64,000 nucleotides of DNA, from contig CANQSF010000011.1 of assembly GCA_947626345.1 (NCBI GenBank), positions 3,050 through 67,049 on the forward strand, read 5' to 3'. The notes below the pieces were generated by a model, which was not told the DNA's origin, searched no databases, and was given only the letters and a program-made list of their open reading frames with translations. A program made the translations under genes and the position numbers. Within the stretch, counting starts at the first letter, position 1, and each line of letters begins with the position of its first letter. Source of the stretch: an uncultured Oscillospiraceae bacterium. Lineage in GTDB: Bacteria; Bacillota; Clostridia; Oscillospirales; Oscillospiraceae. Positions 1 to 64,000 of the stretch are shown here, piece by piece.

Positions 1-31
1 ATCTTTGAGAGTGTGTATGTTTTGTACTTGA

Positions 32-516
32 CTTTGTACAAATCGTACATTATCCTGGAATAATAAGGGAGGCACCGGAAAACTACTTTAGCGTTTCAAA
101 TCATATGTGATTATGCCCACAGAAACCCGGACAAAAAACTGTTGGCCATTGATGTTTGTCCTCAGGCCAATCTTTCAGAACTTTTGCTCGGTGGTTTAAA
201 CCAAGGCGGCAGCGATAATCTTCTAAAAAGGCAAGGGACTACGCCAAGGGCTACTATTGGAGGTTATTTCCAACTGAGACTTCCATCACCATATAGCCCT
301 CCGGTATTCACTGCCGCTGACTTTATATCAACCCCGGCATATTATAATCCCTACATACCGCAAAATGTCGACTTAGTATGCGGCGACCTATTGTTAGAAC
401 TACAGGCAAATGCTATTTCGACACTGGCAAACAACCAGATTCCCGGCACGAATACATGGCTTGCACAAGTAATAGTTTGCGTAAATATCGCTGTGCGCCT
501 GTATGCAAACCCTTGA
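32..516 (+). pseudogene. ParA/Soj-like P-loop ATPase remnant (frameshifted, probably 3' truncated)
   Basis: The frame of 32-82 reads ..LSWNNKGGTGK. The frame of 67-516 continues KTTLAFQI..LLAIDVCPQANLSELLLGG. A deviant Walker A, KGGTGKTT, is therefore split by a 1-nt shift inside the A4 run at 79-82. There is no ATG start and the product ends after about 150 aa. The region is visibly AT-richer than the rest of the window. Confidence 0.5.
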
Positions 517-563
517 AAACAGGGACTTTTTCAAAAAATACTATAACGACACTCGCACCAAAA

Positions 564-598
564 AGCAGAGGACAGCTTTTGCTGTCCTCTGCTTTTTG
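564..598 (+). terminator. Rho-independent terminator (bidirectional shape)
   Basis: Perfect 13-bp stem AGCAGAGGACAGC/GCTGTCCTCTGCT with a TTTT loop. It is followed by T5 and preceded by A4. Confidence 0.7.
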
Positions 599-650
599 AT
601 ATGGACACAGGACCAGCGGCATCCGGGGCATCTCCCGGGTGGGGTTTTTG

Positions 651-679
651 TTGACAAATCGGCGTGAGGCGACTACAAT
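651..679 (+). promoter_or_regulatory. Sigma-70-type promoter of the peptide genes
   Basis: TTGACA (651-656), 17 nt spacer, TACAAT (674-679). A GGAGGG RBS lies about 8 nt before ATG 740. Confidence 0.6.
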
Positions 680-739
680 TTAATTGGTCGAATCAAACGC
701 GGGAGGGGATACGGCCCGCGAGGATCGGAGGGAAAGCGC

Positions 740-934
740 ATGAACGAAGAACTGAACGAAAAAAAGCTGGAGACCGTCACGGGCGGGATAGATGTCCCTT
801 CCTATCCGCCCGTCAAGTGCCGCTGCGTGAAGTGCGGCAGAGAGTATATGATACGGGAAGATATAAACCTGACTAAGCTCCATTGCCCAGTAACAAGCTG
901 CTGCGGGACTTTGGTCAAAGTGAGGGACGAATGA
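740..934 (+). CDS. Small Cys-rich peptide precursor with double-glycine leader
   Basis: 64 aa. MNEELNEKKLETVTGG fits the LSxxELxxIxGG leader: V at -4, L at -7, L at -12, GG at -2/-1. The 48-aa core has 6 Cys arranged CxCxxC ... CxxxxCC, a zinc-ribbon-like spacing. The locus has its own promoter and RBS and a terminator shared with the next gene. Confidence 0.6.
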   Translation: MNEELNEKKLETVTGGIDVPSYPPVKCRCVKCGREYMIREDINLTKLHCPVTSCCGTLVKVRDE

Positions 935-935
935 G

Positions 936-1201
936 ATGAACGAGGAGAAGAAAGATCTGCCGGGGATGACCCTGAACAGGAGAAAGACCTGGAAAAGGTG
1001 ACCGGCGGGCTGGAGGGGATCGAGGAATACATGGAGGTCCAGGCGTTTCGCGAGGCCTTTATCAAGGCCAACTGCAGCCACTGCGCGAAACGCGGCACGG
1101 ATGACTGCACCTATCCGGATGACAATTATGCGGATGCGAAGGGCATGTATTACATGTTCAGGAACCGTCCGTGGGGATGCCCCTTCATCATCCCCAAGTG
1201 A
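936..1201 (+). pseudogene. Second double-glycine-leader Cys-rich peptide gene, interrupted by a 1-nt frameshift
   Basis: ATG 936 opens MNEEKKDLPG.., the same MNEE start as gene 1, but stops at 999-1001. The other frame, open from 935, reads ..DDPEQEKDLEKVTGG|LEGIEEYMEVQ..NCSHC..DC..GCPFIIPK to the stop at 1199-1201. One extra G in the G4 run at 962-965 would fuse the two frames into an 88-aa precursor. The GTG-998 ORF of the track would start inside the leader. Confidence 0.45.
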
Positions 1202-1257
1202 CCCTGTTCGGTCAGACCGTGAACGACGTGCCGGACTGCCCGGCAGGGGAAAACAAA

Positions 1258-1305
1258 GACCATCGGCAGACGCGAGCGCGCCTGCCGATGGTTTTGTGCT
1301 TTTTG
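1258..1305. terminator. Bidirectional terminator between convergent genes
   Basis: Stem CCATCGGCAG/CTGCCGATGG with a GC-rich loop. TTTTGTGCTTTTT follows on plus, and a T-rich tract (GTCTTTGTTTTCCCC) follows on minus. Confidence 0.6.
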
Positions 1306-1318
1306 GCGGCGGGGCGGA

Positions 1319-2113
1319 TCACGCCACCAGCCACTTGTATTTCTCCACGCTGTACAGGGGCACGAAGGGCAGCAGGATGGGCACGGTCTTCACGTATTTC
1401 TGATACTCCGGGTCCTTGCCGTAGTTCTTGTTCTGGCGGATCTCCAGGCGGCGCGCGCCGCTGAACATGACGAAGATGATGCCCGCGTAGCCGATGAGGG
1501 CCGGCAGCCACTGCCAGCCGTGCACCCCGCCGATGCCGGACAGCACCACGCCTGTCCAGAACAGCATCTCTCCCAGATAGTTGGGGCAGCGGACGAGGCG
1601 ATAGAGCCCCGTGTCCACGAACCGGCGGGGATCGACCTTCTTGGCCCTGTTCTTCTGCAGGTCCGCGGCGGACTCCAGGGCGATGCCGCAGAGCATGACC
1701 ACGATGCCGATATAGGTCCAGGCGTTGGAGCCGGCGCCATTGTGCAGTCGATAGAACACCGGCAGCACCTGCAGCACATACAGCAGCGCGCAGGTGACCC
1801 AGATGGCGATCTTCACGCCGAAGGGGACGTCCTGCTTGATCTCGCCGGTCATGTTCTTGTTGTAGGAGGCGCTCTTCGCCTCCCGGTAGGCCAGATACCC
1901 GCCCAGGCGGCAGCCGTACAGGAAGAAGATGGCGCAGGCCAGCGCCGTGCCCACGTCCAGGCCCTTTCCGAACAGCGCCAGCATCACCAGGCCCTCCCCG
2001 GCGATGGAAAAGCCATAGCCCAGGGAGATGAACCAGACGTATTTTTTAAAGCCGATGGCGCTGATGAGCATAGCGGCTGCGAACAGCACCCAGAAATACA
2101 CGGGAAATACCAT
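1319..2113 (-). CDS. DUF1295 / steroid-5-alpha-reductase-ICMT-like membrane protein
   Basis: 264 aa and multi-TM. The C-terminal motif FVDTGLYRLVRCPNYLGEMLFWTG is typical of the DUF1295/ICMT-like superfamily. It is the last gene of the TetR-headed operon. Confidence 0.8.
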   Translation of the reverse strand: MVFPVYFWVLFAAAMLISAIGFKKYVWFISLGYGFSIAGEGLVMLALFGKGLDVGTALACAIFFLYGCRLGGYLAYREAKSASYNKNMTGEIKQDVPFGVKIAIWVTCALLYVLQVLPVFYRLHNGAGSNAWTYIGIVVMLCGIALESAADLQKNRAKKVDPRRFVDTGLYRLVRCPNYLGEMLFWTGVVLSGIGGVHGWQWLPALIGYAGIIFVMFSGARRLEIRQNKNYGKDPEYQKYVKTVPILLPFVPLYSVEKYKWLVA

Positions 2114-2135
2114 TTTAATTATCCTCCTTGATCGA

Positions 2136-2741
2136 TCATTCTTCTCGCAGGCCCGCCTTATGCAGGCTCAGCACCCCTGCCAGCAGCAGCCCCTGGCCCA
2201 GGCAGTTGATCAGCTGCTCGGCCCAGTTGACGGCGGCCGCCGTACTGTCCCGGCTGGAGAGATACCCCATGGCCATGGAGCAGACGAAGGACAGCGCGAA
2301 CAGGGCGATGACGCCCTTTTTCTTCATCTGCGCCGCCAGCACGCTCAGGCTCGCGCACACGGCCCCCAGTCCCAGCACCATCATGGCGATGAAGACGAAG
2401 CTGCCGGAAAATACCGGAGGGGCCACGGCCAGGGCAGTGGAGCGGCGGCCGGCGAGCATCAGCACCATCCCCAGCCCTGCCAGCAGAAAGCCGATGGACT
2501 GGGTGGGCAGGAACATGGTGTTCAGCGCCTGGAAGTCGCAGATCCCGGCGGCGTACAGCAGCTTCCACGTGGCCTTGCAAAACCCCGCCGCGAAGATGTT
2601 GATGGTGCCGGCGGCAAAGCAGGCGAAGGCGTATTTCGGCATCCGGCGGTACAGGTCCCGCTGCAGTAGCACGGCGGCCCAGCCGAAAAACACCACGGGG
2701 ATGTAGTCCACCAGCGCCATGGGTATCGACACGTCGTACAT
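2136..2741 (-). CDS. Integral membrane protein, function unknown
   Basis: 201 aa, about 6 hydrophobic helices, no recognisable motif. Gaps of 10 nt and 22 nt to the neighbouring genes indicate co-transcription. Confidence 0.6.
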   Translation of the reverse strand: MYDVSIPMALVDYIPVVFFGWAAVLLQRDLYRRMPKYAFACFAAGTINIFAAGFCKATWKLLYAAGICDFQALNTMFLPTQSIGFLLAGLGMVLMLAGRRSTALAVAPPVFSGSFVFIAMMVLGLGAVCASLSVLAAQMKKKGVIALFALSFVCSMAMGYLSSRDSTAAAVNWAEQLINCLGQGLLLAGVLSLHKAGLREE

Positions 2742-2751
2742 ATCTATGCCC

Positions 2752-3678
2752 TCACTTCTTGTTTTTTTCCTTGGAGCGCTTGTCGTTGATGATCTTCATG
2801 TGCTCGGCGGTGATGAGCTCCACGTTGTTCTCCTTGGCCCAGGCCACGCAGCCCTTCAGCACCGTGCTGAGGAACACCCGGGGCACGTTCAGGATGGTCT
2901 CCAGCGCGTCGTCGGTGAACTTCACCTTGTCATCGGCCCGGTCGGCGGCGTAGCGGACGGACTCCAGGGAGGCCTTGCGCATGGGCAGCAGCTCCGCCCG
3001 CATCCGCTTGTGGCGGTGGAACCAGAAGTTCTTGCTGTCCCGGTAGCCGTAATCCACCGGCAGGGGCGGGAAGTCCCGGGCCTGGACGCCGTTGATGATG
3101 GCGTCGCTGTACTGCTTCTTCATCAGGATGCGGTCCACCCGCAGGATGAAGTGGGCGCCGAACTGGGAGGTGATGCCGTTGAAGTCGTGGTAGGGCGGCT
3201 CATAGCCGTCCAGGACGCCGGGCTTGTCGTTCTCCGCCCCGTCCAGCTCCCGCATCCAAGTGCACTCCAGCACCTGGATGGCGTCGGTGAGCACCTCCGG
3301 CCGCTTCTCTCCCGTCTGCTCCTCGATCTGGCTCTTCTCCCGGCGGAAGGCGCACTTGGGCATCTTGTCCGCCGGCTTGTCGCCGGGCCAGCTGAGCTTG
3401 ACGCACTCCTTGAAGGTCTTGGGGTCGTCGTTGACGAAGTTGATGGCGCACTTGCCGTTTTGCAGGATGTGCTGGGCGGTGTTGGAGGAGTTGCGGCAGC
3501 ACAGGAGCATGGCGTAGTAGTCCTTGCCCGCCACGTAATAGGGCGCGCACAGGGAATAGGGGCCCAGGGAGGTGGAGCCATCCTCGCAGAGGGTGCTGAT
3601 CACCACGGTGGGCATGGGGAAGAACAGGCTGGTCTGATAGAAGTTGTCTACGATGCGCAGGTTCTCAAAGCTGGACAT
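2752..3678 (-). CDS. Flavin-reductase-like (FMN-binding split barrel) protein with C-terminal PCP_red-like domain
   Basis: Start moved to M26 (MSSFENL..), which has a GGAG RBS upstream. The N-terminal PMPTVVISTLCEDGSTSLGPYS resembles a flavin reductase domain. The C-terminal KFTDDALETILNVPRVFLSTVLKGCVAWAKENNVELITAEHM resembles the protochlorophyllide-reductase-57kD-type helper domain. Confidence 0.65.
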   Translation of the reverse strand: MSSFENLRIVDNFYQTSLFFPMPTVVISTLCEDGSTSLGPYSLCAPYYVAGKDYYAMLLCCRNSSNTAQHILQNGKCAINFVNDDPKTFKECVKLSWPGDKPADKMPKCAFRREKSQIEEQTGEKRPEVLTDAIQVLECTWMRELDGAENDKPGVLDGYEPPYHDFNGITSQFGAHFILRVDRILMKKQYSDAIINGVQARDFPPLPVDYGYRDSKNFWFHRHKRMRAELLPMRKASLESVRYAADRADDKVKFTDDALETILNVPRVFLSTVLKGCVAWAKENNVELITAEHMKIINDKRSKEKNKK

Positions 3679-3692
3679 GATGGGCGCTCCTT

Positions 3693-4196
3693 TCAAAATA
3701 GTTTTTGCAGAAGGGTGTATATCTCCTCGAAAGGCTTTTCCTCCATGGTCCACGCCAGCAGCGCCTCGGCGACGAACTGGGGCGTGAACGCATCCGGCCA
3801 GTACCGGCCCAGGGGCGCGGCCAGCTGGTCCCGGAGCATGGCGTGGTAACGGCGGAAGGGACCGGGCGGCACGGCGGCCTGGCCCTCCCGGAAGACGGAG
3901 CGGTACTGCCGGGCGTAGGCGCGCAGCTGCTCATAGATGCAGCGCAGCACGGGCCCGGGCCCGTCGCTGTCCGCGCCGGCGGCGGCCACCGTCTGCATGC
4001 GCCGGTCCCACTCCTCCAGCATCACGGCGGCCACCAGGGCGTCCTTGGAGGGGAAGTAGTTGTACACCGTCCCTACCCCCACGCCGCATCCGGCCGCCAC
4101 GGAGCGGACGGTCAGGGCGGCATAGCCGCTGTCCGCCAGCTGCGCTTTGGCCTGGGCGACGAGCCGCTCTTGCAGGTTTTCGATGATCTTCGGCAT
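3693..4196 (-). CDS. TetR/AcrR family transcriptional regulator
   Basis: 167 aa. N-terminal HTH LTVRSVAAGCGVGVGTVYNYFPSKDALV. First gene of a 4-gene minus-strand operon. Confidence 0.9.
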   Translation of the reverse strand: MPKIIENLQERLVAQAKAQLADSGYAALTVRSVAAGCGVGVGTVYNYFPSKDALVAAVMLEEWDRRMQTVAAAGADSDGPGPVLRCIYEQLRAYARQYRSVFREGQAAVPPGPFRRYHAMLRDQLAAPLGRYWPDAFTPQFVAEALLAWTMEEKPFEEIYTLLQKLF

Positions 4197-4210
4197 GGCA
4201 CGCTCCTTTT

Positions 4211-4226
4211 TGTGAACGTGTTCACA
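4211..4226 (-). promoter_or_regulatory. Probable TetR operator
   Basis: Inverted repeat TGTGAAC-GT-GTTCACA with 7-bp perfect arms. It lies between the predicted -10 and the AAAGGAG RBS of the tetR gene. Confidence 0.55.
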
Positions 4227-4234
4227 TTAAACCC

Positions 4235-4263
4235 AGTATAGCACATCCCGCGCCCCGCCACAA
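4235..4263 (-). promoter_or_regulatory. Promoter of the tetR operon
   Basis: Minus strand TTGTGG (4263-4258), 17 nt spacer, TATACT (4240-4235), with a TGc extended -10. Confidence 0.45.
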
Positions 4264-4294
4264 GGGGGCGGGGGAGAAAGTTTTGGGGGCCGAC

Positions 4295-4336
4295 GGCAAA
4301 GCGAGAGGGACGCGCTTTTTCGCGCGTCCCTCTCGC
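4295..4336 (-). terminator. Terminator-like hairpin after the Lar-like gene
   Basis: 15-bp perfect stem GCGAGAGGGACGCGC/GCGCGTCCCTCTCGC. Only a short TTT tract follows on the minus strand. Confidence 0.5.
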
Positions 4337-4357
4337 TGCCCGCATCCGATCTTCGGG

Positions 4358-4582
4358 TCAGTCGCCGGGGTTGGGGCGGATGACCTTCCGGAAGTTCCAG
4401 ATCCTCGCCACGGCCTGGGCGGCCTGCCGGCGTTCCTCCTCGTTTTTGTATGACAGCTCTGCCGTGTGGGCGCCGCAGTCCAGGCACTGGACGTATACGC
4501 ACCAGCCGCCCTCCTCCTCGATGCACCCTGTGCCGCCGCAGTTGGGGCAGTCCAGCAGCTCCAGCTCGTCTAAGGGATCCAT
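4358..4582 (-). CDS. Lar-family-like small zinc-ribbon protein
   Basis: 74 aa. The pattern CPNCGG..(n)..C..CG...AVARIWNFRK matches the Lar restriction-alleviation family (CPFCGG ... C..CG ... WN.R). An extended -10 promoter (TGcTATAAT) lies upstream. Confidence 0.55.
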   Translation of the reverse strand: MDPLDELELLDCPNCGGTGCIEEEGGWCVYVQCLDCGAHTAELSYKNEEERRQAAQAVARIWNFRKVIRPNPGD

Positions 4583-4688
4583 TGCTCAGCCTCCTGTTAT
4601 TTTCGTTGCTGTGATTATTATAGCACAGATCCGGCGAAGCAAAAAGCTTTTTCTCACAGTACGCTGTCGGACCGGCCAGGACAGGGGG

Positions 4689-4717
4689 TTGCAAAGGCCC
4701 GGACCGGCAAGTATAAT
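4689..4717 (+). promoter_or_regulatory. Promoter of the patatin-like gene
   Basis: TTGCAA (4689-4694), 17 nt spacer, TATAAT (4712-4717). Confidence 0.55.
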
Positions 4718-4766
4718 AGGAAATATAAGGAACGAACGAGCCGTAACACGACCATGGAGGTGCTTT

Positions 4767-5915
4767 ATGAAACTGCGGATCGATCCCACGCCGTCCTATG
4801 CGCTGGCGCTGGAGGGCGGCGGCGCCAGGGGCGCTTATCAGATCGGCGCCTGGAAGGCGCTGACGGAGGCGGGCATCCACATCTCGGCGGTGGCCGGAAC
4901 GTCGGTGGGCGCGCTCAACGGCGCGCTGATCGCCATGGGCGACCACGCCCGGGCGGAGGAGCTGTGGTCCAACATCCACTACTCCGAGGTGATGGACGTG
5001 GACGACGACGAGATGGGCGACCTGGTCCGGGGGGATCTTCAGGAGCTGGACCTGCCCCGGGTGGTGCAGAAGGTGTCGGCCATCGTCCACAACCGGGGCC
5101 TGGACGTGACCCCCCTGCGCAACTGGATCCGCCAGGTGGCGGACCCGGCGGTCATCCGCGCCTCGGAGCAGGAGTTTTTCATCGTCACCTTCTCCGTCTC
5201 CGACAAAAAGGAGCTGGAGCTGCGGGCCAAGGACCTGACGGACGAGGAGCTGCACGATATGCTGCTGGCCAGCGCCTATCTGCCGGCGTTCCGCATCGAG
5301 CGGCTGGCGGGCAAGCTCTACGCCGACGGGGGCGTGCGGGACGTGCTGCCCCTGCACGTGCTCATCGAAAACGGCTACACGGATATCATCGCCATGCGGC
5401 TGTACGGCCCGGGGATCATGCGCCCGGTGCGCATCCCGGAGGGGACCCGGGTGCATACCATCGCGCCCACGGCCAAGCTGGGCGGCATCCTGGAGTTCGA
5501 GGCGGAGCAGAGCCGCCGGAACATGCGCCTGGGCTACTATGACGCCATGCGGTTCCTCTACGGGCTGCAGGGCAGGGATTACTACATCGACGCCCAGTGG
5601 AGCGAGGAGCAGGCCCGGCGGTTTTTGTGCGACGCCGCGGTGCGGGCCGGCGCATCCCAGGACTGGTCGCTGCGGTACATCCACGAAAAGCAGTTGCCCG
5701 GCCTGGCCAAGCGGCTGGACGCGGAGGACGGCGGCTACGTGGAGCTGGCGGCTGCGGCGCTGGAAGCGGCGGCGGCCCGGCGGGAGATCACCCCCTGGAA
5801 GATCTACACCGAGGAGGAGCTGTTCCACGCCGTCGGCAGCGGCGCGGTGGAGGAGCTGCTCACGCCCGCGGAGGACACGGGCTTTCTGAGCGGCATCCTC
5901 ACCGGACAGACCTGA
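4767..5915 (+). CDS. Patatin-like phospholipase
   Basis: Start at MKLRIDPT with a GGAGG RBS 6 nt upstream. Oxyanion motif EGGGARG, nucleophile GTSVG and DGG (YADGG) are all present. Confidence 0.9.
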   Translation: MKLRIDPTPSYALALEGGGARGAYQIGAWKALTEAGIHISAVAGTSVGALNGALIAMGDHARAEELWSNIHYSEVMDVDDDEMGDLVRGDLQELDLPRVVQKVSAIVHNRGLDVTPLRNWIRQVADPAVIRASEQEFFIVTFSVSDKKELELRAKDLTDEELHDMLLASAYLPAFRIERLAGKLYADGGVRDVLPLHVLIENGYTDIIAMRLYGPGIMRPVRIPEGTRVHTIAPTAKLGGILEFEAEQSRRNMRLGYYDAMRFLYGLQGRDYYIDAQWSEEQARRFLCDAAVRAGASQDWSLRYIHEKQLPGLAKRLDAEDGGYVELAAAALEAAAARREITPWKIYTEEELFHAVGSGAVEELLTPAEDTGFLSGILTGQT

Positions 5916-5951
5916 CGCCGCGCTTTTCAGCGCGGGAAAGGAGCGGGAGAT

Positions 5952-6809
5952 ATGTTTGACGCCGCGATCGTGGGCGCCGGCCCGGCGGGCCTGTCCGCCG
6001 CCATCAACTTGAAGCAGCTGGGCAAGGACTTCATCTGGTTCGGTTCCGCCGGCGGCGGAAAGGTGGCCAAGTCCGAGCTCATCGCCAACTACCCCGGCCT
6101 GGGGCTCGTCTCCGGCGGGGAGATGGACCGGCGCTTCGCCGGGCACGCCGCCGCGCTGGGCATCGCGCCGGAGGACAAGCTGGTCACCGGCATCATGCCT
6201 TTGGACGGGAAGTATATGCTCCTGGCGGAAAACCAGGTCTACGAGGCCCGGGCGGTGATCCTGGCCACCGGGGCAGTGGCCGCCAAGGGCCTGCCCGGGG
6301 AGCAGGAATACCTGGGCCGGGGCGTCAGCTACTGCGCCACCTGCGACGGCTTCCTCTATCGTGGCAAGCGCATCGCCGTGCTCTGCGCCTCGCCGTGCTA
6401 TGAGCACGAGGCGGCCTATCTGGCGCAGCTGGCGGAGGAGACCTTCTTTTGGCCTGCCTATCCGGCCAGCGCCCTGGCGGGCGGGGGCCTGACCCGGCTG
6501 TCCGGCCCCATCGCGCGCATCCTGGGGCAGGACAAGGTCACCGCCATAGTCCTGGCGGACGGCACGGAGATCGCTGTGGACGGGGTGTTCTGCCTGCGCA
6601 GCGCCGTGGCCCCGGCCGTGCTGCTGCCCGGCCTGCCCATGGACGGGCCCCACATCGCCGTGGACCGGCAGTGCCGCACCGGCCTGGCGGGATGCTTCGC
6701 CGCCGGGGACTGCACCGGCCGGCCCTATCAGATCGCCAAGGCGGTGGGGGAGGGCAACGTGGCCGCCCACGCCCTGGCGGAGTATCTGGCGGACGCCGGA
6801 AAGGCTTGA
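5952..6809 (+). CDS. Thioredoxin-reductase-like FAD-dependent disulfide oxidoreductase
   Basis: 285 aa. FAD motif GAGPAG, redox-active CATC and C-terminal GD motif AAGDCTG are present. The second (NADPH) GxGxxA/G motif is not recognisable at IAVLCASPCYEHEAAYL. Confidence 0.85.
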   Translation: MFDAAIVGAGPAGLSAAINLKQLGKDFIWFGSAGGGKVAKSELIANYPGLGLVSGGEMDRRFAGHAAALGIAPEDKLVTGIMPLDGKYMLLAENQVYEARAVILATGAVAAKGLPGEQEYLGRGVSYCATCDGFLYRGKRIAVLCASPCYEHEAAYLAQLAEETFFWPAYPASALAGGGLTRLSGPIARILGQDKVTAIVLADGTEIAVDGVFCLRSAVAPAVLLPGLPMDGPHIAVDRQCRTGLAGCFAAGDCTGRPYQIAKAVGEGNVAAHALAEYLADAGKA

Positions 6810-6816
6810 TCCAGAT

Positions 6817-6848
6817 GCGGGAGAGGGAGGCCTCTCCCGCTTTTTTTC
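6817..6848 (+). terminator. Rho-independent terminator
   Basis: Stem GCGGGAGAGG/CCTCTCCCGC with a GAGG loop, followed by T7. Confidence 0.75.
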
Positions 6849-6964
6849 TGCCTTCCCGCAAAAAATCCGGAACTTTCCGCAAATCCTCCCGCTGCCTATG
6901 GAAAAGGACAAAAAAGTATTGTATAATGCACATACAGAAAAAATTCGACAGCAGGAGGCGTATC

Positions 6965-8398
6965 ATGCGTAGCACGAAGATCATCTGCACTCTTGGCCCG
7001 GCGGTGGACAGCGAGGAAATGATCCGCGGGCTCATCCGCGCCGGGATGGATGCCGCCCGGTTCAACTTCTCCCATGGCACCCATGAGGAGCATCTGGAGC
7101 GGCTGCACCGGCTCAACGCCGTCCGGGACTCCATCCGCCGCCCGGTGGCCACCATCCTGGACACCAAGGGCCCGGAGATCCGTATCCGCACCTTTGCCGA
7201 CGGCCCCATCACCCTGAACGCCGGCGACAGCTTCATCCTCTCCACGGAGGACGTGCCCGGCGACCAGCATCAGGTGGCCGTCACCTATGAGGATCTGCAC
7301 AAGGAGGTCCGGCCGGACCAGGTGATCCTGATCGATGACGGTCTGGTGGCCATGCGGGTGGAGAAGATCGACGGCCGCCAGATCCACTGCGTGGTGGAGA
7401 ACGGCGGCGGCCTTTCCAATCACAAGTCCATCAACATCCCCGGCGCCCAGATCCATCTGCCCGCCATCACGGAAAAAGACGTGGAGGACATCCGCTTCGG
7501 CGTGGCCAATGACTTCGACTTCATCGCCGCCTCCTTCGTCCGCAAGGCCGACGACGTACGGCAGATCCGCCAGGTGCTCCATGAGTGCGGCGGCGACCGG
7601 ATCAAGATCATCGCCAAGATCGAGAACCAGGAGGGCGTGGACAACCTGGACGAGATCATCTCCGCGTCCGACGGCGTGATGGTGGCCCGGGGCGACCTGG
7701 GCGTGGAGGTGCCCGCGGCCCGGGTGCCCATCATCCAGAAGCGCATGATCAACAAGTGCCTTCTGGAGGGCAAGCCGGTCATCACCGCCACCCAGATGCT
7801 GGACTCCATGATCCGCAACCCCCGGCCCACCCGGGCAGAGGTGTCGGACGTGGCCAACGCGGTGTTCGACGGCACCAGCTGCGTCATGCTCTCCGGCGAG
7901 ACCGCCAGCGGCAAGTACCCCATCGAGGCCGTCACCGCCATGCGGGACATCGTCGTCGAGGCGGAGGACGCCGCCCCCCGCTGGAAGCAGTTCGACGAGT
8001 TCCAGCACGTGCCCGCGCCCTCCATCAACGACGCCATCACCCACACCAGCTGCCTCACCGCCAAGGACCTGAACGCCGCCGCCATCCTGACGGCCACGGC
8101 CTCCGGCCATACGGCCCGGATGATCTCCCGCTTCCGGCCGGCCTGCCCCATCGTGGCGCTGACCATGCACGAAAAGGTCCGCCGCCAGCTGGCCCTGTGC
8201 TGGGGCACGGCGCCGGTGCTGACCGGCGAGGTGACCAGCACCGACCGGATCATGGCCATGGCCTGCGAGATGGCCCTGAAGGAGGGGCTGGTGAAAAAGG
8301 GCGACACGGTGGTGATCACCGCCGGCGTGCCGCTGGGCCGCGCGGGGGAGACGAACCTGCTGAAGGCCCACGTGATCGACGACGACGATCTGCTCTGA
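6965..8398 (+). CDS. pyk: Pyruvate kinase
   Basis: Start MRSTKIICTLGPA with an AGGAGG RBS. Canonical motifs FNFSHG, LDTKGPEIR, KIENQEG and MVARGDLGVE are present. 477 aa. Confidence 0.95.
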   Translation: MRSTKIICTLGPAVDSEEMIRGLIRAGMDAARFNFSHGTHEEHLERLHRLNAVRDSIRRPVATILDTKGPEIRIRTFADGPITLNAGDSFILSTEDVPGDQHQVAVTYEDLHKEVRPDQVILIDDGLVAMRVEKIDGRQIHCVVENGGGLSNHKSINIPGAQIHLPAITEKDVEDIRFGVANDFDFIAASFVRKADDVRQIRQVLHECGGDRIKIIAKIENQEGVDNLDEIISASDGVMVARGDLGVEVPAARVPIIQKRMINKCLLEGKPVITATQMLDSMIRNPRPTRAEVSDVANAVFDGTSCVMLSGETASGKYPIEAVTAMRDIVVEAEDAAPRWKQFDEFQHVPAPSINDAITHTSCLTAKDLNAAAILTATASGHTARMISRFRPACPIVALTMHEKVRRQLALCWGTAPVLTGEVTSTDRIMAMACEMALKEGLVKKGDTVVITAGVPLGRAGETNLLKAHVIDDDDLL

Positions 8399-8455
8399 CG
8401 AGCCCCCCATACAGCCGCTCCGCCGGCCGGGATGTGTGAAAGTTTACATAATATT

Positions 8456-8488
8456 ATCCGCCCTCTGCGCAGAGGGCGGATCTTTTTG
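8456..8488. terminator. Bidirectional terminator (pyk / DUF4838 convergent)
   Basis: 12-bp stem ATCCGCCCTCTG/CAGAGGGCGGAT followed by CTTTTTGTGGTTTT. Confidence 0.75.
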
Positions 8489-8496
8489 TGGTTTTA

Positions 8497-10329
8497 TCAG
8501 GGCTGGAAGCCGGTGTAGCCTGTGGTGACGTCCTGGATGCGGTACACGTCCAGCCAGGGCTGATAGGCCGTCTCGCCGGCGCGGATGAACGCGGCCATGT
8601 CCCGCCAGGCGGCGTTGGCCTCCGCCTCCCGGCCCCGGGCCAGCAGCCCCAGCGCCCGGGCCAGCAGCGCGGCGTATCGGACGTGGTGCAGGAGGGCGGC
8701 CCACGCTCCGGGGCCGTCCGGCGCGGGCTCGTTCTCCGCGAGGAACGCCTGGCACAGCGCCTGCGCCCGGTCCGCCGCCGCCGCGGCGGCGGGATCGGTC
8801 CGGGGGCCGATATTGTTTACATAATCACATAGCTGGCAGCCGGACAGCGCCTCCAGCAGCTCCCGGGCCCGGTCCGCCCGGGGGCCGTACGCGGCGGCGA
8901 AATACTCCCGGACCAGCCCGTCGAAGTCCGCGCCGGCGTCCAGCAGCGTCCGGCCCATCACGTAGTTGGGCAGGAAGTTGGGCGAGCCGGCCCGCAGCTC
9001 CTGGCAGCTCACGTACCCGTGCAGGCCCAGCCGCCGCAGCCGGCGCACGTCGTCGTGGATGATCCGGGCGATGTGCACGTACCCCAGGTCCCCGTAGTGG
9101 GCCCGGCCCAGGGGATAGTCGTACAGGAAGCTGTCCCCGCGGAAGAGCTCCTGCCAGCGGCGGAGGAAGGCCAGGTTCTCCTCCAAGGAGCCGGGCAGGG
9201 TGATGCGGTTGCGTACGTAGGGGGGGACGGTCCCGGCGGCGTCCGGGTCGTAGGAGCGCTGGAAGGTGCGGCTGATGGGGGCGAACATCATCACGAACCG
9301 GTCGGGGTGGTCCAGCCGCTCCCGCACCGGCGGCCACAGCAGCTCCTGGTACAGCAAAAACACGATCTTTGTGTCCAGCCCCGCCGCGGTGAGCCGGCGG
9401 TCGATCTCGTTGAGCAGGGACACGTACTGGTCGGAGAGGGTGGTCTGCCGGCAGGCGGGGCACTCGCACACGTTGTTGTAGTAATCCGCCATCCAGAAGT
9501 GGAGGTAGTCCACCTCCGGTTGCTGCCGGGCGTAGTCTACCACCAAGGAGATGAGCCGCTCCCGGGCCCGGGGGTCGGACAGGCACAGGTTCGTCTCGGC
9601 GGGCACGCCGTGATAGAGCCCCCGCACGCCGTCCAGCTCCGCCGCCAGCGGGCGCAGCTCCTCCGCCAGGGGAGCGGCGTCCGGCGACCAGCCCAGGGCC
9701 TGATAGCCCAGGGCCTCTCCCGTCCAGCCGTGGCCCACCTTATGCAGCGCCAGGCCCCGGCGGGCCATCTCCCTCTGGGCCTCGGCCATCACCGCCGCCC
9801 CGTCGGCCACGGTGACGGGCTCCGGGGCCAGGAGGGGATTGCGCTCGTGGCGGCGCCAGCGGGCGAGGAAGGGATAGGGGTTTTTGAATTGGAGGAAGAA
9901 GCTGTTGAACCCCAGCTTAGGCAGCCAGTCGATGAAGGCGAGGATGTTCTCCCGGCTGTCCGCCCCCTCGATGCACACCCCCCGGTGGCGGTAGGAGGCG
10001 GTCCTTTCATGCCGGGCGGACAGGGCCTCCCGGCCGATGGCGGGGACCAGCTCGTTGTCCCGGCCCGGGGCAAAGAACCGGCAGCCCAGGGCGTGGAGCA
10101 GGTCGTATACCCCCAGCAGCACCGCCCGGGGGGCGTTGCCCTCGATGAGGCCCCCGGCGGGGGACACGTCCACCCGGAAGGCGTCGTTCTCCCCCTCGCG
10201 GGGGGCGCGGACCGCCAGGGTGAAGGCCGGGTCCGCCCCGGCGGGCAGCATCCGGCCCAGATAGCGCTCCAGCTCCGCCGCGGCGAAGGCGAGGGTGTCG
10301 TTGGGGGCATGGGTGACGGTGATGGACAT
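8497..10329 (-). CDS. DUF4838-like protein (glycoside-hydrolase-like fold)
   Basis: 610 aa, no signal peptide. The overall pattern (N-terminal GH20-b/alpha-glucuronidase-like region, central TIM-like region with a CECPAC cluster) recalls DUF4838 proteins. Assignment is from memory of the family only. Confidence 0.6.
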   Translation of the reverse strand: MSITVTHAPNDTLAFAAAELERYLGRMLPAGADPAFTLAVRAPREGENDAFRVDVSPAGGLIEGNAPRAVLLGVYDLLHALGCRFFAPGRDNELVPAIGREALSARHERTASYRHRGVCIEGADSRENILAFIDWLPKLGFNSFFLQFKNPYPFLARWRRHERNPLLAPEPVTVADGAAVMAEAQREMARRGLALHKVGHGWTGEALGYQALGWSPDAAPLAEELRPLAAELDGVRGLYHGVPAETNLCLSDPRARERLISLVVDYARQQPEVDYLHFWMADYYNNVCECPACRQTTLSDQYVSLLNEIDRRLTAAGLDTKIVFLLYQELLWPPVRERLDHPDRFVMMFAPISRTFQRSYDPDAAGTVPPYVRNRITLPGSLEENLAFLRRWQELFRGDSFLYDYPLGRAHYGDLGYVHIARIIHDDVRRLRRLGLHGYVSCQELRAGSPNFLPNYVMGRTLLDAGADFDGLVREYFAAAYGPRADRARELLEALSGCQLCDYVNNIGPRTDPAAAAAADRAQALCQAFLAENEPAPDGPGAWAALLHHVRYAALLARALGLLARGREAEANAAWRDMAAFIRAGETAYQPWLDVYRIQDVTTGYTGFQP

Positions 10330-10348
10330 GGCGGGACCTCGTTTCTGT

Positions 10349-10383
10349 CAAAAAAGGACCCCGGGGAGCAGTCCTCGGGGTCC
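10349..10383 (-). terminator. Terminator of the ABC importer operon
   Basis: Stem GGACCCCGAGGA/TCCCCGGGGTCC (one mismatch) followed by TTTTTT on the minus strand. Confidence 0.65.
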
Positions 10384-10391
10384 CGATGGGT

Positions 10392-10419
10392 ATTATAGCA
10401 TACTTAGGCGAGGGGTCAA
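10392..10419 (-). promoter_or_regulatory. Promoter upstream of the DUF4838 gene
   Basis: Minus strand TTGACC (10419-10414), 16 nt spacer, TATAAT (10397-10392) with a TGc extension. It sits between the binding-protein stop codon and the terminator hairpin. Confidence 0.45.
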
Positions 10420-10426
10420 GAGGGCA

Positions 10427-11539
10427 TCAGCCCACCTGATCGATGGCCTCCTGCATCACGTCGTAGAGTACCCAATCTTCGGTCTCATGGGCCTCGTCCT
10501 CGGTGATGTTGCCGCCGGCGATCATGTCGGACTGCACGCCTTCGTAGTAGTCCTTCATGGTGCCGTCAGCCAGGGCGGTCTTGATGTCCTCGATGTTGAA
10601 CCAATGGGCGTCGCCCCACTGGATGAGCTGGATGTCCTTATCGGTCGCGGTCTGCTCGGCGCACCAGCCGGCCACCTCGTCGGCATGATCGGGATCAGAG
10701 CCGTAGTCCATGGCCTTGTACAGGGCCCGGCTGAAGCGGACCAGGGTGTCGTGGTTCTCGGCAGCGTAATCGGGCAGGCAGATCCAGCTGGACATGTTGG
10801 TGGAGCCGTCGGAGAACTCGATCTCATAGGAGCCCTCGGCCTGCTCCAGGCACATGCTGGAGTAGGGGTTCCAGGTCACGGCCACGTCGATGGAGCCGGA
10901 GGCCATGGCGGGGACGATGTTGTTGGAGTCCAGGTTGTACGGCTCGATGTCGTCACGGGTCAGCCCGGCGGCGGCCAGAGCGCCGTCCATGGTGGTCTCA
11001 GAGGAGGAGCCGGCGGTGTAGCCCACGGTCTTGCCCTTCAGGTCTTCCACAGTCTGGATGCCGGAGTCGGCGGCGCAGACCAGACGGTCGGTGGTGTGCA
11101 CGGAGCTGGGAGCGAAGATGATGGCGCTGCCCAGGATGCACAGGCGGTGAGCGCCCTTGCCGATGTAGGCCAGGTCGATGGAGCCGCCCTCCATGGCGGC
11201 GATCTCAGAGGGACCGTCGCCGAACTCGGTCAGCTCGATGGTGATGCCCTCTTCCTCGAAGTAGCCGCCCTTGATGCCGGTCATGACGGCCCACAGGGAG
11301 GCGTAGTTGGCCATGTAGCCGATCCGCAGGGTGATGGGCTCGGCCTCGGCTTCGGGCTCAGCCTCGGGCTCGGTTTCCGGCTCGGTCTCGGGTTCCGCTT
11401 CGGGCTCGGTCTCAGGCTCCGCGGCCTCGGGCTGGGTCTCGGGGGCCTCGGGCTCCTCGGCATTGCTGCTGCCGCCGCCGCAGGCGGCCAGGCTCAGCAC
11501 CATCACGAGGGCCAGGAGCAGTGCAAGAAATCTCTTCAT
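10427..11539 (-). CDS. ABC importer substrate-binding lipoprotein, NMT1/SsuA (nitrate/sulfonate/taurine) type
   Basis: 370 aa. Signal peptide with lipobox LSLAAC, then a Pro/Glu/Thr-rich linker, then an NMT1/SsuA-like body. Confidence 0.8.
   Translation of the reverse strand: MKRFLALLLALVMVLSLAACGGGSSNAEEPEAPETQPEAAEPETEPEAEPETEPETEPEAEPEAEAEPITLRIGYMANYASLWAVMTGIKGGYFEEEGITIELTEFGDGPSEIAAMEGGSIDLAYIGKGAHRLCILGSAIIFAPSSVHTTDRLVCAADSGIQTVEDLKGKTVGYTAGSSSETTMDGALAAAGLTRDDIEPYNLDSNNIVPAMASGSIDVAVTWNPYSSMCLEQAEGSYEIEFSDGSTNMSSWICLPDYAAENHDTLVRFSRALYKAMDYGSDPDHADEVAGWCAEQTATDKDIQLIQWGDAHWFNIEDIKTALADGTMKDYYEGVQSDMIAGGNITEDEAHETEDWVLYDVMQEAIDQVG
11336..11460. repeat. Imperfect short tandem repeats encoding a PE/TE-rich linker
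   Basis: GGCTCGG(T/C)(C/T)TC-type 6-12-nt periodicity. It encodes EPEAPETQPEAAEPETEPEAEPETEPETEPEAEPEAEAEP. Confidence 0.7.
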
Positions 11540-11609
11540 GTTGTTCCTCCTAAAAATAATAATGGGTTTACCTCTATGTTTTCCGGCGTCGCCGGCGGGG
11601 TAACGGATC

Positions 11610-12401
11610 TTACTTGCGGACCTCCAGGTATTCCTGATAGACCTCGTTCCAGATCTCGCTCTTCAGCTCCAGGAAGCGGGGGTCGTTCTTAGTGGCCTGA
11701 TCCCGGGGATAGGGGATGTCGATGTCCACGATGCGCTTGATGCGGCCGGGCCGGGCGGACATGATGACCACCCGCTGGGCCAGCAGGATGGCCTCGTCCA
11801 CGTCGTGGGTGATGAAGAAGCAGGTCTTCTGCTCCTCCTCCCAGGTCTTCAGAAGCTCCGTCTGCAGCTGGGCGCGGGTCTGGGCGTCCAGGGCGCCGAA
11901 GGGCTCGTCCATCAGCAGCACCTCGGGGTTGTTGGCATAGGCGCGGGCGATGGCCACGCGCTGCTTCATGCCGCCGGACAGCTCCTTGGGATAGGCGTTC
12001 TCAAAGCCCTCCAGGCCCACCAGCTTGATGTACTTGCGGGCGATGGCCTCGCACTCGTCCTTGGGCATGCGCTTCATCTGGGGGCCGAACATGACGTTTT
12101 TCAGCACCGTCTGCCAGGGGAACAGGGCGTACTGCTGGAACACCACGCCCCGCTCCACGCCCACGTCGTGGATGGGCTTGCCGTCGATGTAGCAGGTGCC
12201 GCTGGTGGCCTCATGGAGCCCGGCGATGATGTTCAGAAGCGTGGACTTGCCGCAGCCGGAGGGGCCCACCACGCACACGAACTCGTTTTCCATGATGTCC
12301 AGGGTCACGCCGTTGAGGGCGACGGTGGTGCCGTGCTCGCCCTTATACTCTTTGTATACGTTGTCGATGTGAAGCTTTACTGCTCTATCTTCTCCTGCCA
12401 T
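11610..12401 (-). CDS. ABC transporter ATP-binding protein (SsuB/TauB type)
   Basis: Walker A GPSGCGKST, signature LSGGMKQR, Walker B LLMDEPFGALD. Confidence 0.9.
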   Translation of the reverse strand: MAGEDRAVKLHIDNVYKEYKGEHGTTVALNGVTLDIMENEFVCVVGPSGCGKSTLLNIIAGLHEATSGTCYIDGKPIHDVGVERGVVFQQYALFPWQTVLKNVMFGPQMKRMPKDECEAIARKYIKLVGLEGFENAYPKELSGGMKQRVAIARAYANNPEVLLMDEPFGALDAQTRAQLQTELLKTWEEEQKTCFFITHDVDEAILLAQRVVIMSARPGRIKRIVDIDIPYPRDQATKNDPRFLELKSEIWNEVYQEYLEVRK

Positions 12402-13177
12402 GACGTCAGCTTCCTTTCAATAAAGTTTACAAGCATGTTCAGCAGCATGCCGATGATGCCGATGATGATGATGTACATCAGCATGGGCGCCGACTCAAAG
12501 GTGCCGGACAGGGCGCGGATACGCATGCCCAGGCCGGCCTGGGCGCCGGTGGATTCGGCGGCCAGCAGGGTGGTCAGGCCTGCGCCTAACCCTAAGCGCA
12601 CGGCGGTGATGATGAAGGGGACGGTGGCGGGCAGGGTGATGCGGAAGAAGATGTCCATATCCTTCGCGCCCAGCACCCGCGCCGCTTTCACAAGGGTGGT
12701 GTCGATGTTGGCGATGCCGCCGTAGATGGTGACGCACATGGTCATGAAGGTGCAGATCCAGATCAGGATGATGGCGGGGGTCTTGCCCACGCCCACCATG
12801 ATGACGATCAGGGGCGCGTACGCCAGGGCGGGGATGTTCCGGATGAAGTTGATCCAGGGCTGGAGGATCTTCTGCACCGGGGTGTACCAGGCCATCAGGA
12901 ACGCCACGGGGATGGCGGTGACGAAGCCCAGACCGAAGCCGGCGGCCACGCAGATCATACTGCTGGCGAGGTCCTTCCACAGGACCTTCCGCTCCGTTGC
13001 CATCAGGGGGAAGGACTCGATGAAGGTCTTGCCGATGAAGGGGAAGCTGCGGCCGGTGGCCTTGCCCAGGCTCAGCAGATACCACACGACCATGGCGACC
13101 AGGAAGGAGATCAGCAGCCAGACCTTGTTGCTGATCACGATCTTTTTCTTGACCTTTTTCGGTGATGTTTCGTTCAA
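12377..13177 (-). CDS. ABC transporter permease (SsuC/TauC type)
   Basis: 266 aa, 6 TM, BPD-type permease loop. The 25-nt overlap with the ATPase gene is retained from the ORF track. Confidence 0.85.
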   Translation of the reverse strand: MNETSPKKVKKKIVISNKVWLLISFLVAMVVWYLLSLGKATGRSFPFIGKTFIESFPLMATERKVLWKDLASSMICVAAGFGLGFVTAIPVAFLMAWYTPVQKILQPWINFIRNIPALAYAPLIVIMVGVGKTPAIILIWICTFMTMCVTIYGGIANIDTTLVKAARVLGAKDMDIFFRITLPATVPFIITAVRLGLGAGLTTLLAAESTGAQAGLGMRIRALSGTFESAPMLMYIIIIGIIGMLLNMLVNFIERKLTSWQEKIEQ

Positions 13178-13356
13178 GATTCCTCACTCTCTTCCTATCT
13201 TAGATTTTTTTGCGTGCCCTCCCAGGGCCGCCGCCCGGAAGGGGCCACAGATGATGCTAACATAGTAGCATAATAACACGGAATAGGCAAGTGTTTTGTC
13301 CTTCTTTTGTTCAAATTGCAAAAATCACCGGCCAGAAGCCCCCACGTCGAACGGCC

Positions 13357-13385
13357 TTGACAAGGGGAGCGGGGCTTGCTAGAAT
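13357..13385 (+). promoter_or_regulatory. Promoter of nagB-nagA
   Basis: TTGACA (13357-13362), 17 nt spacer, TAGAAT (13380-13385). Confidence 0.55.
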
Positions 13386-13418
13386 TGAGGCAAGACCATG
13401 ACGAAAAAGGAGAAAAAT

Positions 13419-14234
13419 ATGGACTGTTTCGACATAAACGCCAGCGACCTGGGCCGGGGGGCCAGGATCCCCGTGCTGCCGCTGGGTGACTCCGGCGAGG
13501 TGTTTTATGAGCTGGCCCTGGAGATGGTAGACGCCATCCGGGCCCACAACGCCGCGGGGGAGCGGACGGTGTTCATCTGCCCGGTGGGGCCGGTGGGCCA
13601 GTACCCCATCTTCGTGCGGCTGGTGAACCGGGAGCGGCTGAGCCTGAAAAACTGCTGGTTTTTCAATATGGACGAATACCTCACCGACGACGGGGCCTAC
13701 ATCGACGAGCAGAGCCCCCTGTCCTTCCGGGGGTTCATGGCCCGGAACGTGTATGGAAAGATCGACCCGGAACTGCTCATGCCCGAGAGCCAGCGGATAT
13801 TCCCGGACCCGGCGGACCCGGAAAAGGGCGACAAGCTGCTGGCGGAGCTGGGCGGGCCGGACATCTGCTTCGGCGGCATCGGTATCAACGGCCACCTGGC
13901 CTTCAACGAGGCCCGGGAGGACATGACGGCGGAGCAGTTCGCCCAGCTGGGCACCCGGGTGATCGAACTGACCCCGGAGACTCGCACCGCCAACGCCATC
14001 GGCGACCGGGGCGGGGCCATCGACGCCATGCCAAAGCTGGCGGTGACCATCGGCATCAGGCAGATCCTCTCCGCCAAAAAGGTGCGGCTGGGGGTGTTCC
14101 GGGACTGGCACCGGGCGGTGGTGCGCCAGGCGGCCTACGGCCCCGTGACGGCCCATTTCCCGGCAAGCCTTCTGCAAAACCACCCGGACGCGGTGATCTA
14201 CGCCAACGCCACGGCGTCGGCCCGCCCCTTCTGA
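13419..14234 (+). CDS. nagB: Glucosamine-6-phosphate deaminase/isomerase family protein
   Basis: Start moved to M8, which has an AAGGAG RBS 6 nt upstream. Motifs NMDEY and GIGINGHLAFNE are present. It lies 1 nt upstream of nagA. Confidence 0.75.
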   Translation: MDCFDINASDLGRGARIPVLPLGDSGEVFYELALEMVDAIRAHNAAGERTVFICPVGPVGQYPIFVRLVNRERLSLKNCWFFNMDEYLTDDGAYIDEQSPLSFRGFMARNVYGKIDPELLMPESQRIFPDPADPEKGDKLLAELGGPDICFGGIGINGHLAFNEAREDMTAEQFAQLGTRVIELTPETRTANAIGDRGGAIDAMPKLAVTIGIRQILSAKKVRLGVFRDWHRAVVRQAAYGPVTAHFPASLLQNHPDAVIYANATASARPF

Positions 14235-14235
14235 C

Positions 14236-15378
14236 ATGGACGCGGTGCTTTTCCAAAACGGCCGGGTGTATGAGCACGGCCGATCCAAGGAGCGGGACCT
14301 GCTGGTCCTGGATGGGACCATCGCCCCGGCGGACGCGCCCGCGCCCCCGGACTGCCGGCGGGTGGACATGGCCGGGCGGATGCTGGTCCCCGGCTTCGTG
14401 GACATCCACACCCACGGCGGCGGCGGGGTGGACGTGAACGCCGCCGACCGGGCGGGGTTCGAGACGATCTCCCGGTTTTTCGCCTCCCAGGGCGTCACCT
14501 GCTGGCTCTGCAGCATCCTGACGGACACCGAGGAGGCGACCCTGGCCGCCATCGGCCGCGCCCGGGAGGCCATGGCCCGGCCCCTCCCCGGGGCGCGCCT
14601 GGGGGGCATCCATTTGGAGGGGCCCTTCCTGGCCCCGGCCTACAAGGGCGCCATGCCGGAGCGGCTGCTGCGGCAGGGGGATGCGGACCTCTTTTACAAG
14701 TACCAGACCGCGGCGGCGGGGGCGGTGAAGTACATCACCGTGGCCCCAGAGGTGCCCGGCGTGGTGGACATGATCCGCGCCATATCCGGGGACGTGACCG
14801 TGGCCATCGGCCACTCCGGCGCGGACTATGAGACGGCCATCGCCGCCATCGACGCCGGGGCCAAGGCCGCCACCCACACCTTCAACGCCATGGGCCTTTT
14901 CCACCAGCACCGGCCGGCCATCATGGGGGCGGTGCTGGAGCGGGACGTGGTGTGCGAGGCCATCTGCGACGGCCGGCACCTGCATCCCGGCACGGTGCGG
15001 ATGCTCCTGGCCTGTAAGGGCTGGGACAAGGTGGCCGCCGTCACCGACTCCATCCAGGCCGCCGGCCTGCCGGACGGGAATTATAAGCTGGGGATCAACG
15101 ACGTGGTGGTCCGGGACGGGGACGCGGTGCTGGCGGATACCGGCGTGCGGGCCGGCTCCACCCTTACCGCCTGCCAGGCCCTGAAAAATCTGGTGAAGTT
15201 CACCGGCCGGAGCGTGGAGGACGTGCTGCCCTTGCTGACAGAGAATCCCGCCAGGCTGGTGGGCCTGACGGGCAAGGGGGCCATCGCCCCCGGCATGGAC
15301 GGGGACCTGGCAGTGCTGGACGACGACCTCGCCGTGGCGGCCGCCTACGTGGCCGGCCGGCAGGTATACGCCCGGTGA
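14236..15378 (+). CDS. nagA: N-acetylglucosamine-6-phosphate deacetylase
   Basis: Motifs GFVDIHTHGGGG, HLEGPF, TVAPE, IGHS and THTFNAM. Confidence 0.9.
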   Translation: MDAVLFQNGRVYEHGRSKERDLLVLDGTIAPADAPAPPDCRRVDMAGRMLVPGFVDIHTHGGGGVDVNAADRAGFETISRFFASQGVTCWLCSILTDTEEATLAAIGRAREAMARPLPGARLGGIHLEGPFLAPAYKGAMPERLLRQGDADLFYKYQTAAAGAVKYITVAPEVPGVVDMIRAISGDVTVAIGHSGADYETAIAAIDAGAKAATHTFNAMGLFHQHRPAIMGAVLERDVVCEAICDGRHLHPGTVRMLLACKGWDKVAAVTDSIQAAGLPDGNYKLGINDVVVRDGDAVLADTGVRAGSTLTACQALKNLVKFTGRSVEDVLPLLTENPARLVGLTGKGAIAPGMDGDLAVLDDDLAVAAAYVAGRQVYAR

Positions 15379-15447
15379 AAGGGCGGCCCTTGAGACGATA
15401 AGAAAAATACGCGGACGGGAGGCATGCCGCTATGGTGAAACGCCGGA

Positions 15448-15503
15448 TTTCCTTCTAAAACGATAGAAGGAAATACAATTTGATCTATCCTTCTATCGTT
15501 TTC
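15448..15503 (+). promoter_or_regulatory. Structured leader with mutually exclusive hairpins upstream of the ABC exporter
   Basis: 15-bp perfect stem AAAACGATAGAAGGA (15457-15471) / TCCTTCTATCGTTTT (15488-15502), ending in a T-run. A competing small hairpin CCTTCTA (15451-15457) / TAGAAGG (15464-15470) is also possible. The RBS region ATAGAAAGGA is nearly complementary to the 3' arm. Confidence 0.4.
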
Positions 15504-15531
15504 GGACGGAAACAATAGAAAGGATATCACC

Positions 15532-17127
15532 ATGAAAAAATATCTGCGAGCCAACGGCGCCCGTTACGCGGGGGCCCTGGTCTTTATACTCCTCAGCACG
15601 GCCTTCGCGGTGGTGCTGCAGTTTTTCAAGGGCGATGTGCTGGACTACGCCATCGCCGGGGAGGCGGCCGCGACGGCGCGGTACGCGCTGCTGCTGATCG
15701 GGTCCATCCTGGGGGAGGTGCTGTTTTATTACGGCTACCGGCGCATGAGCGACCGGTTCGCCGTGGGGTGCCTGAAGATGCTCAAGCGGGACATCTTCGC
15801 GGGCATCCTCCGGCTGGACTGGGCCGCCTATCAGACCCAGCAGCAGGGAGCGCTGGTGGCGAAATACAGCGCCGAGGCCGACACGATCCGCGCCCGCTGG
15901 TTTCAGATGCTGCCCCTGTTCTGGGAGATCGTGCTGAAGATCGTCTTCGTCAGCGCCGCCCTGTTCGCTCTGGACTGGCGGATCGCCCTCGTCACCATCC
16001 TGCTTCTGACCACACCGCTGTACGTCCCCAAGCTCATCGAAAAACGCCTGCAGCGGGCCACGGACGCCTACTTCCAGGCGGTGGAGGAGGATCTGGCCCG
16101 GGTGAACGACTGGCTGCGGGGCTTTGAGATCATCAAGAACTTCTCCGTCGAGGGGCAGATCCTCGCCCGGTTCGACAGCTCCAACAGCCAGGTCATGGAC
16201 AGGCTCCTGCGGGACACCAGCCTGGGGGCGGCGGCGCAGCTGATCACCACGCTGATCTCCTATCTGTCATATTTCATCGTGCTGGCCGCGGCCGCGTGGC
16301 TGGTGCTGGCAGGGGAGTTCTCGGCGGGGGACTTTTTCGTCGCCATCGGCATGATCGACCAGCTGTCCTATCCCCTCATCTCCCTGGCGGAGACCATCCG
16401 CCAGCTCATCGCCATCCGGCCGACCTGCGCGTCGATGGAACGGTTCATCGGCCAGGGGGCCGGCGACGGGGCGGAAAAGCCCCTTCTCCGGGTGGAGAGG
16501 GCCATCCGCTATGAGCACGTCACCTTCGGCTATACCGCCGACCGGCCGCTCCTGCGCCGGTTCGACTTCACGGCGGAGATGGGCAAAAAGTATCTGATCA
16601 AGGGGCCCAGCGGCTGCGGCAAGACCACCGCCGTCGATCTGCTCCTGCGCTATCACGACGTGACGGACGGCCGGATCACGGTGGACGGGGCGCCCCTGGA
16701 GGCGTATGATGCCACCTACGGGGCCGTCACCGTGGTGCGCCAGGAGGCGGTCCTGTTCCGGGACACGCTGCGCAGCAACCTGACCATGTACCGGGACATA
16801 GACGACGAAAGGCTCATAGAGGTGCTGAAAAAGGTGGGCCTGGAGCGGTTCGCCCACCGGAAGGCCCTGGACGGGCTCATCACGGAAAACGGCGCCAATC
16901 TCTCCGGCGGGGAGAAAAAGCGCATCTGTCTGGCCCGGGCGCTGCTGCGGGACACAGACGTGCTGATCCTGGACGAGCCGCTGGCCAATCTGGACGAGGA
17001 CACCGCGGGCCTGATCGAGCAGCTGCTGCTCGCCATCGACGGGAAGCTGCTGGTCGTGTCCCACCAGTTCACTCCGGAGCGGGTGGCCGCCTTCGACGGG
17101 GTGGTGGACCTGGGCCGGGAGAGATAG
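15532..17127 (+). CDS. ABC exporter, fused permease and ATPase
   Basis: 531 aa. N-terminal 6-TM domain, Walker A GPSGCGKTT, signature LSGGEKKR, Walker B VLILDEP. No N-terminal C39 peptidase domain. Confidence 0.9.
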   Translation: MKKYLRANGARYAGALVFILLSTAFAVVLQFFKGDVLDYAIAGEAAATARYALLLIGSILGEVLFYYGYRRMSDRFAVGCLKMLKRDIFAGILRLDWAAYQTQQQGALVAKYSAEADTIRARWFQMLPLFWEIVLKIVFVSAALFALDWRIALVTILLLTTPLYVPKLIEKRLQRATDAYFQAVEEDLARVNDWLRGFEIIKNFSVEGQILARFDSSNSQVMDRLLRDTSLGAAAQLITTLISYLSYFIVLAAAAWLVLAGEFSAGDFFVAIGMIDQLSYPLISLAETIRQLIAIRPTCASMERFIGQGAGDGAEKPLLRVERAIRYEHVTFGYTADRPLLRRFDFTAEMGKKYLIKGPSGCGKTTAVDLLLRYHDVTDGRITVDGAPLEAYDATYGAVTVVRQEAVLFRDTLRSNLTMYRDIDDERLIEVLKKVGLERFAHRKALDGLITENGANLSGGEKKRICLARALLRDTDVLILDEPLANLDEDTAGLIEQLLLAIDGKLLVVSHQFTPERVAAFDGVVDLGRER

Positions 17128-17142
17128 ACATCATACAAAATG

Positions 17143-17179
17143 CAGCACAGAGAGCATCTCTGCTCTCTGTGCTGTTTTG
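17143..17179 (+). terminator. Rho-independent terminator
   Basis: Stem CAGCACAGAGAG/CTCTCTGTGCTG followed by TTTT. Confidence 0.75.
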
Positions 17180-17225
17180 CTCCGGGCGCTGCGAAGCGAT
17201 CATCGTGGCATTTTCTCGAAAGCTC

Positions 17226-17273
17226 TTGACAAGAAAACTTGTCAGCGCTATAATGACGACAAGAAAACTTGGC
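17226..17273 (+). promoter_or_regulatory. Consensus promoter with two repeated operator-like sites
   Basis: TTGACA (17226-17231), 17 nt spacer, TATAAT (17249-17254). The perfect palindrome GACAAGAAAACTTGTC (17228-17243) overlaps the -35 and spacer. A second copy, GACAAGAAAACTTGGC, lies at 17258-17273, exactly 30 bp downstream. Confidence 0.65.
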
Positions 17274-17287
17274 GCAGAGACGGTCAT

Positions 17288-17617
17288 ATGAAAAAAGAGG
17301 AGATCTTGAAAGCGAGCCGCCAGGAGAATAAAAACAGGGATCTGGCCGAGATGGAGGTCATGTGTCAGGCGGGGACCTGCGCGGGGCGCGTGGGCGCGTT
17401 GGTGTGCTGCGTCGTTTCGCTGCTGTCTTCCACGCTTGCGCATACCATGCTCTATAGTCCGTGGGCGATATACTTCAGCATCATGACGACACAGTGGTCG
17501 GTCTGTTTCATCAGGATGCGGCGCGGGAGCGATCTGGTGTTGGCGGTCCTGTTTCTGATCCTTGCCGTTTTGGCTTTCGTGGGACTGATCGAGCGCCTCA
17601 TGAAGGTGAGAGCATGA
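17288..17617 (+). CDS. Small membrane protein (DUF6442-like) partnered with an XRE regulator
   Basis: Start MKKEEILKASRQENKNRDLAE, followed by 2-3 TM helices. Its stop overlaps the next ATG (ATGA). Confidence 0.65.
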   Translation: MKKEEILKASRQENKNRDLAEMEVMCQAGTCAGRVGALVCCVVSLLSSTLAHTMLYSPWAIYFSIMTTQWSVCFIRMRRGSDLVLAVLFLILAVLAFVGLIERLMKVRA

Positions 17618-17820
17618 ACGAAGGGCTGAAGCTGAAAAACCGGCTGAAGCAGGCGCGCACGGAAAAGGGGATGTCGCAGGCCCAGCTGGCGGAATTGGTG
17701 GGCGTATCGAGAAATACCATCAGCTCCATCGAAACGGGACAGTTCAATCCCACCGCCAAGCTGGCCCTGGTGCTCTGCATCGCGCTGGACAGGAAATTTG
17801 AAGAGCTGTTTTACTTCTGA
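17614..17820 (+). CDS. XRE-family helix-turn-helix transcriptional regulator
   Basis: 68 aa. The HTH is LKQARTEKGMSQAQLAELVGVSRNTISSIETGQFNP. Confidence 0.9.
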   Translation: MNEGLKLKNRLKQARTEKGMSQAQLAELVGVSRNTISSIETGQFNPTAKLALVLCIALDRKFEELFYF

Positions 17821-17829
17821 TCGGGGGGC

Positions 17830-17879
17830 AGATACGGTGCGGCGCCATTTTTGGCGCTGCACCGTATCTTATGCTTTTT
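17830..17879. terminator. Bidirectional terminator (XRE / TauE convergent)
   Basis: 17-bp stem AGATACGGTGCGGCGCC/GGCGCTGCACCGTATCT with one G-T pair, followed by TATGCTTTTT. Confidence 0.75.
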
Positions 17880-17899
17880 GCCGGGACGCGGGCCCGGGC

Positions 17900-18682
17900 T
17901 CAGGCGGTATACTGGCGGATGTTGTACAGGCAGATGCAGATGATCACGGCCATCAGGCAGATGAACAGCTTGTCCACCGCCGCGCCGTCCATGCGCTTGT
18001 TGAGGCTCCGGCCGGCGATGCCGCCGCCGATGCCCCCGGCGATCATCAGCGCCAGCGCCGGCCACTGAAAGACGGGGACGGCGCCGGTGAGCAGGGTCAC
18101 CAGAAGGCTGGCCAGCTGGCTGAAAAAGATGATGGAGAGGCTGCTGGCGGCGGCGGTCTTCGTGTCCATGCTGAAAAAGTAAAACAGCATCACCAGGTTG
18201 ATGGGCCCGCCGCCGATGCCCAGGAAGCTGCTCATCAGCCCCAGGGCCAGGCCGATGAGGGCGCTGAGGACGGGGCTGCGCACCTGCAGCGTGTGGATGC
18301 GGGCCTTTTTGACGGTATACAGGAGCGTGCCCAGGGTGATGAGGGCCAGGCACACCGCCTGGATGGCGCTGACCGTCTCCGGCCGGGCGGCGGCGCTCTT
18401 CACCAGGGAGAACAGCTGGTTCCCGGCCAGACCGCCGATCACCGCCCCCGCGATCAGGGGCGCGCCGGTGCGGCCGTCCAGATGGCGCTCGCCGGCGATG
18501 CGGGAGCGGATCACGGAGAAGGCGCTCATGGACAGCACCGTGCACCCGGACAAAAACTGGATGGCGGACACCGTCTCCAAGTGGAGCAGGTCCAGCACCG
18601 GCTTGATGATCACGCCACCGCCGATGCCGCAGATCGCCCCCACCACGCTGGCCAGAAAGGCCACCAGGAAAAACAGGATCAT
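17900..18682 (-). CDS. TauE/SafE-family anion exporter
   Basis: Start MILFFLV at residue 86 of the track ORF. 261 aa, two GIGGG-containing repeats and about 8 TM. Its ATG overlaps the upstream stop codon (ATGA). Confidence 0.85.
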   Translation of the reverse strand: MILFFLVAFLASVVGAICGIGGGVIIKPVLDLLHLETVSAIQFLSGCTVLSMSAFSVIRSRIAGERHLDGRTGAPLIAGAVIGGLAGNQLFSLVKSAAARPETVSAIQAVCLALITLGTLLYTVKKARIHTLQVRSPVLSALIGLALGLMSSFLGIGGGPINLVMLFYFFSMDTKTAAASSLSIIFFSQLASLLVTLLTGAVPVFQWPALALMIAGGIGGGIAGRSLNKRMDGAAVDKLFICLMAVIICICLYNIRQYTA

Positions 18683-19524
18683 GACGCCAGCGCTCCCAGG
18701 TACAGCCGGATGATCTCCAGATACTCCTCCGGATAAAAGCCGATCTGGCCGGTGAACCGGGTCAGGGCGATGAGCCCGCCGTCGATCTCGCCGATGGAGG
18801 CCAGCATGGCGGCGTTGTCGGCCTTCAGGCCGCCGCCGTAGACCACGTCCATGCCGCCGGTGCGCTCTTTGACGAACCGGGCGATCTTCTGGATGTACGG
18901 CCCGTCTGCCGGGGTCTTGCCCGGGCCGATGGACCACACCGGCTCATAGCCGATGACCACCCGGCTCTTGTCCACCCCGGCCAGGCCCACGTCCAGCTGC
19001 CGGCCCAGGACGGCCTCCCAGTCCGGCTGCTCCTCGCTGGTCTCCCCGATGCAGTACAGCACGGAAAGGCCCTGGTCCAAGGCGCATTTGATCTCCTGGT
19101 TGAGGAGCCGGTCCACCGCGGCCATATCGGCGCAGCCGCCCTCGGCCAGCACGCCCTTTTTGTCGTTGCGCTCCTCGCAGTGGCCGATGAGGGTGCTCTC
19201 GCAGCCCATGGCCTTCACGATGGAGGCGGGCCTGTTGGTGGTGAAGGCACCGAAGTTGCCGCCGGGGGCGGTGTTCATCCGGTAGACCCCCTGGCTGCCC
19301 AGCTTCACGGGGCTGTCCGGGCACCGGGCAGCCGCAGCGGCGAGCAGATGGGCCTCCGGCAGGTACTGGACGAACTCCACCTGGGCGGGATCATACTGCT
19401 TCAGCCCCTCCTGGGTGGCCTTCACGATGGCCGCGCCCCAGTCCGCCACCGGGGCCAGCCGGTTCACGCCGCCGTACTCCGCCGGCACGTCGAACCGCTT
19501 CAGATTCAAATAGATGTGCTTCAT
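18679..19524 (-). CDS. Triose-phosphate-isomerase-family protein (divergent paralog)
   Basis: 281 aa. The catalytic-position motifs LNLKRF (N..K), IGHCEERN (His/Glu) and GYEPVWSIGPG (Glu) are retained but deviate from the canonical GHSERR / YEPVWAIGTG. Confidence 0.8.
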   Translation of the reverse strand: MKHIYLNLKRFDVPAEYGGVNRLAPVADWGAAIVKATQEGLKQYDPAQVEFVQYLPEAHLLAAAAARCPDSPVKLGSQGVYRMNTAPGGNFGAFTTNRPASIVKAMGCESTLIGHCEERNDKKGVLAEGGCADMAAVDRLLNQEIKCALDQGLSVLYCIGETSEEQPDWEAVLGRQLDVGLAGVDKSRVVIGYEPVWSIGPGKTPADGPYIQKIARFVKERTGGMDVVYGGGLKADNAAMLASIGEIDGGLIALTRFTGQIGFYPEEYLEIIRLYLGALAS

Positions 19525-19528
19525 ATCC

Positions 19529-20689
19529 TCACCTCAAAATGGCATATTGGGGCAGCTCCCCGCCGATCAGGGACAGGGCGTAGTCGAAAAAGGCGTCTGC
19601 CACGCGGTTGCCGTCCTGGACCCACTCCAGGGGGAAGGTCTTCTCCGCGTTGGCCACCTCCGCCAGGGGCACCAGCTCCATGGAGCTGGAATACACCGGC
19701 GTCCGCTCCGCCCGGATGGAGACCATATATCCGCTCTCGCCCCGCAGGGCCGCGTTCACCGCGTACCGCCCGGCGGCGTATGCCTCCTCCCGGTCCACGG
19801 GAGAGGCGTAGGGGATGGCTGCCCGGCCCAGCAGGCCCGGCTTCTCCGCCCGGGACTTGATGTGCAGCTTTTGGATGATGGCGTCCGTCACGTGCTGGGC
19901 GGTTCCGCCGGGGATGACGTGGCCGAAGCCGTCCACGATGCCGGTGTCCGCCAGGGGCTTTCCGTCCAGACCCCGCAGCCCCTCGCTGACGGTGACGAGA
20001 AGGCCCTGGCCCTTGGCCCAGGCGGACTCGATGTCCGAGAGCATCTTGTCCTCGTCCACAGGCAGCTCCGGCAAATAGGTGAGCACCTGGCAGTTGGTTA
20101 GCCGCGCCGCCATGGCGCTGGCGGCGGTGACCCAGCCGGCGTTGCGGCCCATGTACTCGGTCACCACCACGTGGATGGGCAGGCCGGAGGCGTCCAGGGC
20201 CAGCTCCGAGGCGCTGATGGCGGCGAACCGGGCCGCCGAGCCGAAGCCGGGGCAGTGGTCGGTGAGGACCAGGTCGTTGTCCATGGTCTTGGGGATGCCC
20301 ATGACCCGCAGGTCCAGGCCCTCCCGCTTGGCCAGCTCGCTCACCTTGTGGCAGGTGTCCATGGAGTCGTTGCCGCCGTTATAGAAAAACGCGCCGATGC
20401 CGAACTTCTTCAGTGTCTCCAGCACGGTGGGGTAGTCCGCGTCGGTGAGCTTGCGCCGGCAGGAGCCGATGGCGGAGGCAGGGGTGCGCCCCAGGCGGGC
20501 GATGGTGCCTGCCGGCACGTCCGTCAGGTCGATGAGATCCCCAGTCAGGATGCCCTCCGCCCCGAACCGGGCGGCATAGATCTTGTCCACCCTACCGCTG
20601 GACCGGGCGGCCTCCACCGCCCCCTGCAGGGAGCAATTGATCACCGCCGTGGGGCCGCCGCCGTGGGCGATGAGGATGTTCATGCCCAT
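19529..20689 (-). CDS. Phosphofructokinase-family (PfkA-type) sugar-phosphate kinase
   Basis: 386 aa. Motifs GGGPTAVIN, GGNDS, PKTMDNDL and MGRNAGW. The start lies 1 nt after the aldolase stop. Confidence 0.8.
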   Translation of the reverse strand: MGMNILIAHGGGPTAVINCSLQGAVEAARSSGRVDKIYAARFGAEGILTGDLIDLTDVPAGTIARLGRTPASAIGSCRRKLTDADYPTVLETLKKFGIGAFFYNGGNDSMDTCHKVSELAKREGLDLRVMGIPKTMDNDLVLTDHCPGFGSAARFAAISASELALDASGLPIHVVVTEYMGRNAGWVTAASAMAARLTNCQVLTYLPELPVDEDKMLSDIESAWAKGQGLLVTVSEGLRGLDGKPLADTGIVDGFGHVIPGGTAQHVTDAIIQKLHIKSRAEKPGLLGRAAIPYASPVDREEAYAAGRYAVNAALRGESGYMVSIRAERTPVYSSSMELVPLAEVANAEKTFPLEWVQDGNRVADAFFDYALSLIGGELPQYAILR

Positions 20690-20690
20690 G

Positions 20691-21848
20691 TCAGATCCCC
20701 TTCCTGCGGTAGCGCTCCGCCATCTCGTCCAGGGTGACCGGCTCGATCAGCGGGGCCTTGCCCACGGAGTCGAACTCCACGATGAGGGTGCCCACGACCT
20801 CCTTCACGCCCCGCTCGATGCAGTCCACGATCCGGGCCACGTCCTCGTTGGGGACGGTGCCGTACATCACTGTGTCCATGATGGGCGGGAAGAACACCCG
20901 GGGATCGAAGGCGGCGGGGTTGGCCAGCAGCAGCTCATAGATGGGGCCGATGGAGGCGCTGGAGCGCAGGGCCGGCTCGTCCCGGAAAAGCTCCCGCAGG
21001 TTGCGGGTCACCGCCAGGCGGATGTCCGTGTCCACGTTGATCTTGCGGATGCCCAGCTTGGAGACCTCCTTCAGCTGCTCCTTCTTGATGCCGTAGGCGT
21101 CGTGGATGTCCCCGCCCAGGGCGTTGATCTCCGCGACGATGTACTGGGGCACGGTGGAGGAGCCGTGGCTGACCAGGGTGCCCTCGATGCCGGCGTGCAT
21201 CATGCACTCCTTGGTGGCGATGGCGATCTCTTTGCGTATCACCGTGTCCTTTCCCTTGTTGGCCCCGTGCTTGGTGCCGTAGCTGATGGCCAGGGCGTCC
21301 ACGCCGGTCCTGCGGAAGAACTCCACCGCGTCCAGGGGGTTGGTGTAGGTGCTGTTGGCGGCGAACACGTGATCCTCCACGCCGGCCAGGACCCCCAGCT
21401 CGCCCTCCACGGTGACGCCCCGCTCATGGGCGTACTTCACCACCTCCCGGGTCAGCTCCACGTTCTCGTCGAAGGGCAGGCTGGAGCCGTCGATCATCAC
21501 GGAGGTGTAGCCCCCGGCGATGGCCGCCTGGCAGGCGTCGAAGGTCTTGCCGTGGTCCAGGTGCAGGGCCACGGGGATGGGGCTGTCCACGGCGTACTTT
21601 TTCACGGCGTTGGCGATGTTCACCGCGCCCTTTTTCTTGTCCTCCAGGGTGCCGTTGGCGAAGTCCGTCCGGCCGCCCATGAAGGCGTTGGCCAGGTCCG
21701 CCCCCTGCAATATGGCGGCGGAGCGGAACATCTCGTGCACCTCGATGACGGCTTTTGCCTGGCAGACGGCGTTGACGTTGAACGCCCCCTGGGCGTAATT
21801 ATACTTCTCGGTGGCGTCCAAAATGGCTTTCATAGGTACCAGGGGCAT
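20691..21848 (-). CDS. Class II ketose-bisphosphate aldolase (long FbaA-like form)
   Basis: 385 aa. Motifs LHLDHG, SVMIDGS, EGELG and SHGSS. Confidence 0.85.
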   Translation of the reverse strand: MPLVPMKAILDATEKYNYAQGAFNVNAVCQAKAVIEVHEMFRSAAILQGADLANAFMGGRTDFANGTLEDKKKGAVNIANAVKKYAVDSPIPVALHLDHGKTFDACQAAIAGGYTSVMIDGSSLPFDENVELTREVVKYAHERGVTVEGELGVLAGVEDHVFAANSTYTNPLDAVEFFRRTGVDALAISYGTKHGANKGKDTVIRKEIAIATKECMMHAGIEGTLVSHGSSTVPQYIVAEINALGGDIHDAYGIKKEQLKEVSKLGIRKINVDTDIRLAVTRNLRELFRDEPALRSSASIGPIYELLLANPAAFDPRVFFPPIMDTVMYGTVPNEDVARIVDCIERGVKEVVGTLIVEFDSVGKAPLIEPVTLDEMAERYRRKGI

Positions 21849-21911
21849 GGTGATATCCTCCTTGATCGATCCCGCCGCGCCGTTGGCGCATTGTCAAATT
21901 TTCACAAACCT

Positions 21912-21940
21912 ATCATACCCTGCCGGGGAGGAAAAAGCAA
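21912..21940 (-). promoter_or_regulatory. Promoter of the aldolase-kinase-isomerase-TauE operon
   Basis: Minus strand TTGCTT (21940-21935), 17 nt spacer, TATGAT (21917-21912). Confidence 0.5.
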
Positions 21941-21986
21941 GGGCCCGCTCCCGGAGCGGGGAAAATCTTTTCCGCCGGACAGGGAA

Positions 21987-22017
21987 GGACCGCCGCGCAA
22001 AAGCTGTGCGGCGGTCC
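21987..22017 (-). terminator. Terminator-like hairpin after the B12 operon
   Basis: 10-12-bp stem GGACCGCCGC(A/G)C with a weak T tract. A second small hairpin lies at 21944-21960 and is followed by CCCTTGCTTTTT. Confidence 0.45.
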
Positions 22018-22030
22018 CGGGATATCCCGT

Positions 22031-22552
22031 TCAGCGGTAGTTGCGGCTTTGGTAGGGGATCTCGTCCACCCCGGCCAGCATGTTCAGCTTCAGCGCCAGC
22101 TGGAAGAAGTAGCCGCTGAGCAGGTTGGCCCCGTCGAGAAGGCCGTCGGGCGCCTCTCGGCCCTGGTGGAGGTGGCGGTAGATGAGCCGCACCAGCTCCT
22201 TGGCCCGCACCCGCAGCACATGGGCGGTGCAGGCCGCCTGGCAGCCCTGGGTGAGCACGAACAGTTCACACCGGCCGGTGCACTCCGCCGTCAGCCGCTC
22301 CACCGCTGCCCGCAGCCGGGCGATCTCCACGTCCGTCACGGAGAAGAAGGTGCGCAGGGTGGGGTTCATGTGGTAGATGAGCTCACAGATCCACAATAGC
22401 TCCTCCCGCAGGGCCTCATCCTCCACCTGGGCGCGCAGCAGGCCGGTGAGGCTGGCCATGCCGTCGGTGATTAGCTCAAAGTCGCACCGCAGATCATCGC
22501 TTGCGTCGCACAAAAAGGGGTATGCCTCATAGGGGCTGCGGTAAAGGTCCAT
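22031..22552 (-). CDS. PduO-type cobalamin-adenosyltransferase-like protein lacking the N-terminal ATP motif
   Basis: Start MDLYRS with a GGGAG RBS. 173 aa. The helical-bundle pattern VTDVEIARLRAAVERL ... FVLTQGCQAACTAHVLRVRAKELVR ... NLLSGYFFQLAL parallels the Cob_adeno_trans fold. No T(K/R)xGDxGxT segment is present. Confidence 0.5.
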   Translation of the reverse strand: MDLYRSPYEAYPFLCDASDDLRCDFELITDGMASLTGLLRAQVEDEALREELLWICELIYHMNPTLRTFFSVTDVEIARLRAAVERLTAECTGRCELFVLTQGCQAACTAHVLRVRAKELVRLIYRHLHQGREAPDGLLDGANLLSGYFFQLALKLNMLAGVDEIPYQSRNYR

Positions 22553-22557
22553 ATCGT

Positions 22558-23313
22558 TCACTCCCATCGTCTCAAGGCGGCCCGCATATATCCGGCCACG
22601 TCCATGTCGTATACCTGGGCCAGCGTCTGCCGGTCCAGGACGTCCGCCGGGCCCAGATACCGGATCCGGCCGTCCTGCAGCAGTAGCGCGCTGTCGGCGA
22701 AGGCCAGGGCCAGGGAGATGTCGTGAAACACCCCCATGGCGCACCGGCCGGGCCGGGCCGTCCAGGCGCGCAGGCTCTCCGTCAGCTCCAGCTGGTACTT
22801 CAGGTCCAGGTGGTTGGTGGGCTCGTCCAGCAGTATCACCGCCGGGTCCTGGGCGAAGGCCCGGGCCAGGAACACCCGCTGCAGCTGTCCGCCGGACAGC
22901 TCCGTCACCGGCCGGTCCCGGTGCTCCCACAGGCCCACCCGCTCCAGGCTCTCCCGCACGGCGGCCCGGTCCGCCTCGCTGTCCCGGTCCAGCAGCCCGC
23001 CCTTCCGGTGGGGATACCGGCCCAGCATCACCGTCTCATAGACCGTGTAGGAGAAGTACACCGGCGACAGCTGGCTCATCAGCGCTACCCGCCGGGCCAG
23101 CTCCCGCCGGGGCAGGGCGGCGGCGTCCGTGCCGTCCAGCAGTACCTGCCCCCGCCGGGGCAGCAGCCCCGCCACGGCCCGCAGAAGGGTGGTCTTGCCG
23201 CTGCCGTTGGGACCCAGCACGCACAGCTTTTCCCCCTCCCGCAGGGCGAAGGACACGCCCTGCACCACGTCGGGCCCGCCGTAGCCGCAGCGCAGGTCCT
23301 TGACTTTGAGCAT
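22558..23313 (-). CDS. ABC ATP-binding protein, BtuD/FepC type
   Basis: 251 aa. Walker A GPNGSGKTT, signature LSGGQLQR, Walker B ILLDEPTNHLD. The start shares 1 nt with the permease stop (TGATG). Confidence 0.9.
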   Translation of the reverse strand: MLKVKDLRCGYGGPDVVQGVSFALREGEKLCVLGPNGSGKTTLLRAVAGLLPRRGQVLLDGTDAAALPRRELARRVALMSQLSPVYFSYTVYETVMLGRYPHRKGGLLDRDSEADRAAVRESLERVGLWEHRDRPVTELSGGQLQRVFLARAFAQDPAVILLDEPTNHLDLKYQLELTESLRAWTARPGRCAMGVFHDISLALAFADSALLLQDGRIRYLGPADVLDRQTLAQVYDMDVAGYMRAALRRWE

Positions 23314-24323
23314 CACAGCCGCTCCCTCCTCCGTCCGGCGAAGTAGACATACAGGAAAAAGGGCGCGCCCAGCAGCGCGGTGATGGACCCGATGGGGATC
23401 TCCCGGGGCGGGGTCAGCGTCCGGGCCGCCAGGTCGCACAGCACCATGAACGTGCCGCCGATGAGGGCGCTGGCGGGCATGACCCGCCGGTGGGCCGCGC
23501 CGAAGAACCGCCGGGCCACGTGGGGGGCGATCAGGTCGATGAACCCGATGATGCCCACGAAGGCCACCGACGTGCCCGTGAGCAGGGCCACTGCCCCGAT
23601 GAGCCAGGCCCGGACCCGGGGCAGGTCCACCCCCATGGCCAGGGCCTGTTCCTGGCCGAAGGTCATCACGTCCAGGGCCCGGGCCCGGCAGCAGAAATAT
23701 GCCAGCCCCGCCGCCGTCACCGGCAGCAGCACCCACACCGCGCTCCACTCCCGCATGGAGAAGCTGCCCAGCTGCCACAGGTCGATCCGCTGGGCGTAGG
23801 CGGGGGACAGGGTGGCCAGCAGGTCCATCACCGCGTTGAAGAACAGGCTCGCCACCATGCCGATGAGCACGATGGTCACCCCGCCGCTGCCCCGGCCGAT
23901 GCGCCCGGAGACCCACAGCACCAGCGCCGTGGTCCCCAGCCCGAAGATAAGGCTCACGGCGGGCAGGATCACGTTTCCCATGGCCCCGGCGGCCAGGCCC
24001 GTAACGATCACGATGGCGGCCCCCAGGCCCGCCCCGGCGGACACCCCCAGCCCAAAGGGGGAGGCCAGGGGATTTTGCAGCACCGACTGCATCACCGTGC
24101 CCGAGGCGGCCAGAGCTGCCCCGGTGAGGAAGGCCAGCGCCACCCGGGGCAGGCGCATGTCCAGGACCATGGCCGGGTAGCCGGGGCCGATGTGCGGGGG
24201 CAGGGCCGTGCCCAGCAGCCGGTCCGCCAGGATGGCCAGGATGTCCCCGAGGGGGATGGACACGCTGCCCAGGGCCGTCCCCGCCATGATGGCCAGGACG
24301 GCCGCCAGGGCCAGCAGCGTCAT
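23313..24323 (-). CDS. FecCD-family permease, BtuC type
   Basis: 336 aa from MTLLALAAV. An alternative GTG start at 24341 would overlap the upstream stop. About 9-10 TM, with typical motifs MRLPRV and GAPFFLY. Confidence 0.85.
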   Translation of the reverse strand: MTLLALAAVLAIMAGTALGSVSIPLGDILAILADRLLGTALPPHIGPGYPAMVLDMRLPRVALAFLTGAALAASGTVMQSVLQNPLASPFGLGVSAGAGLGAAIVIVTGLAAGAMGNVILPAVSLIFGLGTTALVLWVSGRIGRGSGGVTIVLIGMVASLFFNAVMDLLATLSPAYAQRIDLWQLGSFSMREWSAVWVLLPVTAAGLAYFCCRARALDVMTFGQEQALAMGVDLPRVRAWLIGAVALLTGTSVAFVGIIGFIDLIAPHVARRFFGAAHRRVMPASALIGGTFMVLCDLAARTLTPPREIPIGSITALLGAPFFLYVYFAGRRRERL

Positions 24324-24337
24324 TTTTGCGCCGGTCT

Positions 24338-25342
24338 TCACTGAGAAAAGTGCTCCGGGTATACCGCTGCGGCCATCTGCTCCAGGGCGGTGACGATGTT
24401 GTGGTCGGGCAGGGAGGAGGCCAGGTTGTCGATGTAGTACACCGCCCCGTCTGCCACGGCGGGCACGCCGGCCCAGCCGTCCCGGCTGAGGATCTCTCCC
24501 ACGGGATCGTCGATGTAGTTGACGTTGGTGAGGATCACGTCCGGGGCCGCGGCCACCACGGTCTCCCCCTCCACGCTCAGCCACCCGGTCTGGTCCGCCA
24601 GGATGTTCTCCGCGCCGATGAGGGAGAGCATCTCGTCCAGATAGACCCCGCTGCCGAAGCTGTACATATAGGGGGCGGCGGAGATCTCAAAGTAGACGCT
24701 CTTGCGCTCCTCCTCCGGGATGGCGCCGCCCACGGCGGCGACGGCGTCGATGGCGGAGCGCATGTCCGCGGCCAGGGCATCCGCCGCGTCGGTCTCGCCC
24801 AGGAGCCGGCCCAGGAAGGCGATGTCGTCATAGATGCCCTGGATGCTCTCGGCGTTGGGGATGCAGGCCACGCACACGCCCATGTCGATCAGGGGCTGAT
24901 AGGGGTCCTGCTGGTCGTACAGGGACATGTTGGACACCAGCAGCAGATCCGGCTTCAGGGCCGCCAGGCTCTCCATGTCCGGATTCACCATGTCGAACAC
25001 CGGCGCGTCCGGGTCCAGGCCGTCCAGGCCCACGCTCTGGGCGTCGTAGGCGGCGATGTCCTCCCCGCGGCCCAGGGCGACGACCATCTCCGCGATGGAG
25101 GGGGCCAGCACCACGATGGAGCTTATGTCCTCCGGCACGGCGATCTCCGCCCCGCTGGGGTCGGTGATCGTCTCCGGCGCGGCTTCCTCCGGCTCCGGTG
25201 AGTGGGCATCTGCCGCCGCCGGCTCCTCCGCGGCGGACGGCGCCTCCGTCGCCTCGGGGACGGGCGGCTGCTGTCCGCCGCAGGCGGCCACGGACAGGAC
25301 CATGGCCAGGGCCAGCAGCAGAGCCATCAGTTTCTTGCGCAT
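24338..25342 (-). CDS. Periplasmic-binding-protein (BtuF/FhuD class) lipoprotein
   Basis: 334 aa. Lipobox LSVAAC and a PE-rich linker. It lies directly downstream of a cobalamin riboswitch. Confidence 0.85.
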   Translation of the reverse strand: MRKKLMALLLALAMVLSVAACGGQQPPVPEATEAPSAAEEPAAADAHSPEPEEAAPETITDPSGAEIAVPEDISSIVVLAPSIAEMVVALGRGEDIAAYDAQSVGLDGLDPDAPVFDMVNPDMESLAALKPDLLLVSNMSLYDQQDPYQPLIDMGVCVACIPNAESIQGIYDDIAFLGRLLGETDAADALAADMRSAIDAVAAVGGAIPEEERKSVYFEISAAPYMYSFGSGVYLDEMLSLIGAENILADQTGWLSVEGETVVAAAPDVILTNVNYIDDPVGEILSRDGWAGVPAVADGAVYYIDNLASSLPDHNIVTALEQMAAAVYPEHFSQ

Positions 25343-25367
25343 GTTACGTTCCTCCTTGAAATGCCCG

Positions 25368-25402
25368 GCAAAAACAGAACACCCTTTCGGCGAAAGGGTG
25401 TT
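25368..25402 (-). terminator. Riboswitch expression-platform terminator
   Basis: Minus strand ACACCCTTTCG/CGAAAGGGTGT followed by TCTGTTTTT. It is located between the aptamer and the AAGGAGG RBS. Confidence 0.65.
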
Positions 25403-25615
25403 TCATGCAATAAACGACCTTCAGCGGGCACACTGCTCTCCTGCCCGCCGCGGCGCATATGCACAAATCCATCCATCGTGAACTCGTGCAGGACAGCTCA
25501 GCATTCCGACTTAGGACCCGAAGGCCCATCACGGTGGCGGGACCGCGGAGGAATCGCACCTCCATTTCCTGACAGACGGCTGCCCGTAGAAGTATCCTGT
25601 TTTCCCGGAGTTTCT
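25403..25615 (-). promoter_or_regulatory. Cobalamin (B12) riboswitch
   Basis: The minus strand reads ..GGAAATGGAGGTGCGATTCCTCCGCGGTCCCGCCACCGTGATGGG... This matches the conserved GGTG..AATCC core and the B12 box GTCCCGCCAC(C/T)G. A terminator and a B12-type transporter follow. Confidence 0.8.
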
Positions 25616-25650
25616 CAGCCGCGCCCGCGTCTGCCGGGAGCGGCGCTTTT

Positions 25651-25680
25651 ATTCTAACGGGAGCGGGCCGCCCTTGTCAA
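25651..25680 (-). promoter_or_regulatory. Promoter of the riboswitch-controlled operon
   Basis: Minus strand TTGACA (25680-25675), 18 nt spacer, TAGAAT (25656-25651). Confidence 0.5.
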
Positions 25681-25757
25681 GAGGGCGGTTGCCAAACGGG
25701 GCTTTTGCGGTTATACTGGTGGCTGGGTCCGGCGCGGCGCCGGACGGGGAGGACGAC

Positions 25758-26726
25758 ATGCGGATCGGACAGGTGGACATACCGGCCGGCGCGGCGCTGG
25801 CCCCCATGGCGGGGGTGACGGACGCCGCCTTTCGCCATATCTGCCGGGGACTGGGCGCGGCGCTGACCTGCACGGAGATGGTCTCCAGCCGGGGCCTGGT
25901 GTACAACGACCCCAAGACGAAGCAGCTTCTCTTTTGTCCGGCCGGGGACGGGCCCGTGGCGGCGCAGATCTTCGGCTCGGAGCCGTCCGTCATGGCCGAG
26001 GCGGCGGCCATGGCCCTGGAGATATCCGGGGCGGACATCCTGGACATCAACATGGGCTGCCCCGTGGGGAAGATCGTCAAGAGCGGGGACGGCTCGGCCC
26101 TCATGAGGGACCCGGACAAGGCCGGGCGGATCATCGAGGCCTGCGCGGCCGCAGTGGACAGGCCCGTCACGGTGAAGTTCCGCAAGGGCTGGGACGGCGG
26201 CAGCGTGAACGCGGTGGAGTTTGCCCGGGTCTGTGAGCAGGCGGGGGCCGCCGCCGTGACCGTCCACGGCCGCACCCGGGTGCAGATGTACGCCGGCGCG
26301 GCGGACTGGGACATCATCCGGGACGTGAAGGCGGCGGTGACCATCCCGGTGATCGCCAACGGGGACGTGTTCTCCGCTGCCGACGCGGTCCGCATCCTGC
26401 GGCGCACCGGCGCGGATATGTGCATGGTGGGCCGGGGCTCCTTCGGGGACCCCTGGATCTTCCGGCGGATCGCCGCCGCCCTGGCGGGACAGCCGGAGCC
26501 GGAGGACCCGCCCCTGGCCCAGCGGCTGGACACGGCGTTGGAGCAGGCGGAGCTGGCCTGCCAGTGGAAGGACCCTTATATCGCCTCGCTGGAGGCCAGG
26601 CGGCAGCTGTGCTGGTATCTGCACGGCGTGCCCTGGTCGGGGCCCATCAAGCGGGAGATGGTGAAGGTGACGAGCATCGAGGACGTCCGGGCCGTGATCG
26701 CCCGGGCCAAGAGGGAGCTGAGGTGA
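25758..26726 (+). CDS. dus: tRNA-dihydrouridine synthase
   Basis: Start MRIGQVDIP with a GGGGAGG RBS. Motifs LAPMAGVTD and DINMGCP, with a C-terminal helical domain. Confidence 0.9.
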   Translation: MRIGQVDIPAGAALAPMAGVTDAAFRHICRGLGAALTCTEMVSSRGLVYNDPKTKQLLFCPAGDGPVAAQIFGSEPSVMAEAAAMALEISGADILDINMGCPVGKIVKSGDGSALMRDPDKAGRIIEACAAAVDRPVTVKFRKGWDGGSVNAVEFARVCEQAGAAAVTVHGRTRVQMYAGAADWDIIRDVKAAVTIPVIANGDVFSAADAVRILRRTGADMCMVGRGSFGDPWIFRRIAAALAGQPEPEDPPLAQRLDTALEQAELACQWKDPYIASLEARRQLCWYLHGVPWSGPIKREMVKVTSIEDVRAVIARAKRELR

Positions 26727-26733
26727 GGGCTTT

Positions 26734-27363
26734 ATGACGAGACAGGAGGAGCGAGCCGCCATCGAGCGGGTCCTCTCCGGGGACGCGGACGCCTTCGAGG
26801 CGCTGGTGAAGGCCCATGAGAAGGGCGTCTACAACCTGGCGCTGCGGATGCTGGGCAGCGAGCAGGACGCTCTGGACGCCTCCCAGGAGGCGTTCTTCCG
26901 GGCGTACCGGTCCCTGGACGCCTTCCGGGGGGACAGCAAATTCTCCGTGTGGCTGTACCGGATCACCGGGAACGTGTGCCTGGATATGCTCCGCCGGGCG
27001 GGCCGCCGGCCGGAGTCGTCCCTGACCGTGGACGACGAGGGCGGGGAGATGGCCGTGCCTGACGAAAGCGGCGACCCCCAGCGGGCGTTGGAGCGGACGG
27101 AGCTGCGCGCCGCGGTGCGGCGGGGGCTGATGACGCTGGAGCCCGCCTTCCGCCAGGCGCTGATCCTGCGGGACCTGAACGGCCTTACATACGACGAGAT
27201 CGCCCGGGTCACCGGCCTGGAGGCCGGCACCGTGAAGAGCCGCATCTTCCGGGCCCGGCGAAAGCTGGCGGCCTATCTGCAGTCCGGCGGGAACTTTTTG
27301 GATGCCGGACCGTCAAAGGACCGGACGAAGGAGAAAGGAGGCGGGGACCGTGGCCGGATGTGA
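26734..27363 (+). CDS. ECF-type sigma-70 family RNA polymerase sigma factor
   Basis: Region 2 (FEALVKAHEKGVYNLALRML ... DASQEAFFRAY) and region 4 (LTYDEIARVTGLEAGTVKSRIFRARRKL). Confidence 0.9.
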   Translation: MTRQEERAAIERVLSGDADAFEALVKAHEKGVYNLALRMLGSEQDALDASQEAFFRAYRSLDAFRGDSKFSVWLYRITGNVCLDMLRRAGRRPESSLTVDDEGGEMAVPDESGDPQRALERTELRAAVRRGLMTLEPAFRQALILRDLNGLTYDEIARVTGLEAGTVKSRIFRARRKLAAYLQSGGNFLDAGPSKDRTKEKGGGDRGRM

Positions 27364-28207
27364 GCGTTACGAGGAGATGATCTGGGCCCTTCTGGACGGG
27401 GACCTCGCCCCGGAGCAGGAGGCGGCGCTGCGGGCGCATATGGACGGCTGCCCGGACTGCCGGGCCCTGTATGAGGCGGCGGCCGCCGCGGCCGGCGTGC
27501 TGCGGGAGGATCTGGCGGAGCCCCCCGCCGCCCTGGCGGAGGGCGTGATGGCCCAGGTGGCGGCCTATGAGGCGGAGCGGGGCGAGCCCCGGCCCGTCCG
27601 GCCGGTGAAGAGGCTGCGCCGGTGGCTGCCGGTGGCGGCCGCCGCGTGCCTGGCGGTGGTGATCGTTGGGGTGGCGCTGCCCCGACTGAAGATGGGGTCC
27701 GCCAGGTCCGGCGCGGCGGCGGACACGGCCGCCCCCCAGGCGGCGCCCTATGCCATGGACGAGGACGGCGGCGAGGCCGCCGCCCGGTCGGAGGATATGC
27801 CCGAGACCGTCAGCCTCACCGAGGGCATGATGGACGCTGTGGTCGAGTCTGCGGAGGCGGAGGAGAACTTCGCCTCCGACGGGGAGGGGGCTCTTTCCGG
27901 CTCTGCGGCCGACGACGCGGCGCCCATGGAGCCCGCCGCCGGGGCCGTGGGATACACCCTCTGTGACCCGGACGGGAACACCGTGGCGGTGATATCGGAC
28001 CGGGAGGCCCTGGCCGGGCTGCTCCGAGGCGAGACCATCGCCGCCGGGCCGGAGGACTTCGCGCCGCTGTATGCCCTGACACTGGACGGCACGGCGTATG
28101 TGCTGGCCGATGACGGCGCGGGCGGCCTGGTCTGGTGGATCGAGGGGGACGACGCCGTCACCCTGTCCCCGGCGCCACTGTCGGAACTGCTGGCCCTGAT
28201 CGAATAA
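27350..28207 (+). CDS. Anti-sigma factor (zf-HC2 type, single TM)
   Basis: GTG start with a GGAGG RBS 9 nt upstream, overlapping the sigma gene by 14 nt. The zf-HC2-like motif is H..(3)..C..C (LRAHMDGCPDC). One TM helix is present (WLPVAAAACLAVVIVGVAL). Confidence 0.7.
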   Translation: MAGCERYEEMIWALLDGDLAPEQEAALRAHMDGCPDCRALYEAAAAAAGVLREDLAEPPAALAEGVMAQVAAYEAERGEPRPVRPVKRLRRWLPVAAAACLAVVIVGVALPRLKMGSARSGAAADTAAPQAAPYAMDEDGGEAAARSEDMPETVSLTEGMMDAVVESAEAEENFASDGEGALSGSAADDAAPMEPAAGAVGYTLCDPDGNTVAVISDREALAGLLRGETIAAGPEDFAPLYALTLDGTAYVLADDGAGGLVWWIEGDDAVTLSPAPLSELLALIE

Positions 28208-28223
28208 AAACGGCGACAAGAAA

Positions 28224-28255
28224 AGGACACATCCCACGGGATGTGTCCTTTTTTG
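28224..28255 (+). terminator. Rho-independent terminator
   Basis: 11-12-bp stem AGGACACATCC/GGATGTGTCCT followed by T6. Confidence 0.8.
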
Positions 28256-28297
28256 CGTGTGGGGATTTGGGGGGCGGTGCATGCCTCCAATTCCCCC

Positions 28298-28327
28298 TTG
28301 CTGTGGTATGGGGAGCTATGGTATAAT
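28298..28327 (+). promoter_or_regulatory. Promoter inside the islet
   Basis: TTGCTG (28298-28303), 18 nt spacer, TGgTATAAT (extended -10, TATAAT at 28322-28327). Confidence 0.5.
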
Positions 28328-28543
28328 GCTCATGCCAAGTCAAACGAATATTGCACACAAAAGCGGGTATGTATTCCCACGGGGAAAACGTATCTCCCGC
28401 TTTGTACCCGTTTGTGTGTGCAGGGTTTGGCTTGGCGGCAAGGGAGCTATGCGTTTTTCTAGGGCGTATGGCTCTGCCATGCGTCCTTTTATTTTTAGGC
28501 GGAGGCAGCATGGAGTTGAAAAAACTATGGGGAGGGGTCGGAC

Positions 28544-29539
28544 GTGGCGAGGAATACAGCGGAACAGCGGGGATTGACGGCAGGGCTTACTGGTCAGGAG
28601 CGGGAACAGCTTAAAAAATATATGAATAGTCAAAGGAGCACTGTCCATGCGATCATTGCTCTCATGGTCTTGATCGTGGTGGTGGTCATCCTTTCATTTC
28701 TGCTGCTTCCTGGCAGTATAGAAGCCGCCAAAAACGCGCTGATCCTCTCCGGCATCTCTGTCATCAGCATAATAGGATTGTGTTTCAGAAGGATGCAACT
28801 GACGAGAAAAATAGAGTATCTGCGATCTGTGGACAAAGCGTGGCTATCTGTAATACGAGGAAAAGCAAGCAAACTATACAACAAAAAATGCGCGGAATGG
28901 GGGATGTCGGAGTACCCCTTTCATTTTGAGCATAGCAATTATTGGGTCGATGATGATACCCTATGTATCGTGGAGGACAAAGAGACATATTTGAGCCATT
29001 ATACCCCGGAAGATACAAGGCCCCATCCGATCTATCTCACAGAGATCCCTATCGACAGGATACAGTACTATACAAAAGAAGGGGACGTGCAATATACCTC
29101 CCACGTTTCCGGCGGCGGAGGAGGCGGCTCCTCCCTGAGCGGCGCGATCGTCGGCGGATTGATAGCCGGGGATGCCGGAGCGATCATTGGAAGCCGGAAA
29201 AAGACGGCTCCTATCAAAACAGAAATACAGACGCACGATACCAGACAGACCGTGCTGCGATATTATGACGATCTCGGCAAGCTGGAAGTAATGACGTTTA
29301 GGGGGTTCAGTGTATATGACTTCCTTCTGAGCGCGATACCTGACAAAGACTTGACCACGATCCAGCTGGGCGGCGGCGGACAGCACAGGCGTTCCCCCAA
29401 TACATATTCTGCCGCCCCGTCCCTGGGAGCGGGCAGCACAAAATCGAAGCTGATGAAGCTGCAGCAGTTGTATCTTGACGATCAGATAACCTTGGAGGAG
29501 TACAAGGAACAGCGGAAAAGATTGCTGGAGGAGCAATAG
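28544..29539 (+). CDS. Membrane protein with glycine-zipper segment and C-terminal SHOCT domain
   Basis: 331 aa. GTG start with a GGGGAGGGG RBS; an alternative ATG lies at 28622. Two N-terminal TM helices, GGGGGGSSLSGAIVGGLIAGDAGAIIG, and a C-terminal KLMKLQQLYLDDQITLEEYKEQRKRLL that is SHOCT-like. Confidence 0.65.
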   Translation: MARNTAEQRGLTAGLTGQEREQLKKYMNSQRSTVHAIIALMVLIVVVVILSFLLLPGSIEAAKNALILSGISVISIIGLCFRRMQLTRKIEYLRSVDKAWLSVIRGKASKLYNKKCAEWGMSEYPFHFEHSNYWVDDDTLCIVEDKETYLSHYTPEDTRPHPIYLTEIPIDRIQYYTKEGDVQYTSHVSGGGGGGSSLSGAIVGGLIAGDAGAIIGSRKKTAPIKTEIQTHDTRQTVLRYYDDLGKLEVMTFRGFSVYDFLLSAIPDKDLTTIQLGGGGQHRRSPNTYSAAPSLGAGSTKSKLMKLQQLYLDDQITLEEYKEQRKRLLEEQ

Positions 29540-29593
29540 CAAAATACGCAAGGGAGCGGGCGGATGACGTTTTTTGTGCCATAGTCGATAAAG

Positions 29594-29627
29594 ATCGTCG
29601 GAGCAAAGCGGACTTTGCTCCGACGAT
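29594..29627. other. Perfect 15-bp hairpin between convergent genes (weak terminator candidate)
   Basis: ATCGTCGGAGCAAAG-CGGA-CTTTGCTCCGACGAT. There is no strong T tract on either side. Confidence 0.4.
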
Positions 29628-29711
29628 GGTGCGGGTGTTCTTACAGCATTTTTTGAAAAAGTCCCAATTATCAAGGGATGCAGGCAGGCGCACAGCGATA
29701 TTTACCGATCG

Positions 29712-30005
29712 TCAGCCCACGTTCTCCGCCAGAACGCCCTCTTCATAGAGAGCCTCCGGTGCGATATCTATATCCCCGTCGCACCACACTACCGTGCCGT
29801 AGTCGATATAGACGCCCCTGAACACGTCCATATCCGCCAGCGGCGCAAAGGCTGGCATTTTCAGCAAGGGTTTAAAATCAAACACTTTCGCCTCGCCTGT
29901 GCTGAACCGGACCCACAGCCGGTGATCGTCCATCGGCCGGACGCCGGATACGCTCACCGCATGTGAGGGCGTCCCTGCGTATGCGATCCCATCCATAATA
30001 TACAT
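29712..30005 (-). CDS. DUF2442-family protein
   Basis: 97 aa. The pattern ..HRLWVRFSTGEAKVFDFKPLL...F.PL.D...F..V....GTVVW.DGDIDIAPEALY is typical of DUF2442. Confidence 0.8.
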   Translation of the reverse strand: MYIMDGIAYAGTPSHAVSVSGVRPMDDHRLWVRFSTGEAKVFDFKPLLKMPAFAPLADMDVFRGVYIDYGTVVWCDGDIDIAPEALYEEGVLAENVG

Positions 30006-30017
30006 ATCAGCTTCTCC

Positions 30018-30287
30018 TCACTGCAGCGGCGCGATCTTGCCGAACGGGATACCACGCACTGCGTTGTTCCAAGCGGCATAGAGTTCATCCTCGTGGATGG
30101 CTGCCCAGGCCTGAACGAGTTTGAGCTGCTTCACGGGCAGGCTGCCAGCCAGCAGCTCCCCGTCTATGCCGACAGACGCCTCATACTCTGCATACATCAC
30201 ATGAAAATGGGGCTTGTTGTGCTGTCCGTCGTCCATGTAGATCATCTTGATGACGATGTTGTAAAACCGGCAAAGCTCTGGCATCAT
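30018..30287 (-). CDS. DUF4160-family protein
   Basis: Start at MMPELCRFYNIVIKMIY; M7 at 30284 is equally possible. PHFHVMYAEYEA is the hallmark of DUF4160. The predicted TSS makes the GTG at 30302 unlikely as a start. Confidence 0.8.
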   Translation of the reverse strand: MMPELCRFYNIVIKMIYMDDGQHNKPHFHVMYAEYEASVGIDGELLAGSLPVKQLKLVQAWAAIHEDELYAAWNNAVRGIPFGKIAPLQ

Positions 30288-30307
30288 GACCACCTCGCTC
30301 ACCTGAT

Positions 30308-30336
30308 ATTATATCCTAACGGTGTCCTTCCGTCAA
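30308..30336 (-). promoter_or_regulatory. Promoter of the DUF4160-DUF2442 pair
   Basis: Minus strand TTGACG (30336-30331), 17 nt spacer, TATAAT (30313-30308). Confidence 0.6.
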
Positions 30337-30481
30337 CCGAAAGGACACGCTTGCGCGTGTCCCTCCCAGGGCTCCCATCGCAAACCAGCGCAGCGTTTGC
30401 GATGGGAAAAGGAGAAATGTCCCTGGCCGATGCGCGGGGCCCTGTAAACAGGGTCCCTGCATCTCCAGGGACATTTCGACG

Positions 30482-30564
30482 TGGTGCGGGTAACAGGATT
30501 TGAACCTGCACGGTCGCCCACGGGAACCTAAATCCCGCGTGTCTGCCAATTCCACCATACCCGC
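30482..30564 (-). tRNA. tRNA-Leu(UAG): tRNA-Leu (anticodon UAG), type II with long variable arm, CCA encoded
   Basis: The minus strand reads GCGGGTA TG GTG GAATTGGCAGA CAC G CGGGA TTTAGGT TCCCG TGGGCGACCGTGC AGG.. TTCAAAT ..CCTGT TACCCGC A CCA. Acceptor, anticodon and T stems all pair. 83 nt. Confidence 0.9.
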
Positions 30565-30717
30565 CTGACAGGGCCATTATACCGAAAAGCGCCATGGGTT
30601 GCAAGGCCGCGGGGCAAATTTCCCCGGCGCTGTGCGTTGACGGCGGCGGCATTTTCTGGTATGATTTACTACAGTAAATCACTGGGCGGCCTGCCACCGC
30701 CGAGAAAGGAGCGAGAA

Positions 30718-31302
30718 ATGGCACACAGGATCATTACCATCAGCCGGGAGTTCGGCAGCGGCGGCCGCACCGTCGGCCGGCTGACCGCGGAAAAGCTGGG
30801 CATCCCCTGCTACGACAATGAGCTTTTGGAGAAGATCGCCGAGGAGAGCGGCCTGGCCAAGGAATATATCGCCGAGCGGGGAGAGTATACCCCCCGGGGC
30901 GGCTGGCTGGCCACCGCCTTCGCCGACCGCTCCGTGAACGGACTGAGCGTGCAGGACTATCTGTGGACCGTGCAGCGCCGCCTGATCCTTCAGATCGGGG
31001 AGCAGGAGGACTGCGTGATCGTGGGCCGGTGCGCGGACTACATCCTGGAGGGGAGGGCGGATCTTTTGAAGGTGTTCATCTATTCCCCCATGAAGGCCCG
31101 GGCGGAGCGGATCGTGAAGCTCTACGGCGAGACCAGCGATACCCCGGAAAAGCGCCTGCGGGACAAGGATAAGCGCCGGGCGGCCTACTACCAGTTCTAT
31201 ACCGATATGGAGTGGGGCAAGGTCCAGCACTACCACATCGCCCTGGACAGCGCCAAATTCGGCATCGACCGGTGCGTGGAGATCGTCTCCGGCCTGTACT
31301 GA
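30718..31302 (+). CDS. Cytidylate-kinase-like family protein
   Basis: Start MAHRIITISREFGSGGRTVG with an AAAGGAG RBS. This is the typical AAA_28/cytidylate-kinase-like N-terminus. 194 aa. Confidence 0.8.
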   Translation: MAHRIITISREFGSGGRTVGRLTAEKLGIPCYDNELLEKIAEESGLAKEYIAERGEYTPRGGWLATAFADRSVNGLSVQDYLWTVQRRLILQIGEQEDCVIVGRCADYILEGRADLLKVFIYSPMKARAERIVKLYGETSDTPEKRLRDKDKRRAAYYQFYTDMEWGKVQHYHIALDSAKFGIDRCVEIVSGLY

Positions 31303-31313
31303 GAAAGAAACAG

Positions 31314-31351
31314 AAGACCGGCGTCCGTGAGAGCGGACGCCGGTCTTTTTT
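31314..31351. terminator. Bidirectional terminator
   Basis: 14-bp perfect stem AAGACCGGCGTCCG/CGGACGCCGGTCTT with a TGAGAG loop and T6. It overlaps the stop codon of the convergent phosphoesterase gene. Confidence 0.85.
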
Positions 31352-31940
31352 ATATCTCGATCTCGCAGTGCTCGTAGGCGTTGATGACCGCCGTGTCCCC
31401 CCGCTGGCAGCGCTGGGGGATGCCATAGCCGTAGGTACGGTGGATGTGGCCGTGGACGAAGTATCGGGGCTGGTACTTGTCCAGCAGGTCGTTGAAGCAC
31501 TCGAAGCCCCGGTGGGGGAGGGTGTCGAAGTCGTTCAGTCCCCGGGCGGGGGCGTGGGTGAGCAGGATGTCGAAGCCGCCGCTGCGGCGGATCTGCAGCC
31601 CCAGCCGCCAGACGCGCATGGCCATCTGCCGCTCGGTGTACATGCACAGACCGTTTTTATACCGGTAGGAGCCGCCCAGGCCCAGGATGCGCACCCCGTT
31701 TTGGACCACGACCCGGTCCTCCGCGCACAGGCAGCCCTCCGGCGGCGCGGTGAGAAAGGCGTCGTCATGGTTGCCCCGCACGTATACCAGCGGGCAGTGG
31801 GCCATGGTGACCAGAAACTCCAGGTATTCCCGCTTCAGGTCGCCGCAGGCCAGGATCAGGCCGAACCTGTCCAGGCTGCCGGGCTGATAGTAATCGTAGT
31901 ACCGGGGCGAGGGGACGTCGGACACGGCCAGGATGTTCAC
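31350..31940 (-). CDS. Metallophosphoesterase (calcineurin-like)
   Basis: GTG start (VNILAVSDV) with a GGAGAGGAGG RBS, overlapping the upstream stop as GTGA. Motifs D.(H) / GDL / GNHD / HGH are present. Confidence 0.8.
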   Translation of the reverse strand: MNILAVSDVPSPRYYDYYQPGSLDRFGLILACGDLKREYLEFLVTMAHCPLVYVRGNHDDAFLTAPPEGCLCAEDRVVVQNGVRILGLGGSYRYKNGLCMYTERQMAMRVWRLGLQIRRSGGFDILLTHAPARGLNDFDTLPHRGFECFNDLLDKYQPRYFVHGHIHRTYGYGIPQRCQRGDTAVINAYEHCEIEI

Positions 31941-33874
31941 GGGGCCTCCTCTCCGGTGCCGGGCCGGGCGCCGGTGACCCCCGCGATCCACACGGTGGCC
32001 TTGCCGGTCTCGGTCAGCTCCGAGTAGGTGGGGATGGACCCCGCCACGTTTTCGTTCAGCCAGTTCATGTCGATGATCTGCTCCGGGGTGAGGGTCTTGC
32101 CCTTGTCCAGCACCACCTGGCCGGCCTGATCGTACAGCGGGCCGGTGAAGGGCTGGCACAGCCCGGCGCAGATGCTCTTTTCCAGCAGCCCCGCCATTTT
32201 CCGCACGCCGATGGGCAGCTTGTCGGAATAGCGCATCTCCACCACGCCGGCGCTCATGCCCCAGTAGTAGTTCAGGGCCTTGGGGCTGCCGGCGCTCTCG
32301 GCCTGGAAGCTGCCGTCCCGGATGCGGCGCAGCAGGGCCTCATAGTATACGCCCCACCGCCACACGGGCATGGCCAGGTTCACCTGGCTGCCGTCGGGGT
32401 TGACCAGCCCCAGGCCGAAGGGGGTGCGGCCCCGGTCGGTGAGCCGGGTCAGGTCCTGGGAGGAGATGAGCCGGATGCCCCGGCCCGCCAGCCGCTGGAC
32501 GGCGCTGCCGTCGCCGGCCACGGAGGACCACTCCAGCCGCACCTCGGACTGGGGGCTCACGGACTGTACTCCCAGGGCGAAGGCGTTGATGCCGGCCACC
32601 TGGCCGTAGATGGGATAGTCGCACACATAGCCCACGTCCTCGCCGCCGGCCAGAGCCCCGGCGATGACGCCGGCGATGAACTTGGGCTCATACATCCGGG
32701 CGTAGTAGGTGCGGATATACCGGTGGGACATGTTCAGCGCGCAGTTGAGGATGGTGAGCTTGGGATTCTCCACCGCGGCCCGGAGGCTGGCGGGCAGCAG
32801 CCGGGGAGAGGTGGTGAAGATCACGGTGCTGCCCTCGTCAGCCGCCTGGCGGATGACCTGGTCCGCGTCACCATCCATGGCGTTGAAGTATGCCTTGGTG
32901 ACGATCTTGTCCCCGAACACCCGCTGGACGTACTCCCGGCCCAGCTCATGGCCCAGGGTCCAGCCGGAGAAGGCCGGGTCCTTGTCGTGGATGAAGGCCA
33001 CGGCCAGGGGCTTTTCGCTCTTGGGCAGCACCCGGGACAGCAGGCCCGGCTTTTCCGTCTCCGGGGACAGCTTCACGTCGATGGGCTCCGTCTCCTGCTG
33101 CAGGGCGAACTCCTCCCAGACCTTGGACATGGACCGCTTGATCTCCGAGGCGGTGGTGCTGCGCAGCTGCTGATAGCCGAACACCTCCAGGTACGCCAGC
33201 ATGGCGTCGCCCACGGTGGTGGTCAGGCGCTTGCCGCCGTTGGCCTCGTAGGCGGAGCGGAAGAAGTAATAGGCGGCGCGGAAGCTCATCCGGTCGTCGT
33301 CGGTCCACACCTGGCCGGGGCTCTTGCCCAGCAGTTGCTGGAGCCGGGCGTATCCGCCGGGCTTGGTGAATTCAATGTAGTTTACCCGGCTGGCCCGGTA
33401 AAACTCCACATATTCAAAATAGAGGTCCGTCTCCGGGTCGCCCCGGTCGGTGGGCATGATGCGGGTGACCTGGGCGTCCACCGTGTCCGCGCCGAAAAAG
33501 CGCAGCACGCTGACCCGCTTGTTGCCCTCCTCCACGTAGAACCGGTTCATGTACTCCCAGACCTTGATGGGGTCCCGGATGCCCTCCTCCACATGGGCCT
33601 GGCACAGCCGCTGCCACTTGTCGGCGAACTCCGACCCGGCGGGGATGAGGGGCAGCATGCTCCGGGAGAAGGACAGGGCCCGGGCGGTGGTGCGGGTGCC
33701 CGCCACGTGCTCCATGGGGATCTGGATGACCCCCATATCCGTGCCGGAGATCCGCTCCCCCTCGGGGAGGATCGACTCCAGGGCGGTGGGGTAGGGGTGG
33801 ATGCCCTCCGCGGTGCAGCGGCGGAATTCCTTTTGGCCCTGCTTCAGGGCATCGGCGTAATAGTTGGTCAGCAT
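31937..33874 (-). CDS. Cytoplasmic fusion protein: ParB/Srx-like N-domain plus BMP (PnrA-like) binding-protein domain
   Basis: Start MLTNYY. 645 aa, with no signal peptide or lipobox. The N-terminal DPIKVWEYMNRFYVEEGNKRVSVLRFFGADTVDAQV resembles a ParB-like core. Residues from about 300 on (LAVAFIHDKDPAFSGWT.. / GYVCDYPIYGQVAGINAFALG) resemble the BMP family. Confidence 0.6.
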   Translation of the reverse strand: MLTNYYADALKQGQKEFRRCTAEGIHPYPTALESILPEGERISGTDMGVIQIPMEHVAGTRTTARALSFSRSMLPLIPAGSEFADKWQRLCQAHVEEGIRDPIKVWEYMNRFYVEEGNKRVSVLRFFGADTVDAQVTRIMPTDRGDPETDLYFEYVEFYRASRVNYIEFTKPGGYARLQQLLGKSPGQVWTDDDRMSFRAAYYFFRSAYEANGGKRLTTTVGDAMLAYLEVFGYQQLRSTTASEIKRSMSKVWEEFALQQETEPIDVKLSPETEKPGLLSRVLPKSEKPLAVAFIHDKDPAFSGWTLGHELGREYVQRVFGDKIVTKAYFNAMDGDADQVIRQAADEGSTVIFTTSPRLLPASLRAAVENPKLTILNCALNMSHRYIRTYYARMYEPKFIAGVIAGALAGGEDVGYVCDYPIYGQVAGINAFALGVQSVSPQSEVRLEWSSVAGDGSAVQRLAGRGIRLISSQDLTRLTDRGRTPFGLGLVNPDGSQVNLAMPVWRWGVYYEALLRRIRDGSFQAESAGSPKALNYYWGMSAGVVEMRYSDKLPIGVRKMAGLLEKSICAGLCQPFTGPLYDQAGQVVLDKGKTLTPEQIIDMNWLNENVAGSIPTYSELTETGKATVWIAGVTGARPGTGEEAP

Positions 33875-33957
33875 AGCGCGTCCTTTCCCGATGGGGCGAT
33901 ACTCATTCAAGGCGCCATTGTACACCATCGGCCCGGTGGGCACAAGAGGGAATCTCA

Positions 33958-33990
33958 ATAAAAAAGTCCCCGGAAGACCGGGGACTTTTC
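33958..33990 (-). terminator. Terminator after glgA
   Basis: Stem AGTCCCCGG/CCGGGGACT followed by TTTTTTATT on the minus strand. Confidence 0.8.
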
Positions 33991-34023
33991 GCGTTCATGA
34001 ACAGACTGCGGCCGGCGCGCCGG

Positions 34024-35508
34024 TCACAGCATGGACAGATACAGCTGTCCGTACTCCCGCGCCCAGTTGTCGCAGCTGTAGTCCACGGCCATGGCCTGCC
34101 GGATGAGGCCGTCCATGGCGTCGGGATCGGCGTAGGCGCCCAGGGCCCGGCGGACGGCATCGGCGAAGTCCGCCCCGTCCATCCGGGAGAAGGTGAAGCC
34201 GGTGCCCTCGCCGGTATACTGATTGTAGGGCTGGACCGTATCCCGCAGCCCGCCGGTCTCCCGCACGATGGGCAGGGTGCCGTAGGCCATGGCGATGAGC
34301 TGGGAGATGCCGCAGGGCTCGAACCGGGAGGGCATCAGGAAGAAGTCGCACCCGGCGTAGATGTGGTGGCTCAGATCGTCGTCGTAGCCGATCCAGGCGC
34401 AGGCCCGGCCGGGGTGGCGCTCCTCCAGGCCCCGCAGCCAGCCCTCATACTTGCGGTTGCCGTTGCCCAGCAGCACGAAGGCGCAGTCGTTGTTCCACAA
34501 CAGCTCATCCATGGCGGCCATCACCAGCTCCAGGCCCTTTTGCTCCACCAGGCGGGTGACCATGCCGATCAGCGGCCGGTCCGGGACCACCTCCAGGCCG
34601 GTCTCCTCCATGAGGGCGGCCTTGCAGGCGGCCTTGCCCGCCCGGTCGTCCACGTTGAAGTTGGCGGGGATCTTGCCGTCGGAGGCGGGGTCCCACACCG
34701 CCCGGTCGATGCCGTTGACGATGCCGCCCACGTCTCCCCGCAGGCTGAGCACGCCGTCCAGGCCCTCGCCGTACTCCCAGGTGCAGATCTCCCGGGCGTA
34801 GGAGGGGCTGACGGTGTTCACCCGGTCGGCCATGACGCAGCCCGCCTTCAAAAAGCAGGCCATGCCGTAGCGCTCCATCAGGCCCAGGCAGCCGTCGGGG
34901 ATGGACAGGAAGTCCTGCACGAAGTCGAAGTTGCACAGGCCCTGGTAGGCGATGTTGTGGATGGTGAGCAGCGTCCTGGTCTGGCCCAGGGCGGAGTCTA
35001 TGTACTGGGTCTTCAGCAGCAGGGGCAGCATGCCAGTGTGCCAGTCGTTGCAGTGGATCACGTCGGGGATGAAGTCCAGCCGGAACAGGCTCTCCAGCAC
35101 CGCCCGGGTGAAGAAGGCGTACTGCTCGCCCTCCCGGTCGGGCAGGTAGATGGGCCCGCCGAAGTACTCCTCGTTCTCGATCAGCCAGACGGTGACGCCG
35201 TCCAGCATCAGCCGGTTCACGCCCACGAACTTGGTCCGCCAGCCCAGGGAGACGGTGAAGGAGAACATGTACTCCACCCGGTCGCCGTAGCGGGCCTTGA
35301 TGACGCTGTGGTAGGGGATCATCACCCGGGCGTCGAAGCCCAGCTGGTTCAGATACCGGGGCAGGGTGCCCACCACGTCCGCCAGCCCCCCGGTCTTGGC
35401 CAGCGGGGCGCACTCCGCGGCCGTCAGCAGGATGCGGACCGGCCGGTCCGTGACGCCTTTTTCCGCCGCGAGGGCGGTCAGCTCATCGCGAAACTGCTCT
35501 ATTTGCAT
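34024..35508 (-). CDS. glgA: Glycogen synthase (ADP-glucose type)
   Basis: 494 aa. N-terminal AAECAPLAKTGGLADVVG, with a typical GT5 body. Confidence 0.95.
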   Translation of the reverse strand: MQIEQFRDELTALAAEKGVTDRPVRILLTAAECAPLAKTGGLADVVGTLPRYLNQLGFDARVMIPYHSVIKARYGDRVEYMFSFTVSLGWRTKFVGVNRLMLDGVTVWLIENEEYFGGPIYLPDREGEQYAFFTRAVLESLFRLDFIPDVIHCNDWHTGMLPLLLKTQYIDSALGQTRTLLTIHNIAYQGLCNFDFVQDFLSIPDGCLGLMERYGMACFLKAGCVMADRVNTVSPSYAREICTWEYGEGLDGVLSLRGDVGGIVNGIDRAVWDPASDGKIPANFNVDDRAGKAACKAALMEETGLEVVPDRPLIGMVTRLVEQKGLELVMAAMDELLWNNDCAFVLLGNGNRKYEGWLRGLEERHPGRACAWIGYDDDLSHHIYAGCDFFLMPSRFEPCGISQLIAMAYGTLPIVRETGGLRDTVQPYNQYTGEGTGFTFSRMDGADFADAVRRALGAYADPDAMDGLIRQAMAVDYSCDNWAREYGQLYLSML

Positions 35509-37370
35509 GGCTCATTCTCCTCCTCAGATTCGTATGTGAAGTACTGCACGCTCAGGGGCGGCAGGGCCAAATGGACCCGGTACGAGAACTCCCGGAAGCC
35601 CTTGTGCTCGTATTTCTTGCGGCCCAGAGCACGCCCGCCGCCGCCGTAGCGGGCGTCGTCGCTGCTGAGCAGTTTTTTCAGCCGGCCATTGCCGGGCAGG
35701 CCGATGACGAAGTCCTCGTGGAGCATGGGCGTGAAGTTGCACACGCACACCACGGGCTTGTCCGCCTTCCGGTCCCGGGGCCAGCGGATGAAGGCGAGGG
35801 AGCTGTGGTCCCGGTCGTCGGGGTTGAGCCAGGTGAAGCCCTCCCAGCTGTCCTCAATCTGCCACAGGGCCGGCTGGGACCGGTATATGTGCCCCAGCGC
35901 GGCGCACCAGTCCTGCATCTGGCGGTGCTTGGGATAGTCCAGCAGGAGCCAGTCCAGCTGCTGCTGGTAGTTCCACTCGATGAACTGGCCGAACTCCCCG
36001 CCCATGAAGTTCAGCTTCTTGCCCGGGTGGGCGAACTGATAGCCGTACAGCGCCCGGAGGGTGGCGAACTTGTCGTCATACAGGCCGGACATCTTCTGCA
36101 GCATGGAGCACTTGCCGTGGACCACCTCGTCGTGGGAGTAGGCTAGGATGTAGTACTCCGAGAAGGCGTACATCATGGAGAAGGTGAGCTTGTCGTGGTT
36201 ATAGGAGCGGAAGTAGGGGTCCAGCTTGAAGTAGTCCAGGGTGTCGTGCATGAAGCCCATGTCCCACTTGAAGGTGAAGCCCAGCCCGTCCTCCTCCGGC
36301 GGGGCGGTGACCTTGGGGAAGGCGGTGGACTCCTCCGCCACGGTGAAGGCGCCGGGGCACCGGTCCGCCACGGCGGAATTGAGCTGCTGCCAGAAGCTGA
36401 CTACGTCGTAGTTGATATTGCCGCCGTCCCGGTTGGGGACCCACTGGCCGGCCTTGCGGCCGTAGTCCAGATAGAGCATGGAGCTGACCGCGTCGCACCG
36501 CAGCCCGTCCACATGGTAGCTCTCCAGGAAGAACAGCGCGGAGCTGATGAGGAATCCCCGCACGTCCGGGCTGGCGTAATCGAACACCAGCGTGCCCCAC
36601 TCGGCATGCTCGCCCATGCGCGGGTCGGCGTATTCGTAAAGGGGCGTGCCGTCGAACCGGGCCAGGCCGTGCTCGTCCCGGGGGAAGTGGGCCGCCACCC
36701 AGTCCACGATCACGCCCACGCCGGCCTGGTGCAGGGTGTCCACGAAGGCCATGAAGTCCTCCGGAGTGCCGTAACGGCTGGTGGGGGCGAACCAGCCCGT
36801 GGCCTGGTAGCCCCAGCTGCCCACGAAGGGGAACTCGGTGACAGGCAGCAGCTCCACGTGGGTATAGCCCAGCTGGCGGCAGTAGTCCGCCAGCTCCGGC
36901 GCGATGTTTTTATAGTTGGGGAACGTCTCCCCCGGGGCCAGCCGCCAGGAGCCGATGTGCATCTCATAGATGTTCATGGGCTCGCGCCGCTGATCCCGCC
37001 CGGGCCGGGCGGCCATCCAGCCGCCGTCGCCCCATTGGTAGCCGCCCAGCTGCCACACCTTGGAGGCGGTGGCCGGGCCGGTCTCCGCGTGGAAGGCGAA
37101 GGGATCGGCCTTCAGCACCTGCCGGCCGTCGGGGCCGGTGACGGCGTATTTATAGACCTGGCCGTGGACGGCCTGGGGCACGGTGACCGACCAGTAGCCC
37201 TCGAAATCCCGCTCCATGGGATCGGCGGAGGCGTCCCAGTAGTTGAAATCGCCCACCACGGACACCGCCTGGGCGTTGGGCGCCCACACCCGGAAGACAT
37301 ATCCGTCTCCCTCCCGGTGACAGCCCAGGAACTCCTGGGCGCGATAAGTACAGTCGTTCAGCACGCTCAT
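35499..37370 (-). CDS. glgB: 1,4-alpha-glucan branching enzyme
   Basis: 623 aa. GH13 motifs DWVAAHF, GLRCDAV, AEEST and YSHDEV. It overlaps glgA by 10 nt. Confidence 0.95.
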   Translation of the reverse strand: MSVLNDCTYRAQEFLGCHREGDGYVFRVWAPNAQAVSVVGDFNYWDASADPMERDFEGYWSVTVPQAVHGQVYKYAVTGPDGRQVLKADPFAFHAETGPATASKVWQLGGYQWGDGGWMAARPGRDQRREPMNIYEMHIGSWRLAPGETFPNYKNIAPELADYCRQLGYTHVELLPVTEFPFVGSWGYQATGWFAPTSRYGTPEDFMAFVDTLHQAGVGVIVDWVAAHFPRDEHGLARFDGTPLYEYADPRMGEHAEWGTLVFDYASPDVRGFLISSALFFLESYHVDGLRCDAVSSMLYLDYGRKAGQWVPNRDGGNINYDVVSFWQQLNSAVADRCPGAFTVAEESTAFPKVTAPPEEDGLGFTFKWDMGFMHDTLDYFKLDPYFRSYNHDKLTFSMMYAFSEYYILAYSHDEVVHGKCSMLQKMSGLYDDKFATLRALYGYQFAHPGKKLNFMGGEFGQFIEWNYQQQLDWLLLDYPKHRQMQDWCAALGHIYRSQPALWQIEDSWEGFTWLNPDDRDHSSLAFIRWPRDRKADKPVVCVCNFTPMLHEDFVIGLPGNGRLKKLLSSDDARYGGGGRALGRKKYEHKGFREFSYRVHLALPPLSVQYFTYESEEENEPCK

Positions 37371-37414
37371 TTGTGATCTCCCCCCAGATGACCGAAGTTG
37401 GGTCCTCTGCTCTT

Positions 37415-37443
37415 ATCATATACTATCCGGGGATTTTTTTCAA
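37415..37443 (-). promoter_or_regulatory. Promoter of glgB-glgA
   Basis: Minus strand TTGAAA (37443-37438), 17 nt spacer, TATGAT (37420-37415). Confidence 0.55.
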
Positions 37444-37490
37444 TAATTGACAGAGAGGAAAAGATATAATAAAATAAAAACTGTCATTTC

Positions 37491-38102
37491 TCACAAGGGG
37501 AACACGTCAGCGGCGGATACCTCGAAGGCCTGTCGCTGGAAGCTCTCCCCGTCGATGACCTTGGTGTAGGCCCGGCTCTGGATCCGTCCGCGGACGGCCA
37601 GCTGGGTCCCCACGGGCACGTCGCCGATGTCCCGGGCCTGCTGGCCCCAGGCGATGACCGGGATATAATCGCTGCGCCTGTACCGGCGGGACACCGCCAG
37701 GATCACGTCGCAGATCTCCCGGCCCATGGGCGTGACGCGCAGGGTGGGTGGACGGCACACCGTGCCGGTGAGGGCGATGTGGTTCTCGTCCTCGCCGCCG
37801 GGGCCGATCTCCCGGGCCAGGACCGTGAGCACCAGCCGGTTGCCCACGCCGGAGCGGTTGTTATAGGAGCGCAGCTCCCCCGCGATCCGGATGGGGCCGG
37901 ATCGCAGCGCGTCGTCTCCGGGCAGCATGGACTGGCGGGCCACGATGTTCACCGTGTCCGCCGTGCCGCTGAGCCGCCGGGTCTGCAGGGGAAAGGTATA
38001 GAACCGGATGCCCCGGCTCTCGTGGGAATAGCGGGGGAGGGCGGTCACGGTGCCGCACAGCTCCGCCCGGTTGGTGACGAAGACCTCGTCCATTTGGCGC
38101 AC
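37491..38102 (-). CDS. SSB-like protein with two tandem OB-fold halves
   Basis: 203 aa. Both halves show the SSB-like pattern (N..L.G.V...P......G......F.L........D.I.V.AWG..A.......G..L.V.G.I), and there is no acidic C-terminal tail. Assignment is by pattern only. Confidence 0.55.
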   Translation of the reverse strand: MRQMDEVFVTNRAELCGTVTALPRYSHESRGIRFYTFPLQTRRLSGTADTVNIVARQSMLPGDDALRSGPIRIAGELRSYNNRSGVGNRLVLTVLAREIGPGGEDENHIALTGTVCRPPTLRVTPMGREICDVILAVSRRYRRSDYIPVIAWGQQARDIGDVPVGTQLAVRGRIQSRAYTKVIDGESFQRQAFEVSAADVFPL

Positions 38103-38193
38103 CTCGCAAGCGTTGATGCTTCAGCCTATGCGCCGGGACGGGCCGATATGAACAGGAAAAAAGCGGGCCGTGCCCGCGTGAGGAGGATCGATT

Positions 38194-39078
38194 ATGGAAC
38201 TGAACGAGATATTGTCCCGGTGCGACCACACCCTGCTGCGGCAGGACGCTACCATGCAGGAGATCCGCCGGCTGTGCGACGAGGCCATCCGCTATCACTG
38301 CGCCAGCGTCTGCATCCCGCCCTGCCACGTGGCCGGGGCCAAGCGCTACGTGGGCGGGAATCTGCCCATCTGCACGGTCATCGGCTTCCCCAACGGCTAC
38401 AGCACCACCGCCGTGAAGGTGGCGGAGGCCAGGGACGCCATCGCCGCCGGCGCGGCGGAGATCGACATGGTGGTGAACCTGTCCATGGTCAAGGACGGCT
38501 GCTGGGACGACGTGCTTCGGGAGATCATCGCCATCCGGGACGCCACGGCGGGCTATATCCTGAAGGTCATCATCGAGACATGCCTGCTGACCCAGGAGGA
38601 GAAGATCAAGCTGTGCGAGCTGGTCAGCTCCTCCGGCGCGGACTACATCAAGACCTCCACCGGCTTCTCCACCGGCGGGGCCACCCGGGAGGACGTGGCC
38701 CTGCTGCGCCAGTACTGCGGCCCCCACGTGAAGGTGAAGGCGGCCGGCGGCATCAAGACCCTCCAGGACGCGGAGGACATGATCGCCCTGGGCGCGGACC
38801 GGCTGGGCACCAGCCGGATCGTGAAGCTGGTGATCGACATGGAGAACGCCCCCGCCCCGGTGGAGGAACCTGCACCGGTGGAAGAACCCATCCCCGTGCC
38901 GGTGGAGGAGCCTCTTCCGGAAGAGCCTGCCCCGGAGGCCCCGGTAGAGGAGCCCGTTCCGGAGGAAGAGCCCGTCCCCGCGCCGGCGGAGGAGCCCCTT
39001 CCGGAAGAGCCTGCCCCCGAGGCACCGGCGGAGGAACCCGCCCCGGAGACGCCCTCAGAGCCCCCGGTGGAATACTGA
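38194..39078 (+). CDS. deoC: Deoxyribose-phosphate aldolase with about 75-aa Pro/Glu-rich C-terminal extension
   Basis: Motifs DHTLL, VCIPP, IDMV, KVIIET (Schiff-base Lys region) and IKTSTGF. The tail is PAPVEEPAPVEEPIPVPVEEPLPEEPAPEAP... Confidence 0.9.
   Translation: MELNEILSRCDHTLLRQDATMQEIRRLCDEAIRYHCASVCIPPCHVAGAKRYVGGNLPICTVIGFPNGYSTTAVKVAEARDAIAAGAAEIDMVVNLSMVKDGCWDDVLREIIAIRDATAGYILKVIIETCLLTQEEKIKLCELVSSSGADYIKTSTGFSTGGATREDVALLRQYCGPHVKVKAAGGIKTLQDAEDMIALGADRLGTSRIVKLVIDMENAPAPVEEPAPVEEPIPVPVEEPLPEEPAPEAPVEEPVPEEEPVPAPAEEPLPEEPAPEAPAEEPAPETPSEPPVEY
38898..39065. repeat. Two tandem 84-bp imperfect repeats inside the deoC tail
   Basis: 38901-38954 and 38985-39038 align at about 47/54. 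They encode PVEEPLPEEPAPEAPVEEP.. and PAEEPLPEEPAPEAPAEEP... Confidence 0.7.
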
Positions 39079-39441
39079 CGCCCGCAGCGCCCGGGCCAGG
39101 GCGCAGCCCGGGATGCTGAGCAGAAACCACAGCGCCGTATACTGAGCGCAGATCTGCCCGTACAGGTTCCAGCGCCGGGCGGAGTAGTCCCACACCTGCC
39201 AGCCCAGACCCACGTTCACGACAGCGCCAGCGATGAATTCCACCGCCGTGATCACCGCCGCGCACAATAGATACTGCTGCAGCCGGCCCATGCCCGTGGC
39301 GGCGATGCGGTACATCAGCAGATAGCATATCCCGCCGGCCAGCACCATGGACCAGTGGGTGCGGCCCCGCCACGCCAGCTCGATCAGCCCGTAGGCGACG
39401 CCGCCCAGCAGGAACACGCACGATAGTTCAAAAGCGTTCAT
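39055..39441 (-). CDS. Small 4-TM membrane protein (putative ABC-transporter type IV / DUF1113-like)
   Basis: Start MNAFELSCV. 128 aa. The pattern GGICYLLMY...EF..G.....LG..VWDYS is present. Its 3' end overlaps the deoC 3' end by 24 bp (convergent). Confidence 0.65.
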   Translation of the reverse strand: MNAFELSCVFLLGGVAYGLIELAWRGRTHWSMVLAGGICYLLMYRIAATGMGRLQQYLLCAAVITAVEFIAGAVVNVGLGWQVWDYSARRWNLYGQICAQYTALWFLLSIPGCALARALRASVFHRGL

Positions 39442-39476
39442 ACCGGGAGCTTTCCCGCTTTTTGGGAAAAACAGAC

Positions 39477-39505
39477 TTGACAAAGCCCGCCCGGGCTGGT
39501 ATATT
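39477..39505 (+). promoter_or_regulatory. Promoter of infC-rpmI-rplT
   Basis: TTGACA (39477-39482), 17 nt spacer, TGgTATATT (TATATT at 39500-39505). Confidence 0.65.
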
Positions 39506-39597
39506 ATTCAGGCACAAAGCAGGACGCAGTGGTATCCGTCCTCGCCCGGCCGCCTTTTATGCGCGCGCCGCGGCCGCAAGACCTTTGATGAGTTTTT

Positions 39598-39628
39598 GCG
39601 CGGATACATCCTGTATCCGCGCATTTTG
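39598..39628 (+). promoter_or_regulatory. Leader terminator-like hairpin (candidate L20-responsive attenuator)
   Basis: GCGCGGATAC-ATCCT-GTATCCGCGC followed by ATTTTGT. It lies about 90 nt after the promoter and 30 nt before the infC RBS. Confidence 0.5.
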
Positions 39629-39656
39629 TCACATCAAAAAGGGAGGTGTTCTGGCA

Positions 39657-40220
39657 ATAGCGAACATGACGCATCCTCTTAACGAGGACATCCGGGAGCC
39701 GCAGGTACGCCTGATCGGCGATGATGGCGAGCAGCTGGGGATCATGACCTCGGAGGAAGCCCTCCGGATCGCGGAGCAGCGGGACATGGACCTGGTGATG
39801 ATCTCCCCGCAGGCGAAGCCGCCTGTGTGCAAGATCATGGACTATGGCAAGTACCGCTTCGAGCAGTCCAAGCGGGAGAAAGAGGCCAAGAAGAACCAGC
39901 ATGTCATCGAGGTCAAAGAGATCCGTATGTCGCCGTCCATCGGCGAGAACGACTTTTTGGTCAAGCTTCGCAATGGCCAGAAATTCCTGGCTGAGGGGGA
40001 CCGGCTGAAGGTGACGGTCCGGTTCCGCGGCCGTGAGATGGCGCACACCGATCTGGGCAAGCAGCTCTTGGAGCGGTATGCCGCCGAGTGCGCTGAGATC
40101 GCGAAAGTCGACAAGGGCGCGAAGCTGGAGGGCCGGCTGATGACCGAGTTCCTCTCGCCGAAGGCCCAGGCACCGCAAAAGAAACAGCCCAAGCAAGAAA
40201 AATCAAAGGAGACGAACTGA
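39657..40220 (+). CDS. infC: Translation initiation factor IF-3
   Basis: The conserved body is INEDIREPQVRLIGDDGEQLG...KIMDYGKY. The GGGAGGTG RBS ends 8 nt before the in-frame ATA at 39657, which I take as a likely non-canonical start, as is usual for infC. The next ATG, at 39666, is 17 nt from the RBS. Confidence 0.85.
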   Translation: MANMTHPLNEDIREPQVRLIGDDGEQLGIMTSEEALRIAEQRDMDLVMISPQAKPPVCKIMDYGKYRFEQSKREKEAKKNQHVIEVKEIRMSPSIGENDFLVKLRNGQKFLAEGDRLKVTVRFRGREMAHTDLGKQLLERYAAECAEIAKVDKGAKLEGRLMTEFLSPKAQAPQKKQPKQEKSKETN

Positions 40221-40221
40221 A

Positions 40222-40425
40222 ATGCCGAAACTGAAGACCCACAGCGCTTCCAAGAAGCGTTTCTCTCTGACCAAGAACGGCAAGGTCAAGCGTGCCCACG
40301 CCTACAAGAGCCATCTGCTCAACGGCCACGGCAAGACCACCAAGCGTAAGCGCGGCCTGCGCAAGGGCGCTTATGCCGACAGCACCAACGCCGCCACCGT
40401 CAAGCGCATGATCCCGTATAAATAA
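40222..40425 (+). CDS. rpmI: 50S ribosomal protein L35
   Basis: [24 protein letters not shown].., 67 aa. Confidence 0.95.
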
Positions 40426-40439
40426 GGAGGACACGAAAG

Positions 40440-40793
40440 ATGGCACGTATCAAGGGCGCGATGATGACGCGCAAGAGAAGAAATAAGATCCTCGGCATGG
40501 CCAAGGGTTATTGGGGCAGCAAGTCCCGTCACTATAAGATGGCCAACCAGGCCGTGATGAAGAGCCTGCGTTACGCCTATGTGGGCCGCAAGCAGCGCAA
40601 GCGCGATTTCCGCCAGCTGTGGATCGCACGTATCAGCGCCGCCTGCAAGCTGAACGGCATCAACTACTCCCAGTTCATGCACGGCCTGAAGCTGGCCGGG
40701 ATCAACATGAACCGGAAGATGCTCTCCGAGACCGCGATCAACGATCCCGCCGCGTTCACCGCTCTGGTGGCGAAGGCGAAGGCCTCTCTCTGA
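40440..40793 (+). CDS. rplT: 50S ribosomal protein L20
   Basis: [29 protein letters not shown].., 117 aa. Confidence 0.95.
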
Positions 40794-40806
40794 CCCATAC
40801 CGAAAA

Positions 40807-40834
40807 AAGCCCGGAGTGCTCTCCGGGCTTTTTC
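40807..40834 (+). terminator. Rho-independent terminator
   Basis: Stem AAGCCCGGAG/CTCCGGGCTT with a TGCT loop and T5. Confidence 0.85.
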
Positions 40835-40947
40835 ATTTCATAAATTAGGACCACGACCGCTCCTGGCGCAAAGCCTGGGGCGGTTTTTTGTATAAGCGGC
40901 CCGGTCGCGGGGCCAGAATACACCGAAGATATATGGAGGGGCGCGAG

Positions 40948-41787
40948 ATGATCGAACTGGACGAAAAAGCGATAGCGGGGTTCCGGGAAAAGCTGGCGGA
41001 GGACGAGGCGGCGGGGGCCACGGTGGCCAAGTACACGGTCGCCATCCGCCGCCTGGCGGCATTCTGCGGCGGACAATTGCGGGACAAGGGGCAGTTAGTC
41101 GCCTTTAAGCAAGCCCTGGCGGCCTCCGGCATGGCCCCGGGCACCGTGAACGGGGTGCTGACGGCGGTGAATAAACTGCTGGATATCTATGGATACCATG
41201 AATGGCGCTTGCGCTTCCTCAAGGTGCAGCGCCGAGTTTTCATGGCTCCGGGGCGGGAGATGACCCGCGCGGAGTATGAAAGGCTGGTGAATACGGCGAA
41301 GCGGCAGGGCGACGAGCGCCTGGCGCTGGCGGTGCAGACATTGGGGGCCACGGGAGCGCGGGTCAGCGAGCTGCAGGCGGTCACGGTGGAGGCCGTGGCG
41401 GCCGGAAAAGCGGAAATTCGCTCCAAAGGAAAGATCAGATTGCTGCTTTTGCCGAAGAAACTCTGCAAACTGCTGGCCAATTACTGCGCGAAACGGAACA
41501 TCACCGCCGGGCCGGTGTTCGTCACCGCGTCGGGAAAGCCTATCGACCGGAGCAACCTCTGGAAGAGCATGAAGCGGCTGGCGAAGCACGCCCGGGTATT
41601 ATTAGATAAGGTATTTCCCCACAACCTGCGGCATTTGTTCGCCCGCACGTATTACAAAAAGACCCGGGACATCGTGCAGCTGGCGGACATCCTGGGCCAC
41701 TGCAGCGTGGAGACCACGCGCATCTACACCGCACGATCGCCCATGGAGCAGCGGCGGCAGATGGACGCGCTGGCGCTTTTGCTATAA
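40948..41787 (+). CDS. Tyrosine recombinase (XerC/D-integrase family), catalytic residues intact
   Basis: 279 aa from MIELDEK with a GGAGGGG RBS. Catalytic residues: Arg in ATGARVSEL, Lys in SKGKIR, HNLRH (H-x-x-R), GHCSVETTRIY (His, Tyr). Confidence 0.85.
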   Translation: MIELDEKAIAGFREKLAEDEAAGATVAKYTVAIRRLAAFCGGQLRDKGQLVAFKQALAASGMAPGTVNGVLTAVNKLLDIYGYHEWRLRFLKVQRRVFMAPGREMTRAEYERLVNTAKRQGDERLALAVQTLGATGARVSELQAVTVEAVAAGKAEIRSKGKIRLLLLPKKLCKLLANYCAKRNITAGPVFVTASGKPIDRSNLWKSMKRLAKHARVLLDKVFPHNLRHLFARTYYKKTRDIVQLADILGHCSVETTRIYTARSPMEQRRQMDALALLL

Positions 41788-41821
41788 AAAAAGATACCAC
41801 AGAATTCACATTCTGTGGTAT
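41786..41821 (-). terminator. Minus-strand-only intrinsic terminator formed by IR-L
   Basis: The minus strand reads ATACCACAGAA-TGTGAA-TTCTGTGGTAT followed by CTTTTTTT. On the plus strand no T tract follows the hairpin. Confidence 0.6.
41796..41819. repeat. Inverted repeat, left copy (IR-L)
   Basis: ACCACAGAATTCACATTCTGTGGT. It matches the reverse complement of 42049-42072 at 22/24. Confidence 0.75.
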
Positions 41822-41864
41822 GTACACGGAAATTACTTCCTCCGAGCCCAGCTTTACGAGGATG

Positions 41865-41893
41865 ATTATAGCCCGCTTCCCTTAAAAAAGCAA
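41865..41893 (-). promoter_or_regulatory. Near-consensus promoter inside the IR-bounded segment, facing away from the surface-protein gene
   Basis: Minus strand TTGCTT (41893-41888), 17 nt spacer, TATAAT (41870-41865). An A/T-rich UP-like tract (GTAAAAAAATAAACTTTTTTTGAA) lies just upstream. Confidence 0.6.
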
Positions 41894-42048
41894 GGGGAAA
41901 TTCAAAAAAAGTTTATTTTTTTACATAACAACTCCGCCTGAGGCCCTTTTGCCCGGCCCCAGGCGCCCTTTCCGTGCGCTTTTCACAGTTTTTTGCCCCC
42001 GTTTTCTCCCTTCCGGCCAAAAACTTGGGCGTCTTCCCCGCCGCACGC

Positions 42049-42072
42049 ACCACAGATTGTGAATTCTATGGT
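42049..42072. repeat. Inverted repeat, right copy (IR-R)
   Basis: ACCACAGATTGTGAATTCTATGGT. Its centre TGTGAA is the reverse complement of the IR-L centre TTCACA. Confidence 0.75.
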
Positions 42073-42115
42073 GAGAAGGGCTCGAAAAACTATTTTATTA
42101 GGAGGACATCAAACA

Positions 42116-44998
42116 ATGACAAAACGTGTACTCAGCTTGCTCTTGGCGCTGATCATGGCTCTGTCTCTGTGCGTCCCGGCCTTCGCGGCTGACGAGCCTG
42201 AAGTCATCGAAGAAGAGCCTGCTACCATCGAGGCTGAGGGCGAAGAGGCCGCGCCTGTGGCGGCCGATGAGCCGGAGGCGATCGCTGTCGATGAGCCTGA
42301 GGTCGTCGACCTGCTCAACGAAGATTCCCTGCAGGGCATGGTCAACCAGGCCAACGGCATGAAGGCCGGCATCATTGCCGGTTGGTATCAGAAGGGTACT
42401 GACGCTGACTGGCCTTCTGGCGTCACGACCGATGAACAGCTCATGACCTACTTCCTGGATCAGCTGGAAGCGTCTGAGAAAATCCTGGGCGAGATCAAGG
42501 ACAAGGGCGGCTATGACACCTGGCTGCTCAGCGGTGGGACTCGCGACCGGTATGAAAATGCTATGAAGGGCCTGGCTGCTGCCATCAGAGCGGTGACGAA
42601 GTATGTCCGCGAAGATACCTACAGGAAGCAGATCAGCGAGATGAACGGCTGGATCAAGTGGTACCAGTACGTCATCAATGAGAACAAGACCGCGTCCTAT
42701 GGCAAGGACACTTGCGATGTCCAGCCCTGGTTCGAGACCGAGGTGAAGGAGGCTGTGGCCTTCCTGCGGTCCCTGGCCGGCTATAACGAGGACTATGACG
42801 AGCTGTGGCTGCCTGGCGCTGCGTCCATCCTGTACAAGGACTATCTGGCTGCTAAGGCTACCTTCACCAAGCTGTACGGTGAGTTCGATGATGCGATCCT
42901 CGCCGAGTATACCGACTACGTGGAGCTGCGGGACGCCATCCGCGACGCCAAGGCCAAGCTGGCCAGCGACGGCTACTTCGACGGTGCGACTTATTTCTGG
43001 CCGACGAAGGTCGACGGTTGGTGCGATTCTCTCAGCGCGTTCCTGGACTTCCTGCTCAGGGATATAGCTACTGGCGCTGGCACGACCGGCTTCAAGGACG
43101 CTAACCAGACGCTGAAGAGTGTCCACTATTACCTGACTGTGATCAAGGCTTTCCTGAAGGAGAACAAGCACACCCTGAGCCTCAGTCAGTTCTACATCAA
43201 CACCGACTTCAAGAGCGTTTCTGTGCGTGTCGTGCAGTCTAGCGGTGACAAGTATAAGAGCGATAACCGTTATTATCACCTGGAAGTCAGCGCTGTCAAG
43301 ACTGTAAAGGGCCATCCCTTCACCGCTGCTGAGTTGGCGGATTGGCGTGAAGAAGATATAGGCCTGGGCGGCAATACTAAGAATGGTATTTTTGAAATGG
43401 ACGTCAGCCCCGATCAGCTTGGCATCAAGGATGACCAGGGCAAGCTGAAGGACGGCGCCGTCATCACCGTGAAGTTTATCTGCGACAAGGGCCACGAGGT
43501 CCTCGCCACAAAGACTATCACCGTTGATCAGAGCTACAACGGCCCCGTGATCGTCGATTCCGAGTACGATCCCGACGACATCGTCATCAAGCTGGACAAG
43601 AGCTTGGCTGCTGCTTCCCAGGCGCACACTACGGATCCTGACAACAACCAGTACAGCCAGGCTACCCTGACCCTGAGCTACAACGGCACCGTCGTGGAGA
43701 CCAAGACGATCAATGCCAACAATGACCTTTGGAAGAACGTGTTCAAGTTCAACCTGACCGACCTGTGGCACATGGAGATCGGTGAGTACACCGTCGAGTT
43801 GAAGGTCACCCAGGGCCAGCCCAGCGGCGGCGACCATAGCACCATCTCCCGCGGCACCGTGACGGTCACCGTCCCCGACATCACCGCCTATCAGGGCGAC
43901 GAGGTCGAGGCTGACGAGGACGACGTTTGGGGTCTGGCCGGCGCCAAGGGCTTCAACAACCTGCAGAAGGCCATCAGCCTGGCCAACTCTGACGACAAGT
44001 ACGCCAAGAGCGGCGACACCGCGAAGCTGAAGGCGCAGCTGGCTGCCAACGTGGCCGAGGCCCAGGCTTTCGTGGACAAGGCCGCCACCACCCCCCTCTC
44101 CAAGGCCAACAAGGCCAAGGTCGACGAGCTGATCGCCGCCATCTACGGCATCCTGAAGAATTTCGACGTGGCTGCTGACACCTCCGCGCTGACCGCTGCC
44201 ATCGCCGCCGGCGAGGCTCTGGTCCCCTCCGACTATGACGGCGCCAACGCTTGGAAGACCCTGCAGGACGCCATCACCGCCGGCAAGGACCTGATGAAGA
44301 AGGCCCCCATGGCTGCTACCGCTGCCAACAAGGCTGCCATCGCCGCCGCCGCTGAGGCCATCGAGGACGCTATCGATGATCTGAACGAGCATCATGCTGT
44401 GGTGCCTTACAACGAGCTGAAGGCCCTGGAAGAGCTGATCGACTCCGTTCCCACCCGTCTGGCCGCTGACGACTTCTCCGCTGCGAGCAAGGCTGCTGTC
44501 AATGCCGCCGTTGCCGCCGCGAAGCCTCTGCTGGACAAGACTGGCGTGACCAAGTCCGAGCTGCAGGCCGCCATCGACGCGGTGCAGGCTGCCCTGAACA
44601 ACCTGACCACCGTGAAGAGTGACGCTGCCCCCACGGCTCCCTCCGCCGATTACACCGGCTGGGCCACCGCTGAGAATGGCGACTACTACTACTTCAAGAA
44701 CGGCTCCCTGGTCAAGGCTGACTGGGTCAAGTCCAAGGGTCTGTGGTACCACATGGGCGCCACCGGCAAGATGGACACCGGCTTCATCCACATCGTGGAT
44801 AGCTGGGGCGACGCCTACTACTACCTGAACCCCAGCAACACCAAGGGCACCATGGGCCGCATGTTCACTGGCTGGAAGATGATCAACGATTCCTCCGCCG
44901 GCGCTTGGGGCTGGTTCGAGACCCGTAACAACGGCCATCAGGGCCAGTGCACCTACACCACCAACTGGGGCGACTTCAAGAACTACAAGCCCTTCTAA
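42116..44998 (+). CDS. Large secreted surface protein with C-terminal cell-wall-binding (CW_binding_1-type) repeats
   Basis: Start MTKRVLSLLLALIMALSLCVPAFA|AD (signal peptide) with an AGGAGG RBS. 960 aa. It has Ala-rich FIVAR-like helical modules (..TSALTAAIAAGEALVPSDYDGANAWKTLQDAI..). C-terminal GW/YYY repeats are present (GWATAENGDYYYFKNGSLVKADW.., GDAYYYLNP..GRMFTGWKMI). Confidence 0.85.
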   Translation: MTKRVLSLLLALIMALSLCVPAFAADEPEVIEEEPATIEAEGEEAAPVAADEPEAIAVDEPEVVDLLNEDSLQGMVNQANGMKAGIIAGWYQKGTDADWPSGVTTDEQLMTYFLDQLEASEKILGEIKDKGGYDTWLLSGGTRDRYENAMKGLAAAIRAVTKYVREDTYRKQISEMNGWIKWYQYVINENKTASYGKDTCDVQPWFETEVKEAVAFLRSLAGYNEDYDELWLPGAASILYKDYLAAKATFTKLYGEFDDAILAEYTDYVELRDAIRDAKAKLASDGYFDGATYFWPTKVDGWCDSLSAFLDFLLRDIATGAGTTGFKDANQTLKSVHYYLTVIKAFLKENKHTLSLSQFYINTDFKSVSVRVVQSSGDKYKSDNRYYHLEVSAVKTVKGHPFTAAELADWREEDIGLGGNTKNGIFEMDVSPDQLGIKDDQGKLKDGAVITVKFICDKGHEVLATKTITVDQSYNGPVIVDSEYDPDDIVIKLDKSLAAASQAHTTDPDNNQYSQATLTLSYNGTVVETKTINANNDLWKNVFKFNLTDLWHMEIGEYTVELKVTQGQPSGGDHSTISRGTVTVTVPDITAYQGDEVEADEDDVWGLAGAKGFNNLQKAISLANSDDKYAKSGDTAKLKAQLAANVAEAQAFVDKAATTPLSKANKAKVDELIAAIYGILKNFDVAADTSALTAAIAAGEALVPSDYDGANAWKTLQDAITAGKDLMKKAPMAATAANKAAIAAAAEAIEDAIDDLNEHHAVVPYNELKALEELIDSVPTRLAADDFSAASKAAVNAAVAAAKPLLDKTGVTKSELQAAIDAVQAALNNLTTVKSDAAPTAPSADYTGWATAENGDYYYFKNGSLVKADWVKSKGLWYHMGATGKMDTGFIHIVDSWGDAYYYLNPSNTKGTMGRMFTGWKMINDSSAGAWGWFETRNNGHQGQCTYTTNWGDFKNYKPF

Positions 44999-45019
44999 GC
45001 AAGTTCTGAATCGCGATCT

Positions 45020-45050
45020 GGGAGCAGGGTCTCTGGCCCTGCTCCCTTTC
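45020..45050 (+). terminator. Terminator-like hairpin
   Basis: Stem GGGAGCAGGG/CCCTGCTCCC followed by TTTCC (short T tract). Confidence 0.5.
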
Positions 45051-45069
45051 CAAAAAGGGGGGAAATGCC

Positions 45070-45912
45070 GTGGATACGCTGGAACTGAGGCCGAGACAGC
45101 AGACGCGCGCCCGTGACGCCGGCGTCGCCATGACCGAGGCGGACAGCGAGCGCTTCCTCGCGGACCTGGCGGTCAAAGGCCGCGCGCCCGAGACTGTGGA
45201 GCGGTATCGCCGCAGTTTGGAGCACCTGGCCGAGGTCCTGCCCGAGGACCGGAAGATCAGGCGCGGCACGCTGGAACAGTGCCGCGAGGCGCTGCTGGCC
45301 GCGGGCTATGCGCCCCGGACGGTGAATCTGGTGCTGTCCGTGGCGAATACATACGTGGCGTATATGGGCCATCGGGAGTATCAGCTGGGCGACACGCTGG
45401 AGACTGAGGCGAAGCTGCATCCCGAGCTGACGCGGTCCGAATACCGGCATCTCCTTCAAGTCGCGAAGCTGCTGGGGCGGGAGAAGGTCTACCTGCTCGT
45501 CAAGCTCTTCGCCAGCGCCGACATGCCCGTCCAGGAGCTGGATAAGGTCACCGTCGAGGCCGTGACCGCCGGGCAGGTGACGGTGGGCGAGGGCAATTCC
45601 CGCCGCAATATCCGCCTGCCGGGCTGTGTGCGGAAGGAGCTGCTGGCCTTCGCCGAGCGGCAGGGCATCTATCGCGGGCCGCTGTTTTTGACGAAGGACG
45701 GCACGCCTATGAGCCGCACGTACGTGACCAGCGCCATCCGCAACCTCTGCGCGGTGGCGAAGGTGCCGGTGGAGAAGGGCAATCCCCGCTGCCTCCGGCG
45801 GCTGTATCTTTCTGGCCGCAAGGCCATCGAGGACAACATCGCGCTCCTTGTGGAGCAAGCCCTCGAGCGCCAGCTGGACGAGGAACAGCTCACCGTCGGC
45901 TGGGACGTGTGA
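45070..45912 (+). CDS. Tyrosine-recombinase-like paralog lacking catalytic residues
   Basis: 280 aa. GTG start with a GGGGGG RBS; an alternative ATG lies at 45130. It aligns with the 40948 recombinase (ELTRSEYRHLLQVAK vs EMTRAEYERLVNTAK; VTVEAVTAGQVTV vs VTVEAVAAGKAEI). However, box I is ASADMPVQEL (Arg lost), box II is PRCLRRL (both His lost), and no C-terminal His/Tyr segment is present. Confidence 0.7.
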   Translation: MDTLELRPRQQTRARDAGVAMTEADSERFLADLAVKGRAPETVERYRRSLEHLAEVLPEDRKIRRGTLEQCREALLAAGYAPRTVNLVLSVANTYVAYMGHREYQLGDTLETEAKLHPELTRSEYRHLLQVAKLLGREKVYLLVKLFASADMPVQELDKVTVEAVTAGQVTVGEGNSRRNIRLPGCVRKELLAFAERQGIYRGPLFLTKDGTPMSRTYVTSAIRNLCAVAKVPVEKGNPRCLRRLYLSGRKAIEDNIALLVEQALERQLDEEQLTVGWDV

Positions 45913-45924
45913 GGCTGCGGGCAA

Positions 45925-45957
45925 TAAAAAACACCGCCGTTGGGCGGTGTTTTTTTG
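45925..45957. terminator. Bidirectional terminator
   Basis: A6, then ACACCGCC-GTTG-GGCGGTGT, then T6. It lies between the recombinase-like gene (+) and etfA (-). Confidence 0.85.
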
Positions 45958-45970
45958 CTTGTATGGGGGG

Positions 45971-47104
45971 TTATTTCGCGGCCTTGGCGGCCCGGATGGC
46001 CTCGGTCAGCATGGGCGTGACCTTGAAAAGGTCGCCGCAGATGCCGTAGTCCGCGATCTCAAAGATGGGGGCCGTCTCGTTTTTGTTCACCGCGATGATG
46101 CACTCCGAGTCCTGCATACCGGCCTTGTGCTGGATAGCGCCCGAGATGCCCAGCGCCACGTACACCTTCGGGTGCACCGTCTTGCCCGTCTGGCCCACCT
46201 GGTGGTCAGCAGAAAGCCAGCCAGAGTCGATCACCGCGCGGCTGCCGCCTACGACGCCGCCCAGCTCCGCAGCCAGCTCCTCCGCCAGCTTGATGCCGCC
46301 TTCCACGTCCTTGCTGATGCCGCGGCCCACGCTCACGATGAAGTCCGCGCCGATCAGGTCCACCAGCTTCTTCGCCGCCTTCACCACCTCGGTGACCTCG
46401 GTCTGCAGGTCGGCCTCAGAGAGCTCGAACGCCGGCTTCACGATCTGGCAGGCGTCTGCCTTCGCCTGATCGAAGGGGCGCTTTTTCATCACGCCAGGCC
46501 GCACCGTCGCCATCGTGGGACGGAACCGCGGGCAGATGATACTCGCCATCAGGTGGCCGCCGAACGCCGGACGGGTCATCTTCAGGTCACGGGACACGTC
46601 GTGCTTCTCGCCCAGCACCATCGCCGTGTTCAGCCCCTCGATCCGGGCGTCCTCCAACGTGCTGGCCTCATGCAGGAAGTCCTTGTAGATCCCCATGTCC
46701 ACGTCCAGGTGCGTGCAGTCCGCGCACAGGCCCGTGTGCAGCCGCGCCGCACACCGGGGGCCCAGGTCCCGGCCGATGTTCGTCGCGCCGATGAGGAACG
46801 CCTCGGGCTTCAGCTCCTCAATCACGTCGCAGATCACCTTCGCGTACGCGTCGGTGGTGTATACCTTCAGGAGCGGATGCTCGCACACATATACCTTGTC
46901 CGCGCCGTAGCCGCCCAGCTCCTTCGCCAGGCCCTCCACGCCGTCGCCCAAAAGCAGGCCGCACAGCTGAACGCCCAGCTCGTCCGCCAGACGCCGCCCC
47001 TCGCTGATCAGCTCCAGGTCCGTCGGCATCAGCTTCCCGTCACGCTGCTCGCAGAATACCCACACATCCTTGAAAGCAGCCAGGTCCGTATTATTAAAAG
47101 CCAT
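45971..47104 (-). CDS. etfA: Electron transfer flavoprotein, alpha subunit
   Basis: 377 aa. C-terminal FAD motifs GGSRAVIDSGW, QVGQTGKTV and PKVYVALGISGAIQH. It appears to carry a 30-35-aa insertion before TRPAFGG relative to the canonical EtfA as I recall it (unverified). Confidence 0.9.
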   Translation of the reverse strand: MAFNNTDLAAFKDVWVFCEQRDGKLMPTDLELISEGRRLADELGVQLCGLLLGDGVEGLAKELGGYGADKVYVCEHPLLKVYTTDAYAKVICDVIEELKPEAFLIGATNIGRDLGPRCAARLHTGLCADCTHLDVDMGIYKDFLHEASTLEDARIEGLNTAMVLGEKHDVSRDLKMTRPAFGGHLMASIICPRFRPTMATVRPGVMKKRPFDQAKADACQIVKPAFELSEADLQTEVTEVVKAAKKLVDLIGADFIVSVGRGISKDVEGGIKLAEELAAELGGVVGGSRAVIDSGWLSADHQVGQTGKTVHPKVYVALGISGAIQHKAGMQDSECIIAVNKNETAPIFEIADYGICGDLFKVTPMLTEAIRAAKAAK

Positions 47105-47121
47105 TTCCTCTTACTCCTCTC

Positions 47122-47922
47122 TCAGATGATGTGCTTGCCGGCCAGGATGCCTGCCAGCTTCTCGCACGTGCCCATGTCCGCGCCTTCCAGCATCATGCCC
47201 GCGCCCTTCTGCGGCGGCGTGAACGATACCAGGATGTTGGTCGGGGAACCCTTCAAGCCGATGGTGGTCGGGTCGATCAAAGGATCGTCCTTCAGCGCCT
47301 CATAGTCCAGCACCGTCACCGGCTTGCTGTAGGCCTCGAAGATCCCGCCCACGGACATATACCGGGGCTTGTTCAGCTCCTTGATGCAGGTCAGCAGACA
47401 CGGCGTCTTCACCTTGATGGTCATATAGCCGTCCTCCAGCATCCGCTTGACGGTGATGTCGTCCCCGTCCTTGTGGATGTCCGCCGCGTAGGTCACCTGG
47501 GGCAGATGCAGCTTCTCCGCGATCTGGGGGCCCACCTGGGCCGTGTCGCCGTCGATGGCCTGGCGGCCGCACATCACGATGTCGCCCTTCTCCACGCCGA
47601 TCTTGTTCACGCCCGCCGCCACGATCTGAGAGGTGGCGTAGGTATCGCTGCCGCCGAACTCTCGGCCGGAGATGAGGTACCCCTCGTCCGCGCCCATGGC
47701 CAGCAGCTCGCGCAGCATCCCCTCCGCGGGAGGGGGACCCATGGTCACCACGATCACCTTGCAGCCCGTCTCATCCTTCAGCTTCAGGGCAGCCTCCACG
47801 GCGTTCATGTCGTCCGGGTTGGTGATGGTCTCCATAGACGCGCGGTTCAGCGTGCCGTCCGGATTCACCGCCACCTTGCCGGAGGTGTCGGGCACCTGCT
47901 TCACACATACGATAACTTTCAT
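47122..47922 (-). CDS. etfB: Electron transfer flavoprotein, beta subunit
   Basis: 266 aa. MKVIVCVKQVPDT.., with the typical EtfB fold motifs. Confidence 0.9.
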   Translation of the reverse strand: MKVIVCVKQVPDTSGKVAVNPDGTLNRASMETITNPDDMNAVEAALKLKDETGCKVIVVTMGPPPAEGMLRELLAMGADEGYLISGREFGGSDTYATSQIVAAGVNKIGVEKGDIVMCGRQAIDGDTAQVGPQIAEKLHLPQVTYAADIHKDGDDITVKRMLEDGYMTIKVKTPCLLTCIKELNKPRYMSVGGIFEAYSKPVTVLDYEALKDDPLIDPTTIGLKGSPTNILVSFTPPQKGAGMMLEGADMGTCEKLAGILAGKHII

Positions 47923-47935
47923 TTTTACGTCCTCC

Positions 47936-49075
<1,140 letters not shown>

Positions 49076-49091
49076 ATTCCCTTTCTCCTTT

Positions 49092-50570
49092 TCATTCCTT
49101 GATGCCCGCGACGGATTTGGCGAGCTGCTTCTTGCCCTGGATGTTGCCCTGGCGCGCGATCATGATCCGCTGGGCCTGGGGGGAGCCGGCGCCGTGCATG
49201 GACTCGGTGCGGTAGCCCACCGCCGCCGCGCCCAGGCACATGTTCTCCAAAAACCGCATGATCCGCTGCCGGTCCTCGGTGGAGACGCCCTCCTTGGCGG
49301 CGAAGTACTTCTTGCAGATCTCGCCGATGGTCTCGCCCTCCCGGCCCACGGGCAGGTCGGACTCGAAGTCCTTCTGGCTGGGCATGGTGACCATGAGCCC
49401 GCCGGCGATGTCCTCCGCCAGGCGCACGATCTCGTAGGGGAAGCGGGTCACGTTCTGCTTGCACACGTTGGCCAGCAGCAGGTCGATCTGGTAGTTGCCC
49501 GCCTTGGTGGGGCAGCCCTCGCAGGAGCAGGCCACGCCGCAGCAATAGAGGGTCTCGTTCAGGTGGGTCATTTCGATGAGCTTATCCTTCACCGCCGAGG
49601 CCTTCTCCACGCCGTTGTACTCCGCGGCCAGGGCGGCCGCGCCGATGACCACGTCGCCCACGCCCACCTTGCAGCCGCCGTAGCTCTGGCGGTGGTAGCC
49701 GGCGAAGCGCTCCACGATCATGCCGGCGAACTCGGTCTCGCCGTTGAGGAAGATGTACTCGTTGGGGATGAACACGTGGTCCAGCACCACCAGGGCCTCC
49801 TGGCCGCCGAACTTGGCGTTGCCCACGTCGATGTCGCAGCCCTCCTCCAGCTTGCGGGTGTCGCAGCTCTGGCGGCCGTAGATCATGTAAAGGCCGTCGG
49901 CGTCGGTGGGGCAGGCGAAGCTCACCGCCCAGTCCGCGTCCTCCGGACCCATGGAGATGGTGGGCATGAAGATGTGCCAGTGGGAGTTGATGGAGCCGGT
50001 CTGGTGGCACTTGGCCCCGCAGACCACGATGCCGTCGGGCCGCCGCTCCACCACGTGCACATACATGTCCGGGTCGGCCTGGGCGTGGGGAGCCTTGCTC
50101 CGGTCGCCCTTGGGGTCGGTCATGGCACCGTCCACGGTCAGGTCGTTGTCCTGGACGTAGATGAGGAACTTCTTGAAGTTGTCGTGGTAGTGGGTGCCGT
50201 ATTTCTCGTCGATCTCGTAGGTGGAGGAGAACACGGCGTTGAACGCGTCCATGCCCACGCACCGCTGGAAGCAGCTGGCGGTCTTCTGGCCCAGCAGCCG
50301 CTGCATCTTCACCTTCTTCACCAGGTCTTCCGTGGACTGGTGCAGATGGGTGAAGCGGTTGATCCTATGGCCCGTCAGACTGCTGGTAGCGGTCATCAGG
50401 TCTTCATACTCCGGGTTCTGGGCCAGGGCGTAGGTCATGGCCACGCAGTTGATGCTGGGGCGGATCATGGGGTGGTCCACCCAGTTTTCGATCTTCTCGC
50501 CGAACATGTACACCCGGGTGTTCAGCTTGCGAAGGCTGTCGATGTATTCCTTTGCTGTCATCAATGCCAT
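49092..50570 (-). CDS. abfD: 4-hydroxybutyryl-CoA dehydratase / vinylacetyl-CoA delta-isomerase
   Basis: 492 aa. It is near-collinear with the Clostridium aminobutyricum AbfD sequence as I recall it (..YMFGEKIENWVDHPMIRPSINCV.., ..LHQSTEDL..KVKMQRLLGQKTASCFQRCVGMDAFNAV.., ..ERFAGYHRQSYGGCKVGVGDVVIGAAALAA..). Confidence 0.9.
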   Translation of the reverse strand: MALMTAKEYIDSLRKLNTRVYMFGEKIENWVDHPMIRPSINCVAMTYALAQNPEYEDLMTATSSLTGHRINRFTHLHQSTEDLVKKVKMQRLLGQKTASCFQRCVGMDAFNAVFSSTYEIDEKYGTHYHDNFKKFLIYVQDNDLTVDGAMTDPKGDRSKAPHAQADPDMYVHVVERRPDGIVVCGAKCHQTGSINSHWHIFMPTISMGPEDADWAVSFACPTDADGLYMIYGRQSCDTRKLEEGCDIDVGNAKFGGQEALVVLDHVFIPNEYIFLNGETEFAGMIVERFAGYHRQSYGGCKVGVGDVVIGAAALAAEYNGVEKASAVKDKLIEMTHLNETLYCCGVACSCEGCPTKAGNYQIDLLLANVCKQNVTRFPYEIVRLAEDIAGGLMVTMPSQKDFESDLPVGREGETIGEICKKYFAAKEGVSTEDRQRIMRFLENMCLGAAAVGYRTESMHGAGSPQAQRIMIARQGNIQGKKQLAKSVAGIKE

Positions 50571-50587
50571 TGCGGTCCGCTCCTTTT

Positions 50588-52144
50588 TCAGTCGTTGGCC
50601 AGGCCCATCAGCTCATCCCGGAAGATGCGCTCGTCCATGAGCTTCAGGTCGTCGGCGATCTGGGGCTTGAACTCCATCTGGTCCAGCACGTCCTTCTGCA
50701 GGTCCACGCCGGGGGCGATCTCGATGAGGGTGACGCCCTCTGGCCGCAGCTGGAACACCGCCCGCTCGGTGATGTACAGCACCGGCTGGTGCACCTTGTT
50801 GGCGTACACGCCGGAGAAGGTGATGTGCTCCACCTGCTCGACGAACTTCTTCTTGGCGCCCTCCTGGGTGATGACCAGCTTGCCGTCCCGGCACTCGGTC
50901 TTCAGGCCCTTGGCGGTGAAGGTGCCGCAGTAGACCACCTTCTTGGCGTTCTGGGTGATGTCGATGAAGCCGCCGGCGCCGGCCAGACGGGTGCCGAACT
51001 TGGACACGTTCAGGTCGCCGTTGGGGGCCGTCTCCGCCAGGCCCAGGAAGGCCACATCCAGGCCGCCGCCCTGATAGAAGTCGAACTGCACGTTGTGGTC
51101 CAATATGGCCATGGAGTTGGCCGCCGCGCCGAACTGGGTGCCGCCGTAGGGCACGCCGGCGATGGAGCCGGCCTCCACGGTCAGGGTCATCTTGTCGGAG
51201 ATGCCCTCCTCCGCCGCCACGTTGGCGATCTTCTCCGGCGCGCCGGTGCCCAGGTTCACGATGGCGTCCTGGGGCAGCTCCATGGCGGCCCGGCGGGCGA
51301 TGATCTTCTTGGCGTCCAGGGGGATGGGGGGGATGGCGTCCACGGGGATGCGGAACTCGCCGGTGAGCGCCCCGTCATAGGGCATGCCCAGGCACTGCAT
51401 GTTGTCCTCCACGGAGCCCACCACGATGGCGTCCACGTAGATGCCGGGGATCTTCACCAGCTTGGGGTCCAGGGTGCCGCCCTGGACGATCTTCTCCACC
51501 TGGACGATCACCTTGCCGCCGGAGTTCTTGGTGGCCTGGCACTGGGCGGTCACGTCCAGGGGGCCGATCTCCCGGTGGACGGTGCAGTTGCCGTACTCGT
51601 CGGCATAGGAGCCGCGGACGAAGCACACGTCGATGGGGATGCTCTTGTAGAGCAGCCGTTCCTCGCCCTCGATCTCGATGAGCTTGACCAGGTCCTCCTT
51701 CGTCACGTCGTTGAGCTTGCCGCCGCCGTTGCGGGGGTCCACGAAGGTATACAGGCCCACGTGGGTGATGGTGCCGATATTGTGGGCGGCGATGTCCCGG
51801 TACATGTGGGTGATGACGCCCTGGGGCAGGTTATAGGCCTCGATCTTGTTGGCCAGGGCCAGCTCGCCCAGCTTGGCTGCCCGGTCCCAGTGGCCGCCCA
51901 CCACGCGCTTGACCATGCCCTCATGGCCGAAGTGGTCGCCGCCGGTGCCGTCCCGGTGGCCCTGGCCCGCCGCGAAGAACAGCGTCAGGTCCCGGGGATG
52001 GCCGGTCTCCAGAAAGCGCTTTTCCAGCGCTTTGGTCAGGCCCTCCGGGCAGGCGCAGCTGACGAAACCGCCGGTGGAGACGGTGTCGCCGTCCTTCACC
52101 ATCAGCGCCGCTTCCTCGGCGGTGACGATCTTTACTTTCTTCAT
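50588..52144 (-). CDS. Family I acyl-CoA:acetate/3-ketoacid CoA-transferase, fused alpha-beta (Pct/YdiF type)
   Basis: 518 aa. MKKVKIVTAEEAALMVKDGDTVSTGGF.. The length and layout match propionate/acetate CoA-transferase-type enzymes, not the Cat2/AbfT type. Confidence 0.8.
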   Translation of the reverse strand: MKKVKIVTAEEAALMVKDGDTVSTGGFVSCACPEGLTKALEKRFLETGHPRDLTLFFAAGQGHRDGTGGDHFGHEGMVKRVVGGHWDRAAKLGELALANKIEAYNLPQGVITHMYRDIAAHNIGTITHVGLYTFVDPRNGGGKLNDVTKEDLVKLIEIEGEERLLYKSIPIDVCFVRGSYADEYGNCTVHREIGPLDVTAQCQATKNSGGKVIVQVEKIVQGGTLDPKLVKIPGIYVDAIVVGSVEDNMQCLGMPYDGALTGEFRIPVDAIPPIPLDAKKIIARRAAMELPQDAIVNLGTGAPEKIANVAAEEGISDKMTLTVEAGSIAGVPYGGTQFGAAANSMAILDHNVQFDFYQGGGLDVAFLGLAETAPNGDLNVSKFGTRLAGAGGFIDITQNAKKVVYCGTFTAKGLKTECRDGKLVITQEGAKKKFVEQVEHITFSGVYANKVHQPVLYITERAVFQLRPEGVTLIEIAPGVDLQKDVLDQMEFKPQIADDLKLMDERIFRDELMGLAND

Positions 52145-52159
52145 GCCGCTGTCCTCCGC

Positions 52160-52960
52160 TTACTTGTTCTGGAAGTGCTTTTCCTTGCGTTTTTCAAGGA
52201 ACGCGCCCATGCCCTCTTTCTGGTCGGCGGTGGCGTAGCACATGGCGAACAGCTCGTTCTCCAGGGCGATGCCGTCGTCGATGTCCATCTGCATGCCCCG
52301 GTCGATGCAGGCCTTGGCATACTTCACGGCGATGGGGGCGTTGGCGGTGAAGCTCTTGGCCATCTCGATGGCCTTGGGCAGCAGCTCCTCGGGGGGATAC
52401 ACGGCGTTGGCCAGGCCGATGCGCTCAGCCTCGGCGGCGTTGATCTGCCTGCCGGAGAAGATCAGCTCCTTGGCCTTGGCCACGCCCACCCGGCGGGGCA
52501 GACGCTGGGTGCCGGAGAAGCCCGGCGTGATGCCCAGGCCCACCTCGGGCTGGCCGAACTTGGCCCCGCCCTTGCCCTCGGCGTTGGGGCCGGCGGCCAG
52601 GATGATGTCGCAGCTCATGGCCAGCTCGCAGCCGCCGCCCAGGGCGAAGCCGTTCACCGCGGCGATGGTGGGGATCTCCAGCTTCTCGATCCGGCGCATC
52701 AGGGCGCTGCCCCGGCGGCCCCAGGCGCGGCCGGCGGCCACGTCCATGGGATACTGCTCGCCGATGTCGGCCCCGGCCACGAAGGAGCGGCCCTCGCCGG
52801 TGATGATCAGCGCGCCCAGCGTCTTGTCCGCCTCGATCTCGCCGACGGCCTGCTCCAGCTCCGCGATGACCGTGGAGTTCAGGGCGTTCAGGGCCTCGGG
52901 GCGGGCGATGGTCAGAATGGCGATGTTGTCCTGCTTTTCATAGCGAATGGTGTTGTACAT
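52160..52960 (-). CDS. crt: Enoyl-CoA hydratase (crotonase family)
   Basis: Start at M28 of the track ORF (MYNTIRYEKQDNIAILTIARPEALNAL) with a GGGAGGAAG RBS. Motifs FVAGADI and GGGCELAM. 266 aa. Confidence 0.85.
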   Translation of the reverse strand: MYNTIRYEKQDNIAILTIARPEALNALNSTVIAELEQAVGEIEADKTLGALIITGEGRSFVAGADIGEQYPMDVAAGRAWGRRGSALMRRIEKLEIPTIAAVNGFALGGGCELAMSCDIILAAGPNAEGKGGAKFGQPEVGLGITPGFSGTQRLPRRVGVAKAKELIFSGRQINAAEAERIGLANAVYPPEELLPKAIEMAKSFTANAPIAVKYAKACIDRGMQMDIDDGIALENELFAMCYATADQKEGMGAFLEKRKEKHFQNK

Positions 52961-52999
52961 GATGCTTCCTCCCGATAATATGAATAGAGATATAGGCCG

Positions 53000-53030
53000 G
53001 GAAGGATATGACAGCGCGTCATATCCTTCC
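53000..53030 (-). other. Intercistronic 13-bp perfect hairpin between 4hbD and crt
   Basis: GGAAGGATATGAC-(5 nt)-GTCATATCCTTCC with no T tract after it. It is the only sizeable structure inside the 13-gene cluster. Confidence 0.5.
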
Positions 53031-53041
53031 GCTTTTTCCAC

Positions 53042-54223
53042 TCAGTAGCACTTGCGGTAGATGGCCTCTTCGCTTTCCAGATCGAAGGGGTAGTAGGCGT
53101 TGGTCATGAGCCGCTGCTGGTTGGCCTCCACGGACAGGGGGAAGGCCTTGAAGTCCGCCTCGGTGAAGCCGCAGTCCCGCAGGGGCCGCAGAGGCAGGAT
53201 GCGCTGCAGCAGCGCGTTCAGATAGGGGATGGCGTCCTTGGCCTCGCAGCCGGTGATGGAGGCGATGAGCTCCTTGAACTTCATGATCTCGCCGTTGGGA
53301 TCGTGCTCGTCATAGTAGTCCAGGATGGCGCCGAACAGCATATAGTTGCTCTCGCCGTGGGGCACGTGATAGGTGCCGCCCAGAGGGAAGCTCATGCCGT
53401 GCACGGGGCCGCAGCCGGCCTTCAGGAAGGCGATGCCGGCGTAGAAGCTGGCGGTGACGAACTGGTCCATGTACTCGAACCGGGCGTCCTGGCCCTTCTC
53501 GTCCAGCAGCTTGAAGCCGTTGAGGATCAGCTCCATGGCCTTGACGGAGAACAGCTCGCTGGTCATGGTCTTCCGGTGGGGGCTGAGGAAGGACTCGGTG
53601 GCGTGCACCAGCGCATCGATGGCGCTGCAGGCGAAGGGCTTGTAGGGCAGGGTCCGCAGCAGGTCGGGGATGAGGCAGACCTTGTTGGGGATGATGTCGT
53701 CGCTGACCAGGCCCAGCTTGGTCTCGCCGCCGGTGAGGACCCCGTCCTTCTCGTCCTTGACGATGGCCACGGAGATGTTGGTGCACTCCGAGCCGGTGCC
53801 GCAGGTGGTGGGCACGGCGATGACGTCCTTCTCGTGGATGACGGGGAAGCGCTTGAAATAGAGGTTGTGCACCGTGTCGGGCCGCTTGCAGCCCAGAAGC
53901 TTGCATAGGTCCATGATGGCGCCGCCGCCCACGGCGATGATGCGGTCATAGCTGTCGTAGGGGATGGCGTCGTACATGGTCTGGATCATGGCCTCGCTGG
54001 GCTCGCCGGCACCGAACTTCTCCTGGAAGACGTACTGGCACTTCAGGCCAAGCTCCTCCATGAAGGGGTGGTAGATGAACTCGTTGGTGAGCACCACGTC
54101 CCGCTCGCCCAGCTTGAACTCCTCCGCCATCTGGGCAAAGGTCTGGAACTTATATACCGTAGGGGCAAAGATGATCTCTCTCTTGTCCGCCATCAGAGCG
54201 GCGGAAAATGCGTCCATTGCCAT
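53042..54223 (-). CDS. 4hbD: Iron-containing alcohol dehydrogenase, 4-hydroxybutyrate dehydrogenase-like
   Basis: 393 aa. It is collinear with Clostridium kluyveri 4HbD as I recall it (..VYKF.. LTNEFIYHPF.. VFQEKFGAGEPS.. RIIAVGGG.. VPTTCGTGSE.. FSVKAMELILNG.. YHVPHGE.. QQRLM.N.Y.PF). Confidence 0.8.
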   Translation of the reverse strand: MAMDAFSAALMADKREIIFAPTVYKFQTFAQMAEEFKLGERDVVLTNEFIYHPFMEELGLKCQYVFQEKFGAGEPSEAMIQTMYDAIPYDSYDRIIAVGGGAIMDLCKLLGCKRPDTVHNLYFKRFPVIHEKDVIAVPTTCGTGSECTNISVAIVKDEKDGVLTGGETKLGLVSDDIIPNKVCLIPDLLRTLPYKPFACSAIDALVHATESFLSPHRKTMTSELFSVKAMELILNGFKLLDEKGQDARFEYMDQFVTASFYAGIAFLKAGCGPVHGMSFPLGGTYHVPHGESNYMLFGAILDYYDEHDPNGEIMKFKELIASITGCEAKDAIPYLNALLQRILPLRPLRDCGFTEADFKAFPLSVEANQQRLMTNAYYPFDLESEEAIYRKCY

Positions 54224-54260
54224 GGCTCGTTCTACTCCTTTGAAATGATATTTTTACCCG

Positions 54261-55232
54261 TTATTTCCGGGCGATGACTTTCTTCACGGCGGCCTGGATG
54301 TCGGCGGCCCGCAGGCCGTATTCATCCATGAGGAAATCCTGGGGGCCCACCTGGCCGAACCGGTCCTGCACCCCCACGAACTCCAAGGGAGTGGGATGGT
54401 TCTTCGCCAGGCAGCTGGCCACCGCGGCGCCCAGACCGCAGCAGGTGTTGTGGTTCTCGGCGGTGACGATGGCGCCGGTCTCGGCCGCGGCCTTCACCAG
54501 CAGCGCCTCATCCAGGGGCTTCCAGGTGAACATGTCGATCACCCGGATGCTGACGCCCTGGGCCTGCAGGGCCTCGTAGGCCTGCAGGGCCTCGTCCACC
54601 AGGATGCCGGAGGCGACGACGGTGCACACGTCCTTGTCGCTCTCATGCAGCACCACGCCCTTGCCGATCTCGAACTGGGAGCCGGGGGCGTAGATCTGGG
54701 TGACGTCCTTGCGGACGAAGCGGGTGTAGGTGACGCCCTCGGTGTGGATCAGCCCGTACATCACGCTGTACAGCTGGTCGTAGTCGCAGGCGTCGATCAC
54801 CGTGGCGTTGGGGATGGACATATACATCCCCGCGTCCTCCAGGGGCATGTGGGTGCCGCCGTTGAAGGCGGCGGTGACCCCCGCGTCGGAGCCCAGCACA
54901 TGCACCGTCAGCCCCGCGTAGGCCGCGGACATATAGATCTGGTCATAGCACCGGCGGGAGGAGAAGGTGCCGAAGGAGTGGAGGAAGACCTTCTTGCCCG
55001 TGGCGGCCAGGCCCGCGCACACGCCGGCGGCGTTAGCCTCGGCGATGCCGGCCTGCAGCGCCCGGTCCGGGTGCTTTTTCCACAGGCCCTTGGTGTTCAG
55101 ACAGCCCATCAGGTCGCAGTCCACATAGCACACGGAGGGATCGGCGTCCATCATCTCCTCCAGGGCGGTGACGATGGCGTCCCGGCTGGCGCGGGCGTCC
55201 TTTTCATGCTTTCCGATCAAAGTCACGCTCAT
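54261..55232 (-). CDS. Transketolase, C-terminal (pyrimidine-binding) subunit
   Basis: Start MSVTLIG with an AAAGGAGGGAG RBS. 323 aa. Motifs GIAEANAAGVCAGLA and FSSRRCYDQI. Confidence 0.9.
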   Translation of the reverse strand: MSVTLIGKHEKDARASRDAIVTALEEMMDADPSVCYVDCDLMGCLNTKGLWKKHPDRALQAGIAEANAAGVCAGLAATGKKVFLHSFGTFSSRRCYDQIYMSAAYAGLTVHVLGSDAGVTAAFNGGTHMPLEDAGMYMSIPNATVIDACDYDQLYSVMYGLIHTEGVTYTRFVRKDVTQIYAPGSQFEIGKGVVLHESDKDVCTVVASGILVDEALQAYEALQAQGVSIRVIDMFTWKPLDEALLVKAAAETGAIVTAENHNTCCGLGAAVASCLAKNHPTPLEFVGVQDRFGQVGPQDFLMDEYGLRAADIQAAVKKVIARK

Positions 55233-55246
55233 TTTTTCTCCCTCCT

Positions 55247-56089
55247 TTAAGCCTGCCTGGCCGCTTCCAGGGCCTGCTCCGCCGCCAGGATCGCCTCTGC
55301 CCACTGTTCCTCGTTGGGGGAGGAGCTGTGGGCGTGGCTGGCCTCGGCGAAGGTGGCGCCCTTGCCCTTGCAGGTCTTCAGCACGATGCAGCTGGGGGAG
55401 CCCTTGTGGGCGTGGGCCGCCTCCAGCGCGTGGTAGATGGCCGCCACGTCGTGGCCGTCCACCTGCTGGGTGTACAGGCCGAAGGCCGCCACCTTTCCGG
55501 GCAGATCCCCGTGGTCCAGGATCTCGGCGGTGGTGCCGTCCAGCTGATAGCCGTTCATGTCCAGGAACACCACCACGTTGTCCAGCTTATGGGCGGCGGC
55601 GAAGTGGAACGCCTCCCATACCTGGCCCTCGTCGGCCTCGCCGTCGCCCACCACCAGGTAGACCCGGCTGTCCCGGCCGTCCAGCCTGTTGCCCAGGGCC
55701 GCGCCCATGGCGGAGGAGGCCCCCTGGCCCAGAGAGCCGGTGGTCAGATCCACGCCGGGGGTCAGCAGCCGGTCGGTGTGGCTGGGGAAGCGGGTGTGGG
55801 GATGGTTGAGGGTATAGGCCTCCTCGATGGGATAGTAGCCCATCAGGCCGAAGGTGGCGTAGGCCGCCGGACCGGCGTGGCCCTTGCTGAGCACCAGCCA
55901 GTCCCGATCAGGCCAGCGGGGGTCCTTGGGGTCGAAGCGCATGGCCGCGCCGTACAGCACTGCCAGCAGCTCTGCCAGGTCCACCGAGCCGCCCACGTGG
56001 CCGAAGCCCCGGGAGCGGATGACCTTCAGGGTCTCCAGCCGGATCTGGGCCGCCAGGACGTTCAGTTCCTTTACGTTCAGATCTTTCAA
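55247..56089 (-). CDS. Transketolase, N-terminal (ThDP-binding) subunit
   Basis: 280 aa. The only start with an RBS is TTG 56089, with AAGGAGG 7 nt upstream. Motifs GHVGGSVDLAE, LSKGHAGPA and GDGEADEGQVWEA. Confidence 0.85.
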   Translation of the reverse strand: MKDLNVKELNVLAAQIRLETLKVIRSRGFGHVGGSVDLAELLAVLYGAAMRFDPKDPRWPDRDWLVLSKGHAGPAAYATFGLMGYYPIEEAYTLNHPHTRFPSHTDRLLTPGVDLTTGSLGQGASSAMGAALGNRLDGRDSRVYLVVGDGEADEGQVWEAFHFAAAHKLDNVVVFLDMNGYQLDGTTAEILDHGDLPGKVAAFGLYTQQVDGHDVAAIYHALEAAHAHKGSPSCIVLKTCKGKGATFAEASHAHSSSPNEEQWAEAILAAEQALEAARQA

Positions 56090-56114
56090 GATATGTCCTC
56101 CTTGCTGCCGTATC

Positions 56115-57152
56115 TCACATATACAGCGCCGGCTTGTCCATGGTCTCGACTTTGTAGAACTGGGAGGTGCCACGGGAGGCGTTGAGGGCGTCGCCCGCCA
56201 CGCAGGCTACGTAGCCGTCCCAGGCGGAGGGGCCGGTGAGCTTGCCGGCGTGGACGGATTCCACCCACTTGCACATCTCGATGTCGTAGGCCTCGATGAA
56301 GCGCTCCTTCCAGTCGGTCATGATGGGCATGGACTCGGCGGGCTGGACGGTGTCCCAGCCGGCGGGACGGGACCGGCGCACCACCGCGTAGGGATCGGGC
56401 AGCTTCACGGTGCCGTTCTCGCAGACCACCTCGCACTGGATGTCGTAGCCGTAGCCGTCGGCCACCTGGACCTCCACGTCGATGAAGCAGCCCTTCTTGG
56501 TGCGCATGAGCATGACCTGGGGGTTGTCGTAGCCCTTGTCGGAGTTGGCGCTCTGGCGCACCTTCACGCACTGCACGTCCTCATACTCGTCGCCTAAGAG
56601 CCACCGGCAGATGTCCAGCTCGTGGATGGCCACGTTGGTGACGCCGTTCTCGGTCTTGAAGCCCGGGCCCTGAGAGACGTTGCGGTGGCAGGCCTTGATC
56701 AGCAGGGGCGCGCCCAGCTCGCCGGAGTCGATGATCCGCTTCATCTCCGCGTAGCCCCGGTCGTAGTGGCGCATGAAGCCTACCTGGACCATCCGCTTGC
56801 CGATCTCCAGCTCCCGCTTGATGATGTCCTCGCAGTCGGCGGCATTCTGGCTCAGGGGCTTTTCGCAGAAGCACCACTTCTCCTCGGCCAGGGTCTTCAT
56901 CACGTAGTCGTGGTGGGTGGGGTCGATGGAGGTGATCATGACAGCCTCCACCTCGGGGTCCTTGATCATGCCGTCGCAGTCGTTGGCGTAGGAGCGCAGG
57001 CCGTACTTGGCGGCCAGCTCGTCCGCCGCCGCGGGCACGTAGTCGCTCACCGCCACCACCGTGGCGCCGGGGACGGTGTCGATGATGCGGCGGCAGTGGT
57101 CCCTGCCGATGGCGCCGCAGCCGATGATGCCGATCTTCAGAACTTTATCCAT
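56115..57152 (-). CDS. iolG: myo-Inositol 2-dehydrogenase
   Basis: 345 aa. It is collinear with Bacillus subtilis IolG as I recall it (IGIIGCGAIG.., FCEKPL.., VQVGFMRHYD.GY.., YGYDIQCEVV.ENG..KLP.., DW..RF..AYD.E.., GPSAWDGY.A). Confidence 0.9.
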   Translation of the reverse strand: MDKVLKIGIIGCGAIGRDHCRRIIDTVPGATVVAVSDYVPAAADELAAKYGLRSYANDCDGMIKDPEVEAVMITSIDPTHHDYVMKTLAEEKWCFCEKPLSQNAADCEDIIKRELEIGKRMVQVGFMRHYDRGYAEMKRIIDSGELGAPLLIKACHRNVSQGPGFKTENGVTNVAIHELDICRWLLGDEYEDVQCVKVRQSANSDKGYDNPQVMLMRTKKGCFIDVEVQVADGYGYDIQCEVVCENGTVKLPDPYAVVRRSRPAGWDTVQPAESMPIMTDWKERFIEAYDIEMCKWVESVHAGKLTGPSAWDGYVACVAGDALNASRGTSQFYKVETMDKPALYM

Positions 57153-57194
57153 TGTCGTTGCCTTCCTTTTATTACAAATTATATTTGAGAGATA

Positions 57195-59126
57195 TCAATA
57201 CTTGCGGGCGTCCTTCTCGTGGGCCAGATGGTCCTCGTAAGCGGCCACGTTCTCCGGCCGCTGGGAGACCTGGGTGTCGCCCACGCGCCACCAGGAGCCG
57301 TAGCCGTCGGTCATGGTCTTGGGCAGGACCTTGATGTCGATGAGGACGGGGATGTTCTTCACCTTCTTGGCCGCGTCCACCGCCTGGACCAGCTCCTCCA
57401 TGGTGCGGGCCCGGAAGGACACGCAGCCGTAGGCTGCCGCCACGCCGGCGTAGTCGATGTCCATGAACGGGCCGTTCAGGCCGCCGTCCTTGCTGCGGCT
57501 GCGCAGCTCGGTGACCAGGGTGACGTTGCCGTGGCCCACCTGCAGGTTGTTGATGCAGCCGAAGCTGGCGTTGTCGAACAGGCACACCACGATCTTCTTG
57601 TGCTCCTGCACGGCGGTGATCAGCTCCCCGTGGAGCATATTGAAGCTGCCGTCGCCGCAGAAGGCGTAGACCTCGTGCTCGGGGCCCACGGCCAGCTTGG
57701 CGCCCAGGGCGCCGGCGATCTCATAGCCCATGGTGGAGTAGCCGTATTCCATGTTGTAGGTGTCCTGGCCCACGGCACGCCACATGCGCTGCATGTCGCC
57801 GGGCAGGGAGCCGGCCGCGCCGATGGCCACGTCCCCGTCGTCCATGACGGCGTTGATGTATCCCAGGGCGGCGGTCTGGGTCAGCTCCGCGTGCAGATCG
57901 TGGGCGAAGCGCCGGGCGGAGCCGGCGTTGGCGTCGTTGATCAGCGGCTTCCAGGAGTCCTTGTCCTCGAACCGGATGCCGTCCAGCCGCTCCAGCTCCT
58001 TGAACCACTTTGCCTGGGCCTTGCTGACCTCGTCGGTGTAGGGGGCCTTGTAGCCGTCCAGCTTTTTCAGCAGCCGAGGCAGGGCGTCCTTGGCGTCGGC
58101 CACCACGGGGATGGCCTCCATCTTCAGGGCCTGGAACTCGCTGACGTTGATGTTGACGAACCTGCAGCTGTCCTTGAAAAGCCACTTGGAGCTGGTGGTG
58201 AAGTCGGTGTAGCGGGTGCCCACGCCGATGACCAGATCCGCCTTCTTGGCGATCTCGTTGGCGGCGGAGCCGCCGGTGACGCCGATGCCGCCCAGGTTCA
58301 GGGGGTGGGTCCACTCGATGGCGCTCTTGCCGGCCTGGGTCTCACCGAAGGGGATGCCGGTGGCCTCGGCGAAGGCGCGGAACTCGGCGTGGGCCTCGGA
58401 GTAGCGCACGCCGCCGCCGCACACCAGCAGGGGGCGCTTGGCCTTTTTGATGGCCTCCGCCGCCTCGTCCAGGGCCGCCTCGGTGGCGGGACGGCGCTCC
58501 AGCCGCCACACACGCTTCTGGAAGAAGCTGGCGGGGTAATCGTAGGCCTCGCCCTCCACGTCCTGGGGCATGGCGATGCACACCGCGCCGGTGTTGGCCG
58601 GGTCGGTCAGCGTCCGGAAGGCGGAGATCATGGCGCTCATCAGCTGCTCGGGCCGGACGATCCGGTCCCAGTAGCGGCACACGGCCTTGAAGGCGTCGTT
58701 GGTGGAGACGGAGAGGTTATAGGTGTGCTCCACCTGCTGGAGCACCGGATCGGGCTGGCGGCAGGCGTAGGTGTCGCCGGGCAGCACCAGCACGGGGATG
58801 TTGTTGGCGGTGGCGGTGCCGCAGGCGGTGACCATGTTGGCCGCGCCGGGGCCGATGGAGGACGTGACGGCGAAGATCTGCTTGCGTTTCATCTGCTTGG
58901 CGAAGGCCACGGCCGCCTGGGCCATGCCCTGCTCGTTCTTGCCCTGGTAGATCTCCAGGTGCTTGGCCTCCTGGCTCAGCGCCTGGCCCAGACCCACCAC
59001 ATTGCCGTGGCCGGGGATCATGAATACGCCGCGGACAAAGCGGCTCCGGACGCCGTCCACGTCGATATACTGGTTCTCCAAAAAGCGGACCAGCGCCTGG
59101 GCCATGGTCAAACGAACGGTTTTCAC
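57195..59126 (-). CDS. iolD: 3D-(3,5/4)-trihydroxycyclohexane-1,2-dione acylhydrolase (ThDP-dependent)
   Basis: 643 aa. It has long collinear matches to B. subtilis IolD (YQGKNEQGMA.AA.A.. RQPDPVLQQ.E.. RYWDRI.RPEQLMS.. VLPKTMTDGY.SWW.VG). Confidence 0.95.
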   Translation of the reverse strand: MKTVRLTMAQALVRFLENQYIDVDGVRSRFVRGVFMIPGHGNVVGLGQALSQEAKHLEIYQGKNEQGMAQAAVAFAKQMKRKQIFAVTSSIGPGAANMVTACGTATANNIPVLVLPGDTYACRQPDPVLQQVEHTYNLSVSTNDAFKAVCRYWDRIVRPEQLMSAMISAFRTLTDPANTGAVCIAMPQDVEGEAYDYPASFFQKRVWRLERRPATEAALDEAAEAIKKAKRPLLVCGGGVRYSEAHAEFRAFAEATGIPFGETQAGKSAIEWTHPLNLGGIGVTGGSAANEIAKKADLVIGVGTRYTDFTTSSKWLFKDSCRFVNINVSEFQALKMEAIPVVADAKDALPRLLKKLDGYKAPYTDEVSKAQAKWFKELERLDGIRFEDKDSWKPLINDANAGSARRFAHDLHAELTQTAALGYINAVMDDGDVAIGAAGSLPGDMQRMWRAVGQDTYNMEYGYSTMGYEIAGALGAKLAVGPEHEVYAFCGDGSFNMLHGELITAVQEHKKIVVCLFDNASFGCINNLQVGHGNVTLVTELRSRSKDGGLNGPFMDIDYAGVAAAYGCVSFRARTMEELVQAVDAAKKVKNIPVLIDIKVLPKTMTDGYGSWWRVGDTQVSQRPENVAAYEDHLAHEKDARKY

Positions 59127-59177
59127 TTTGGGTACCTCCTTACTTATATCAATATGTCAGGGCGGACGCAAAGGCCG

Positions 59178-59978
59178 TCAGTCCTGAAAGATATGCTCGT
59201 TGGCGTCCGGCTTCCACAGCCAGGCGTGCTCGGGATCGTCGATACGGGTCTTCAGCCAGGGGTCCCCCTCCAGGTGCCGGATGCCCCAGGCGTAGCACAT
59301 GGCGTAGCCGGGCGCGGCGGCCTGGGAGTGGAAGCCGTGGTTGATGACGGCGCAGCCGTTGTGGCCGGTCTTGAAGATCTCCCCGTTGGCAAAGCCAGCC
59401 CCGAAGCCGTCGGGGTAGTCGAAGCGGTAGAAGTACACCTCCGGCTGGGGATGGTGGTGGGGGGGATAGGAGGACCACTTGCCGGGGAAATTGAGCACCT
59501 CCCCCAGCACCATGTTGGAGAAGGGGGCGTTGTCGTAATCGAAGAAGGTCTTGATCTCCCGGCGCATGCAGCCCATCAGCTCGCCGTTGGCCCCGGCGTG
59601 CTGGACCTGCACCGTCTCCGGGGTGTACATCACCGGCTCATAGTCCCGGTCGTTGAGCGTCTTCTGGATGTACAGCTCGCTGTGCTCGTGGGCGGTGAGG
59701 ACGATCTTCGTCTTCCGGGGGGCCAGCAGGCAGAAGGCCTCGTCGTGGAAGCAGTCGGGCCGGTGGGCCTCGGTCACGTGGCCGGCCCAGTCATAGGTCA
59801 CCTCGCCGGCGAACAGCAGCACGGCGGTCTCCTTTTCCGGCTCCTGGATCACGTAGGTGTCCCCCGGCTCCATCACCAGCAGGCCGATGTCCATCTGGGT
59901 GCCCATGTCGTCCACGGCAGAGTCGATGTAGGCGTTGTAGCCCCGCTGCAGCGCATCGTTCTTGGAAAAATAGCTCAT
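59178..59978 (-). CDS. iolB: 5-deoxy-glucuronate isomerase
   Basis: 266 aa. Cupin motif NFPGKWSSYPPHHH, a hallmark of IolB. Confidence 0.9.
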   Translation of the reverse strand: MSYFSKNDALQRGYNAYIDSAVDDMGTQMDIGLLVMEPGDTYVIQEPEKETAVLLFAGEVTYDWAGHVTEAHRPDCFHDEAFCLLAPRKTKIVLTAHEHSELYIQKTLNDRDYEPVMYTPETVQVQHAGANGELMGCMRREIKTFFDYDNAPFSNMVLGEVLNFPGKWSSYPPHHHPQPEVYFYRFDYPDGFGAGFANGEIFKTGHNGCAVINHGFHSQAAAPGYAMCYAWGIRHLEGDPWLKTRIDDPEHAWLWKPDANEHIFQD

Positions 59979-59997
59979 GGCAGATGCTCTCCTTCTA

Positions 59998-60900
59998 TCA
60001 AAGTCCCGTGTGTTCTTTTATATACTTGCGGCCCTTGATGGCGTACTCCAGCGGCTCGGCCTTGGCCGGGTCCTGCTCGGCCTCCACCAGCAGCCACCCC
60101 TGATAGCCGGCGTCGGCCAGGACCTGGAACACCGGGTCGAAGTCCACGTCCCCGTCGCCGGGCACGGTGAAGGCGCCGTTGCGGACGGCCTGCAGGAAGC
60201 TCCAGTCGTTGGCCTTCACCTGCTCCACCACGGCCAGGCGCATGTCCTTCAGGTGGACGTGGCCCACCCGGTCCACGTACTTTTTCAGCATGGCCAGGGG
60301 GTCCTCCCCGGCGAAGGTGAAGTGGCCGGTGTCGTAGCAGAGGAACGCGTACTTCGGGTCGGTGTTTGCCATCATCCGGTCGGTCTCGGCGCTGGTCTGC
60401 ACCACGGTGCCCATGTGGTGGTGGAAGCACAGCTTGAAGCCCCGGTCGGCGGCGATCTTGCCCAGGGTGTTGAGCCCGGCGCAGAACCGGTCCCACTCGC
60501 CGTCGTCCATCACGTGCTTGTGCCCGCCTGTGAGGATGGGGGTGTCCATCTTGCCCTGGATGGAATAACTCTGCTCGCTGACGTTGATGCGGTCAGCGCC
60601 GACGGCCGCGAGGAAGTCCAGGTTGGCGGTGAAGTCGGCGATCTCCTCCTCCATGGGCCGGGTCAGGATGAAGGACGAGTACCAGCGGCTGGCGATGCGC
60701 ATGCCCCGCAGGTCCAGGGCCGCTTTCAGCTCCGCCGGGTCCTTGGGGTACTTGTTGCCGATCTCGCAGCCGGTGAAGCCGGCCAGCGCCATCTCGCTGA
60801 CGGTCTGTTTAAAGGTGTTCTCCGCGCCCAGCTCCGGCATGTCGTCGTTGCACCAGCCGATGGGCGCGATGCCCAGGGATACTTTCTTGGGGTCGAACAT
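59998..60900 (-). CDS. iolE: myo-Inosose-2 dehydratase
   Basis: Start MFDPKKVSLGIAPIGWCNDD with a GAGGAGG RBS. 300 aa. Xylose-isomerase-like TIM barrel with IolE-type N-terminus. Confidence 0.9.
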   Translation of the reverse strand: MFDPKKVSLGIAPIGWCNDDMPELGAENTFKQTVSEMALAGFTGCEIGNKYPKDPAELKAALDLRGMRIASRWYSSFILTRPMEEEIADFTANLDFLAAVGADRINVSEQSYSIQGKMDTPILTGGHKHVMDDGEWDRFCAGLNTLGKIAADRGFKLCFHHHMGTVVQTSAETDRMMANTDPKYAFLCYDTGHFTFAGEDPLAMLKKYVDRVGHVHLKDMRLAVVEQVKANDWSFLQAVRNGAFTVPGDGDVDFDPVFQVLADAGYQGWLLVEAEQDPAKAEPLEYAIKGRKYIKEHTGL

Positions 60901-61106
60901 GATAGCTGCCTCCTCGTATGGGTCCTTATATGGTATGGAGCGCGTCCTCCGGGGACGGACGGCACTGCTCCGCCGGCAGACGATCACGCCTGCCGGAACG
61001 GACACTTTTATACACGATAAAAATACCACTGTGTCAAGGAAAAAAGCAACGGTTTTTCAGCGCCGCCGAGCATTTTTTACGATTTAGCCAAAGGGACATA
61101 CAAAAA

Positions 61107-61125
61107 TTCTGTCATATAGACAGAA
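61107..61125. promoter_or_regulatory. Palindrome in the iolE / ABC-importer divergent control region
   Basis: TTCTGTC-ATATA-GACAGAA, with 7-bp perfect arms. Confidence 0.4.
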
Positions 61126-61213
61126 AATATTTTTTGCGGCCGATCAGGGGAAAAGGGAAGGGCGGGAGTGCCGCCAAAAATGCGGCCGGTCCCACCGATA
61201 GGAAATGGATAGA

Positions 61214-61244
61214 TTGCCCAAAACGGTCAGGACGTTTTGGGCAA
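61214..61244. promoter_or_regulatory. Long perfect palindrome in the same control region
   Basis: TTGCCCAAAACG-GTCAGGA-CGTTTTGGGCAA, with 12-bp perfect arms and no flanking T tract. Confidence 0.4.
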
Positions 61245-61451
61245 TAATCAACAGAAATGCAGAAGGATATTGATTTTGCTTGTGCAATGTGATAGGATAA
61301 TCACGATTTACCGGGGAATAACGGTTCGGTGAAAAAAGCAGAGTTCCGCGGAGCAGACCATCCGCGGCGGCGCTGCAAGGAGCGGCGTGATTTTTTTCGC
61401 AAAAAACTGATCAGTTTTCCCGGATATTTATCCGTAAAGGAGAAGAAAAGT

Positions 61452-62447
61452 ATGAAAAAGATCCTTGCACTGATGCTGGCCCTGCTGATGGTCCTGTCCC
61501 TGGCCGCCTGCGGCGGCGGCGGTGGGTCCGAGTCCAAAGAACCGGCTGCCGAGGGCGGTGAGGAGTACAACATCTCCGTCATCCTGAAGACCACTGCCTC
61601 CGAGTACTGGGGCTACGTGGTCGCCGGCGCCAACGCCTACATGAAGGACCACCCCAATGTGCACGTCGAGGTCAAGGGCGCTACCTCCGAGACCGCTTAT
61701 GACGAGCAGCAGAACATGATCGAGACCGATATGGCCAACGCGGACATCGACGGCTACGTCATCGCCCCCCTGCAGGCGGACATGGTCGCCAACATGATCG
61801 CCGGCCAGACCAAGCCCATCGTGGCTGTGGACACCGACATCGACGCCCCTGAGGTGCTGTCCTTCGTGGGCACCGGCAACGAGGCCGCCGGCAAGCTGGG
61901 CGGCGAGGCTGCCGCCAACCTGGCCAAGGAGCGCGGCTGGACCGAGATCAAGTGCATCGAGATCGCCGGCGTGCAGGGCGACTCCACCAATGAGGCCCGT
62001 ATGGCTGGCTACAAGGCCGGCATCGAGGCCGCCGGCGGCGAGTTCCTGTCCGACGAGGTCCAGTATGCCAACGCCGTGGCCGACCAGGCCACCACCTGCA
62101 TGGAAGCCATCATGCAGAACCATCCCGAGGGCATCGCCGTCATCTGCGCCAACAACGACGACATGGCCATGGCCGCCGCCCGTGCCGCTGCCGGCAACGA
62201 GGCCTATGCCAACACCGTGTTCCTGGGCTTCGACGGCATCCAGTCCGCCTGCAACTCCATCCTGGCCGGCGAGGAGACCATGAGCGTCTGCCAGCAGGGC
62301 TATGAGATGGGCTACAACTCCGTGGACGCCGTGGTCCGCGCCCTGCAGGGCGAGACCCTGGAGGAGTTCATCGACGCCGGCGCCAGCATCGTCGACCCCG
62401 ACACCGCCCAGGAGCGTCTGGAGCTGCTCCAGAGCTACCTCGAGTGA
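61452..62447 (+). CDS. Sugar-type ABC importer substrate-binding lipoprotein (RbsB/periplasmic-binding type 1)
   Basis: Start MKKILALMLALLMVLSLAAC (lipobox) with an AAAGGAG RBS. 331 aa. RbsB-like pattern (ISVILKTTASEYW.., IAVDTDI.., GF DGI). Confidence 0.85.
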   Translation: MKKILALMLALLMVLSLAACGGGGGSESKEPAAEGGEEYNISVILKTTASEYWGYVVAGANAYMKDHPNVHVEVKGATSETAYDEQQNMIETDMANADIDGYVIAPLQADMVANMIAGQTKPIVAVDTDIDAPEVLSFVGTGNEAAGKLGGEAAANLAKERGWTEIKCIEIAGVQGDSTNEARMAGYKAGIEAAGGEFLSDEVQYANAVADQATTCMEAIMQNHPEGIAVICANNDDMAMAAARAAAGNEAYANTVFLGFDGIQSACNSILAGEETMSVCQQGYEMGYNSVDAVVRALQGETLEEFIDAGASIVDPDTAQERLELLQSYLE

Positions 62448-62633
62448 TACCCCGGCAAACATATCCTTATAAGCGACTGACATAAGGTCGGGCCCCATCC
62501 CGGAGCATCTGGGGTGGGGCCCTCTGCCTTATCCGGGCCCCAGGCGGCCCGGCGGGCGGGCCCCGGGCCCGTCCATCCGCCCCGGGAGGTCCTCCCTTCC
62601 CCGGCGAGAACGAAGAGGAGGTGAACACACAAG

Positions 62634-64000
<1,367 letters not shown>

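What the first reader, a model, noticed from the sequence alone, without database searches (positions are those of the whole stretch)
651..1305. Orphan, strongly promoted tandem genes for double-glycine-leader, Cys-rich peptides
A TTGACA-17-TACAAT promoter, good RBSs and a shared terminator frame two small genes. Their N-termini are paralogous: MNEELNEKKLETVTGG and MNEEKKDL..EKDLEKVTGG. Both fit the double-glycine secretion leader of class II bacteriocins, lanthipeptides and pheromones.

The cores are unrelated to each other and to anything I recognise. Core 1 (48 aa) has CxCxxC ... CxxxxCC, which looks like a zinc ribbon. Core 2 (63 aa) has CxxC ... C ... C. No C39-peptidase ABC exporter, modification enzyme or immunity gene is visible downstream. 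The locus abuts the window start and a decayed ParA-like gene in AT-richer DNA, which suggests a remnant or edge of a mobile or bacteriocin island.
Basis: partly seen in the sequence, partly recalled or inferred. Interest (0 to 1): 0.65.

Follow-up and report, generated by a model that had tools for sequence, protein, structure and literature searches.

The report
Orphan double-glycine-leader zinc-ribbon peptide genes
A rabbit-gut Oscillospiraceae chromosome carries a strongly promoted two-gene cassette for small peptides with a classic double-glycine export leader, one with a zinc-ribbon core and one broken by a frameshift here; they belong to a rare, undescribed family that sits beside leader-cleaving ABC exporters in related bacteria.

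Summary
**Observation.** Most of it holds:
- The promoter (651-679, 11/12 to consensus), both ribosome-binding sites, the terminator (1259-1292) and gene 1 (740-934, 64 aa) are real.
- Gene 2 is not intact. One G is missing after base 968, which separates its leader (936-1001) from its core (998-1201). Other strains carry an intact 88-aa allele.

**Interpretation.** The double-glycine-leader reading is well supported, though indirectly:
- GG, Leu-7, Leu-12 and Val-4 are conserved across 15 aligned relatives and the 21 paralogs of locus L037.
- The same leader precedes two unrelated cores.
- A sister-lineage genome (L032) places distant relatives of both core types beside two C39-peptidase ABC exporters of the NHLP type.

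**Core A.** It is a four-Cys zinc ribbon by profile, PDB and AlphaFold evidence. In two paralogs His replaces the fourth Cys.

**Context.** No exporter, modifying enzyme or immunity gene lies in about 62 kb of the 64-kb window or in the 9 kb upstream of it. The AT-rich ParA remnant belongs to a separate element inserted at tRNA-Pro, not to a bacteriocin island.

**Verdict.** This is an orphan, partly decayed cassette of an undescribed, very rare family of exported zinc-ribbon miniproteins. Export and biological activity are untested.

The parts
479..560 (+). Context only: conserved ~80-nt end of an integrated-element remnant, finishing in a degenerate copy of the tRNA-Pro 3' end (CACTCGCACCA, 550-560).
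   Evidence: Homologous to the tRNA-Pro 3' end plus flank in L016 and L003. The same module recurs at window 29627-29705 (-) and in L002 and L041.
565..597 (+). Terminator hairpin (stem 565-576/581-592, T-run 593-597). It follows tRNA-Pro in L016 and insulates the cassette from upstream transcription.
   Evidence: Sequence read; aligned to L016 9255-9292.
620..650 (+). Second terminator-like hairpin plus T-run immediately before the promoter.
   Evidence: stem 620-641, 9 pairs, tail GGGTTTTTGT.
651..679 (+). Sigma-70-type promoter TTGACA-17-TACAAT.
   Evidence: 11/12 matches; 7 sites found against 1.3 expected in the region. Conserved in L011 and L016.
727..732 (+). Ribosome-binding site GGAGGG of gene 1, 7 nt before the ATG.
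   Evidence: The 5' UTR fold is unremarkable and does not sequester it.
740..787 (+). Gene 1 leader MNEELNEKKLETVTGG, with Leu-12, Leu-7, Val-4 and Gly-2/Gly-1.
   Evidence: TIGR01847 residues 3-16, 16.0 bits against a cut-off of 15.7. Family conservation.
788..934 (+). Gene 1 core: 48 aa, zinc-ribbon type A, with invariant Cys29, Cys32, Cys49 and Cys54, followed by the stop codon.
   Evidence: Identical protein on 22 contigs. pN/pS 0.44-0.55.
922..927 (+). Ribosome-binding site GAGGGA of gene 2, lying inside the 3' end of gene 1.
936..1001 (+). Gene 2 leader fragment, a 21-aa ORF ending at an out-of-frame TGA. The 1-nt deletion lies after base 968.
   Evidence: the intact alleles read ATGGAC or ATGGGC where the window reads ATGAC.
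998..1201 (+). Gene 2 core frame (VTGG + 63-aa type B core with CxxC-x7-C...C). It is uncoupled from its start codon, so it is a pseudogene in this strain.
   Evidence: The intact 88-aa orthologs have pN/pS 0.24-0.53.
1259..1305 (+). Bidirectional intrinsic terminator: 15-bp stem at 1259-1292, then TTTTGTGCTTTTT.
   Evidence: invariant stem in 10 assemblies.

Best explanation
The locus is a small constitutive-looking operon of precursor peptides. They carry a double-glycine leader and are cargo for a peptidase-containing ABC exporter (PCAT) encoded elsewhere in the genome.

**Proposed mechanism**
- The exporter's C39 domain would bind the leader helix through Leu-12, Leu-7 and Val-4.
- It would cut after Gly16 and export the core.
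- In this strain only peptide A is made. Its 48-aa core is a hydrophilic four-Cys zinc-ribbon miniprotein, not a pore-forming amphipathic peptide.
- Peptide B, a 63-aa helical four-Cys core, is inactivated by a frameshift in its leader.

**Likely role.** Inter-bacterial antagonism (bacteriocin-like) or signalling among gut Oscillospiraceae.

**What is shown**
- The gene structure and the signs of purifying selection.
- The leader features.
- The zinc-ribbon homology.
- The linkage of distant relatives to PCATs.

**What is inferred**
- Cleavage, export and metal binding.
- Biological activity.
- The presence of an exporter in this genome.
For: **Leader**
- TIGR01847 scores above its curated cut-off.
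- GG is invariant, and Leu-12, Leu-7 and a hydrophobic -4 residue are conserved in 15 aligned relatives and in the 21 L037 paralogs.
- These are the residues that PCAT1 and LahT recognise (PMC6959990; PMC6363468).
- The same leader sits on two unrelated cores. This fits a transporter that reads only the leader.

**Linkage to exporters**
- L032 comes from a lineage whose FtsH gene is 92.5% identical to that of L016.
- It has a type-B-like 81-aa gene, two type-A-like genes, a PAP2 gene and a HlyD-like gene.
- Next to these is a 724-aa exporter that hits TIGR03796 at 930 bits against a cut-off of 853, plus a second exporter set.

**Array behaviour typical of bacteriocin cassettes**
- Copy number is 2, 4, 4 and 21 in different genomes.
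- The A+B pair is 95-96% identical between species whose flanking genes are 80-91% identical.

**Coding and expression**
- pN/pS is 0.24-0.55.
- The promoter is near-consensus and conserved.
- An RNA-seq contig covers 743-945.

**Zinc ribbon**
- Profile hits to Rpo12/RpoP (E = 1e-4) and S27e.
- AlphaFold gives three strands, with core pLDDT 75-82.
- Structure-search top hits are all zinc modules.
- Two paralogs have Cys-x3-His in place of the second knuckle, which argues for a metal ligand over a disulfide.
Against: - No C39 exporter lies in about 62 kb of the window, in 9.2 kb upstream, or next to the array in L011 and L016. Whether this genome has one could not be tested.
- Gene 1 has Lys, not Glu, at position -8. 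The type B leader of this species has Glu at -12.
- The TIGR01847 score is only marginally above its cut-off, and PF10439 is below its own.
- The cores are hydrophilic, with pI 5-8.4, unlike characterised class II bacteriocins.
- No immunity gene is adjacent.
- PCAT cargo appears to be unstructured during transport, so a zinc ribbon would have to fold after export.
- The RNA evidence is one low-depth contig from a close relative and could be DNA carry-over.
- The frameshift in gene 2 suggests relaxed selection on the locus in this strain.
Confidence: 0.65

Rival explanations
1. The peptides are RiPP precursors (sactipeptide, ranthipeptide or lanthipeptide type). Their Cys-rich cores would be modified by enzymes encoded elsewhere before double-glycine cleavage.
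For: - The cores are Cys-rich and carry a double-glycine leader.
- Orphan precursors far from their enzymes are known for prochlorosins (my own knowledge).
- In L031 a SPASM-domain fragment lies convergently about 1.8 kb from a single type A gene.
Against: - No radical-SAM, LanM/LanB/LanC or YcaO gene is adjacent in any context: the window, L001-L005, L011, L016, L032, L035, L037.
- The invariant Cys residues form CxxCG...CxxC knuckles homologous to structural zinc ribbons.
- His substitutes for Cys in two paralogs.
- In L031 a NADAR-Macro gene separates the SPASM gene from the peptide gene.
Confidence: 0.1
2. The products are intracellular small zinc-ribbon proteins. The acidic N-terminus ending in GG would be a family-specific tail or hinge, not a secretion leader.
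For: - Zinc ribbons are typically cytoplasmic, and the core's nearest relatives are intracellular DUF4379/CapR repeats and RNA polymerase or ribosomal ribbons.
- No exporter is nearby.
- The cores are hydrophilic.
Against: - The N-terminus matches the bacteriocin leader model and its recognition residues.
- The same N-terminus is fused to an unrelated core B.
- Relatives are embedded between PCAT genes in L032.
- A 21-gene hypervariable array is hard to explain for a housekeeping intracellular protein.
Confidence: 0.12
3. The cassette is a decaying, functionless relic. The genes are left over from a lost bacteriocin cluster and are transcribed, but their products are not exported.
For: - Gene 2 is frameshifted in 5 of 10 assemblies.
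- Copy number is lower (2) than in sister species (4).
- No exporter or immunity gene was found.
- The locus lies at a tRNA-Pro insertion hotspot.
Against: - Gene 1 is identical on 22 contigs and keeps its frame.
- The promoter and ribosome-binding site are intact and conserved.
- pN/pS is below 1.
- The cassette is more conserved between species than its flanking genes.
Confidence: 0.13

Closest known systems
Double-glycine-leader class II bacteriocin and pheromone precursors exported by PCATs (ComC/ComA, BlpAB, LagD, PCAT1-CtA)
   Same: - Short acidic leader ending in GG, with Leu-12, Leu-7 and a hydrophobic -4 residue.
- Several tandem precursor genes under one promoter.
- Cargo length (48-63 aa) is within the range of CtA, which has a 66-aa cargo.
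- Relatives lie beside C39 ABC exporters.
   Different: - The cores have no similarity to any Pfam or NCBIfam bacteriocin family.
- Core A is a zinc ribbon.
- The cores are hydrophilic and nearly neutral.
- There is no adjacent exporter, immunity gene or regulator in this window.
NHLP/Nif11 bacteriocin systems (TIGR03796/TIGR03797/TIGR03794 export set)
   Same: - The exporters next to the L032 relatives are of this type.
- Cleavage is at a GG motif.
- Multiple diverse precursors share one leader.
   Different: - NHLP and Nif11 leaders are long domains of roughly 70-80 aa (my own knowledge). Here the leader is 16-25 aa and only resembles the last ~17 residues of a Nif11 leader (PDB 9zn4, E = 0.1).
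- No modifying enzyme is present.
Prochlorosin-type precursor libraries (many ProcA genes scattered through a genome, one processing and export machinery)
   Same: - Conserved leader with hypervariable cores.
- Orphan precursor genes far from the machinery.
- Large paralog numbers, as in the 21-gene array of L037.
   Different: - No LanM was found.
- The cores keep a fixed zinc-ribbon scaffold and are not free-form Cys/Ser/Thr patterns.
- Gut Clostridia, not marine cyanobacteria.
Small zinc-ribbon and treble-clef modules (Rpo12/RpoP, ribosomal S27e, DUF4379/CapR repeats)
   Same: - CxxCG...CxxC knuckles about 16-20 residues apart.
- Predicted three-stranded sheet.
- Significant profile similarity.
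   Different: Those are intracellular domains without a leader. Here the ribbon is a stand-alone 48-aa core behind a secretion-type leader.

Membership tests
Double-glycine-leader PCAT cargo | Gly-Gly (or GA/GS) at positions -2/-1 | tested here: met
   VTGG in gene 1 and in the gene 2 core frame. GG is invariant in 15 aligned relatives and 21 L037 paralogs.
Double-glycine-leader PCAT cargo | Hydrophobic residues at -7 and -12 (the 'hydrophobic knot') and at -4 | tested here: met
   Gene 1 has Leu-12, Leu-7 and Val-4. Gene 2 of this species has Leu-7 and Val-4 but Glu at -12; its relatives P0005 and the L032 81-aa peptide have Leu or Met at -12. Criterion taken from PMC6959990 and PMC6363468.
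Double-glycine-leader PCAT cargo | Glu at -8 (ComA-type consensus L-x3-E-L) | tested here: not met
   Gene 1 has Lys-8 and gene 2 has Asp-8. Many relatives (P0022, P0080, all L037 paralogs) have Glu-8. This is a consensus feature, not a universal one.
Double-glycine-leader PCAT cargo | Leader HMM score above the curated cut-off | tested here: inconclusive
   TIGR01847 scores 16.0 against 15.7, so it is met only marginally. PF10439 scores 12.6 against 27.1 and ComC 11.5 against 20.4, so neither is met. No model hit the read-through gene 2 product.
Double-glycine-leader PCAT cargo | C39-peptidase ABC exporter in the same cluster | tested here: not met
   None in about 62 kb of the window, in 9.2 kb upstream, or next to L011 and L016. 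It is met for the distant relatives in L032.
Double-glycine-leader PCAT cargo | C39 exporter somewhere in the same genome | not testable with these tools
Double-glycine-leader PCAT cargo | Cleavage after GG and export of the core | not testable with these tools
   This needs biochemistry or peptidomics.
Zinc ribbon (core A) | Two Cys knuckles, CxxC(G) and CxxC / Cx4C, 16-20 residues apart | tested here: met
   Cys29, Cys32, Cys49 and Cys54 are invariant or nearly so.
Zinc ribbon (core A) | Sequence or profile similarity to solved zinc ribbons | tested here: met
   Rpo12 E = 1e-4, RpoP 2.4e-4, Rpb12 and S27e. Repeat proteins with DUF4379/CapR domains were recovered by the profile.
Zinc ribbon (core A) | Three-stranded beta fold | tested here: inconclusive
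   AlphaFold gives strands at 25-29, 35-38 and 57-61, with mean pLDDT 67 and core 75-82. Foldseek top hits are all zinc modules, but E is at least 0.1.
Zinc ribbon (core A) | Metal binding | not testable with these tools
   The only indirect support is that two L037 paralogs replace the fourth Cys with His.
RiPP precursor (sacti-, ranthi- or lanthipeptide) | Tailoring enzyme (radical SAM/SPASM, LanM, LanBC) encoded with the precursor | tested here: not met
   Absent in every context with flanks. The only trace is a SPASM fragment about 1.8 kb away in L031.
Class IIb two-peptide bacteriocin | Two cationic amphiphilic peptides with GxxxG motifs plus an adjacent immunity gene | tested here: not met
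   The cores are hydrophilic (GRAVY -0.16 and -0.62; charge +1.8 and -2.2) with no GxxxG motif (sequence). There is no immunity candidate, and type B occurs alone in L041.
NHLP/Nif11 precursor | Long leader homologous to nitrile hydratase alpha or Nif11 | tested here: not met
   The leader is 16-25 aa and gets no NHLP or Nif11 family hit.

The most novel reading that the evidence does not exclude
Core A may represent a previously unrecognised class of secreted, metal-stabilised zinc-ribbon miniproteins.
- They would be exported by NHLP-type peptidase ABC transporters.
- They would diversify as tandem libraries of 2 to at least 21 paralogs, each with a fixed leader, a fixed Cys4 (or Cys3His) scaffold and a hypervariable N-terminal arm and loop.
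- They would be exchanged between gut Oscillospiraceae species.
- In the L032 cluster an undecaprenyl-diphosphatase-like PAP2 protein lies between the precursor genes. If it acts as an immunity protein, the target could lie in the lipid-carrier cycle of cell-wall synthesis.
Probability: 0.2. Interest if true: 0.8.

Novelty: new variant of a known kind. Interest (0 to 1): 0.5.

Why it matters
Double-glycine leaders and PCAT exporters are well understood. Described cargo, however, is almost entirely short amphipathic bacteriocins, pheromones or RiPPs.

**If the family is exported as predicted**
- A family whose cargo is a folded zinc-ribbon scaffold, diversified in arrays of up to 21 genes, would widen what these exporters are known to deliver.
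- It would also give a compact, naturally variable scaffold for studying competition among hard-to-culture gut Clostridia.

**For annotation**
- The case shows that precursor genes can sit tens of kilobases or more from any exporter, where context-based mining tools miss them.
- One member of such a pair can be silently broken.

**Caveat.** The family is extremely rare. The word-index searches found 6 type A clusters and 3 type B clusters among 5.8 billion, mostly from rabbit gut. Its ecological reach may therefore be narrow.

Tried and rejected
- **Family libraries.** Pfam, NCBIfam, PADLOC and PHROGs gave no core family, defence or phage assignment for either peptide.
- **Rfam.** A scan of 1-1500 gave only sub-threshold noise.
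- **5' UTR riboregulator.** The fold is not better than shuffled sequence (z = -0.48), so I rejected this idea.
- **Core B structure.** The AlphaFold model was too weak (pLDDT 57.5) for a fold search. A PDB profile search found nothing.
- **The 531-aa ABC exporter at 15532-17127.** I considered it as the missing transporter and rejected it. It has no C39 domain, and its best matches are MsbA and CydC-type exporters, all below cut-off.
- **Programmed frameshifting in gene 2.** Rejected, because intact alleles exist and the site is a simple 1-nt loss.
- **Obligate A+B two-peptide pairing.** Rejected, because type B occurs alone in L041 and type A alone in L031, L035 and L037.
- **Cassette as part of the AT-rich island.** Rejected, because L016 has tRNA-Pro, terminator, promoter and array with no insertion.
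- **Technical failures.**
  - The search for related loci with the broad alignment A4 failed for lack of a conserved stretch.
- **Literature.** Searches for zinc-ribbon bacteriocins or Cys-rich PCAT cargo found no description of such a family.
Full report
**1. What is in the sequence**

Positions 651-679 hold TTGACA-17-TACAAT, matching the consensus at 11 of 12 positions. Two terminator-like hairpins precede it, at 565-597 and 620-650.

Gene 1:
- It runs 740-934 and has a GGAGGG ribosome-binding site 7 nt upstream.
- It encodes MNEELNEKKLETVTGG followed by a 48-aa core with six Cys.

Gene 2:
- An ATG at 936 follows the gene 1 stop codon by one base and has its own ribosome-binding site (GAGGGA, 922-927).
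- This reading frame stops at 999-1001 after 21 codons.
- The frame that encodes VTGG and the 63-aa Cys-containing core opens only at GTG 998 and ends at 1201.
- Alignment with nine other assemblies shows that the window lacks one G after base 968. It reads ATGAC where other alleles read ATGGAC or ATGGGC.
- Five assemblies share this deletion and five encode an intact 88-aa protein.

A 15-bp hairpin at 1259-1292 with T-runs on both sides ends the operon and also the convergent DUF1295 gene. A simple leader motif matches only 1 of 268 small ORFs in the whole window, namely gene 1.

**2. Origin and surroundings**

The first 1400 bases are identical to a 74.6-kb rabbit-gut metagenome contig (L001), which supplies 9.2 kb of upstream sequence. 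The closest genome records are uncultured Oscillospiraceae MAGs from rabbit ('Lapin') gut, and the runs holding the sequence are rabbit gut metagenomes.

Pfam tables for contigs covering the window up to about 62 kb show ordinary chromosomal genes:
- patatin, pyruvate kinase, glycogen genes, an inositol catabolism cluster, a butyrate-pathway cluster, and ribosomal proteins;
- no Peptidase_C39, radical SAM or LanM gene.

The only ABC exporter of the right general type (15532-17127, 531 aa) has no peptidase domain. Upstream in L001 lie a PhdYeFM antitoxin, an MNT/HepT pair, a LysR regulator and aldo-keto reductases. In other strains the upstream DNA is pilin genes (L002) or glutamate synthase (L003).

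**3. The AT-rich flank is a separate insertion**

- In the sister species L016 the order is glutamate synthase, tRNA-Pro(GGG), terminator hairpin, the same promoter, then the peptide array.
- In strains L003 and L004 of the window species, about 1.25 kb is inserted between tRNA-Pro and that hairpin. It carries PhdYeFM and the ParA remnant.
- The insertion ends in a degenerate copy of the tRNA 3' end, CACTCGCACCA (window 550-560).
- The ParA-like ORF is N-terminally truncated and frameshifted in its Walker A motif. Read through, it passes the CbiA/ParA threshold.
- The cassette therefore lies on the chromosomal side of an integration hotspot and is not the edge of a bacteriocin island.

**4. 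The peptides belong to a small family**

Word-index searches of 5.8 billion protein clusters returned only six type A clusters and three type B clusters.

Array structure in sister species:

| Locus | Genes in order (aa) |
|---|---|
| L011 | 63-64-88-70 |
| L016 | 63-63-64-88 |

Both arrays sit behind the same promoter.

A full HMMER scan of 1.84 billion representatives gave 105 hits:
- The short hits have the same architecture, a leader ending in (V/A)xGG, a variable arm, then CxxCG...CxxC.
- The long hits are proteins built of DUF4379/CapR treble-clef zinc-finger repeats.

Contig L037 consists of 21 consecutive genes of this kind:
- Their leaders are nearly identical (NELNEQELEQxAGG).
- Their arms are hypervariable.
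- The core is conserved: YRCPKCGATKKV...CxNC.

**5. Leader**

Across 15 aligned relatives the invariant or nearly invariant positions are Leu-12, Leu-7, Val-4, Gly-2 and Gly-1 in the leader, and Cys29, Cys32, Gly33, Cys49 and Cys54 in the core.

- Leu-12 and Leu-7 form the hydrophobic knot recognised by the peptidase domains of PCAT1 and LahT. Position -4 tunes specificity. The transporter does not read the cargo (PMC6959990; PMC6363468).
- That explains how types A and B, which are similar only in the leader, can share one machinery.
- TIGR01847 scores 16.0 against a cut-off of 15.7 on gene 1.
- Departures from the consensus: Lys instead of Glu at -8 in gene 1, and Glu at -12 in the type B leader of this species.

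**6. Link to exporters**

L032 comes from a MAG whose FtsH gene is 92.5% identical in DNA to that of L016. Its genes run in this order:
- an 81-aa peptide whose leader and first CxxC region align to type B (hhalign probability 93%, E = 2.8e-7);
- a 67-aa type-A-like peptide;
- a 324-aa PAP2 membrane protein;
- an 82-aa type-A-like peptide;
- a short HlyD-like protein;
- a 724-aa exporter scoring 930 bits on TIGR03796 (cut-off 853);
- a TIGR03797-like partner.

A second HlyD-like/PCAT/ABC set lies 7 kb upstream in the same locus. This is the strongest evidence that both peptide types are PCAT cargo. It is evidence by association in a relative, not in this genome.

**7. Core A is a zinc ribbon**

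- The family profile hits RNA polymerase subunits Rpo12/RpoP (E = 1e-4 and 2.4e-4), Rpb12 and S27e.
- AlphaFold2 gives a disordered leader and three strands, with pLDDT 75-82 in the core.
- All top Foldseek matches are zinc modules (sirtuin, rubredoxin, MCM), although none is significant.
- Two L037 paralogs carry C-x3-H where the others have the second CxxC. This points to metal ligation over disulfides.
- Only four of the six Cys in the window's core A are conserved.

Core B is predicted helical at low confidence and has no detectable relatives beyond its own small family.

**8. Selection, exchange and expression**

- Orthologs give pN/pS of 0.24-0.55, from small counts.
- The A+B pair is 95-96% identical between species whose flanking genes are 80% (patatin) to 91% (glutamate synthase) identical. 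This points to recent exchange or strong constraint.
- A metatranscriptome run contains a 203-nt contig covering 743-945 at 97% identity and low depth. This is weak evidence for transcription of gene 1 in a close relative.

**9. Mechanism and rivals**

The best-supported reading (0.65) has these steps:
- The near-consensus promoter transcribes a short operon.
- Peptide A is made.
- A PCAT encoded elsewhere docks the leader, cuts after Gly16 and exports the 48-aa core.
- The core folds around zinc, or forms disulfides, outside the cell.
- Peptide B is not made in this strain.

The biological role, antagonism or signalling, is inferred only from the analogy and from the array behaviour. The hydrophilic, near-neutral cores argue against membrane permeabilisation.

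Rival readings:
- A RiPP precursor (0.10) has no enzyme support.
- An intracellular zinc-ribbon protein (0.12) does not explain the leader, its sharing between unrelated cores, or the PCAT linkage.
- A decaying relic (0.13) fits the frameshift and the missing exporter, but not the conservation of gene 1 and its promoter.

**10. Novelty**

No Pfam or NCBIfam family covers either core. Literature searches found no report of zinc-ribbon cargo for double-glycine exporters.

I class this as a new variant of a known kind. The export logic is familiar, while the cargo type and the array behaviour are new. The window's own copy is an orphan, half-broken representative, so I score its interest as moderate.

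Noticed in passing
L037:1-6026 (GCA_947600345.1, CANQGC010000171.1): A 6.5-kb contig made almost entirely of 21 tandem genes for double-glycine-leader zinc-ribbon peptides. The leaders are nearly identical and the N-terminal arms are hypervariable. Two paralogs have His in place of the fourth Cys and one looks degenerate. The array runs off the contig start, so it may be longer.
   Followed up: partly
L032:1-16400 (GCA_947626495.1, CANQSJ010000008.1): Two NHLP-type exporter sets (HlyD-like, C39 PCAT, second ABC) flank three leader peptides and a 324-aa PAP2 (undecaprenyl-diphosphatase-like) membrane protein. The PAP2 protein could be an immunity factor. The second ABC gene of one set appears split (587 + 144 aa).
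   Followed up: partly
window 1-560, and window 29627-29705 (-): An ~80-nt module (GTAAATATCGCTGTG...ACTATAACG + CAC[T/C]CGCACCA) ends two small insertions. One lies next to tRNA-Pro and carries PhdYeFM and a ParA remnant. The other lies about 0.85 kb from tRNA-Leu (30482-30564, -) and carries DUF4160/DUF2442. It also occurs in L002 and L041. This looks like the conserved end of a family of tRNA-targeting integrative elements or their remnants.
   Followed up: partly
window 740-1204, compared with L011 and L016: The two-gene cassette is 95-96% identical in DNA between species whose neighbouring chromosomal genes are only 80-91% identical. This suggests recent horizontal exchange of the cassette.
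   Followed up: partly
window 40949-45913 (from L023 and L024 gene tables): A 960-aa FIVAR-repeat surface protein is bracketed by two tyrosine-recombinase-like genes (Phage_integrase and Phage_int_SAM_1), next to infC-rpmI-rplT. It may be an invertible or mobile surface-protein module.
   Followed up: no
window 15532-17820 (approx.): A stand-alone 531-aa ABC exporter without a peptidase domain is followed by a DUF6442 protein and a 68-aa HTH regulator. I found no link to the peptide cassette.
   Followed up: partly
window 4358-4582 (-): A 74-aa Lar-type restriction-alleviation zinc-ribbon protein (PF14354) lies 3 kb downstream. It is an unrelated small Cys protein with no leader.
   Followed up: no
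L026:140-1406, also L027 and L028: A distant family member (P0022) is preceded by another small zinc-ribbon gene and followed by an HTH_3 regulator and a Spo0A_C-domain protein, in gut metagenomes from other studies.
   Followed up: no

Follow-up and report, generated by a model that had tools for sequence, protein, structure and literature searches.

The question raised by this locus is whether the short intergenic region between a tyrosine recombinase gene and a gene for a 960-aa secreted protein is an invertible promoter that switches the secreted protein on and off. The window, meaning the whole 64-kb stretch of DNA that was analyzed, originates from an uncultured rabbit-gut Oscillospiraceae bacterium. 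The locus joins a known kind of switch, one that flips a variable cell-surface protein gene on and off, and the sequence evidence makes it very probable that this is a recombinase-driven invertible promoter of the fimS type. What the sequences demonstrate is a statistically supported pair of recombination sites, the natural occurrence of the two orientations with the exchange point traced to the core, a recombinase that is intact, and a promoter whose sequence and position are conserved. The features are listed in Table 1.

Table 1. Features of the switch locus and its flanks, in window positions.
Feature	Position	Strand	Details
Hairpin and T-run, just 5' of the recombinase gene	40861..40889	+	Terminator-like call
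Xer-like tyrosine recombinase gene, 279 aa, presumed invertase	40948..41787	+	PF00589, 86 bits
IR-L recombination site (putative)	41796..41819	.	Half-site ACCACAGAA, core TTCACA, half-site TTCTGTGGT
Invertible segment, 229 bp	41820..42048	.	Reverse complement in L002; here the promoter points away from the surface-protein gene (OFF)
Promoter (predicted)	41865..41893	-	-35 TTGCTT (41893-41888), 17-nt spacer, -10 TATAAT (41870-41865)
A/T-rich UP-like tract, upstream of -35	41898..41926	-	A-run and T-run kept in six of six lineages
GC-rich palindrome, promoter-distal half of segment	41935..41965	.	Conserved; ten pairs kept in five lineages
IR-R recombination site (putative)	42049..42072	.	ACCACAGAT, core TGTGAA, TTCTATGGT
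Fixed leader part	42073..42115	+	Ribosome-binding site AGGAGG at 42100-42105; nearly invariant across lineages
Switched gene, 960-aa secreted protein	42116..44998	+	Signal peptide, hypervariable middle, FIVAR-like region, C-terminal choline-binding-like repeats
Hairpin with weak T tail, between surface-protein gene and P3 gene	45020..45046	+	Read directly from sequence
P3, catalytically dead recombinase paralogue, 280 aa	45070..45912	+	Same direction as the switched gene
Strong terminator, operon end	45932..45956	+	Terminator call

The two 24-bp arms that bound the segment, IR-L and IR-R, are complementary in inverted orientation at 22/24 positions (92%), with 229 nt between them. In a scan of the 64-kb window at spacings of 50-600 bp, they were the sole inverted pair matching at 22/24 or better, and when the intergenic region was shuffled 2000 times, the best inverted match did not exceed 19/24. 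The site motif itself occurs at only these two places in the window, with a chance expectation of 0. Both arms are near-palindromes with the 9-6-9 layout of tyrosine recombinase sites, and their asymmetric 6-bp centers, TTCACA, are oppositely oriented, confirming the coordinates, match count and core orientation of the repeats in the original prediction. Across lineages the core varies jointly in both arms (TTCACA, TTTACA, TACACA or TACGCA). Tyrosine recombinases require core homology between their sites, a requirement that this joint change fits.

The key claim of the original prediction was that the segment would be found in both orientations, and public assemblies contain both. In L002, which matches the window in species and chromosomal locus (recombinase 95% identical), the segment is inverted relative to the window and to L001, and its interior is identical to that of the window at 225/229 positions as the reverse complement. 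L012 is likewise inverted relative to L004-L006 of the same lineage (recombinases 96% identical), with 226/230 interior positions matching L004 as the reverse complement. Opposite orientations among related metagenome contigs, at ~98% identity as the reverse complement, are found in two separate lineages and, being read from public assemblies with one majority orientation per sample, represent variation between populations and not within a clone. The inner half-sites in the flipped copies are swapped exactly as predicted for strand exchange inside the core. With the outer half-site of IR-L fixed in place in L002 and L012, its inner half-site travels with the segment, and the mismatches between the arms, at positions 5 and 16, are reassorted, placing the exchange point between them, in the interval containing the core. 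The flipped copies have their promoter facing the surface-protein gene, at the plus-strand position (~41975-42003) expected after inversion. As both orientations exist in related natural genomes, this is very probably a real flip-flop (phase-variation) switch. Within a clone, inversion presumably occurs often and reversibly, and surface-protein expression would be bimodal.

The promoter within the segment had been described as near-consensus. Its position, its spacer and its -10 hexamer, which matches consensus at 6/6 positions, hold up; its -35 hexamer matches TTGACA at only 3/6, making that wording generous, and a standard, stricter promoter scan did not include this minus-strand TTGCTT-17-TATAAT in its list. 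Between 41700 and 42115, on both strands, no other candidate has a proper -10, in agreement with the earlier observation that no comparable plus-strand promoter precedes the ATG at 42116, and at the sequence level just one of the two orientations points this promoter at the regulated gene. Six lineages with recombinase identities of only 58-76% share both hexamers without change, and the UP tract and the ribosome-binding site are likewise unchanged against a background of divergence in the remainder of the segment. We infer from the sequence that this promoter is active. In the palindrome of the promoter-distal half, one pair has been preserved through a two-sided change; this element is possibly a read-through barrier or a site for an accessory protein.

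IR-L with the adjoining T7 (minus strand, 41786-41792) was called as a minus-strand intrinsic terminator, and its fold, in which U7 follows a perfect 12-bp stem, agrees with this call. In the OFF orientation, the plus strand from IR-L to the ATG yielded no terminator call, so the earlier reading of a terminator acting in the minus direction only is upheld. Because IR-R is not followed by a T-run, plus-strand transcripts pass through it. No plus-strand terminator for recombinase transcripts was found ahead of the switch, and some of these transcripts may read through into the surface-protein gene in the OFF state. A hairpin and T-run equivalent to that just upstream of the recombinase gene precedes the recombinase in every lineage, despite differing upstream genes, and probably insulates the module from transcription of the rplT operon.

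The recombinase is a member of the tyrosine recombinase superfamily with the full catalytic set in its C-terminal catalytic domain, and residues R138, K160, H225, R228, H251 and Y260 (Arg-Lys-His-Arg-His-Tyr) are invariant in 42 family sequences. The gene is intact, as had been stated; the gap between its stop codon and IR-L is 8 nt. Its best relatives among solved structures are archaeal XerA-like proteins and XerD, and its scores fall under every cutoff of the NCBIfam equivalog models, including those of the Xer and FimB/FimE types. Assignment to FimB/FimE was rejected at 19.9 bits for NF007370 (cutoff 221) and 16.2 bits for NF007371 (cutoff 222). A recombinase gene stands beside the switch in every locus examined, and this linkage extends to such switches in ~80 loci, consistent with the recombinase being the invertase of the segment.

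In the proposed mechanism, the adjacent Xer-like recombinase would bind the two 24-bp sites (two 9-bp half-sites around the 6-bp core TTCACA), pair them and exchange strands inside the core, flipping the 229-bp segment. In the OFF state, as sequenced here, a sigma-A-type promoter near one end of the segment would fire toward the recombinase gene and its transcript would be halted after ~70 nt by the IR-L hairpin and U7, leaving the surface-protein gene without a promoter. In the ON state, the flipped promoter would read on the plus strand across IR-R, which has no U-tract, and yield an mRNA with a leader of ~106 nt that encodes the 960-aa secreted protein; read-through of the weak hairpin behind this gene would probably express P3 as well.

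The switched gene had been presented as encoding a 960-aa cell-wall-binding surface protein. The length and a signal peptide, which is conserved, stand, and cell-wall binding is suggested only weakly, by choline-binding repeats that score 18.9 bits against PF01473, under the cutoff of 20.5, and by weak PspC-type NCBIfam matches. At the same locus in L002, the surface protein allele is 46% identical, compared with 95-97% for the flanking genes.

As outlined in two publications (PMC2784873, PMC5903667), fimS of E. coli is an intergenic promoter segment of ~300 bp that is bounded by inverted repeats, lies next to genes for tyrosine recombinases (FimB/FimE) and controls a surface structure. The locus described here has the same arrangement of a promoter inside a short segment, flanking inverted repeats, an adjacent recombinase gene and a surface target. 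It differs in that its recombinase is Xer-like, its sites are 24-bp 9-6-9 palindromes where fimS has 9-bp repeats, one active recombinase is accompanied by a dead paralogue where fimS has two active recombinases, and its host is a Gram-positive-type Oscillospiraceae bacterium. In Bacteroides, several invertible promoters per genome, inverted by Mpi and by tyrosine recombinases, drive polysaccharides and outer-surface proteins, with UpxY and UpxZ encoded by the first genes of the operons. The resemblance to Bacteroides extends to a gut commensal lifestyle, several invertible-promoter loci per genome, variable surface structures and, in related family loci, a regulator-like gene first after the switch. 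Differences are found in the phylum, in the recombinases and in the type of promoter, and that first gene is a dead tyrosine recombinase paralogue instead of the NusG-like UpxY or UpxZ.

A parallel had originally been drawn to the cwpV/RecV switch (Cdi1) of C. difficile, in which imperfect repeats of ~21-24 bp surround ~200 bp upstream of a large strain-variable surface-protein gene, inversion is carried out by the tyrosine recombinase RecV and the OFF state predominates (PMC2784873, PMC5903667). There, the switch does not include the promoter, an intrinsic terminator in the leader of cwpV brings about the OFF state, and recV, an unlinked gene, encodes a master recombinase (PMC2784873). The parallel holds as a loose likeness, both loci being from Clostridia and having a short segment, repeats of similar length, a tyrosine recombinase, a prevalent OFF orientation and a large variable surface-protein gene next to the switch. 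Unlike in cwpV, the promoter here is inside the segment and the switch directly adjoins the recombinase gene, as in fimS, and the target of the terminator is the OFF transcript, which faces outward; the recombinase was set apart from RecV by gene position. A switch of the cwpV type would nevertheless result if the effective promoter were outside the segment, through recombinase read-through or a promoter in the 3' end of the recombinase gene, with orientation acting via leader RNA structure or termination and not via promoter direction. We regard this as improbable. With no plus-strand terminator behind the recombinase gene, read-through enters the switch, the promoter-distal half contains the conserved palindrome and other GC-rich hairpins, and cwpV provides a precedent in Clostridia (PMC2784873). 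However, the region upstream of IR-L (41700-41795) contains no promoter-like site, the plus strand of the OFF-oriented segment has no terminator call, the tail of the palindrome is not U-rich on either strand, and the most conserved part of the segment is a textbook -35/17 nt/-10 promoter with its UP tract, an arrangement seen again across the family. The missing upstream promoter, the missing plus-strand terminator in the OFF leader and the linked recombinase led to rejection of the cwpV/RecV-type class.

A fimS-type promoter switch could also have lost its activity, such that the inversions are real but represent rare, fixed strain polymorphisms that date from earlier recombination, or the recombinase now has another role. 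The differences seen are between samples only, and one orientation is found in most assemblies (in the close clade, 17 segments face the recombinase and 5 face away). The lineage of L018-L020 has no recognizable IR-L, indicating that switches can become fixed. We nonetheless consider this explanation very unlikely, as both orientations occur in at least four independent lineages with flipped copies that are nearly undiverged, the recombinase, the sites and their matching cores are under clear purifying selection, and in one sample two paralogous loci sharing strain-specific SNPs are in opposite states. Almost no credence is left for the repeats being the terminal inverted repeats of a MITE, or two palindromic terminators, that take no part in switching. 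It is true that each arm is palindromic and can form a hairpin, and that IR-L has a terminator score, but the element is single copy in the window, its position relative to the recombinase is constant across different chromosomal contexts, the asymmetric cores match in inverted orientation, and inversion is observed in nature.

Apart from the fimS-type switch itself, the operon encodes P3, a conserved paralogue that aligns with the recombinase at 32% identity (E = 6e-28). Arg-I, Lys, His-II and the His-III/Tyr segment are missing from P3 in 30 of 30 aligned homologues, and the best matches of its AlphaFold2 model (pLDDT 84.6) are XerA, Tn1549 Int, lambda Int, XerD and Cre. Homology, the 30 homologues and the model together describe a recombinase fold from which the active-site residues have been lost. 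The hairpin ahead of P3, for which there was no terminator call, is possibly a partial terminator, and as P3 lies downstream of the invertible promoter, it would be made mainly in ON cells. It is the last gene of the operon here and, in other family members, the first after the switch, before polysaccharide genes. That P3 is a working part of the switch is a tentative proposal, which we hold to be possible but rather doubtful. In ON cells, by binding to the recombinase or to its sites, it could bias or lock inversion, an orientation-dependent feedback with a logic comparable to that of control by FimE. Another option would be an action in trans on sister switches of the genome, by a UpxZ-like logic, such that no more than one surface locus is ON at once. 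If P3 is part of the switch, the locus would contain a recombinase/pseudo-recombinase pair, a design not described for invertons. MrpR (YopR), which in SPbeta, a prophage of Bacillus subtilis, serves as master repressor, has a tyrosine recombinase fold, has lost catalysis and is a sequence-specific DNA-binding regulator (PMC10516654). P3 would resemble it in having the fold without the active site, a likeness drawn from modeled fold and residue loss; MrpR belongs to a prophage lysis-lysogeny module, whereas P3 resides in a phase-variable operon beside an active paralogue.

Eighty more distant relatives, mostly from human-gut metagenomes, were surveyed. In ~60 of these 80 further loci, a segment of 130-380 bp flanked by inverted repeats directly follows the recombinase stop codon, in either orientation, and the module belongs to a large family in gut Clostridia that appears to be undescribed. 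An off-center promoter is present in 44 clear family loci, facing the recombinase in 33 and away from it in 11; the spacer is 17 nt in 43 of the 44, and the median distance between the -10 and the arm that it faces is 39 nt. Identical promoters are found in opposite orientations in L053 compared with L054, L055 and L057, and in L060 compared with L044. Related family loci drive glycosyltransferase and capsule operons.

Contigs with near-identical recombinases were retrieved to compare the orientation of the segment; the two orientations have different sets of junctions (e.g., TTCACATTCTGTGGTATGTACACGG versus TTCACAATCTGTGGTGCGTGCGGCG). The metagenome contig L001, with a 98% identical recombinase, carries the segment oriented as in the window, whereas L002, with a 95% identical recombinase and the same glgB-ssb-infC-rplT context, carries it inverted, its interior matching the window at 225 of 229 positions as the reverse complement and at 108 of 249 on the same strand. 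Likewise, L012 and L004-L006 carry the segment in opposite orientations (226/230 as the reverse complement), with recombinases 96% identical and a pyruvate-kinase context in both. Both orientations therefore exist, as predicted, and in L002 and L012 the promoter faces the surface-protein gene at the position calculated for the flipped segment. The two arms (IR-L and IR-R) mismatch at positions 5 and 16, and the left site of L002 combines the window's IR-L base at position 5 with the IR-R-derived base at position 16, with the converse in the right site. This reassortment indicates that the outer half-sites stayed while the inner half-sites moved, so strand exchange took place somewhere from position 5 to position 16, a stretch that includes the core. 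The invertible promoter is real and is OFF in the window, and the original prediction of an inverton is supported apart from its cwpV analogy, its -35 strength and its cell-wall-binding claim. Short recombinase contigs were also considered as a sign of mixed orientation and were rejected, as near-identical paralogous modules would break assemblies anyway.

Features of the switch module and of related loci (window positions unless a contig is named)
Feature	Position	Strand	Description
infC-rpmI-rplT, then two hairpin/T-run terminators			Upstream of recombinase gene
Hairpin and T-run	40861-40889		40-70 nt before recombinase start
Recombinase gene	40948-41787		279 aa, PF00589
Predicted OFF RNA	41794-41864	-	~70 nt, terminated
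IR-L	41796-41819		24-bp left arm
Motif copy	41843-41849		CGAGCCC
GC-rich palindrome	41935-41965		Promoter-distal half of segment
IR-R	42049-42072		24-bp right arm
Motif copy	42078-42084		GGGCTCG
Surface-protein gene	42116-44998		960-aa ORF downstream of switch; signal peptide, FIVAR-like region, C-terminal GW/YYF repeats
P3	45070-45912	+	280-aa ORF after surface gene, before strong terminator
Strong terminator			After P3 ORF; convergent ETF genes beyond
Surface-protein allele	L002 6169-8883		Same locus as window
Locus B	L107 1443-6343		PHP gene, recombinase, switch OFF, 940-aa FIVAR protein, P3, MMPL
Switch of L018 lineage	L018 5333-5650		Promoter faces gene

The arms are 92% complementary (22/24) with 229 nt between them, and their asymmetric cores are oppositely oriented, as originally described. 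They are the sole such pair in the 64-kb window: no second inverted pair matching at 22/24 or better with arms 50-600 bp apart and no other copy of the site motif were found there, and in 2000 shuffles of the intergenic region the best inverted match did not exceed 19/24. Each arm is a 9-6-9 near-palindrome (ACCACAGAA / TTCACA / TTCTGTGGT). The arms, with their asymmetric centre, have the layout of a tyrosine-recombinase core site, in which a pair of binding half-sites flanks an asymmetric crossover region. The core varies jointly in both arms by lineage (TTCACA; TTTACA in L007-11; TACACA in L014-17; TACGCA in L021), as would be expected if recombination requires homologous cores in the two sites. 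When the switch is ON, IR-R is flanked on either side by a conserved G(G/Y)GC(T/B)CGAA-like motif; the two copies are direct repeats in that state and inverted repeats when OFF, and could be an RNA element or bind an accessory protein.

Within 41700-42115, the minus-strand TTGCTT-17-TATAAT is the only candidate promoter with a proper -10. A standard promoter scan returned nothing on either strand because the -35 matches at only 3 of 6 positions, and the promoter was identified from its conservation and a less strict scan. Across six lineages whose recombinases are 58-100% identical, the -35, the -10, the upstream A/T tract, the early leader, the fixed leader and the ribosome-binding site are invariant, and the promoter-distal ~100 bp of the segment diverges freely. 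The promoter sequence first read as near-consensus is thus present and conserved, but its -35 is weak. In the ON orientation the leader would be ~106 nt long. When OFF, the promoter points toward the recombinase gene and then encounters IR-L, which, as anticipated for the minus strand, was called as a terminator and folds as a perfect 12-bp hairpin followed by U7, and this state is predicted to yield a short terminated RNA. At IR-R the stem is mismatched and the U-tract is absent, so that ON transcripts should pass.

The sequence of the predicted OFF RNA, which is also the early leader when ON, ranks with the best-conserved stretches of the switch; a small hairpin within it shows compensatory changes specific to individual lineages. 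Known riboswitches and leader RNAs were rejected, as an Rfam search of 40700-42300 gave no matches in the switch or leader and only sub-threshold terminator-like matches near 40800. The GC-rich palindrome is kept in five lineages (10 pairs) amid diverging sequence, with weak covariation consisting of one compensatory pair; as a terminator it is unconvincing, since its tails are not U-rich on either strand.

The recombinase gene proved intact, as first read, with a PF00589 match and a complete set of catalytic residues; its product is Xer-like, yet falls under all NCBIfam equivalog cutoffs, including FimB/E. The hairpin and T-run before its start recur at equivalent positions in L005, L007, L014 and L018, and because they are kept in every lineage despite differing upstream genes, the left side of the module appears to be shielded from transcription of neighbouring genes. 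An exact-sequence look-up of the window recombinase gave no match, and relatives were gathered by homology search. A scan of species-representative genomes yielded one true relative only (L012), from which the taxonomy was taken: the window organism is an uncultured Oscillospiraceae bacterium, and the nearest named record is a rabbit-gut MAG.

The 960-aa ORF of the switched protein has a signal peptide; its cell-wall-binding assignment is tentative, as the C-terminal repeats score just under choline-binding-repeat cutoffs. The signal peptide and the C-terminal ~180 aa are conserved. In the window versus L002 comparison, to which allelic hypervariability refers, the surface proteins share 46% global identity and 20-48% in the middle, against 95-97% for the recombinase and P3 genes on either side. 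Even lineages with 58% identical recombinases keep the signal peptide. L003 was rejected as a further allele because it belongs to locus B, the paralogous second locus (PHP ... MMPL context), so its 28% surface-protein identity reflects paralogy. The species has at least two such modules, and in sample ERZ27249325 locus A (L002) is ON and locus B (L107) is OFF. The two switches are near-identical and have strain-specific SNPs in common, a pattern that suggests one genome and concerted evolution.

The mechanism resembles that of E. coli fimS, with the promoter inside the segment and the recombinase gene adjacent. In the Clostridioides difficile cwpV switch, by contrast, the promoter lies outside a 195-bp segment, the OFF terminator arises in the leader of cwpV, and recV is not linked to the switch (PMC2784873, PMC5903667). 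None of these three defining features was found at the window locus, where the OFF state has no leader terminator, and the proposed cwpV/RecV parallel does not hold mechanistically. The likeness is instead biological, in that a large, strain-variable, wall-associated protein is mostly OFF.

In order to place the element in a wider family, relatives of the recombinase, which number in the thousands, were surveyed. Loci at 58-62% recombinase identity keep the layout in unrelated chromosomal contexts (recombinase, ~300-350 bp gap, 1000-1400-aa protein with the same signal peptide). A metagenome scan, with hits chiefly from the human gut, added 80 loci whose recombinases are 43-54% identical; about 60 of them have an inverted-repeat-flanked segment of 130-380 bp beginning at or just past the recombinase stop codon, with half-sites of the ACNACAKAAT type around a 6-bp spacer. 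Where promoter calls were clear (n = 44), the promoter spacer is 17 in 43 loci and 18 in L100, the median distance from the -10 to the faced arm is 39 nt, and 33 promoters point toward the recombinase and 11 away. The same promoter occurs in opposite orientations in different samples (L053 versus L054/55/57; L060 versus L044). By its layout, site and promoter placement, the window element belongs to a class of invertible promoters next to recombinase genes that is widespread in gut Clostridia. In the lineage of L018, L019 and L020 (recombinase 61% identical), IR-R is intact and no IR-L was found in L018 within 3 mismatches; by this arrangement the lineage may be a locked-ON derivative. The genes upstream of the L018 switch resemble phage tail-fibre genes (Gp58, Peptidase_S74).

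General surveys predicted many invertons in Firmicutes from human metagenomes (PMC11602134). Neither this family nor the pseudo-recombinase was described in the literature searched, though single loci may have been detected earlier in PhaseFinder-type surveys, and the large family appears to be undescribed. Much work has been done on phase-variable surface structures in Bacteroides and pathogens, but to our knowledge hardly any in the Oscillospiraceae, abundant and for the most part uncultured, or in other gut Clostridia; for these, the window locus offers a clear example whose validation comes from natural genomes. A simple search rule (279-aa Xer-like recombinase, 9-6-9 site right after the stop codon, ~200-300 bp segment with an off-centre promoter) retrieves dozens more switches from human-gut and other gut metagenomes, controlling large hypervariable secreted proteins or capsule/glycosyltransferase operons. 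With this rule, phase variation could be annotated in metagenome-assembled genomes; the switches help explain assembly breaks and strain heterogeneity, and the loci are suggested as candidate phage-receptor or immune-evasion loci.

Finally, the pseudo-recombinase partner is the one feature that could lift the element beyond known invertible promoters. P3 and the recombinase are paralogous (32% identity, E = 6e-28); P3 lacks Arg-I, the beta-hairpin Lys, His-II and the entire His-III/Tyr segment. At least 901 homologues, named "site-specific integrase" or "hypothetical protein" at source, occur in Oscillospiraceae and Oscillibacter, and all 30 that were aligned have the same catalytic losses together with conserved motifs of their own (EKGNPRCLRRLY and EQEQLxxGW). 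An AlphaFold2 model (pLDDT 84.6) shows a two-domain recombinase fold in which a long terminal helix replaces the Tyr-bearing region, with XerA, Tn1549 Int, lambda Int, XerD and Cre as best PDB matches. In every other context examined, an active recombinase and a ~300 bp intergenic region are followed directly by P3, which marks it as a recurrent passenger of the switched operon. A repeat-flanked promoter precedes P3 in most of these (L023, L036, L064, L102-L106) and was not detected in L052, and glycosyltransferase/capsule genes usually follow where the contig reaches (L036, L052, L064, L102-L105). A precedent is MrpR of the SPbeta prophage, in which a catalytically dead recombinase fold serves as a repressor that binds DNA (PMC10516654). 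The linked paralogue is a candidate regulator of a new type for such switches and is amenable to testing; we consider it rather unlikely that P3 directly controls inversion or mediates cross-talk between loci. Longer relatives of P3 (P0144-P0161; 447-457 aa, ~51% identical over the length of P3), some with PF00589 matches, may be intermediates between active and dead forms, and one of them shares a 188-kb contig with L018.

Follow-up and report, generated by a model that had tools for sequence, protein, structure and literature searches.

The textbook route of inositol degradation cuts the six-carbon intermediate by means of a kinase and an aldolase. In Dysosmobacter welbionis, the one relative studied experimentally, 13C labelling was read as C3-C4 aldol cleavage following phosphorylation by IolC (PMC13311982). 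In contrast, the cut proposed here for an uncultured Oscillospiraceae bacterium would be made by a transketolase, a reading drawn from the genes. A literature search found no account of a transketolase-dependent route from inositol to butyrate.

The window, that is the whole 64-kb stretch of DNA analysed, has 13 co-directional open reading frames on its minus strand between positions 45971 and 60900. They are arranged in the order iolE, iolB, iolD, iolG, tktN, tktC, Fe-ADH, crotonase, CoA-transferase, abfD, bcd, etfB and etfA, and their GC3 of 0.87-0.96 indicates genuine coding composition. With the start codons of iolE (60900), tktN (56089, TTG), tktC (55232) and crt (52960) read off the DNA, the spacers measure, from etfA towards iolE, 17, 13, 16, 17, 15, 81, 37, 14, 25, 42, 51 and 19 nt. 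Located 3' of etfA, a predicted bidirectional intrinsic terminator (45928..45956, no strand assigned) closes the operon. Its hairpin proper, CACCGCC-CAAC-GGCGGTG (45935-45949), is flanked by A7 and T6 and may stop transcription both ways. A scan of the sequence found no minus-strand terminator-like site within 45971-60900. The 81-nt spacer between the ADH and crotonase genes, where the iol-transketolase-ADH part meets the acyl-CoA part, holds a stem-loop (53000..53030, minus strand) having a 13-bp stem, a 5-nt loop and no T tract on the transcribed strand. Its stem is kept and its loop is variable in four other loci (L005, L006, L007, L012); it is not present in the more distant loci examined.

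The preliminary description of this DNA, which reported thirteen minus-strand genes with gaps of 13-81 nt, a terminator only after etfA and a structure without a T tract at 53000-53030, agrees with these measurements, and its gene order matches the family assignments exactly. The 13-gene cluster that it called a "supercluster" stands, but is better described as three modules. Gene identities, operon anatomy, the joint occurrence of the modules and the pocket signature of the transketolase are findings from the sequences.

The first module comprises the iol genes. Myo-inosose-2 dehydratase is encoded by iolE (59998..60900, minus strand, as are all genes of the cluster), which scores 411 bits with TIGR04379 (cut-off 290). 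Its reading frame is open to 61029, the likely start being the ATG at 60900 behind a GAGGAGG ribosome-binding site. The ThDP-dependent ring-opening hydrolase for trihydroxycyclohexane-1,2-dione, iolD (57195..59126), scores 885 bits with TIGR04377 (cut-off 715). IolE and IolD both exceed their equivalog cut-offs and are, on sequence criteria, bona fide. The iolB-like gene (59178..59978) matches Pfam KduI/IolB with 154 bits and TIGR04378 with 87 bits, under the 205-bit cut-off; its homologues carry the NCBI name 5-deoxy-glucuronate isomerase. The iolG-type inositol 2-dehydrogenase (56115..57152) belongs to the Gfo/Idh/MocA family, and its best NCBIfam matches are IolG models (362 and 183 bits, each under its cut-off).

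Upstream of iolE, a divergent control region (60901..61328, no strand assigned) includes a palindrome of 19 bp, TTCTGTCATATAGACAGAA (61107-61125), which is conserved in front of iolE in L007 and L010 and is a candidate operator. Beyond it, in the opposite direction to iolE, lies a gene for a sugar-type ABC transporter substrate-binding protein (61329..62447, plus strand; Pfam Peripla_BP_4, 123 bits), which probably serves inositol uptake and has 97% identical counterparts at the equivalent position in the same two loci. A sugar ABC transporter ATPase with two ATP-binding domains (62634..64000, plus strand) continues past the end of the window.

The absence of iolC, iolJ and iolA, noted earlier for the cluster, extends to the 64-kb window. 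The scan of its open reading frames yielded neither a PfkB kinase (iolC) nor an aldehyde dehydrogenase (iolA), and the sole class-II aldolase is 24 kb off, clustered with a PPi-dependent phosphofructokinase and a TIM-like gene. Similarly, gene calls within 10 kb in six IolB-subfamily contexts included no PfkB kinase, aldehyde dehydrogenase or class-II aldolase.

The second module starts with a split transketolase. The N-terminal, ThDP-binding subunit tktN (55247..56089; 228 bits to the split transketolase 6YAK) begins 25 nt past the iolG stop codon and keeps the catalytic His residues and the GDG motif. The subunit carrying the Pyr and C domains, tktC (54261..55232; 220 bits to 6YAJ), has a non-canonical substrate pocket with the signature, in human numbering, R318, S345C, E366, H416D, E423F, D424N, H428, R474. 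This signature is invariant in all 64 ADH-linked transketolases. Their catalytic His residues are retained, as are R318, E366 and R474, whereas the substitutions affect two of the four residues that bind phosphate and the Asp by which the substrate hydroxyl is read. An altered pocket in every one of these copies, with the catalytic residues intact, indicates that the ADH-linked transketolase is not the housekeeping enzyme.

The Fe-dependent alcohol dehydrogenase of the 4-hydroxybutyrate dehydrogenase type (53042..54223) scores 320 bits to Cvir-Hbd2 (PDB 30SM), its nearest characterised relative and a C4-selective 4-hydroxybutyrate dehydrogenase (PMC13495136). The window protein retains the metal ligands, N270 and R348, which binds the carboxylate, and has Phe in place of Y256. 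Homologues of the enzyme carry the NCBI name 4-hydroxybutyrate dehydrogenase; a reductase of 3-hydroxy-4-oxobutanoate is proposed here.

The third module contains the acyl-CoA genes. The crotonase, a short-chain enoyl-CoA hydratase (52160..52960; NF004475, 338 bits, under the 394 cut-off), starts with an ATG at 52960 preceded by a GGAGG ribosome-binding site. It had been left unexplained in the preliminary description; a role as dehydratase of 3,4-dihydroxybutyryl-CoA is proposed. It is followed by a family-I fused alpha/beta CoA-transferase of the YdiF/FadX type (50588..52144; 465 bits to E. coli YdiF, PDB 2AHU; 433 bits to NF052271, under cut-off). The product of abfD (49092..50570), 4-hydroxybutyryl-CoA dehydratase/vinylacetyl-CoA isomerase, aligns over its full length to 1U8V with 906 bits and conserves the Cys-x3-Cys and His/Cys cluster-ligand motifs, in agreement with its earlier designation as a bona fide AbfD. 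It is about 80% identical to the C. aminobutyricum enzyme, which is specific for 4-hydroxybutyryl-CoA; this is consistent with the proposed route, but is no proof of it. The remaining genes encode a short-chain acyl-CoA dehydrogenase of the Bcd/AcrC type (47936..49075; 504 bits to C. difficile Bcd, 5OL2_C; 536 bits to the AcrC model, under the 640 cut-off) and the small and large subunits of the electron-transfer flavoprotein, etfB (47122..47922; NF042971, AcrB, 502 bits, cut-off 475) and etfA (45971..47104; NF042970, AcrA, 687 bits, cut-off 600).

Among 80 related genome loci recovered with the ADH, tktN-tktC adjoins it in 56, the three genes being joined to iolEBDG upstream and/or to crt-CoAT-abfD-bcd-etfBA downstream. 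Ten loci (L005, L006, L007, L008, L010, L015, L049, L050, L055, L059) have iolEBDG directly upstream in unchanged order. In five of these the matching acyl-CoA genes follow as far as the contigs extend, with the full 13-gene set in L007; in L055 the operon stops at the ADH. The 13-gene order of the window recurs in independent MAGs (L005, L007, L049, L050), and hence the arrangement is not due to chance. In three further loci (L052, L057, L063), other sugar genes (UxaE, Zn-ADH, xylose-isomerase-like) feed into tkt-ADH-crt-CoAT-abfD-bcd, plus etf genes where the locus extends far enough. Agathobaculum and Butyricicoccus loci carry ADH-abfD-CoAT without transketolase; in L088, the single locus of this type with gene calls, thiolase, crotonase and hbd come next. 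The neighbourhood of iolEBDG, split tkt and abfD, suggested earlier as a check across genomes, is thus seen in modular form, indicating that transketolase and Fe-ADH are a tight, portable module that forms the hinge between iol and abfD/bcd genes.

A second gene layout bears on the product of the transketolase. Four of the six contexts sampled from the IolB subfamily, all Clostridia metagenome contigs (L089, L090, L093, L094), share the order type-II GAPDH, PGK, tktN, tktC, LarA homologue, malic enzyme, iolE-B-D, iolG, except that malic enzyme is absent in L094 and iolG does not follow in L090. L089 and L094 also have a gene for a DeoR regulator upstream. The NCBIfam scan, which covered the L089 copy, places the LarA homologue above the cut-off of 500 for malate racemase (NF052593, 540 bits) and the GAPDH above that of 185 for the type-II enzyme (NF003251, 391 bits). 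At only 44-46% identity to that of the window, the transketolases of L089 and L090 share its S345C, H416D and D424N and have a hydrophobic residue at 423. By our derivation from the D-gluconate configuration, oxidation of 3-hydroxy-4-oxobutanoate yields D-malate, which would account for a racemase ahead of an L-specific malic enzyme. The GAPDH/PGK/racemase/malic enzyme set is what would be expected if the transketolase product were D-malate semialdehyde (3-hydroxy-4-oxobutanoate), and these neighbours favour the earlier prediction of a C4 oxo/hydroxy-acid.

We infer the substrates of the enzymes in modules 2 and 3, the acceptor and the order of steps after the ADH as follows. IolG, IolE, IolD and IolB would turn inositol into 2-deoxy-5-keto-D-gluconate (DKG), the last enzyme producing this ketose. 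DKG has a free HOCH2-CO- end and, by our derivation, the 3S,4R (D-threo) configuration needed of transketolase donors. The transketolase, with its remodelled distal pocket, would move C6-C5 as a glycolaldehyde unit onto an aldehyde acceptor, probably glyceraldehyde-3-phosphate, giving xylulose-5-phosphate and freeing 3-hydroxy-4-oxobutanoate. The Fe-ADH would reduce the latter to (R)-3,4-dihydroxybutanoate, and the CoA-transferase would form its CoA ester, which we derive to be spatially equivalent to (S)-3-hydroxybutyryl-CoA, the crotonase substrate. Removal of the 3-hydroxyl by crotonase would give 4-hydroxycrotonyl-CoA, to be reduced by Bcd/EtfAB to 4-hydroxybutyryl-CoA, dehydrated by AbfD to crotonyl-CoA and reduced again by Bcd/EtfAB to butyryl-CoA, from which the CoA-transferase would release butyrate. 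Such a route would dispense with IolC, IolJ and IolA and use no ATP on DKG. Our calculation of the redox balance, 3 inositol -> 2 butyrate + 4 acetate + 2 CO2 + 2 H2O, holds if one third of the crotonyl-CoA goes oxidatively to acetyl-CoA.

The speculative inositol-to-butyrate reading made earlier gains support on each part that the analysis could address, through comparative and chemical argument, from the module, the pocket, the four contigs, the missing iolC, iolJ and iolA, and AbfD. Several observations speak against this reading. In L054 the ADH directly follows iolEBDG with no transketolase between them, and H416D places an acidic residue in the supposed carboxylate-binding pocket, which is not an obvious adaptation. 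The labelling of Dysosmobacter welbionis, interpreted as IolC action and aldol cleavage (PMC13311982), also stands against a transketolase route. Because the transketolase-ADH pair occurs in contexts without iol genes as well, the substrate may extend to 5-keto-aldonates or keto-uronates more broadly, or be of another kind altogether.

The later steps have competing readings too. The Fe-ADH could be a plain succinate-semialdehyde reductase, as it is 75-78% identical to copies adjoining abfD without any transketolase. EtfA and EtfB exceed the NCBIfam cut-offs for acryloyl-CoA reductase subunits, which fits a C3 role, from malonic semialdehyde to propionate, as well as a C4 role, so that the Etf evidence by itself gives no ground for dismissing propionate. 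With these points weighed, the operon is judged slightly likelier than not to specify a non-phosphorylative route, dependent on the transketolase, by which myo-inositol becomes butyrate. If this is true, a gut Oscillospiraceae bacterium degrades dietary inositol with an unusual transketolase and sends the four-carbon piece straight to butyrate.

The inositol gene cluster consists of 13 consecutive genes on the minus strand (45971-60900), delimited from the listing of open reading frames and from codon-position GC. The coding signal is strong, with a GC3 between 0.87 and 0.96 in a window of about 65% GC. The genes are arranged in the order iolE, iolB, iolD, iolG, tktN, tktC, Fe-dependent alcohol dehydrogenase (ADH), crotonase (crt), CoA-transferase (CoAT), abfD, bcd, etfB and etfA. 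Profile searches and comparison with solved structures agree with this order, which had been read in the preliminary description. The gaps of 13-81 nt given there were recomputed from start codons read off the DNA; from etfA up to iolE, the spacers measure 17, 13, 16, 17, 15, 81, 37, 14, 25, 42, 51 and 19 nt. The terminator that had been placed only after etfA is an A7-hairpin-T6 element 3' of that gene (45935-45949), and it is the sole intrinsic terminator on the transcribed strand.

The 81-nt spacer between ADH and crt contains a hairpin with a 13-bp stem (53000-53030), which lacks a T tract on the minus strand, as had been noted before. It was rejected as a terminator dividing the operon because the transcribed strand has no T tract and because, among the homologous loci compared with the window (handles L001-L094), it is missing from distant ones that keep the ADH-crt adjacency (L049, L050, L052, L057, L063). 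The closest relatives (L005, L006, L007, L012) retain the stem-loop, with a constant stem and a variable loop; it may act at the RNA level to set how strongly the two operon halves are expressed relative to each other. The region 5' of iolE is an AT-rich control region of 428 nt, and beyond it genes for a sugar-type ABC substrate-binding protein and an ATPase run in the opposite direction. This divergent region holds a 19-bp palindrome, TTCTGTCATATAGACAGAA (61107-61125), of the form TTCTGTC-N5-GACAGAA, which is conserved in L007 and L010 and is a candidate operator for some regulator. The 9-mer CTGTCATAT is common to the palindrome and the hairpin at 53000; it occurs three times in the window, where 0.22 occurrences would be expected. 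Another inverted repeat, TTGCCCAAAACG...CGTTTTGGGCAA, is located at roughly 61217-61246.

The stretch 40400-45930, which adjoins the operon terminator on its downstream side, has a lower GC (57-59%). Two tyrosine-recombinase-like genes (40888-41787 and 45070-45912) flank a gene for a 1001-residue FIVAR-domain protein (41993-44998) within it, and the stretch probably represents an element that integrated between infC and the operon. Elsewhere in the window, an AdoCbl-II (cobalamin) riboswitch on the minus strand (25491-25585) lies upstream of genes for a FecCD-type permease and a Peripla_BP_2 binding protein (23313-25342), which probably form a B12-regulated uptake system. A region of about 1.8 kb (28200-30000, GC 0.54), near a tRNA gene (30485-30564), is devoid of any open reading frame having the codon-position GC pattern typical of the genome.

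The upper inositol pathway, made up of IolG, IolE, IolD and IolB, has all four of its genes in the operon, with the equivalog cut-offs passed by IolE (TIGR04379, 411 bits, cut-off 290) and IolD (TIGR04377, 885 bits, cut-off 715) only. The IolB/KduI-family isomerase (Pfam, 154 bits) scores under the IolB equivalog cut-off, and the IolG-type Gfo/Idh/MocA dehydrogenase, also under its equivalog cut-off, is assigned at family level only. These genes are followed by those for the N and C subunits of a split transketolase (TktNC).

The closest solved relative of the ADH is Cvir-Hbd2 (320 bits), a C4-selective, NADH-dependent 4-hydroxybutyrate dehydrogenase that recruits the omega-carboxylate by R348 (PMC13495136). 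The metal ligands D181, H185, H252 and H266, as well as N270 and R348, are conserved in the window enzyme (cf. PMC13495136). The proposed base of Cvir-Hbd2, Y256, is Phe in the window ADH and in all nine sequences of the ADH homologue alignment, and there is an insertion of about eight residues. This pattern of residues fits an enzyme that would reduce a C4 omega-oxo-acid akin to succinate semialdehyde, not necessarily succinate semialdehyde itself.

The crotonase gene is located between the ADH and CoA-transferase genes. The CoA-transferase is of the family-I YdiF type (465 bits to 2AHU), and no CoA-transferase of the AbfT/Cat2 type, which acts on 4-hydroxybutyrate (Pfam AcetylCoA_hydro families), is found in the operon. 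AbfD matches the 4-hydroxybutyryl-CoA dehydratase of C. aminobutyricum (1U8V) over its full length (906 bits, residues 3-491) and is about 80% identical to it. The cluster-ligand motifs CFQRC and HRQSYGGC are identical in the alignment; the [4Fe-4S] ligands of 1U8V are Cys99, Cys103, His292 and Cys299. The butyryl-CoA dehydrogenase-type enzyme has C. difficile Bcd as its closest solved structure and scores below the cut-off on AcrC (536 bits, cut-off 640), and its partners EtfA (AcrA model, 687 bits, cut-off 600) and EtfB (AcrB model, 502 bits, cut-off 475) pass. Neither hbd nor a thiolase gene is present in the operon.

The lower pathway enzymes IolC, IolJ and IolA, said in the preliminary description to be missing from the cluster, are indeed not encoded in the operon. 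A Pfam scan of the coding-type open reading frames of the 64-kb window found no PfkB kinase (iolC) and no aldehyde dehydrogenase (iolA). The sole class-II aldolase of the window (20691-21848) lies 24 kb from the operon and scores below all equivalog cut-offs. It belongs to a minus-strand cluster (17900-21848) in which the 385-residue aldolase is accompanied by a PPi-dependent phosphofructokinase-family protein, a divergent TIM-like protein and a TauE/SafE exporter; the presence of an exporter points to a specialised pathway resembling glycolysis, for sulfosugars or something else, and not to housekeeping glycolysis. As a source of IolC and IolJ this cluster is unsupported, being so distant and having a kinase of the PFK and not the PfkB family. 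The DeoC/LacD aldolase at 38194-39078 was also rejected as a substitute for IolJ, since its score identifies it as a genuine deoxyribose-phosphate aldolase (246 bits against a cut-off of 117), with infC and the probable integrated element intervening before the operon.

The distribution of the genes was studied by scanning one genome per species with an alignment of the ADH and its homologues. This recovered 80 loci, with which all 13 window proteins were compared by tblastn. The nearest relatives, with an ADH 97-98% identical to that of the window, are uncultured Oscillospiraceae MAGs from rabbit gut, and the next are Oscillibacter and Dysosmobacter genomes (91-93%). Judged by gene order, the comparison shows the locus to be composed of three recombining modules, and it is as such modules that iolEBDG, the split transketolase and abfD co-occur as neighbours across genomes. 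The full 13-gene order (arrangement A) is found in the close relatives L005 and L007 and also in the distant MAGs L049 and L050, whose Iol proteins are only 75-90% identical; it is truncated in L006, L010, L015 and L059. The operon of L055 stops at the ADH and contains the iol, tkt and ADH genes only (A'). In L008 an IS-type transposase gene (rve integrase domain, 11596-12453) lies right after the ADH, where the window has the acyl-CoA module. This locus was not accepted as a natural stand-alone iol-tkt-ADH unit, because its truncation may be secondary, and L055 is the cleaner case.

The series tktN-tktC-ADH-crt-CoAT-abfD-bcd occurs without iol genes in L052, L057 and L063 (arrangement B), with etf genes where the locus extends far enough. 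The genes that precede it code for a UxaE-type epimerase, Zn-dependent dehydrogenases and xylose-isomerase-like proteins; in L063, thiolase and hbd are upstream as well. In most Oscillibacter and Dysosmobacter loci tktN-tktC-ADH stands alone, in assorted sugar and sugar-acid contexts (C). ADH-abfD-CoAT without transketolase is found in Agathobaculum and Butyricicoccus (D), and in L088, the sole locus of this kind with gene calls, it is followed by thiolase, crotonase and hbd. L054 is an exception, having iolEBDG directly followed by the ADH without transketolase. Because the ADH adjoins the transketolase in 56 of the 80 loci and is paired with the AbfD module in others, it forms the hinge of the system. 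Hexuronate-type genes, for UxaE tagaturonate/fructuronate epimerase, UxuA, a mannitol-dehydrogenase-family protein and xylose-isomerase-like proteins, stand beside the same transketolase and/or Fe-ADH at L001:5540-12331, L052:4629-11182 and L009:7513-14080. They hint that fructuronate and other keto-uronates may be degraded through a transketolase, and the transketolase-ADH module may open such a route for hexuronates too.

The transketolase subunits were aligned to 6YAJ/6YAK, a canonical split transketolase from Carboxydothermus hydrogenoformans, and residues are numbered as in human transketolase. The N subunit conserves the catalytic histidines and the GDG motif that binds ThDP. In the C subunits linked to the ADH, R318, the cofactor-activating E366, H428 and R474 are kept in 64 of 64 sequences, and the replacements S345C, H416D, E423F and D424N are equally invariant (64/64). 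The motif of these proteins is SDAGVTAAFNGGTHMP, compared with THxGxxxGEDGxxHQ in canonical enzymes, and their overall signature can be written DLMxC ... SDxGVTAxxNGGTHMP. In canonical transketolases the phosphate is bound by R318, S345, H416 and R474, and a substrate hydroxyl is read by D424. When the residues expected of a sugar-phosphate transketolase are examined, two of the four phosphate ligands (S345 and H416) and D424 are found replaced, and both arginines are kept. Since the catalytic residues are retained while S345, H416 and D424 are changed, the ADH-linked transketolase should be catalytically competent with a remodelled distal pocket. Such a pocket argues against a housekeeping role in the pentose phosphate pathway, and by its sequence signature the ADH-linked group is a distinct subfamily.

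A search with the IolB subfamily led to six long contigs (L089-L094), in all of which IolB adjoins IolE and IolD. Gene calls within 10 kb of these six contexts include no PfkB kinase, class-II aldolase or aldehyde dehydrogenase. L091 and L092 contain iolE-B-D(-G) only. The other four, Clostridia metagenome contigs, each have one co-directional operon that joins GAPDH, PGK, a split transketolase and LarA to iol genes (L089:2486-13789, L090:2461-12728, L093:2471-13814, L094:3664-13928). The order is type-II phosphorylating GAPDH, PGK homologue, tktN, tktC, LarA homologue, malic enzyme, iolE, iolB, iolD and iolG, with the malic enzyme missing in L094 and iolG missing in L090. A DeoR regulator is encoded upstream in L089 and L094, and ABC transporter genes follow the operon in L089, L093 and L094. 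NCBIfam models were run on the L089 copy only: its LarA homologue passes the LarAH6 nickel-dependent malate racemase equivalog (540 bits, cut-off 500) and its GAPDH passes the type-II (archaeal-type) model (391 bits, cut-off 185). The Iol proteins of the sister contigs are 72-88% identical to those of the window, and the transketolase C subunits of L089 and L090 are only 44-46% identical. The pocket of these two subunits has S345C, H416D, Leu or Met at 423, D424N and a retained R474, with Lys at 318.

If the transketolase removes C6-C5 of 2-deoxy-5-keto-D-gluconate (DKG), it leaves OHC-CHOH-CH2-COO-, which is 3-hydroxy-4-oxobutanoate, or malate semialdehyde. This compound closely resembles glyceraldehyde-3-phosphate in shape and charge. 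In the sister operon, malate semialdehyde and phosphate would be oxidised by the GAPDH to malyl-4-phosphate, which the PGK homologue would convert to malate with formation of ATP; the malate would then be racemised by the LarA homologue and decarboxylated to pyruvate by the malic enzyme. These are the genes one would choose for handling malate semialdehyde. From the D-gluconate configuration, in which the C3 hydroxyl is on the left of the Fischer projection, the malate formed is derived to be D-(R)-malate, and this would explain the racemase placed ahead of an L-specific malic enzyme. The stereochemical prediction preceded the family scan that named the L089 LarA homologue a malate racemase. 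The sister operon appears to encode an oxidative form of the transketolase-dependent inositol route, one that yields ATP. That two downstream solutions, oxidative and reductive, are joined to a common core of iolEBDG and special transketolase is the best argument for DKG as the transketolase substrate, and we regard this cleavage as rather probable.

The sister operons, pocket signature and modular co-occurrence provide comparative support for the window operon as one for inositol catabolism whose lower pathway is a different one, unphosphorylated and of the C2 + C4 type, and hence for the transketolase-to-butyrate reading put forward earlier. In the proposed route, inositol would be converted to DKG by IolG, IolE, IolD and IolB. 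TktNC would then transfer a C2 unit from DKG to an aldehyde acceptor, probably glyceraldehyde-3-phosphate, yielding xylulose-5-phosphate and 3-hydroxy-4-oxobutanoate. The latter would be reduced by the Fe-ADH with NADH to (R)-3,4-dihydroxybutanoate, activated to its CoA ester by the YdiF-type CoA-transferase, and dehydrated by the crotonase to 4-hydroxycrotonyl-CoA. Reduction by Bcd/Etf would give 4-hydroxybutyryl-CoA, from which AbfD would form crotonyl-CoA by dehydration, and a further reduction by Bcd/Etf would lead to butyryl-CoA, with butyrate being released by CoA transfer. The general route is that of the preliminary description, which had left the crotonase without a role; here it is proposed to be a 3,4-dihydroxybutyryl-CoA dehydratase.

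The stereochemistry and stoichiometry derived for the scheme are consistent with it. Numbered from its ketol end, DKG is 3S,4R (D-threo), as transketolase donors are required to be, and (R)-3,4-dihydroxybutyryl-CoA is spatially like (S)-3-hydroxybutyryl-CoA, the classical crotonase substrate. The conversion of 3 inositol to 2 butyrate, 4 acetate, 2 CO2 and 2 H2O balances with one third of the crotonyl-CoA being oxidised. The scheme employs all genes of the operon, including the crotonase, and does not call for the absent hbd and thiolase. A second transketolase round, as in the sulfo-transketolase pathway, was rejected on chemical grounds, because the C4 product after isomerisation would lack the 3-hydroxyl needed by a donor. 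The full route from inositol to butyrate as written has a slightly better than even chance of being correct. The chance is just even for the wider proposal that gut Clostridia hold an unrecognised lower inositol branch, in which a split transketolase cuts unphosphorylated DKG into a C2 unit and D-malate semialdehyde, in a reductive and an oxidative form. The reductive form, that of the window, would carry the C4 skeleton intact to butyrate via 3,4-dihydroxybutyrate and 4-hydroxybutyryl-CoA. The oxidative form, of the L089 type, would gain ATP through the GAPDH-like and PGK-like steps and would give malate racemases their first physiological role.

The modules might instead be co-located but separate, with unlinked IolC- and IolJ-type enzymes taking DKG to DHAP and malonic semialdehyde. 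Malonic semialdehyde would then be converted by the Fe-ADH, CoA-transferase, crotonase and Acr-type Bcd/Etf via 3-hydroxypropionate and acryloyl-CoA to propionate, leaving the transketolase for pentose-phosphate traffic only and AbfD for an unrelated 4-hydroxybutyrate or succinate branch. [quoted passage not shown] Labelled 3-hydroxypropionate also appears in inositol-fed gut enrichment cultures (PMC13617567), and labelling of Dysosmobacter welbionis was interpreted as aldol cleavage (PMC13311982). However, this explanation is unlikely. No PfkB kinase was found in the 64 kb, and the six IolB-subfamily contexts are without lower-pathway genes within 10 kb; the nearest characterised ADH is limited to C4 substrates; and the variant with GAPDH, PGK, malate racemase and malic enzyme would be unexplained. 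As the preliminary description had already argued against a propionate reading, a bona fide AbfD would be idle and the transketolase unaccounted for. The invariant non-canonical pocket of the transketolase, its tie to the ADH in 56 of 80 loci and its tie to iolEBDG in two unrelated architectures would be left without an explanation too.

Somewhat less probable again is a variant that keeps the transketolase cleavage and lets AbfD act directly on 3,4-dihydroxybutyryl-CoA in the manner of a diol dehydratase. The 4-hydroxyl would be lost by ketyl-radical elimination to give the enol of acetoacetyl-CoA, which would either yield two acetyl-CoA on cleavage or undergo reduction by an unlinked Hbd, with crotonase and Bcd/Etf acting toward butyrate in their classical roles only. 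By inference, the established mechanism of AbfD, in which C2 and C3 are deprotonated and a ketyl radical then loses the 4-hydroxyl, chemically tolerates a 3-hydroxyl group. Crotonase and Bcd/Etf would keep their textbook substrates, and thiolase and hbd do adjoin ADH-abfD-CoAT in related Agathobaculum clusters and lie upstream in L063. The window operon, however, has neither gene, the identity of about 80% to a 4-hydroxybutyryl-CoA-specific enzyme argues for the ordinary substrate, and the position of the crotonase gene between those for the ADH and the CoA-transferase suggests an early step. That the substrate is something else altogether (a hexuronate, 5-keto-gluconate or another cyclitol) and the iol names are family-level misannotations is very improbable. 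IolB and IolG do score under their equivalog cut-offs, and transketolase-ADH pairs stand beside UxaE, UxuA and mannitol-dehydrogenase-family genes in other loci, but IolE and IolD pass strict cut-offs, four iol families are found together beside a sugar-type ABC transporter, and the IolB subfamily is consistently found beside IolE and IolD.

The proposed cleavage of DKG to a C2 unit and malate semialdehyde has a counterpart in the sulfo-transketolase pathway for sulfoquinovose, which employs the split transketolase SqwGH and a sulfoacetaldehyde reductase. There, an isomerase produces an unphosphorylated, anionic 6-substituted ketohexose, C2 units are transferred onto glyceraldehyde-3-phosphate, and the remaining aldehyde is reduced by an NADH-dependent reductase. 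The window pathway would be alike in logic (isomerase, split transketolase, aldehyde reductase), but its substrate would carry a carboxylate and a 5-deoxy carbon in place of the sulfonate, only one transketolase round would be possible, and the C4 product would be metabolised on rather than excreted. No sulfoquinovosidase or sulfosugar isomerase was seen in the window operon. With the C. aminobutyricum fermentation (AbfH, AbfT, AbfD) and the succinate/4-aminobutyrate route of gut Firmicutes the operon shares AbfD, an ADH of the 4-hydroxybutyrate dehydrogenase family, a CoA-transferase and Bcd/Etf. It differs in having a family-I YdiF CoA-transferase instead of AbfT/Cat2, and in that its carbon would come from a sugar-derived 3-hydroxylated C4 aldehyde and not from succinate semialdehyde, so that a crotonase is needed for the extra hydroxyl.

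Canonical myo-inositol catabolism is that of the Bacillus subtilis iolABCDEFGHIJ genes (Yoshida et al. 2008, as cited in PMC8355322 and PMC13311982). The upper pathway to DKG by IolG, IolE, IolD and IolB is common to both systems, and a transporter is encoded alongside in each. The window operon lacks IolC, IolJ and IolA and has the split transketolase, Fe-ADH and acyl-CoA module instead; the predicted split is C2 + C4, not C3 + C3, and no ATP would be invested. Anaerostipes (PMC8355322) and D. welbionis (PMC13311982) are, like the window organism, gut Clostridia with IolGEDB, CoA-transferase, enoyl-CoA hydratase and acyl-CoA dehydrogenase/Etf, the product from inositol being a short-chain fatty acid in all, as predicted for the window; Dysosmobacter also shares the family Oscillospiraceae with it. 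In the routes published for them, DHAP and malonic semialdehyde are formed by IolC and an aldolase (PMC8355322, PMC13311982), and the butyrate of D. welbionis is then built by acetyl-CoA condensation (PMC13311982). Term searches found no "transketolase" in either paper and no "4-hydroxybutyryl" in PMC13311982; in PMC8355322 the string "4-hydroxybutyr" occurs four times. With [4-13C]- and [4,5-13C2]-inositol as substrates, the only labelled butyrates named in the text of PMC13311982 are [4-13C]- and [3,4-13C2]-butyrate; if labelled and unlabelled acetyl-CoA condensed at random, [2-13C]- and [1,2-13C2]-butyrate would be expected as well. Since the transketolase-ADH pair is present in Dysosmobacter genomes (L019, L020, L025, L029), its contribution to inositol catabolism in this genus may merit re-examination.

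The LarA superfamily includes nickel-pincer malate racemases, for which the gene context with malic enzyme served as a clue (PMC7583248, PMC11770544). The sister clusters L089, L090, L093 and L094 contain a LarA homologue, followed by a malic enzyme gene in three of the four, and their racemase would turn inositol-derived D-malate into L-malate. The window has no LarA gene. The terms "inositol" and "transketolase" were not found by term search in these two papers. More generally, the full-text literature, with subscription-only journals mostly outside the search, yielded no description of a transketolase step in inositol or uronate catabolism, nor of a pathway with this gene composition, in keeping with the earlier statement that none was known.

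Inositol and phytate are abundant in plant foods, and links to metabolic health and to the liver have been described for their conversion to butyrate or propionate by gut bacteria (PMC8355322, PMC13311982). According to a 2025 review, characterisation of the pathway from inositol to butyrate is incomplete, and Intestinibacillus massiliensis is reported there, as unpublished data, to form butyrate from inositol (PMC12482443). In hen gut MAGs iolGEDB is far wider spread than iolC and iolJ (2026 survey, PMC13617567). If the proposed branch is real, it would account for this gap in distribution and would constitute a C4 path leading straight to butyrate and sparing ATP. The transketolase would represent a new specificity class, and the genes would be markers by which the formation of butyrate from inositol could be predicted in metagenomes. 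The oxidative form would provide a natural source of D-malate, and hence suggest a function for malate racemases.
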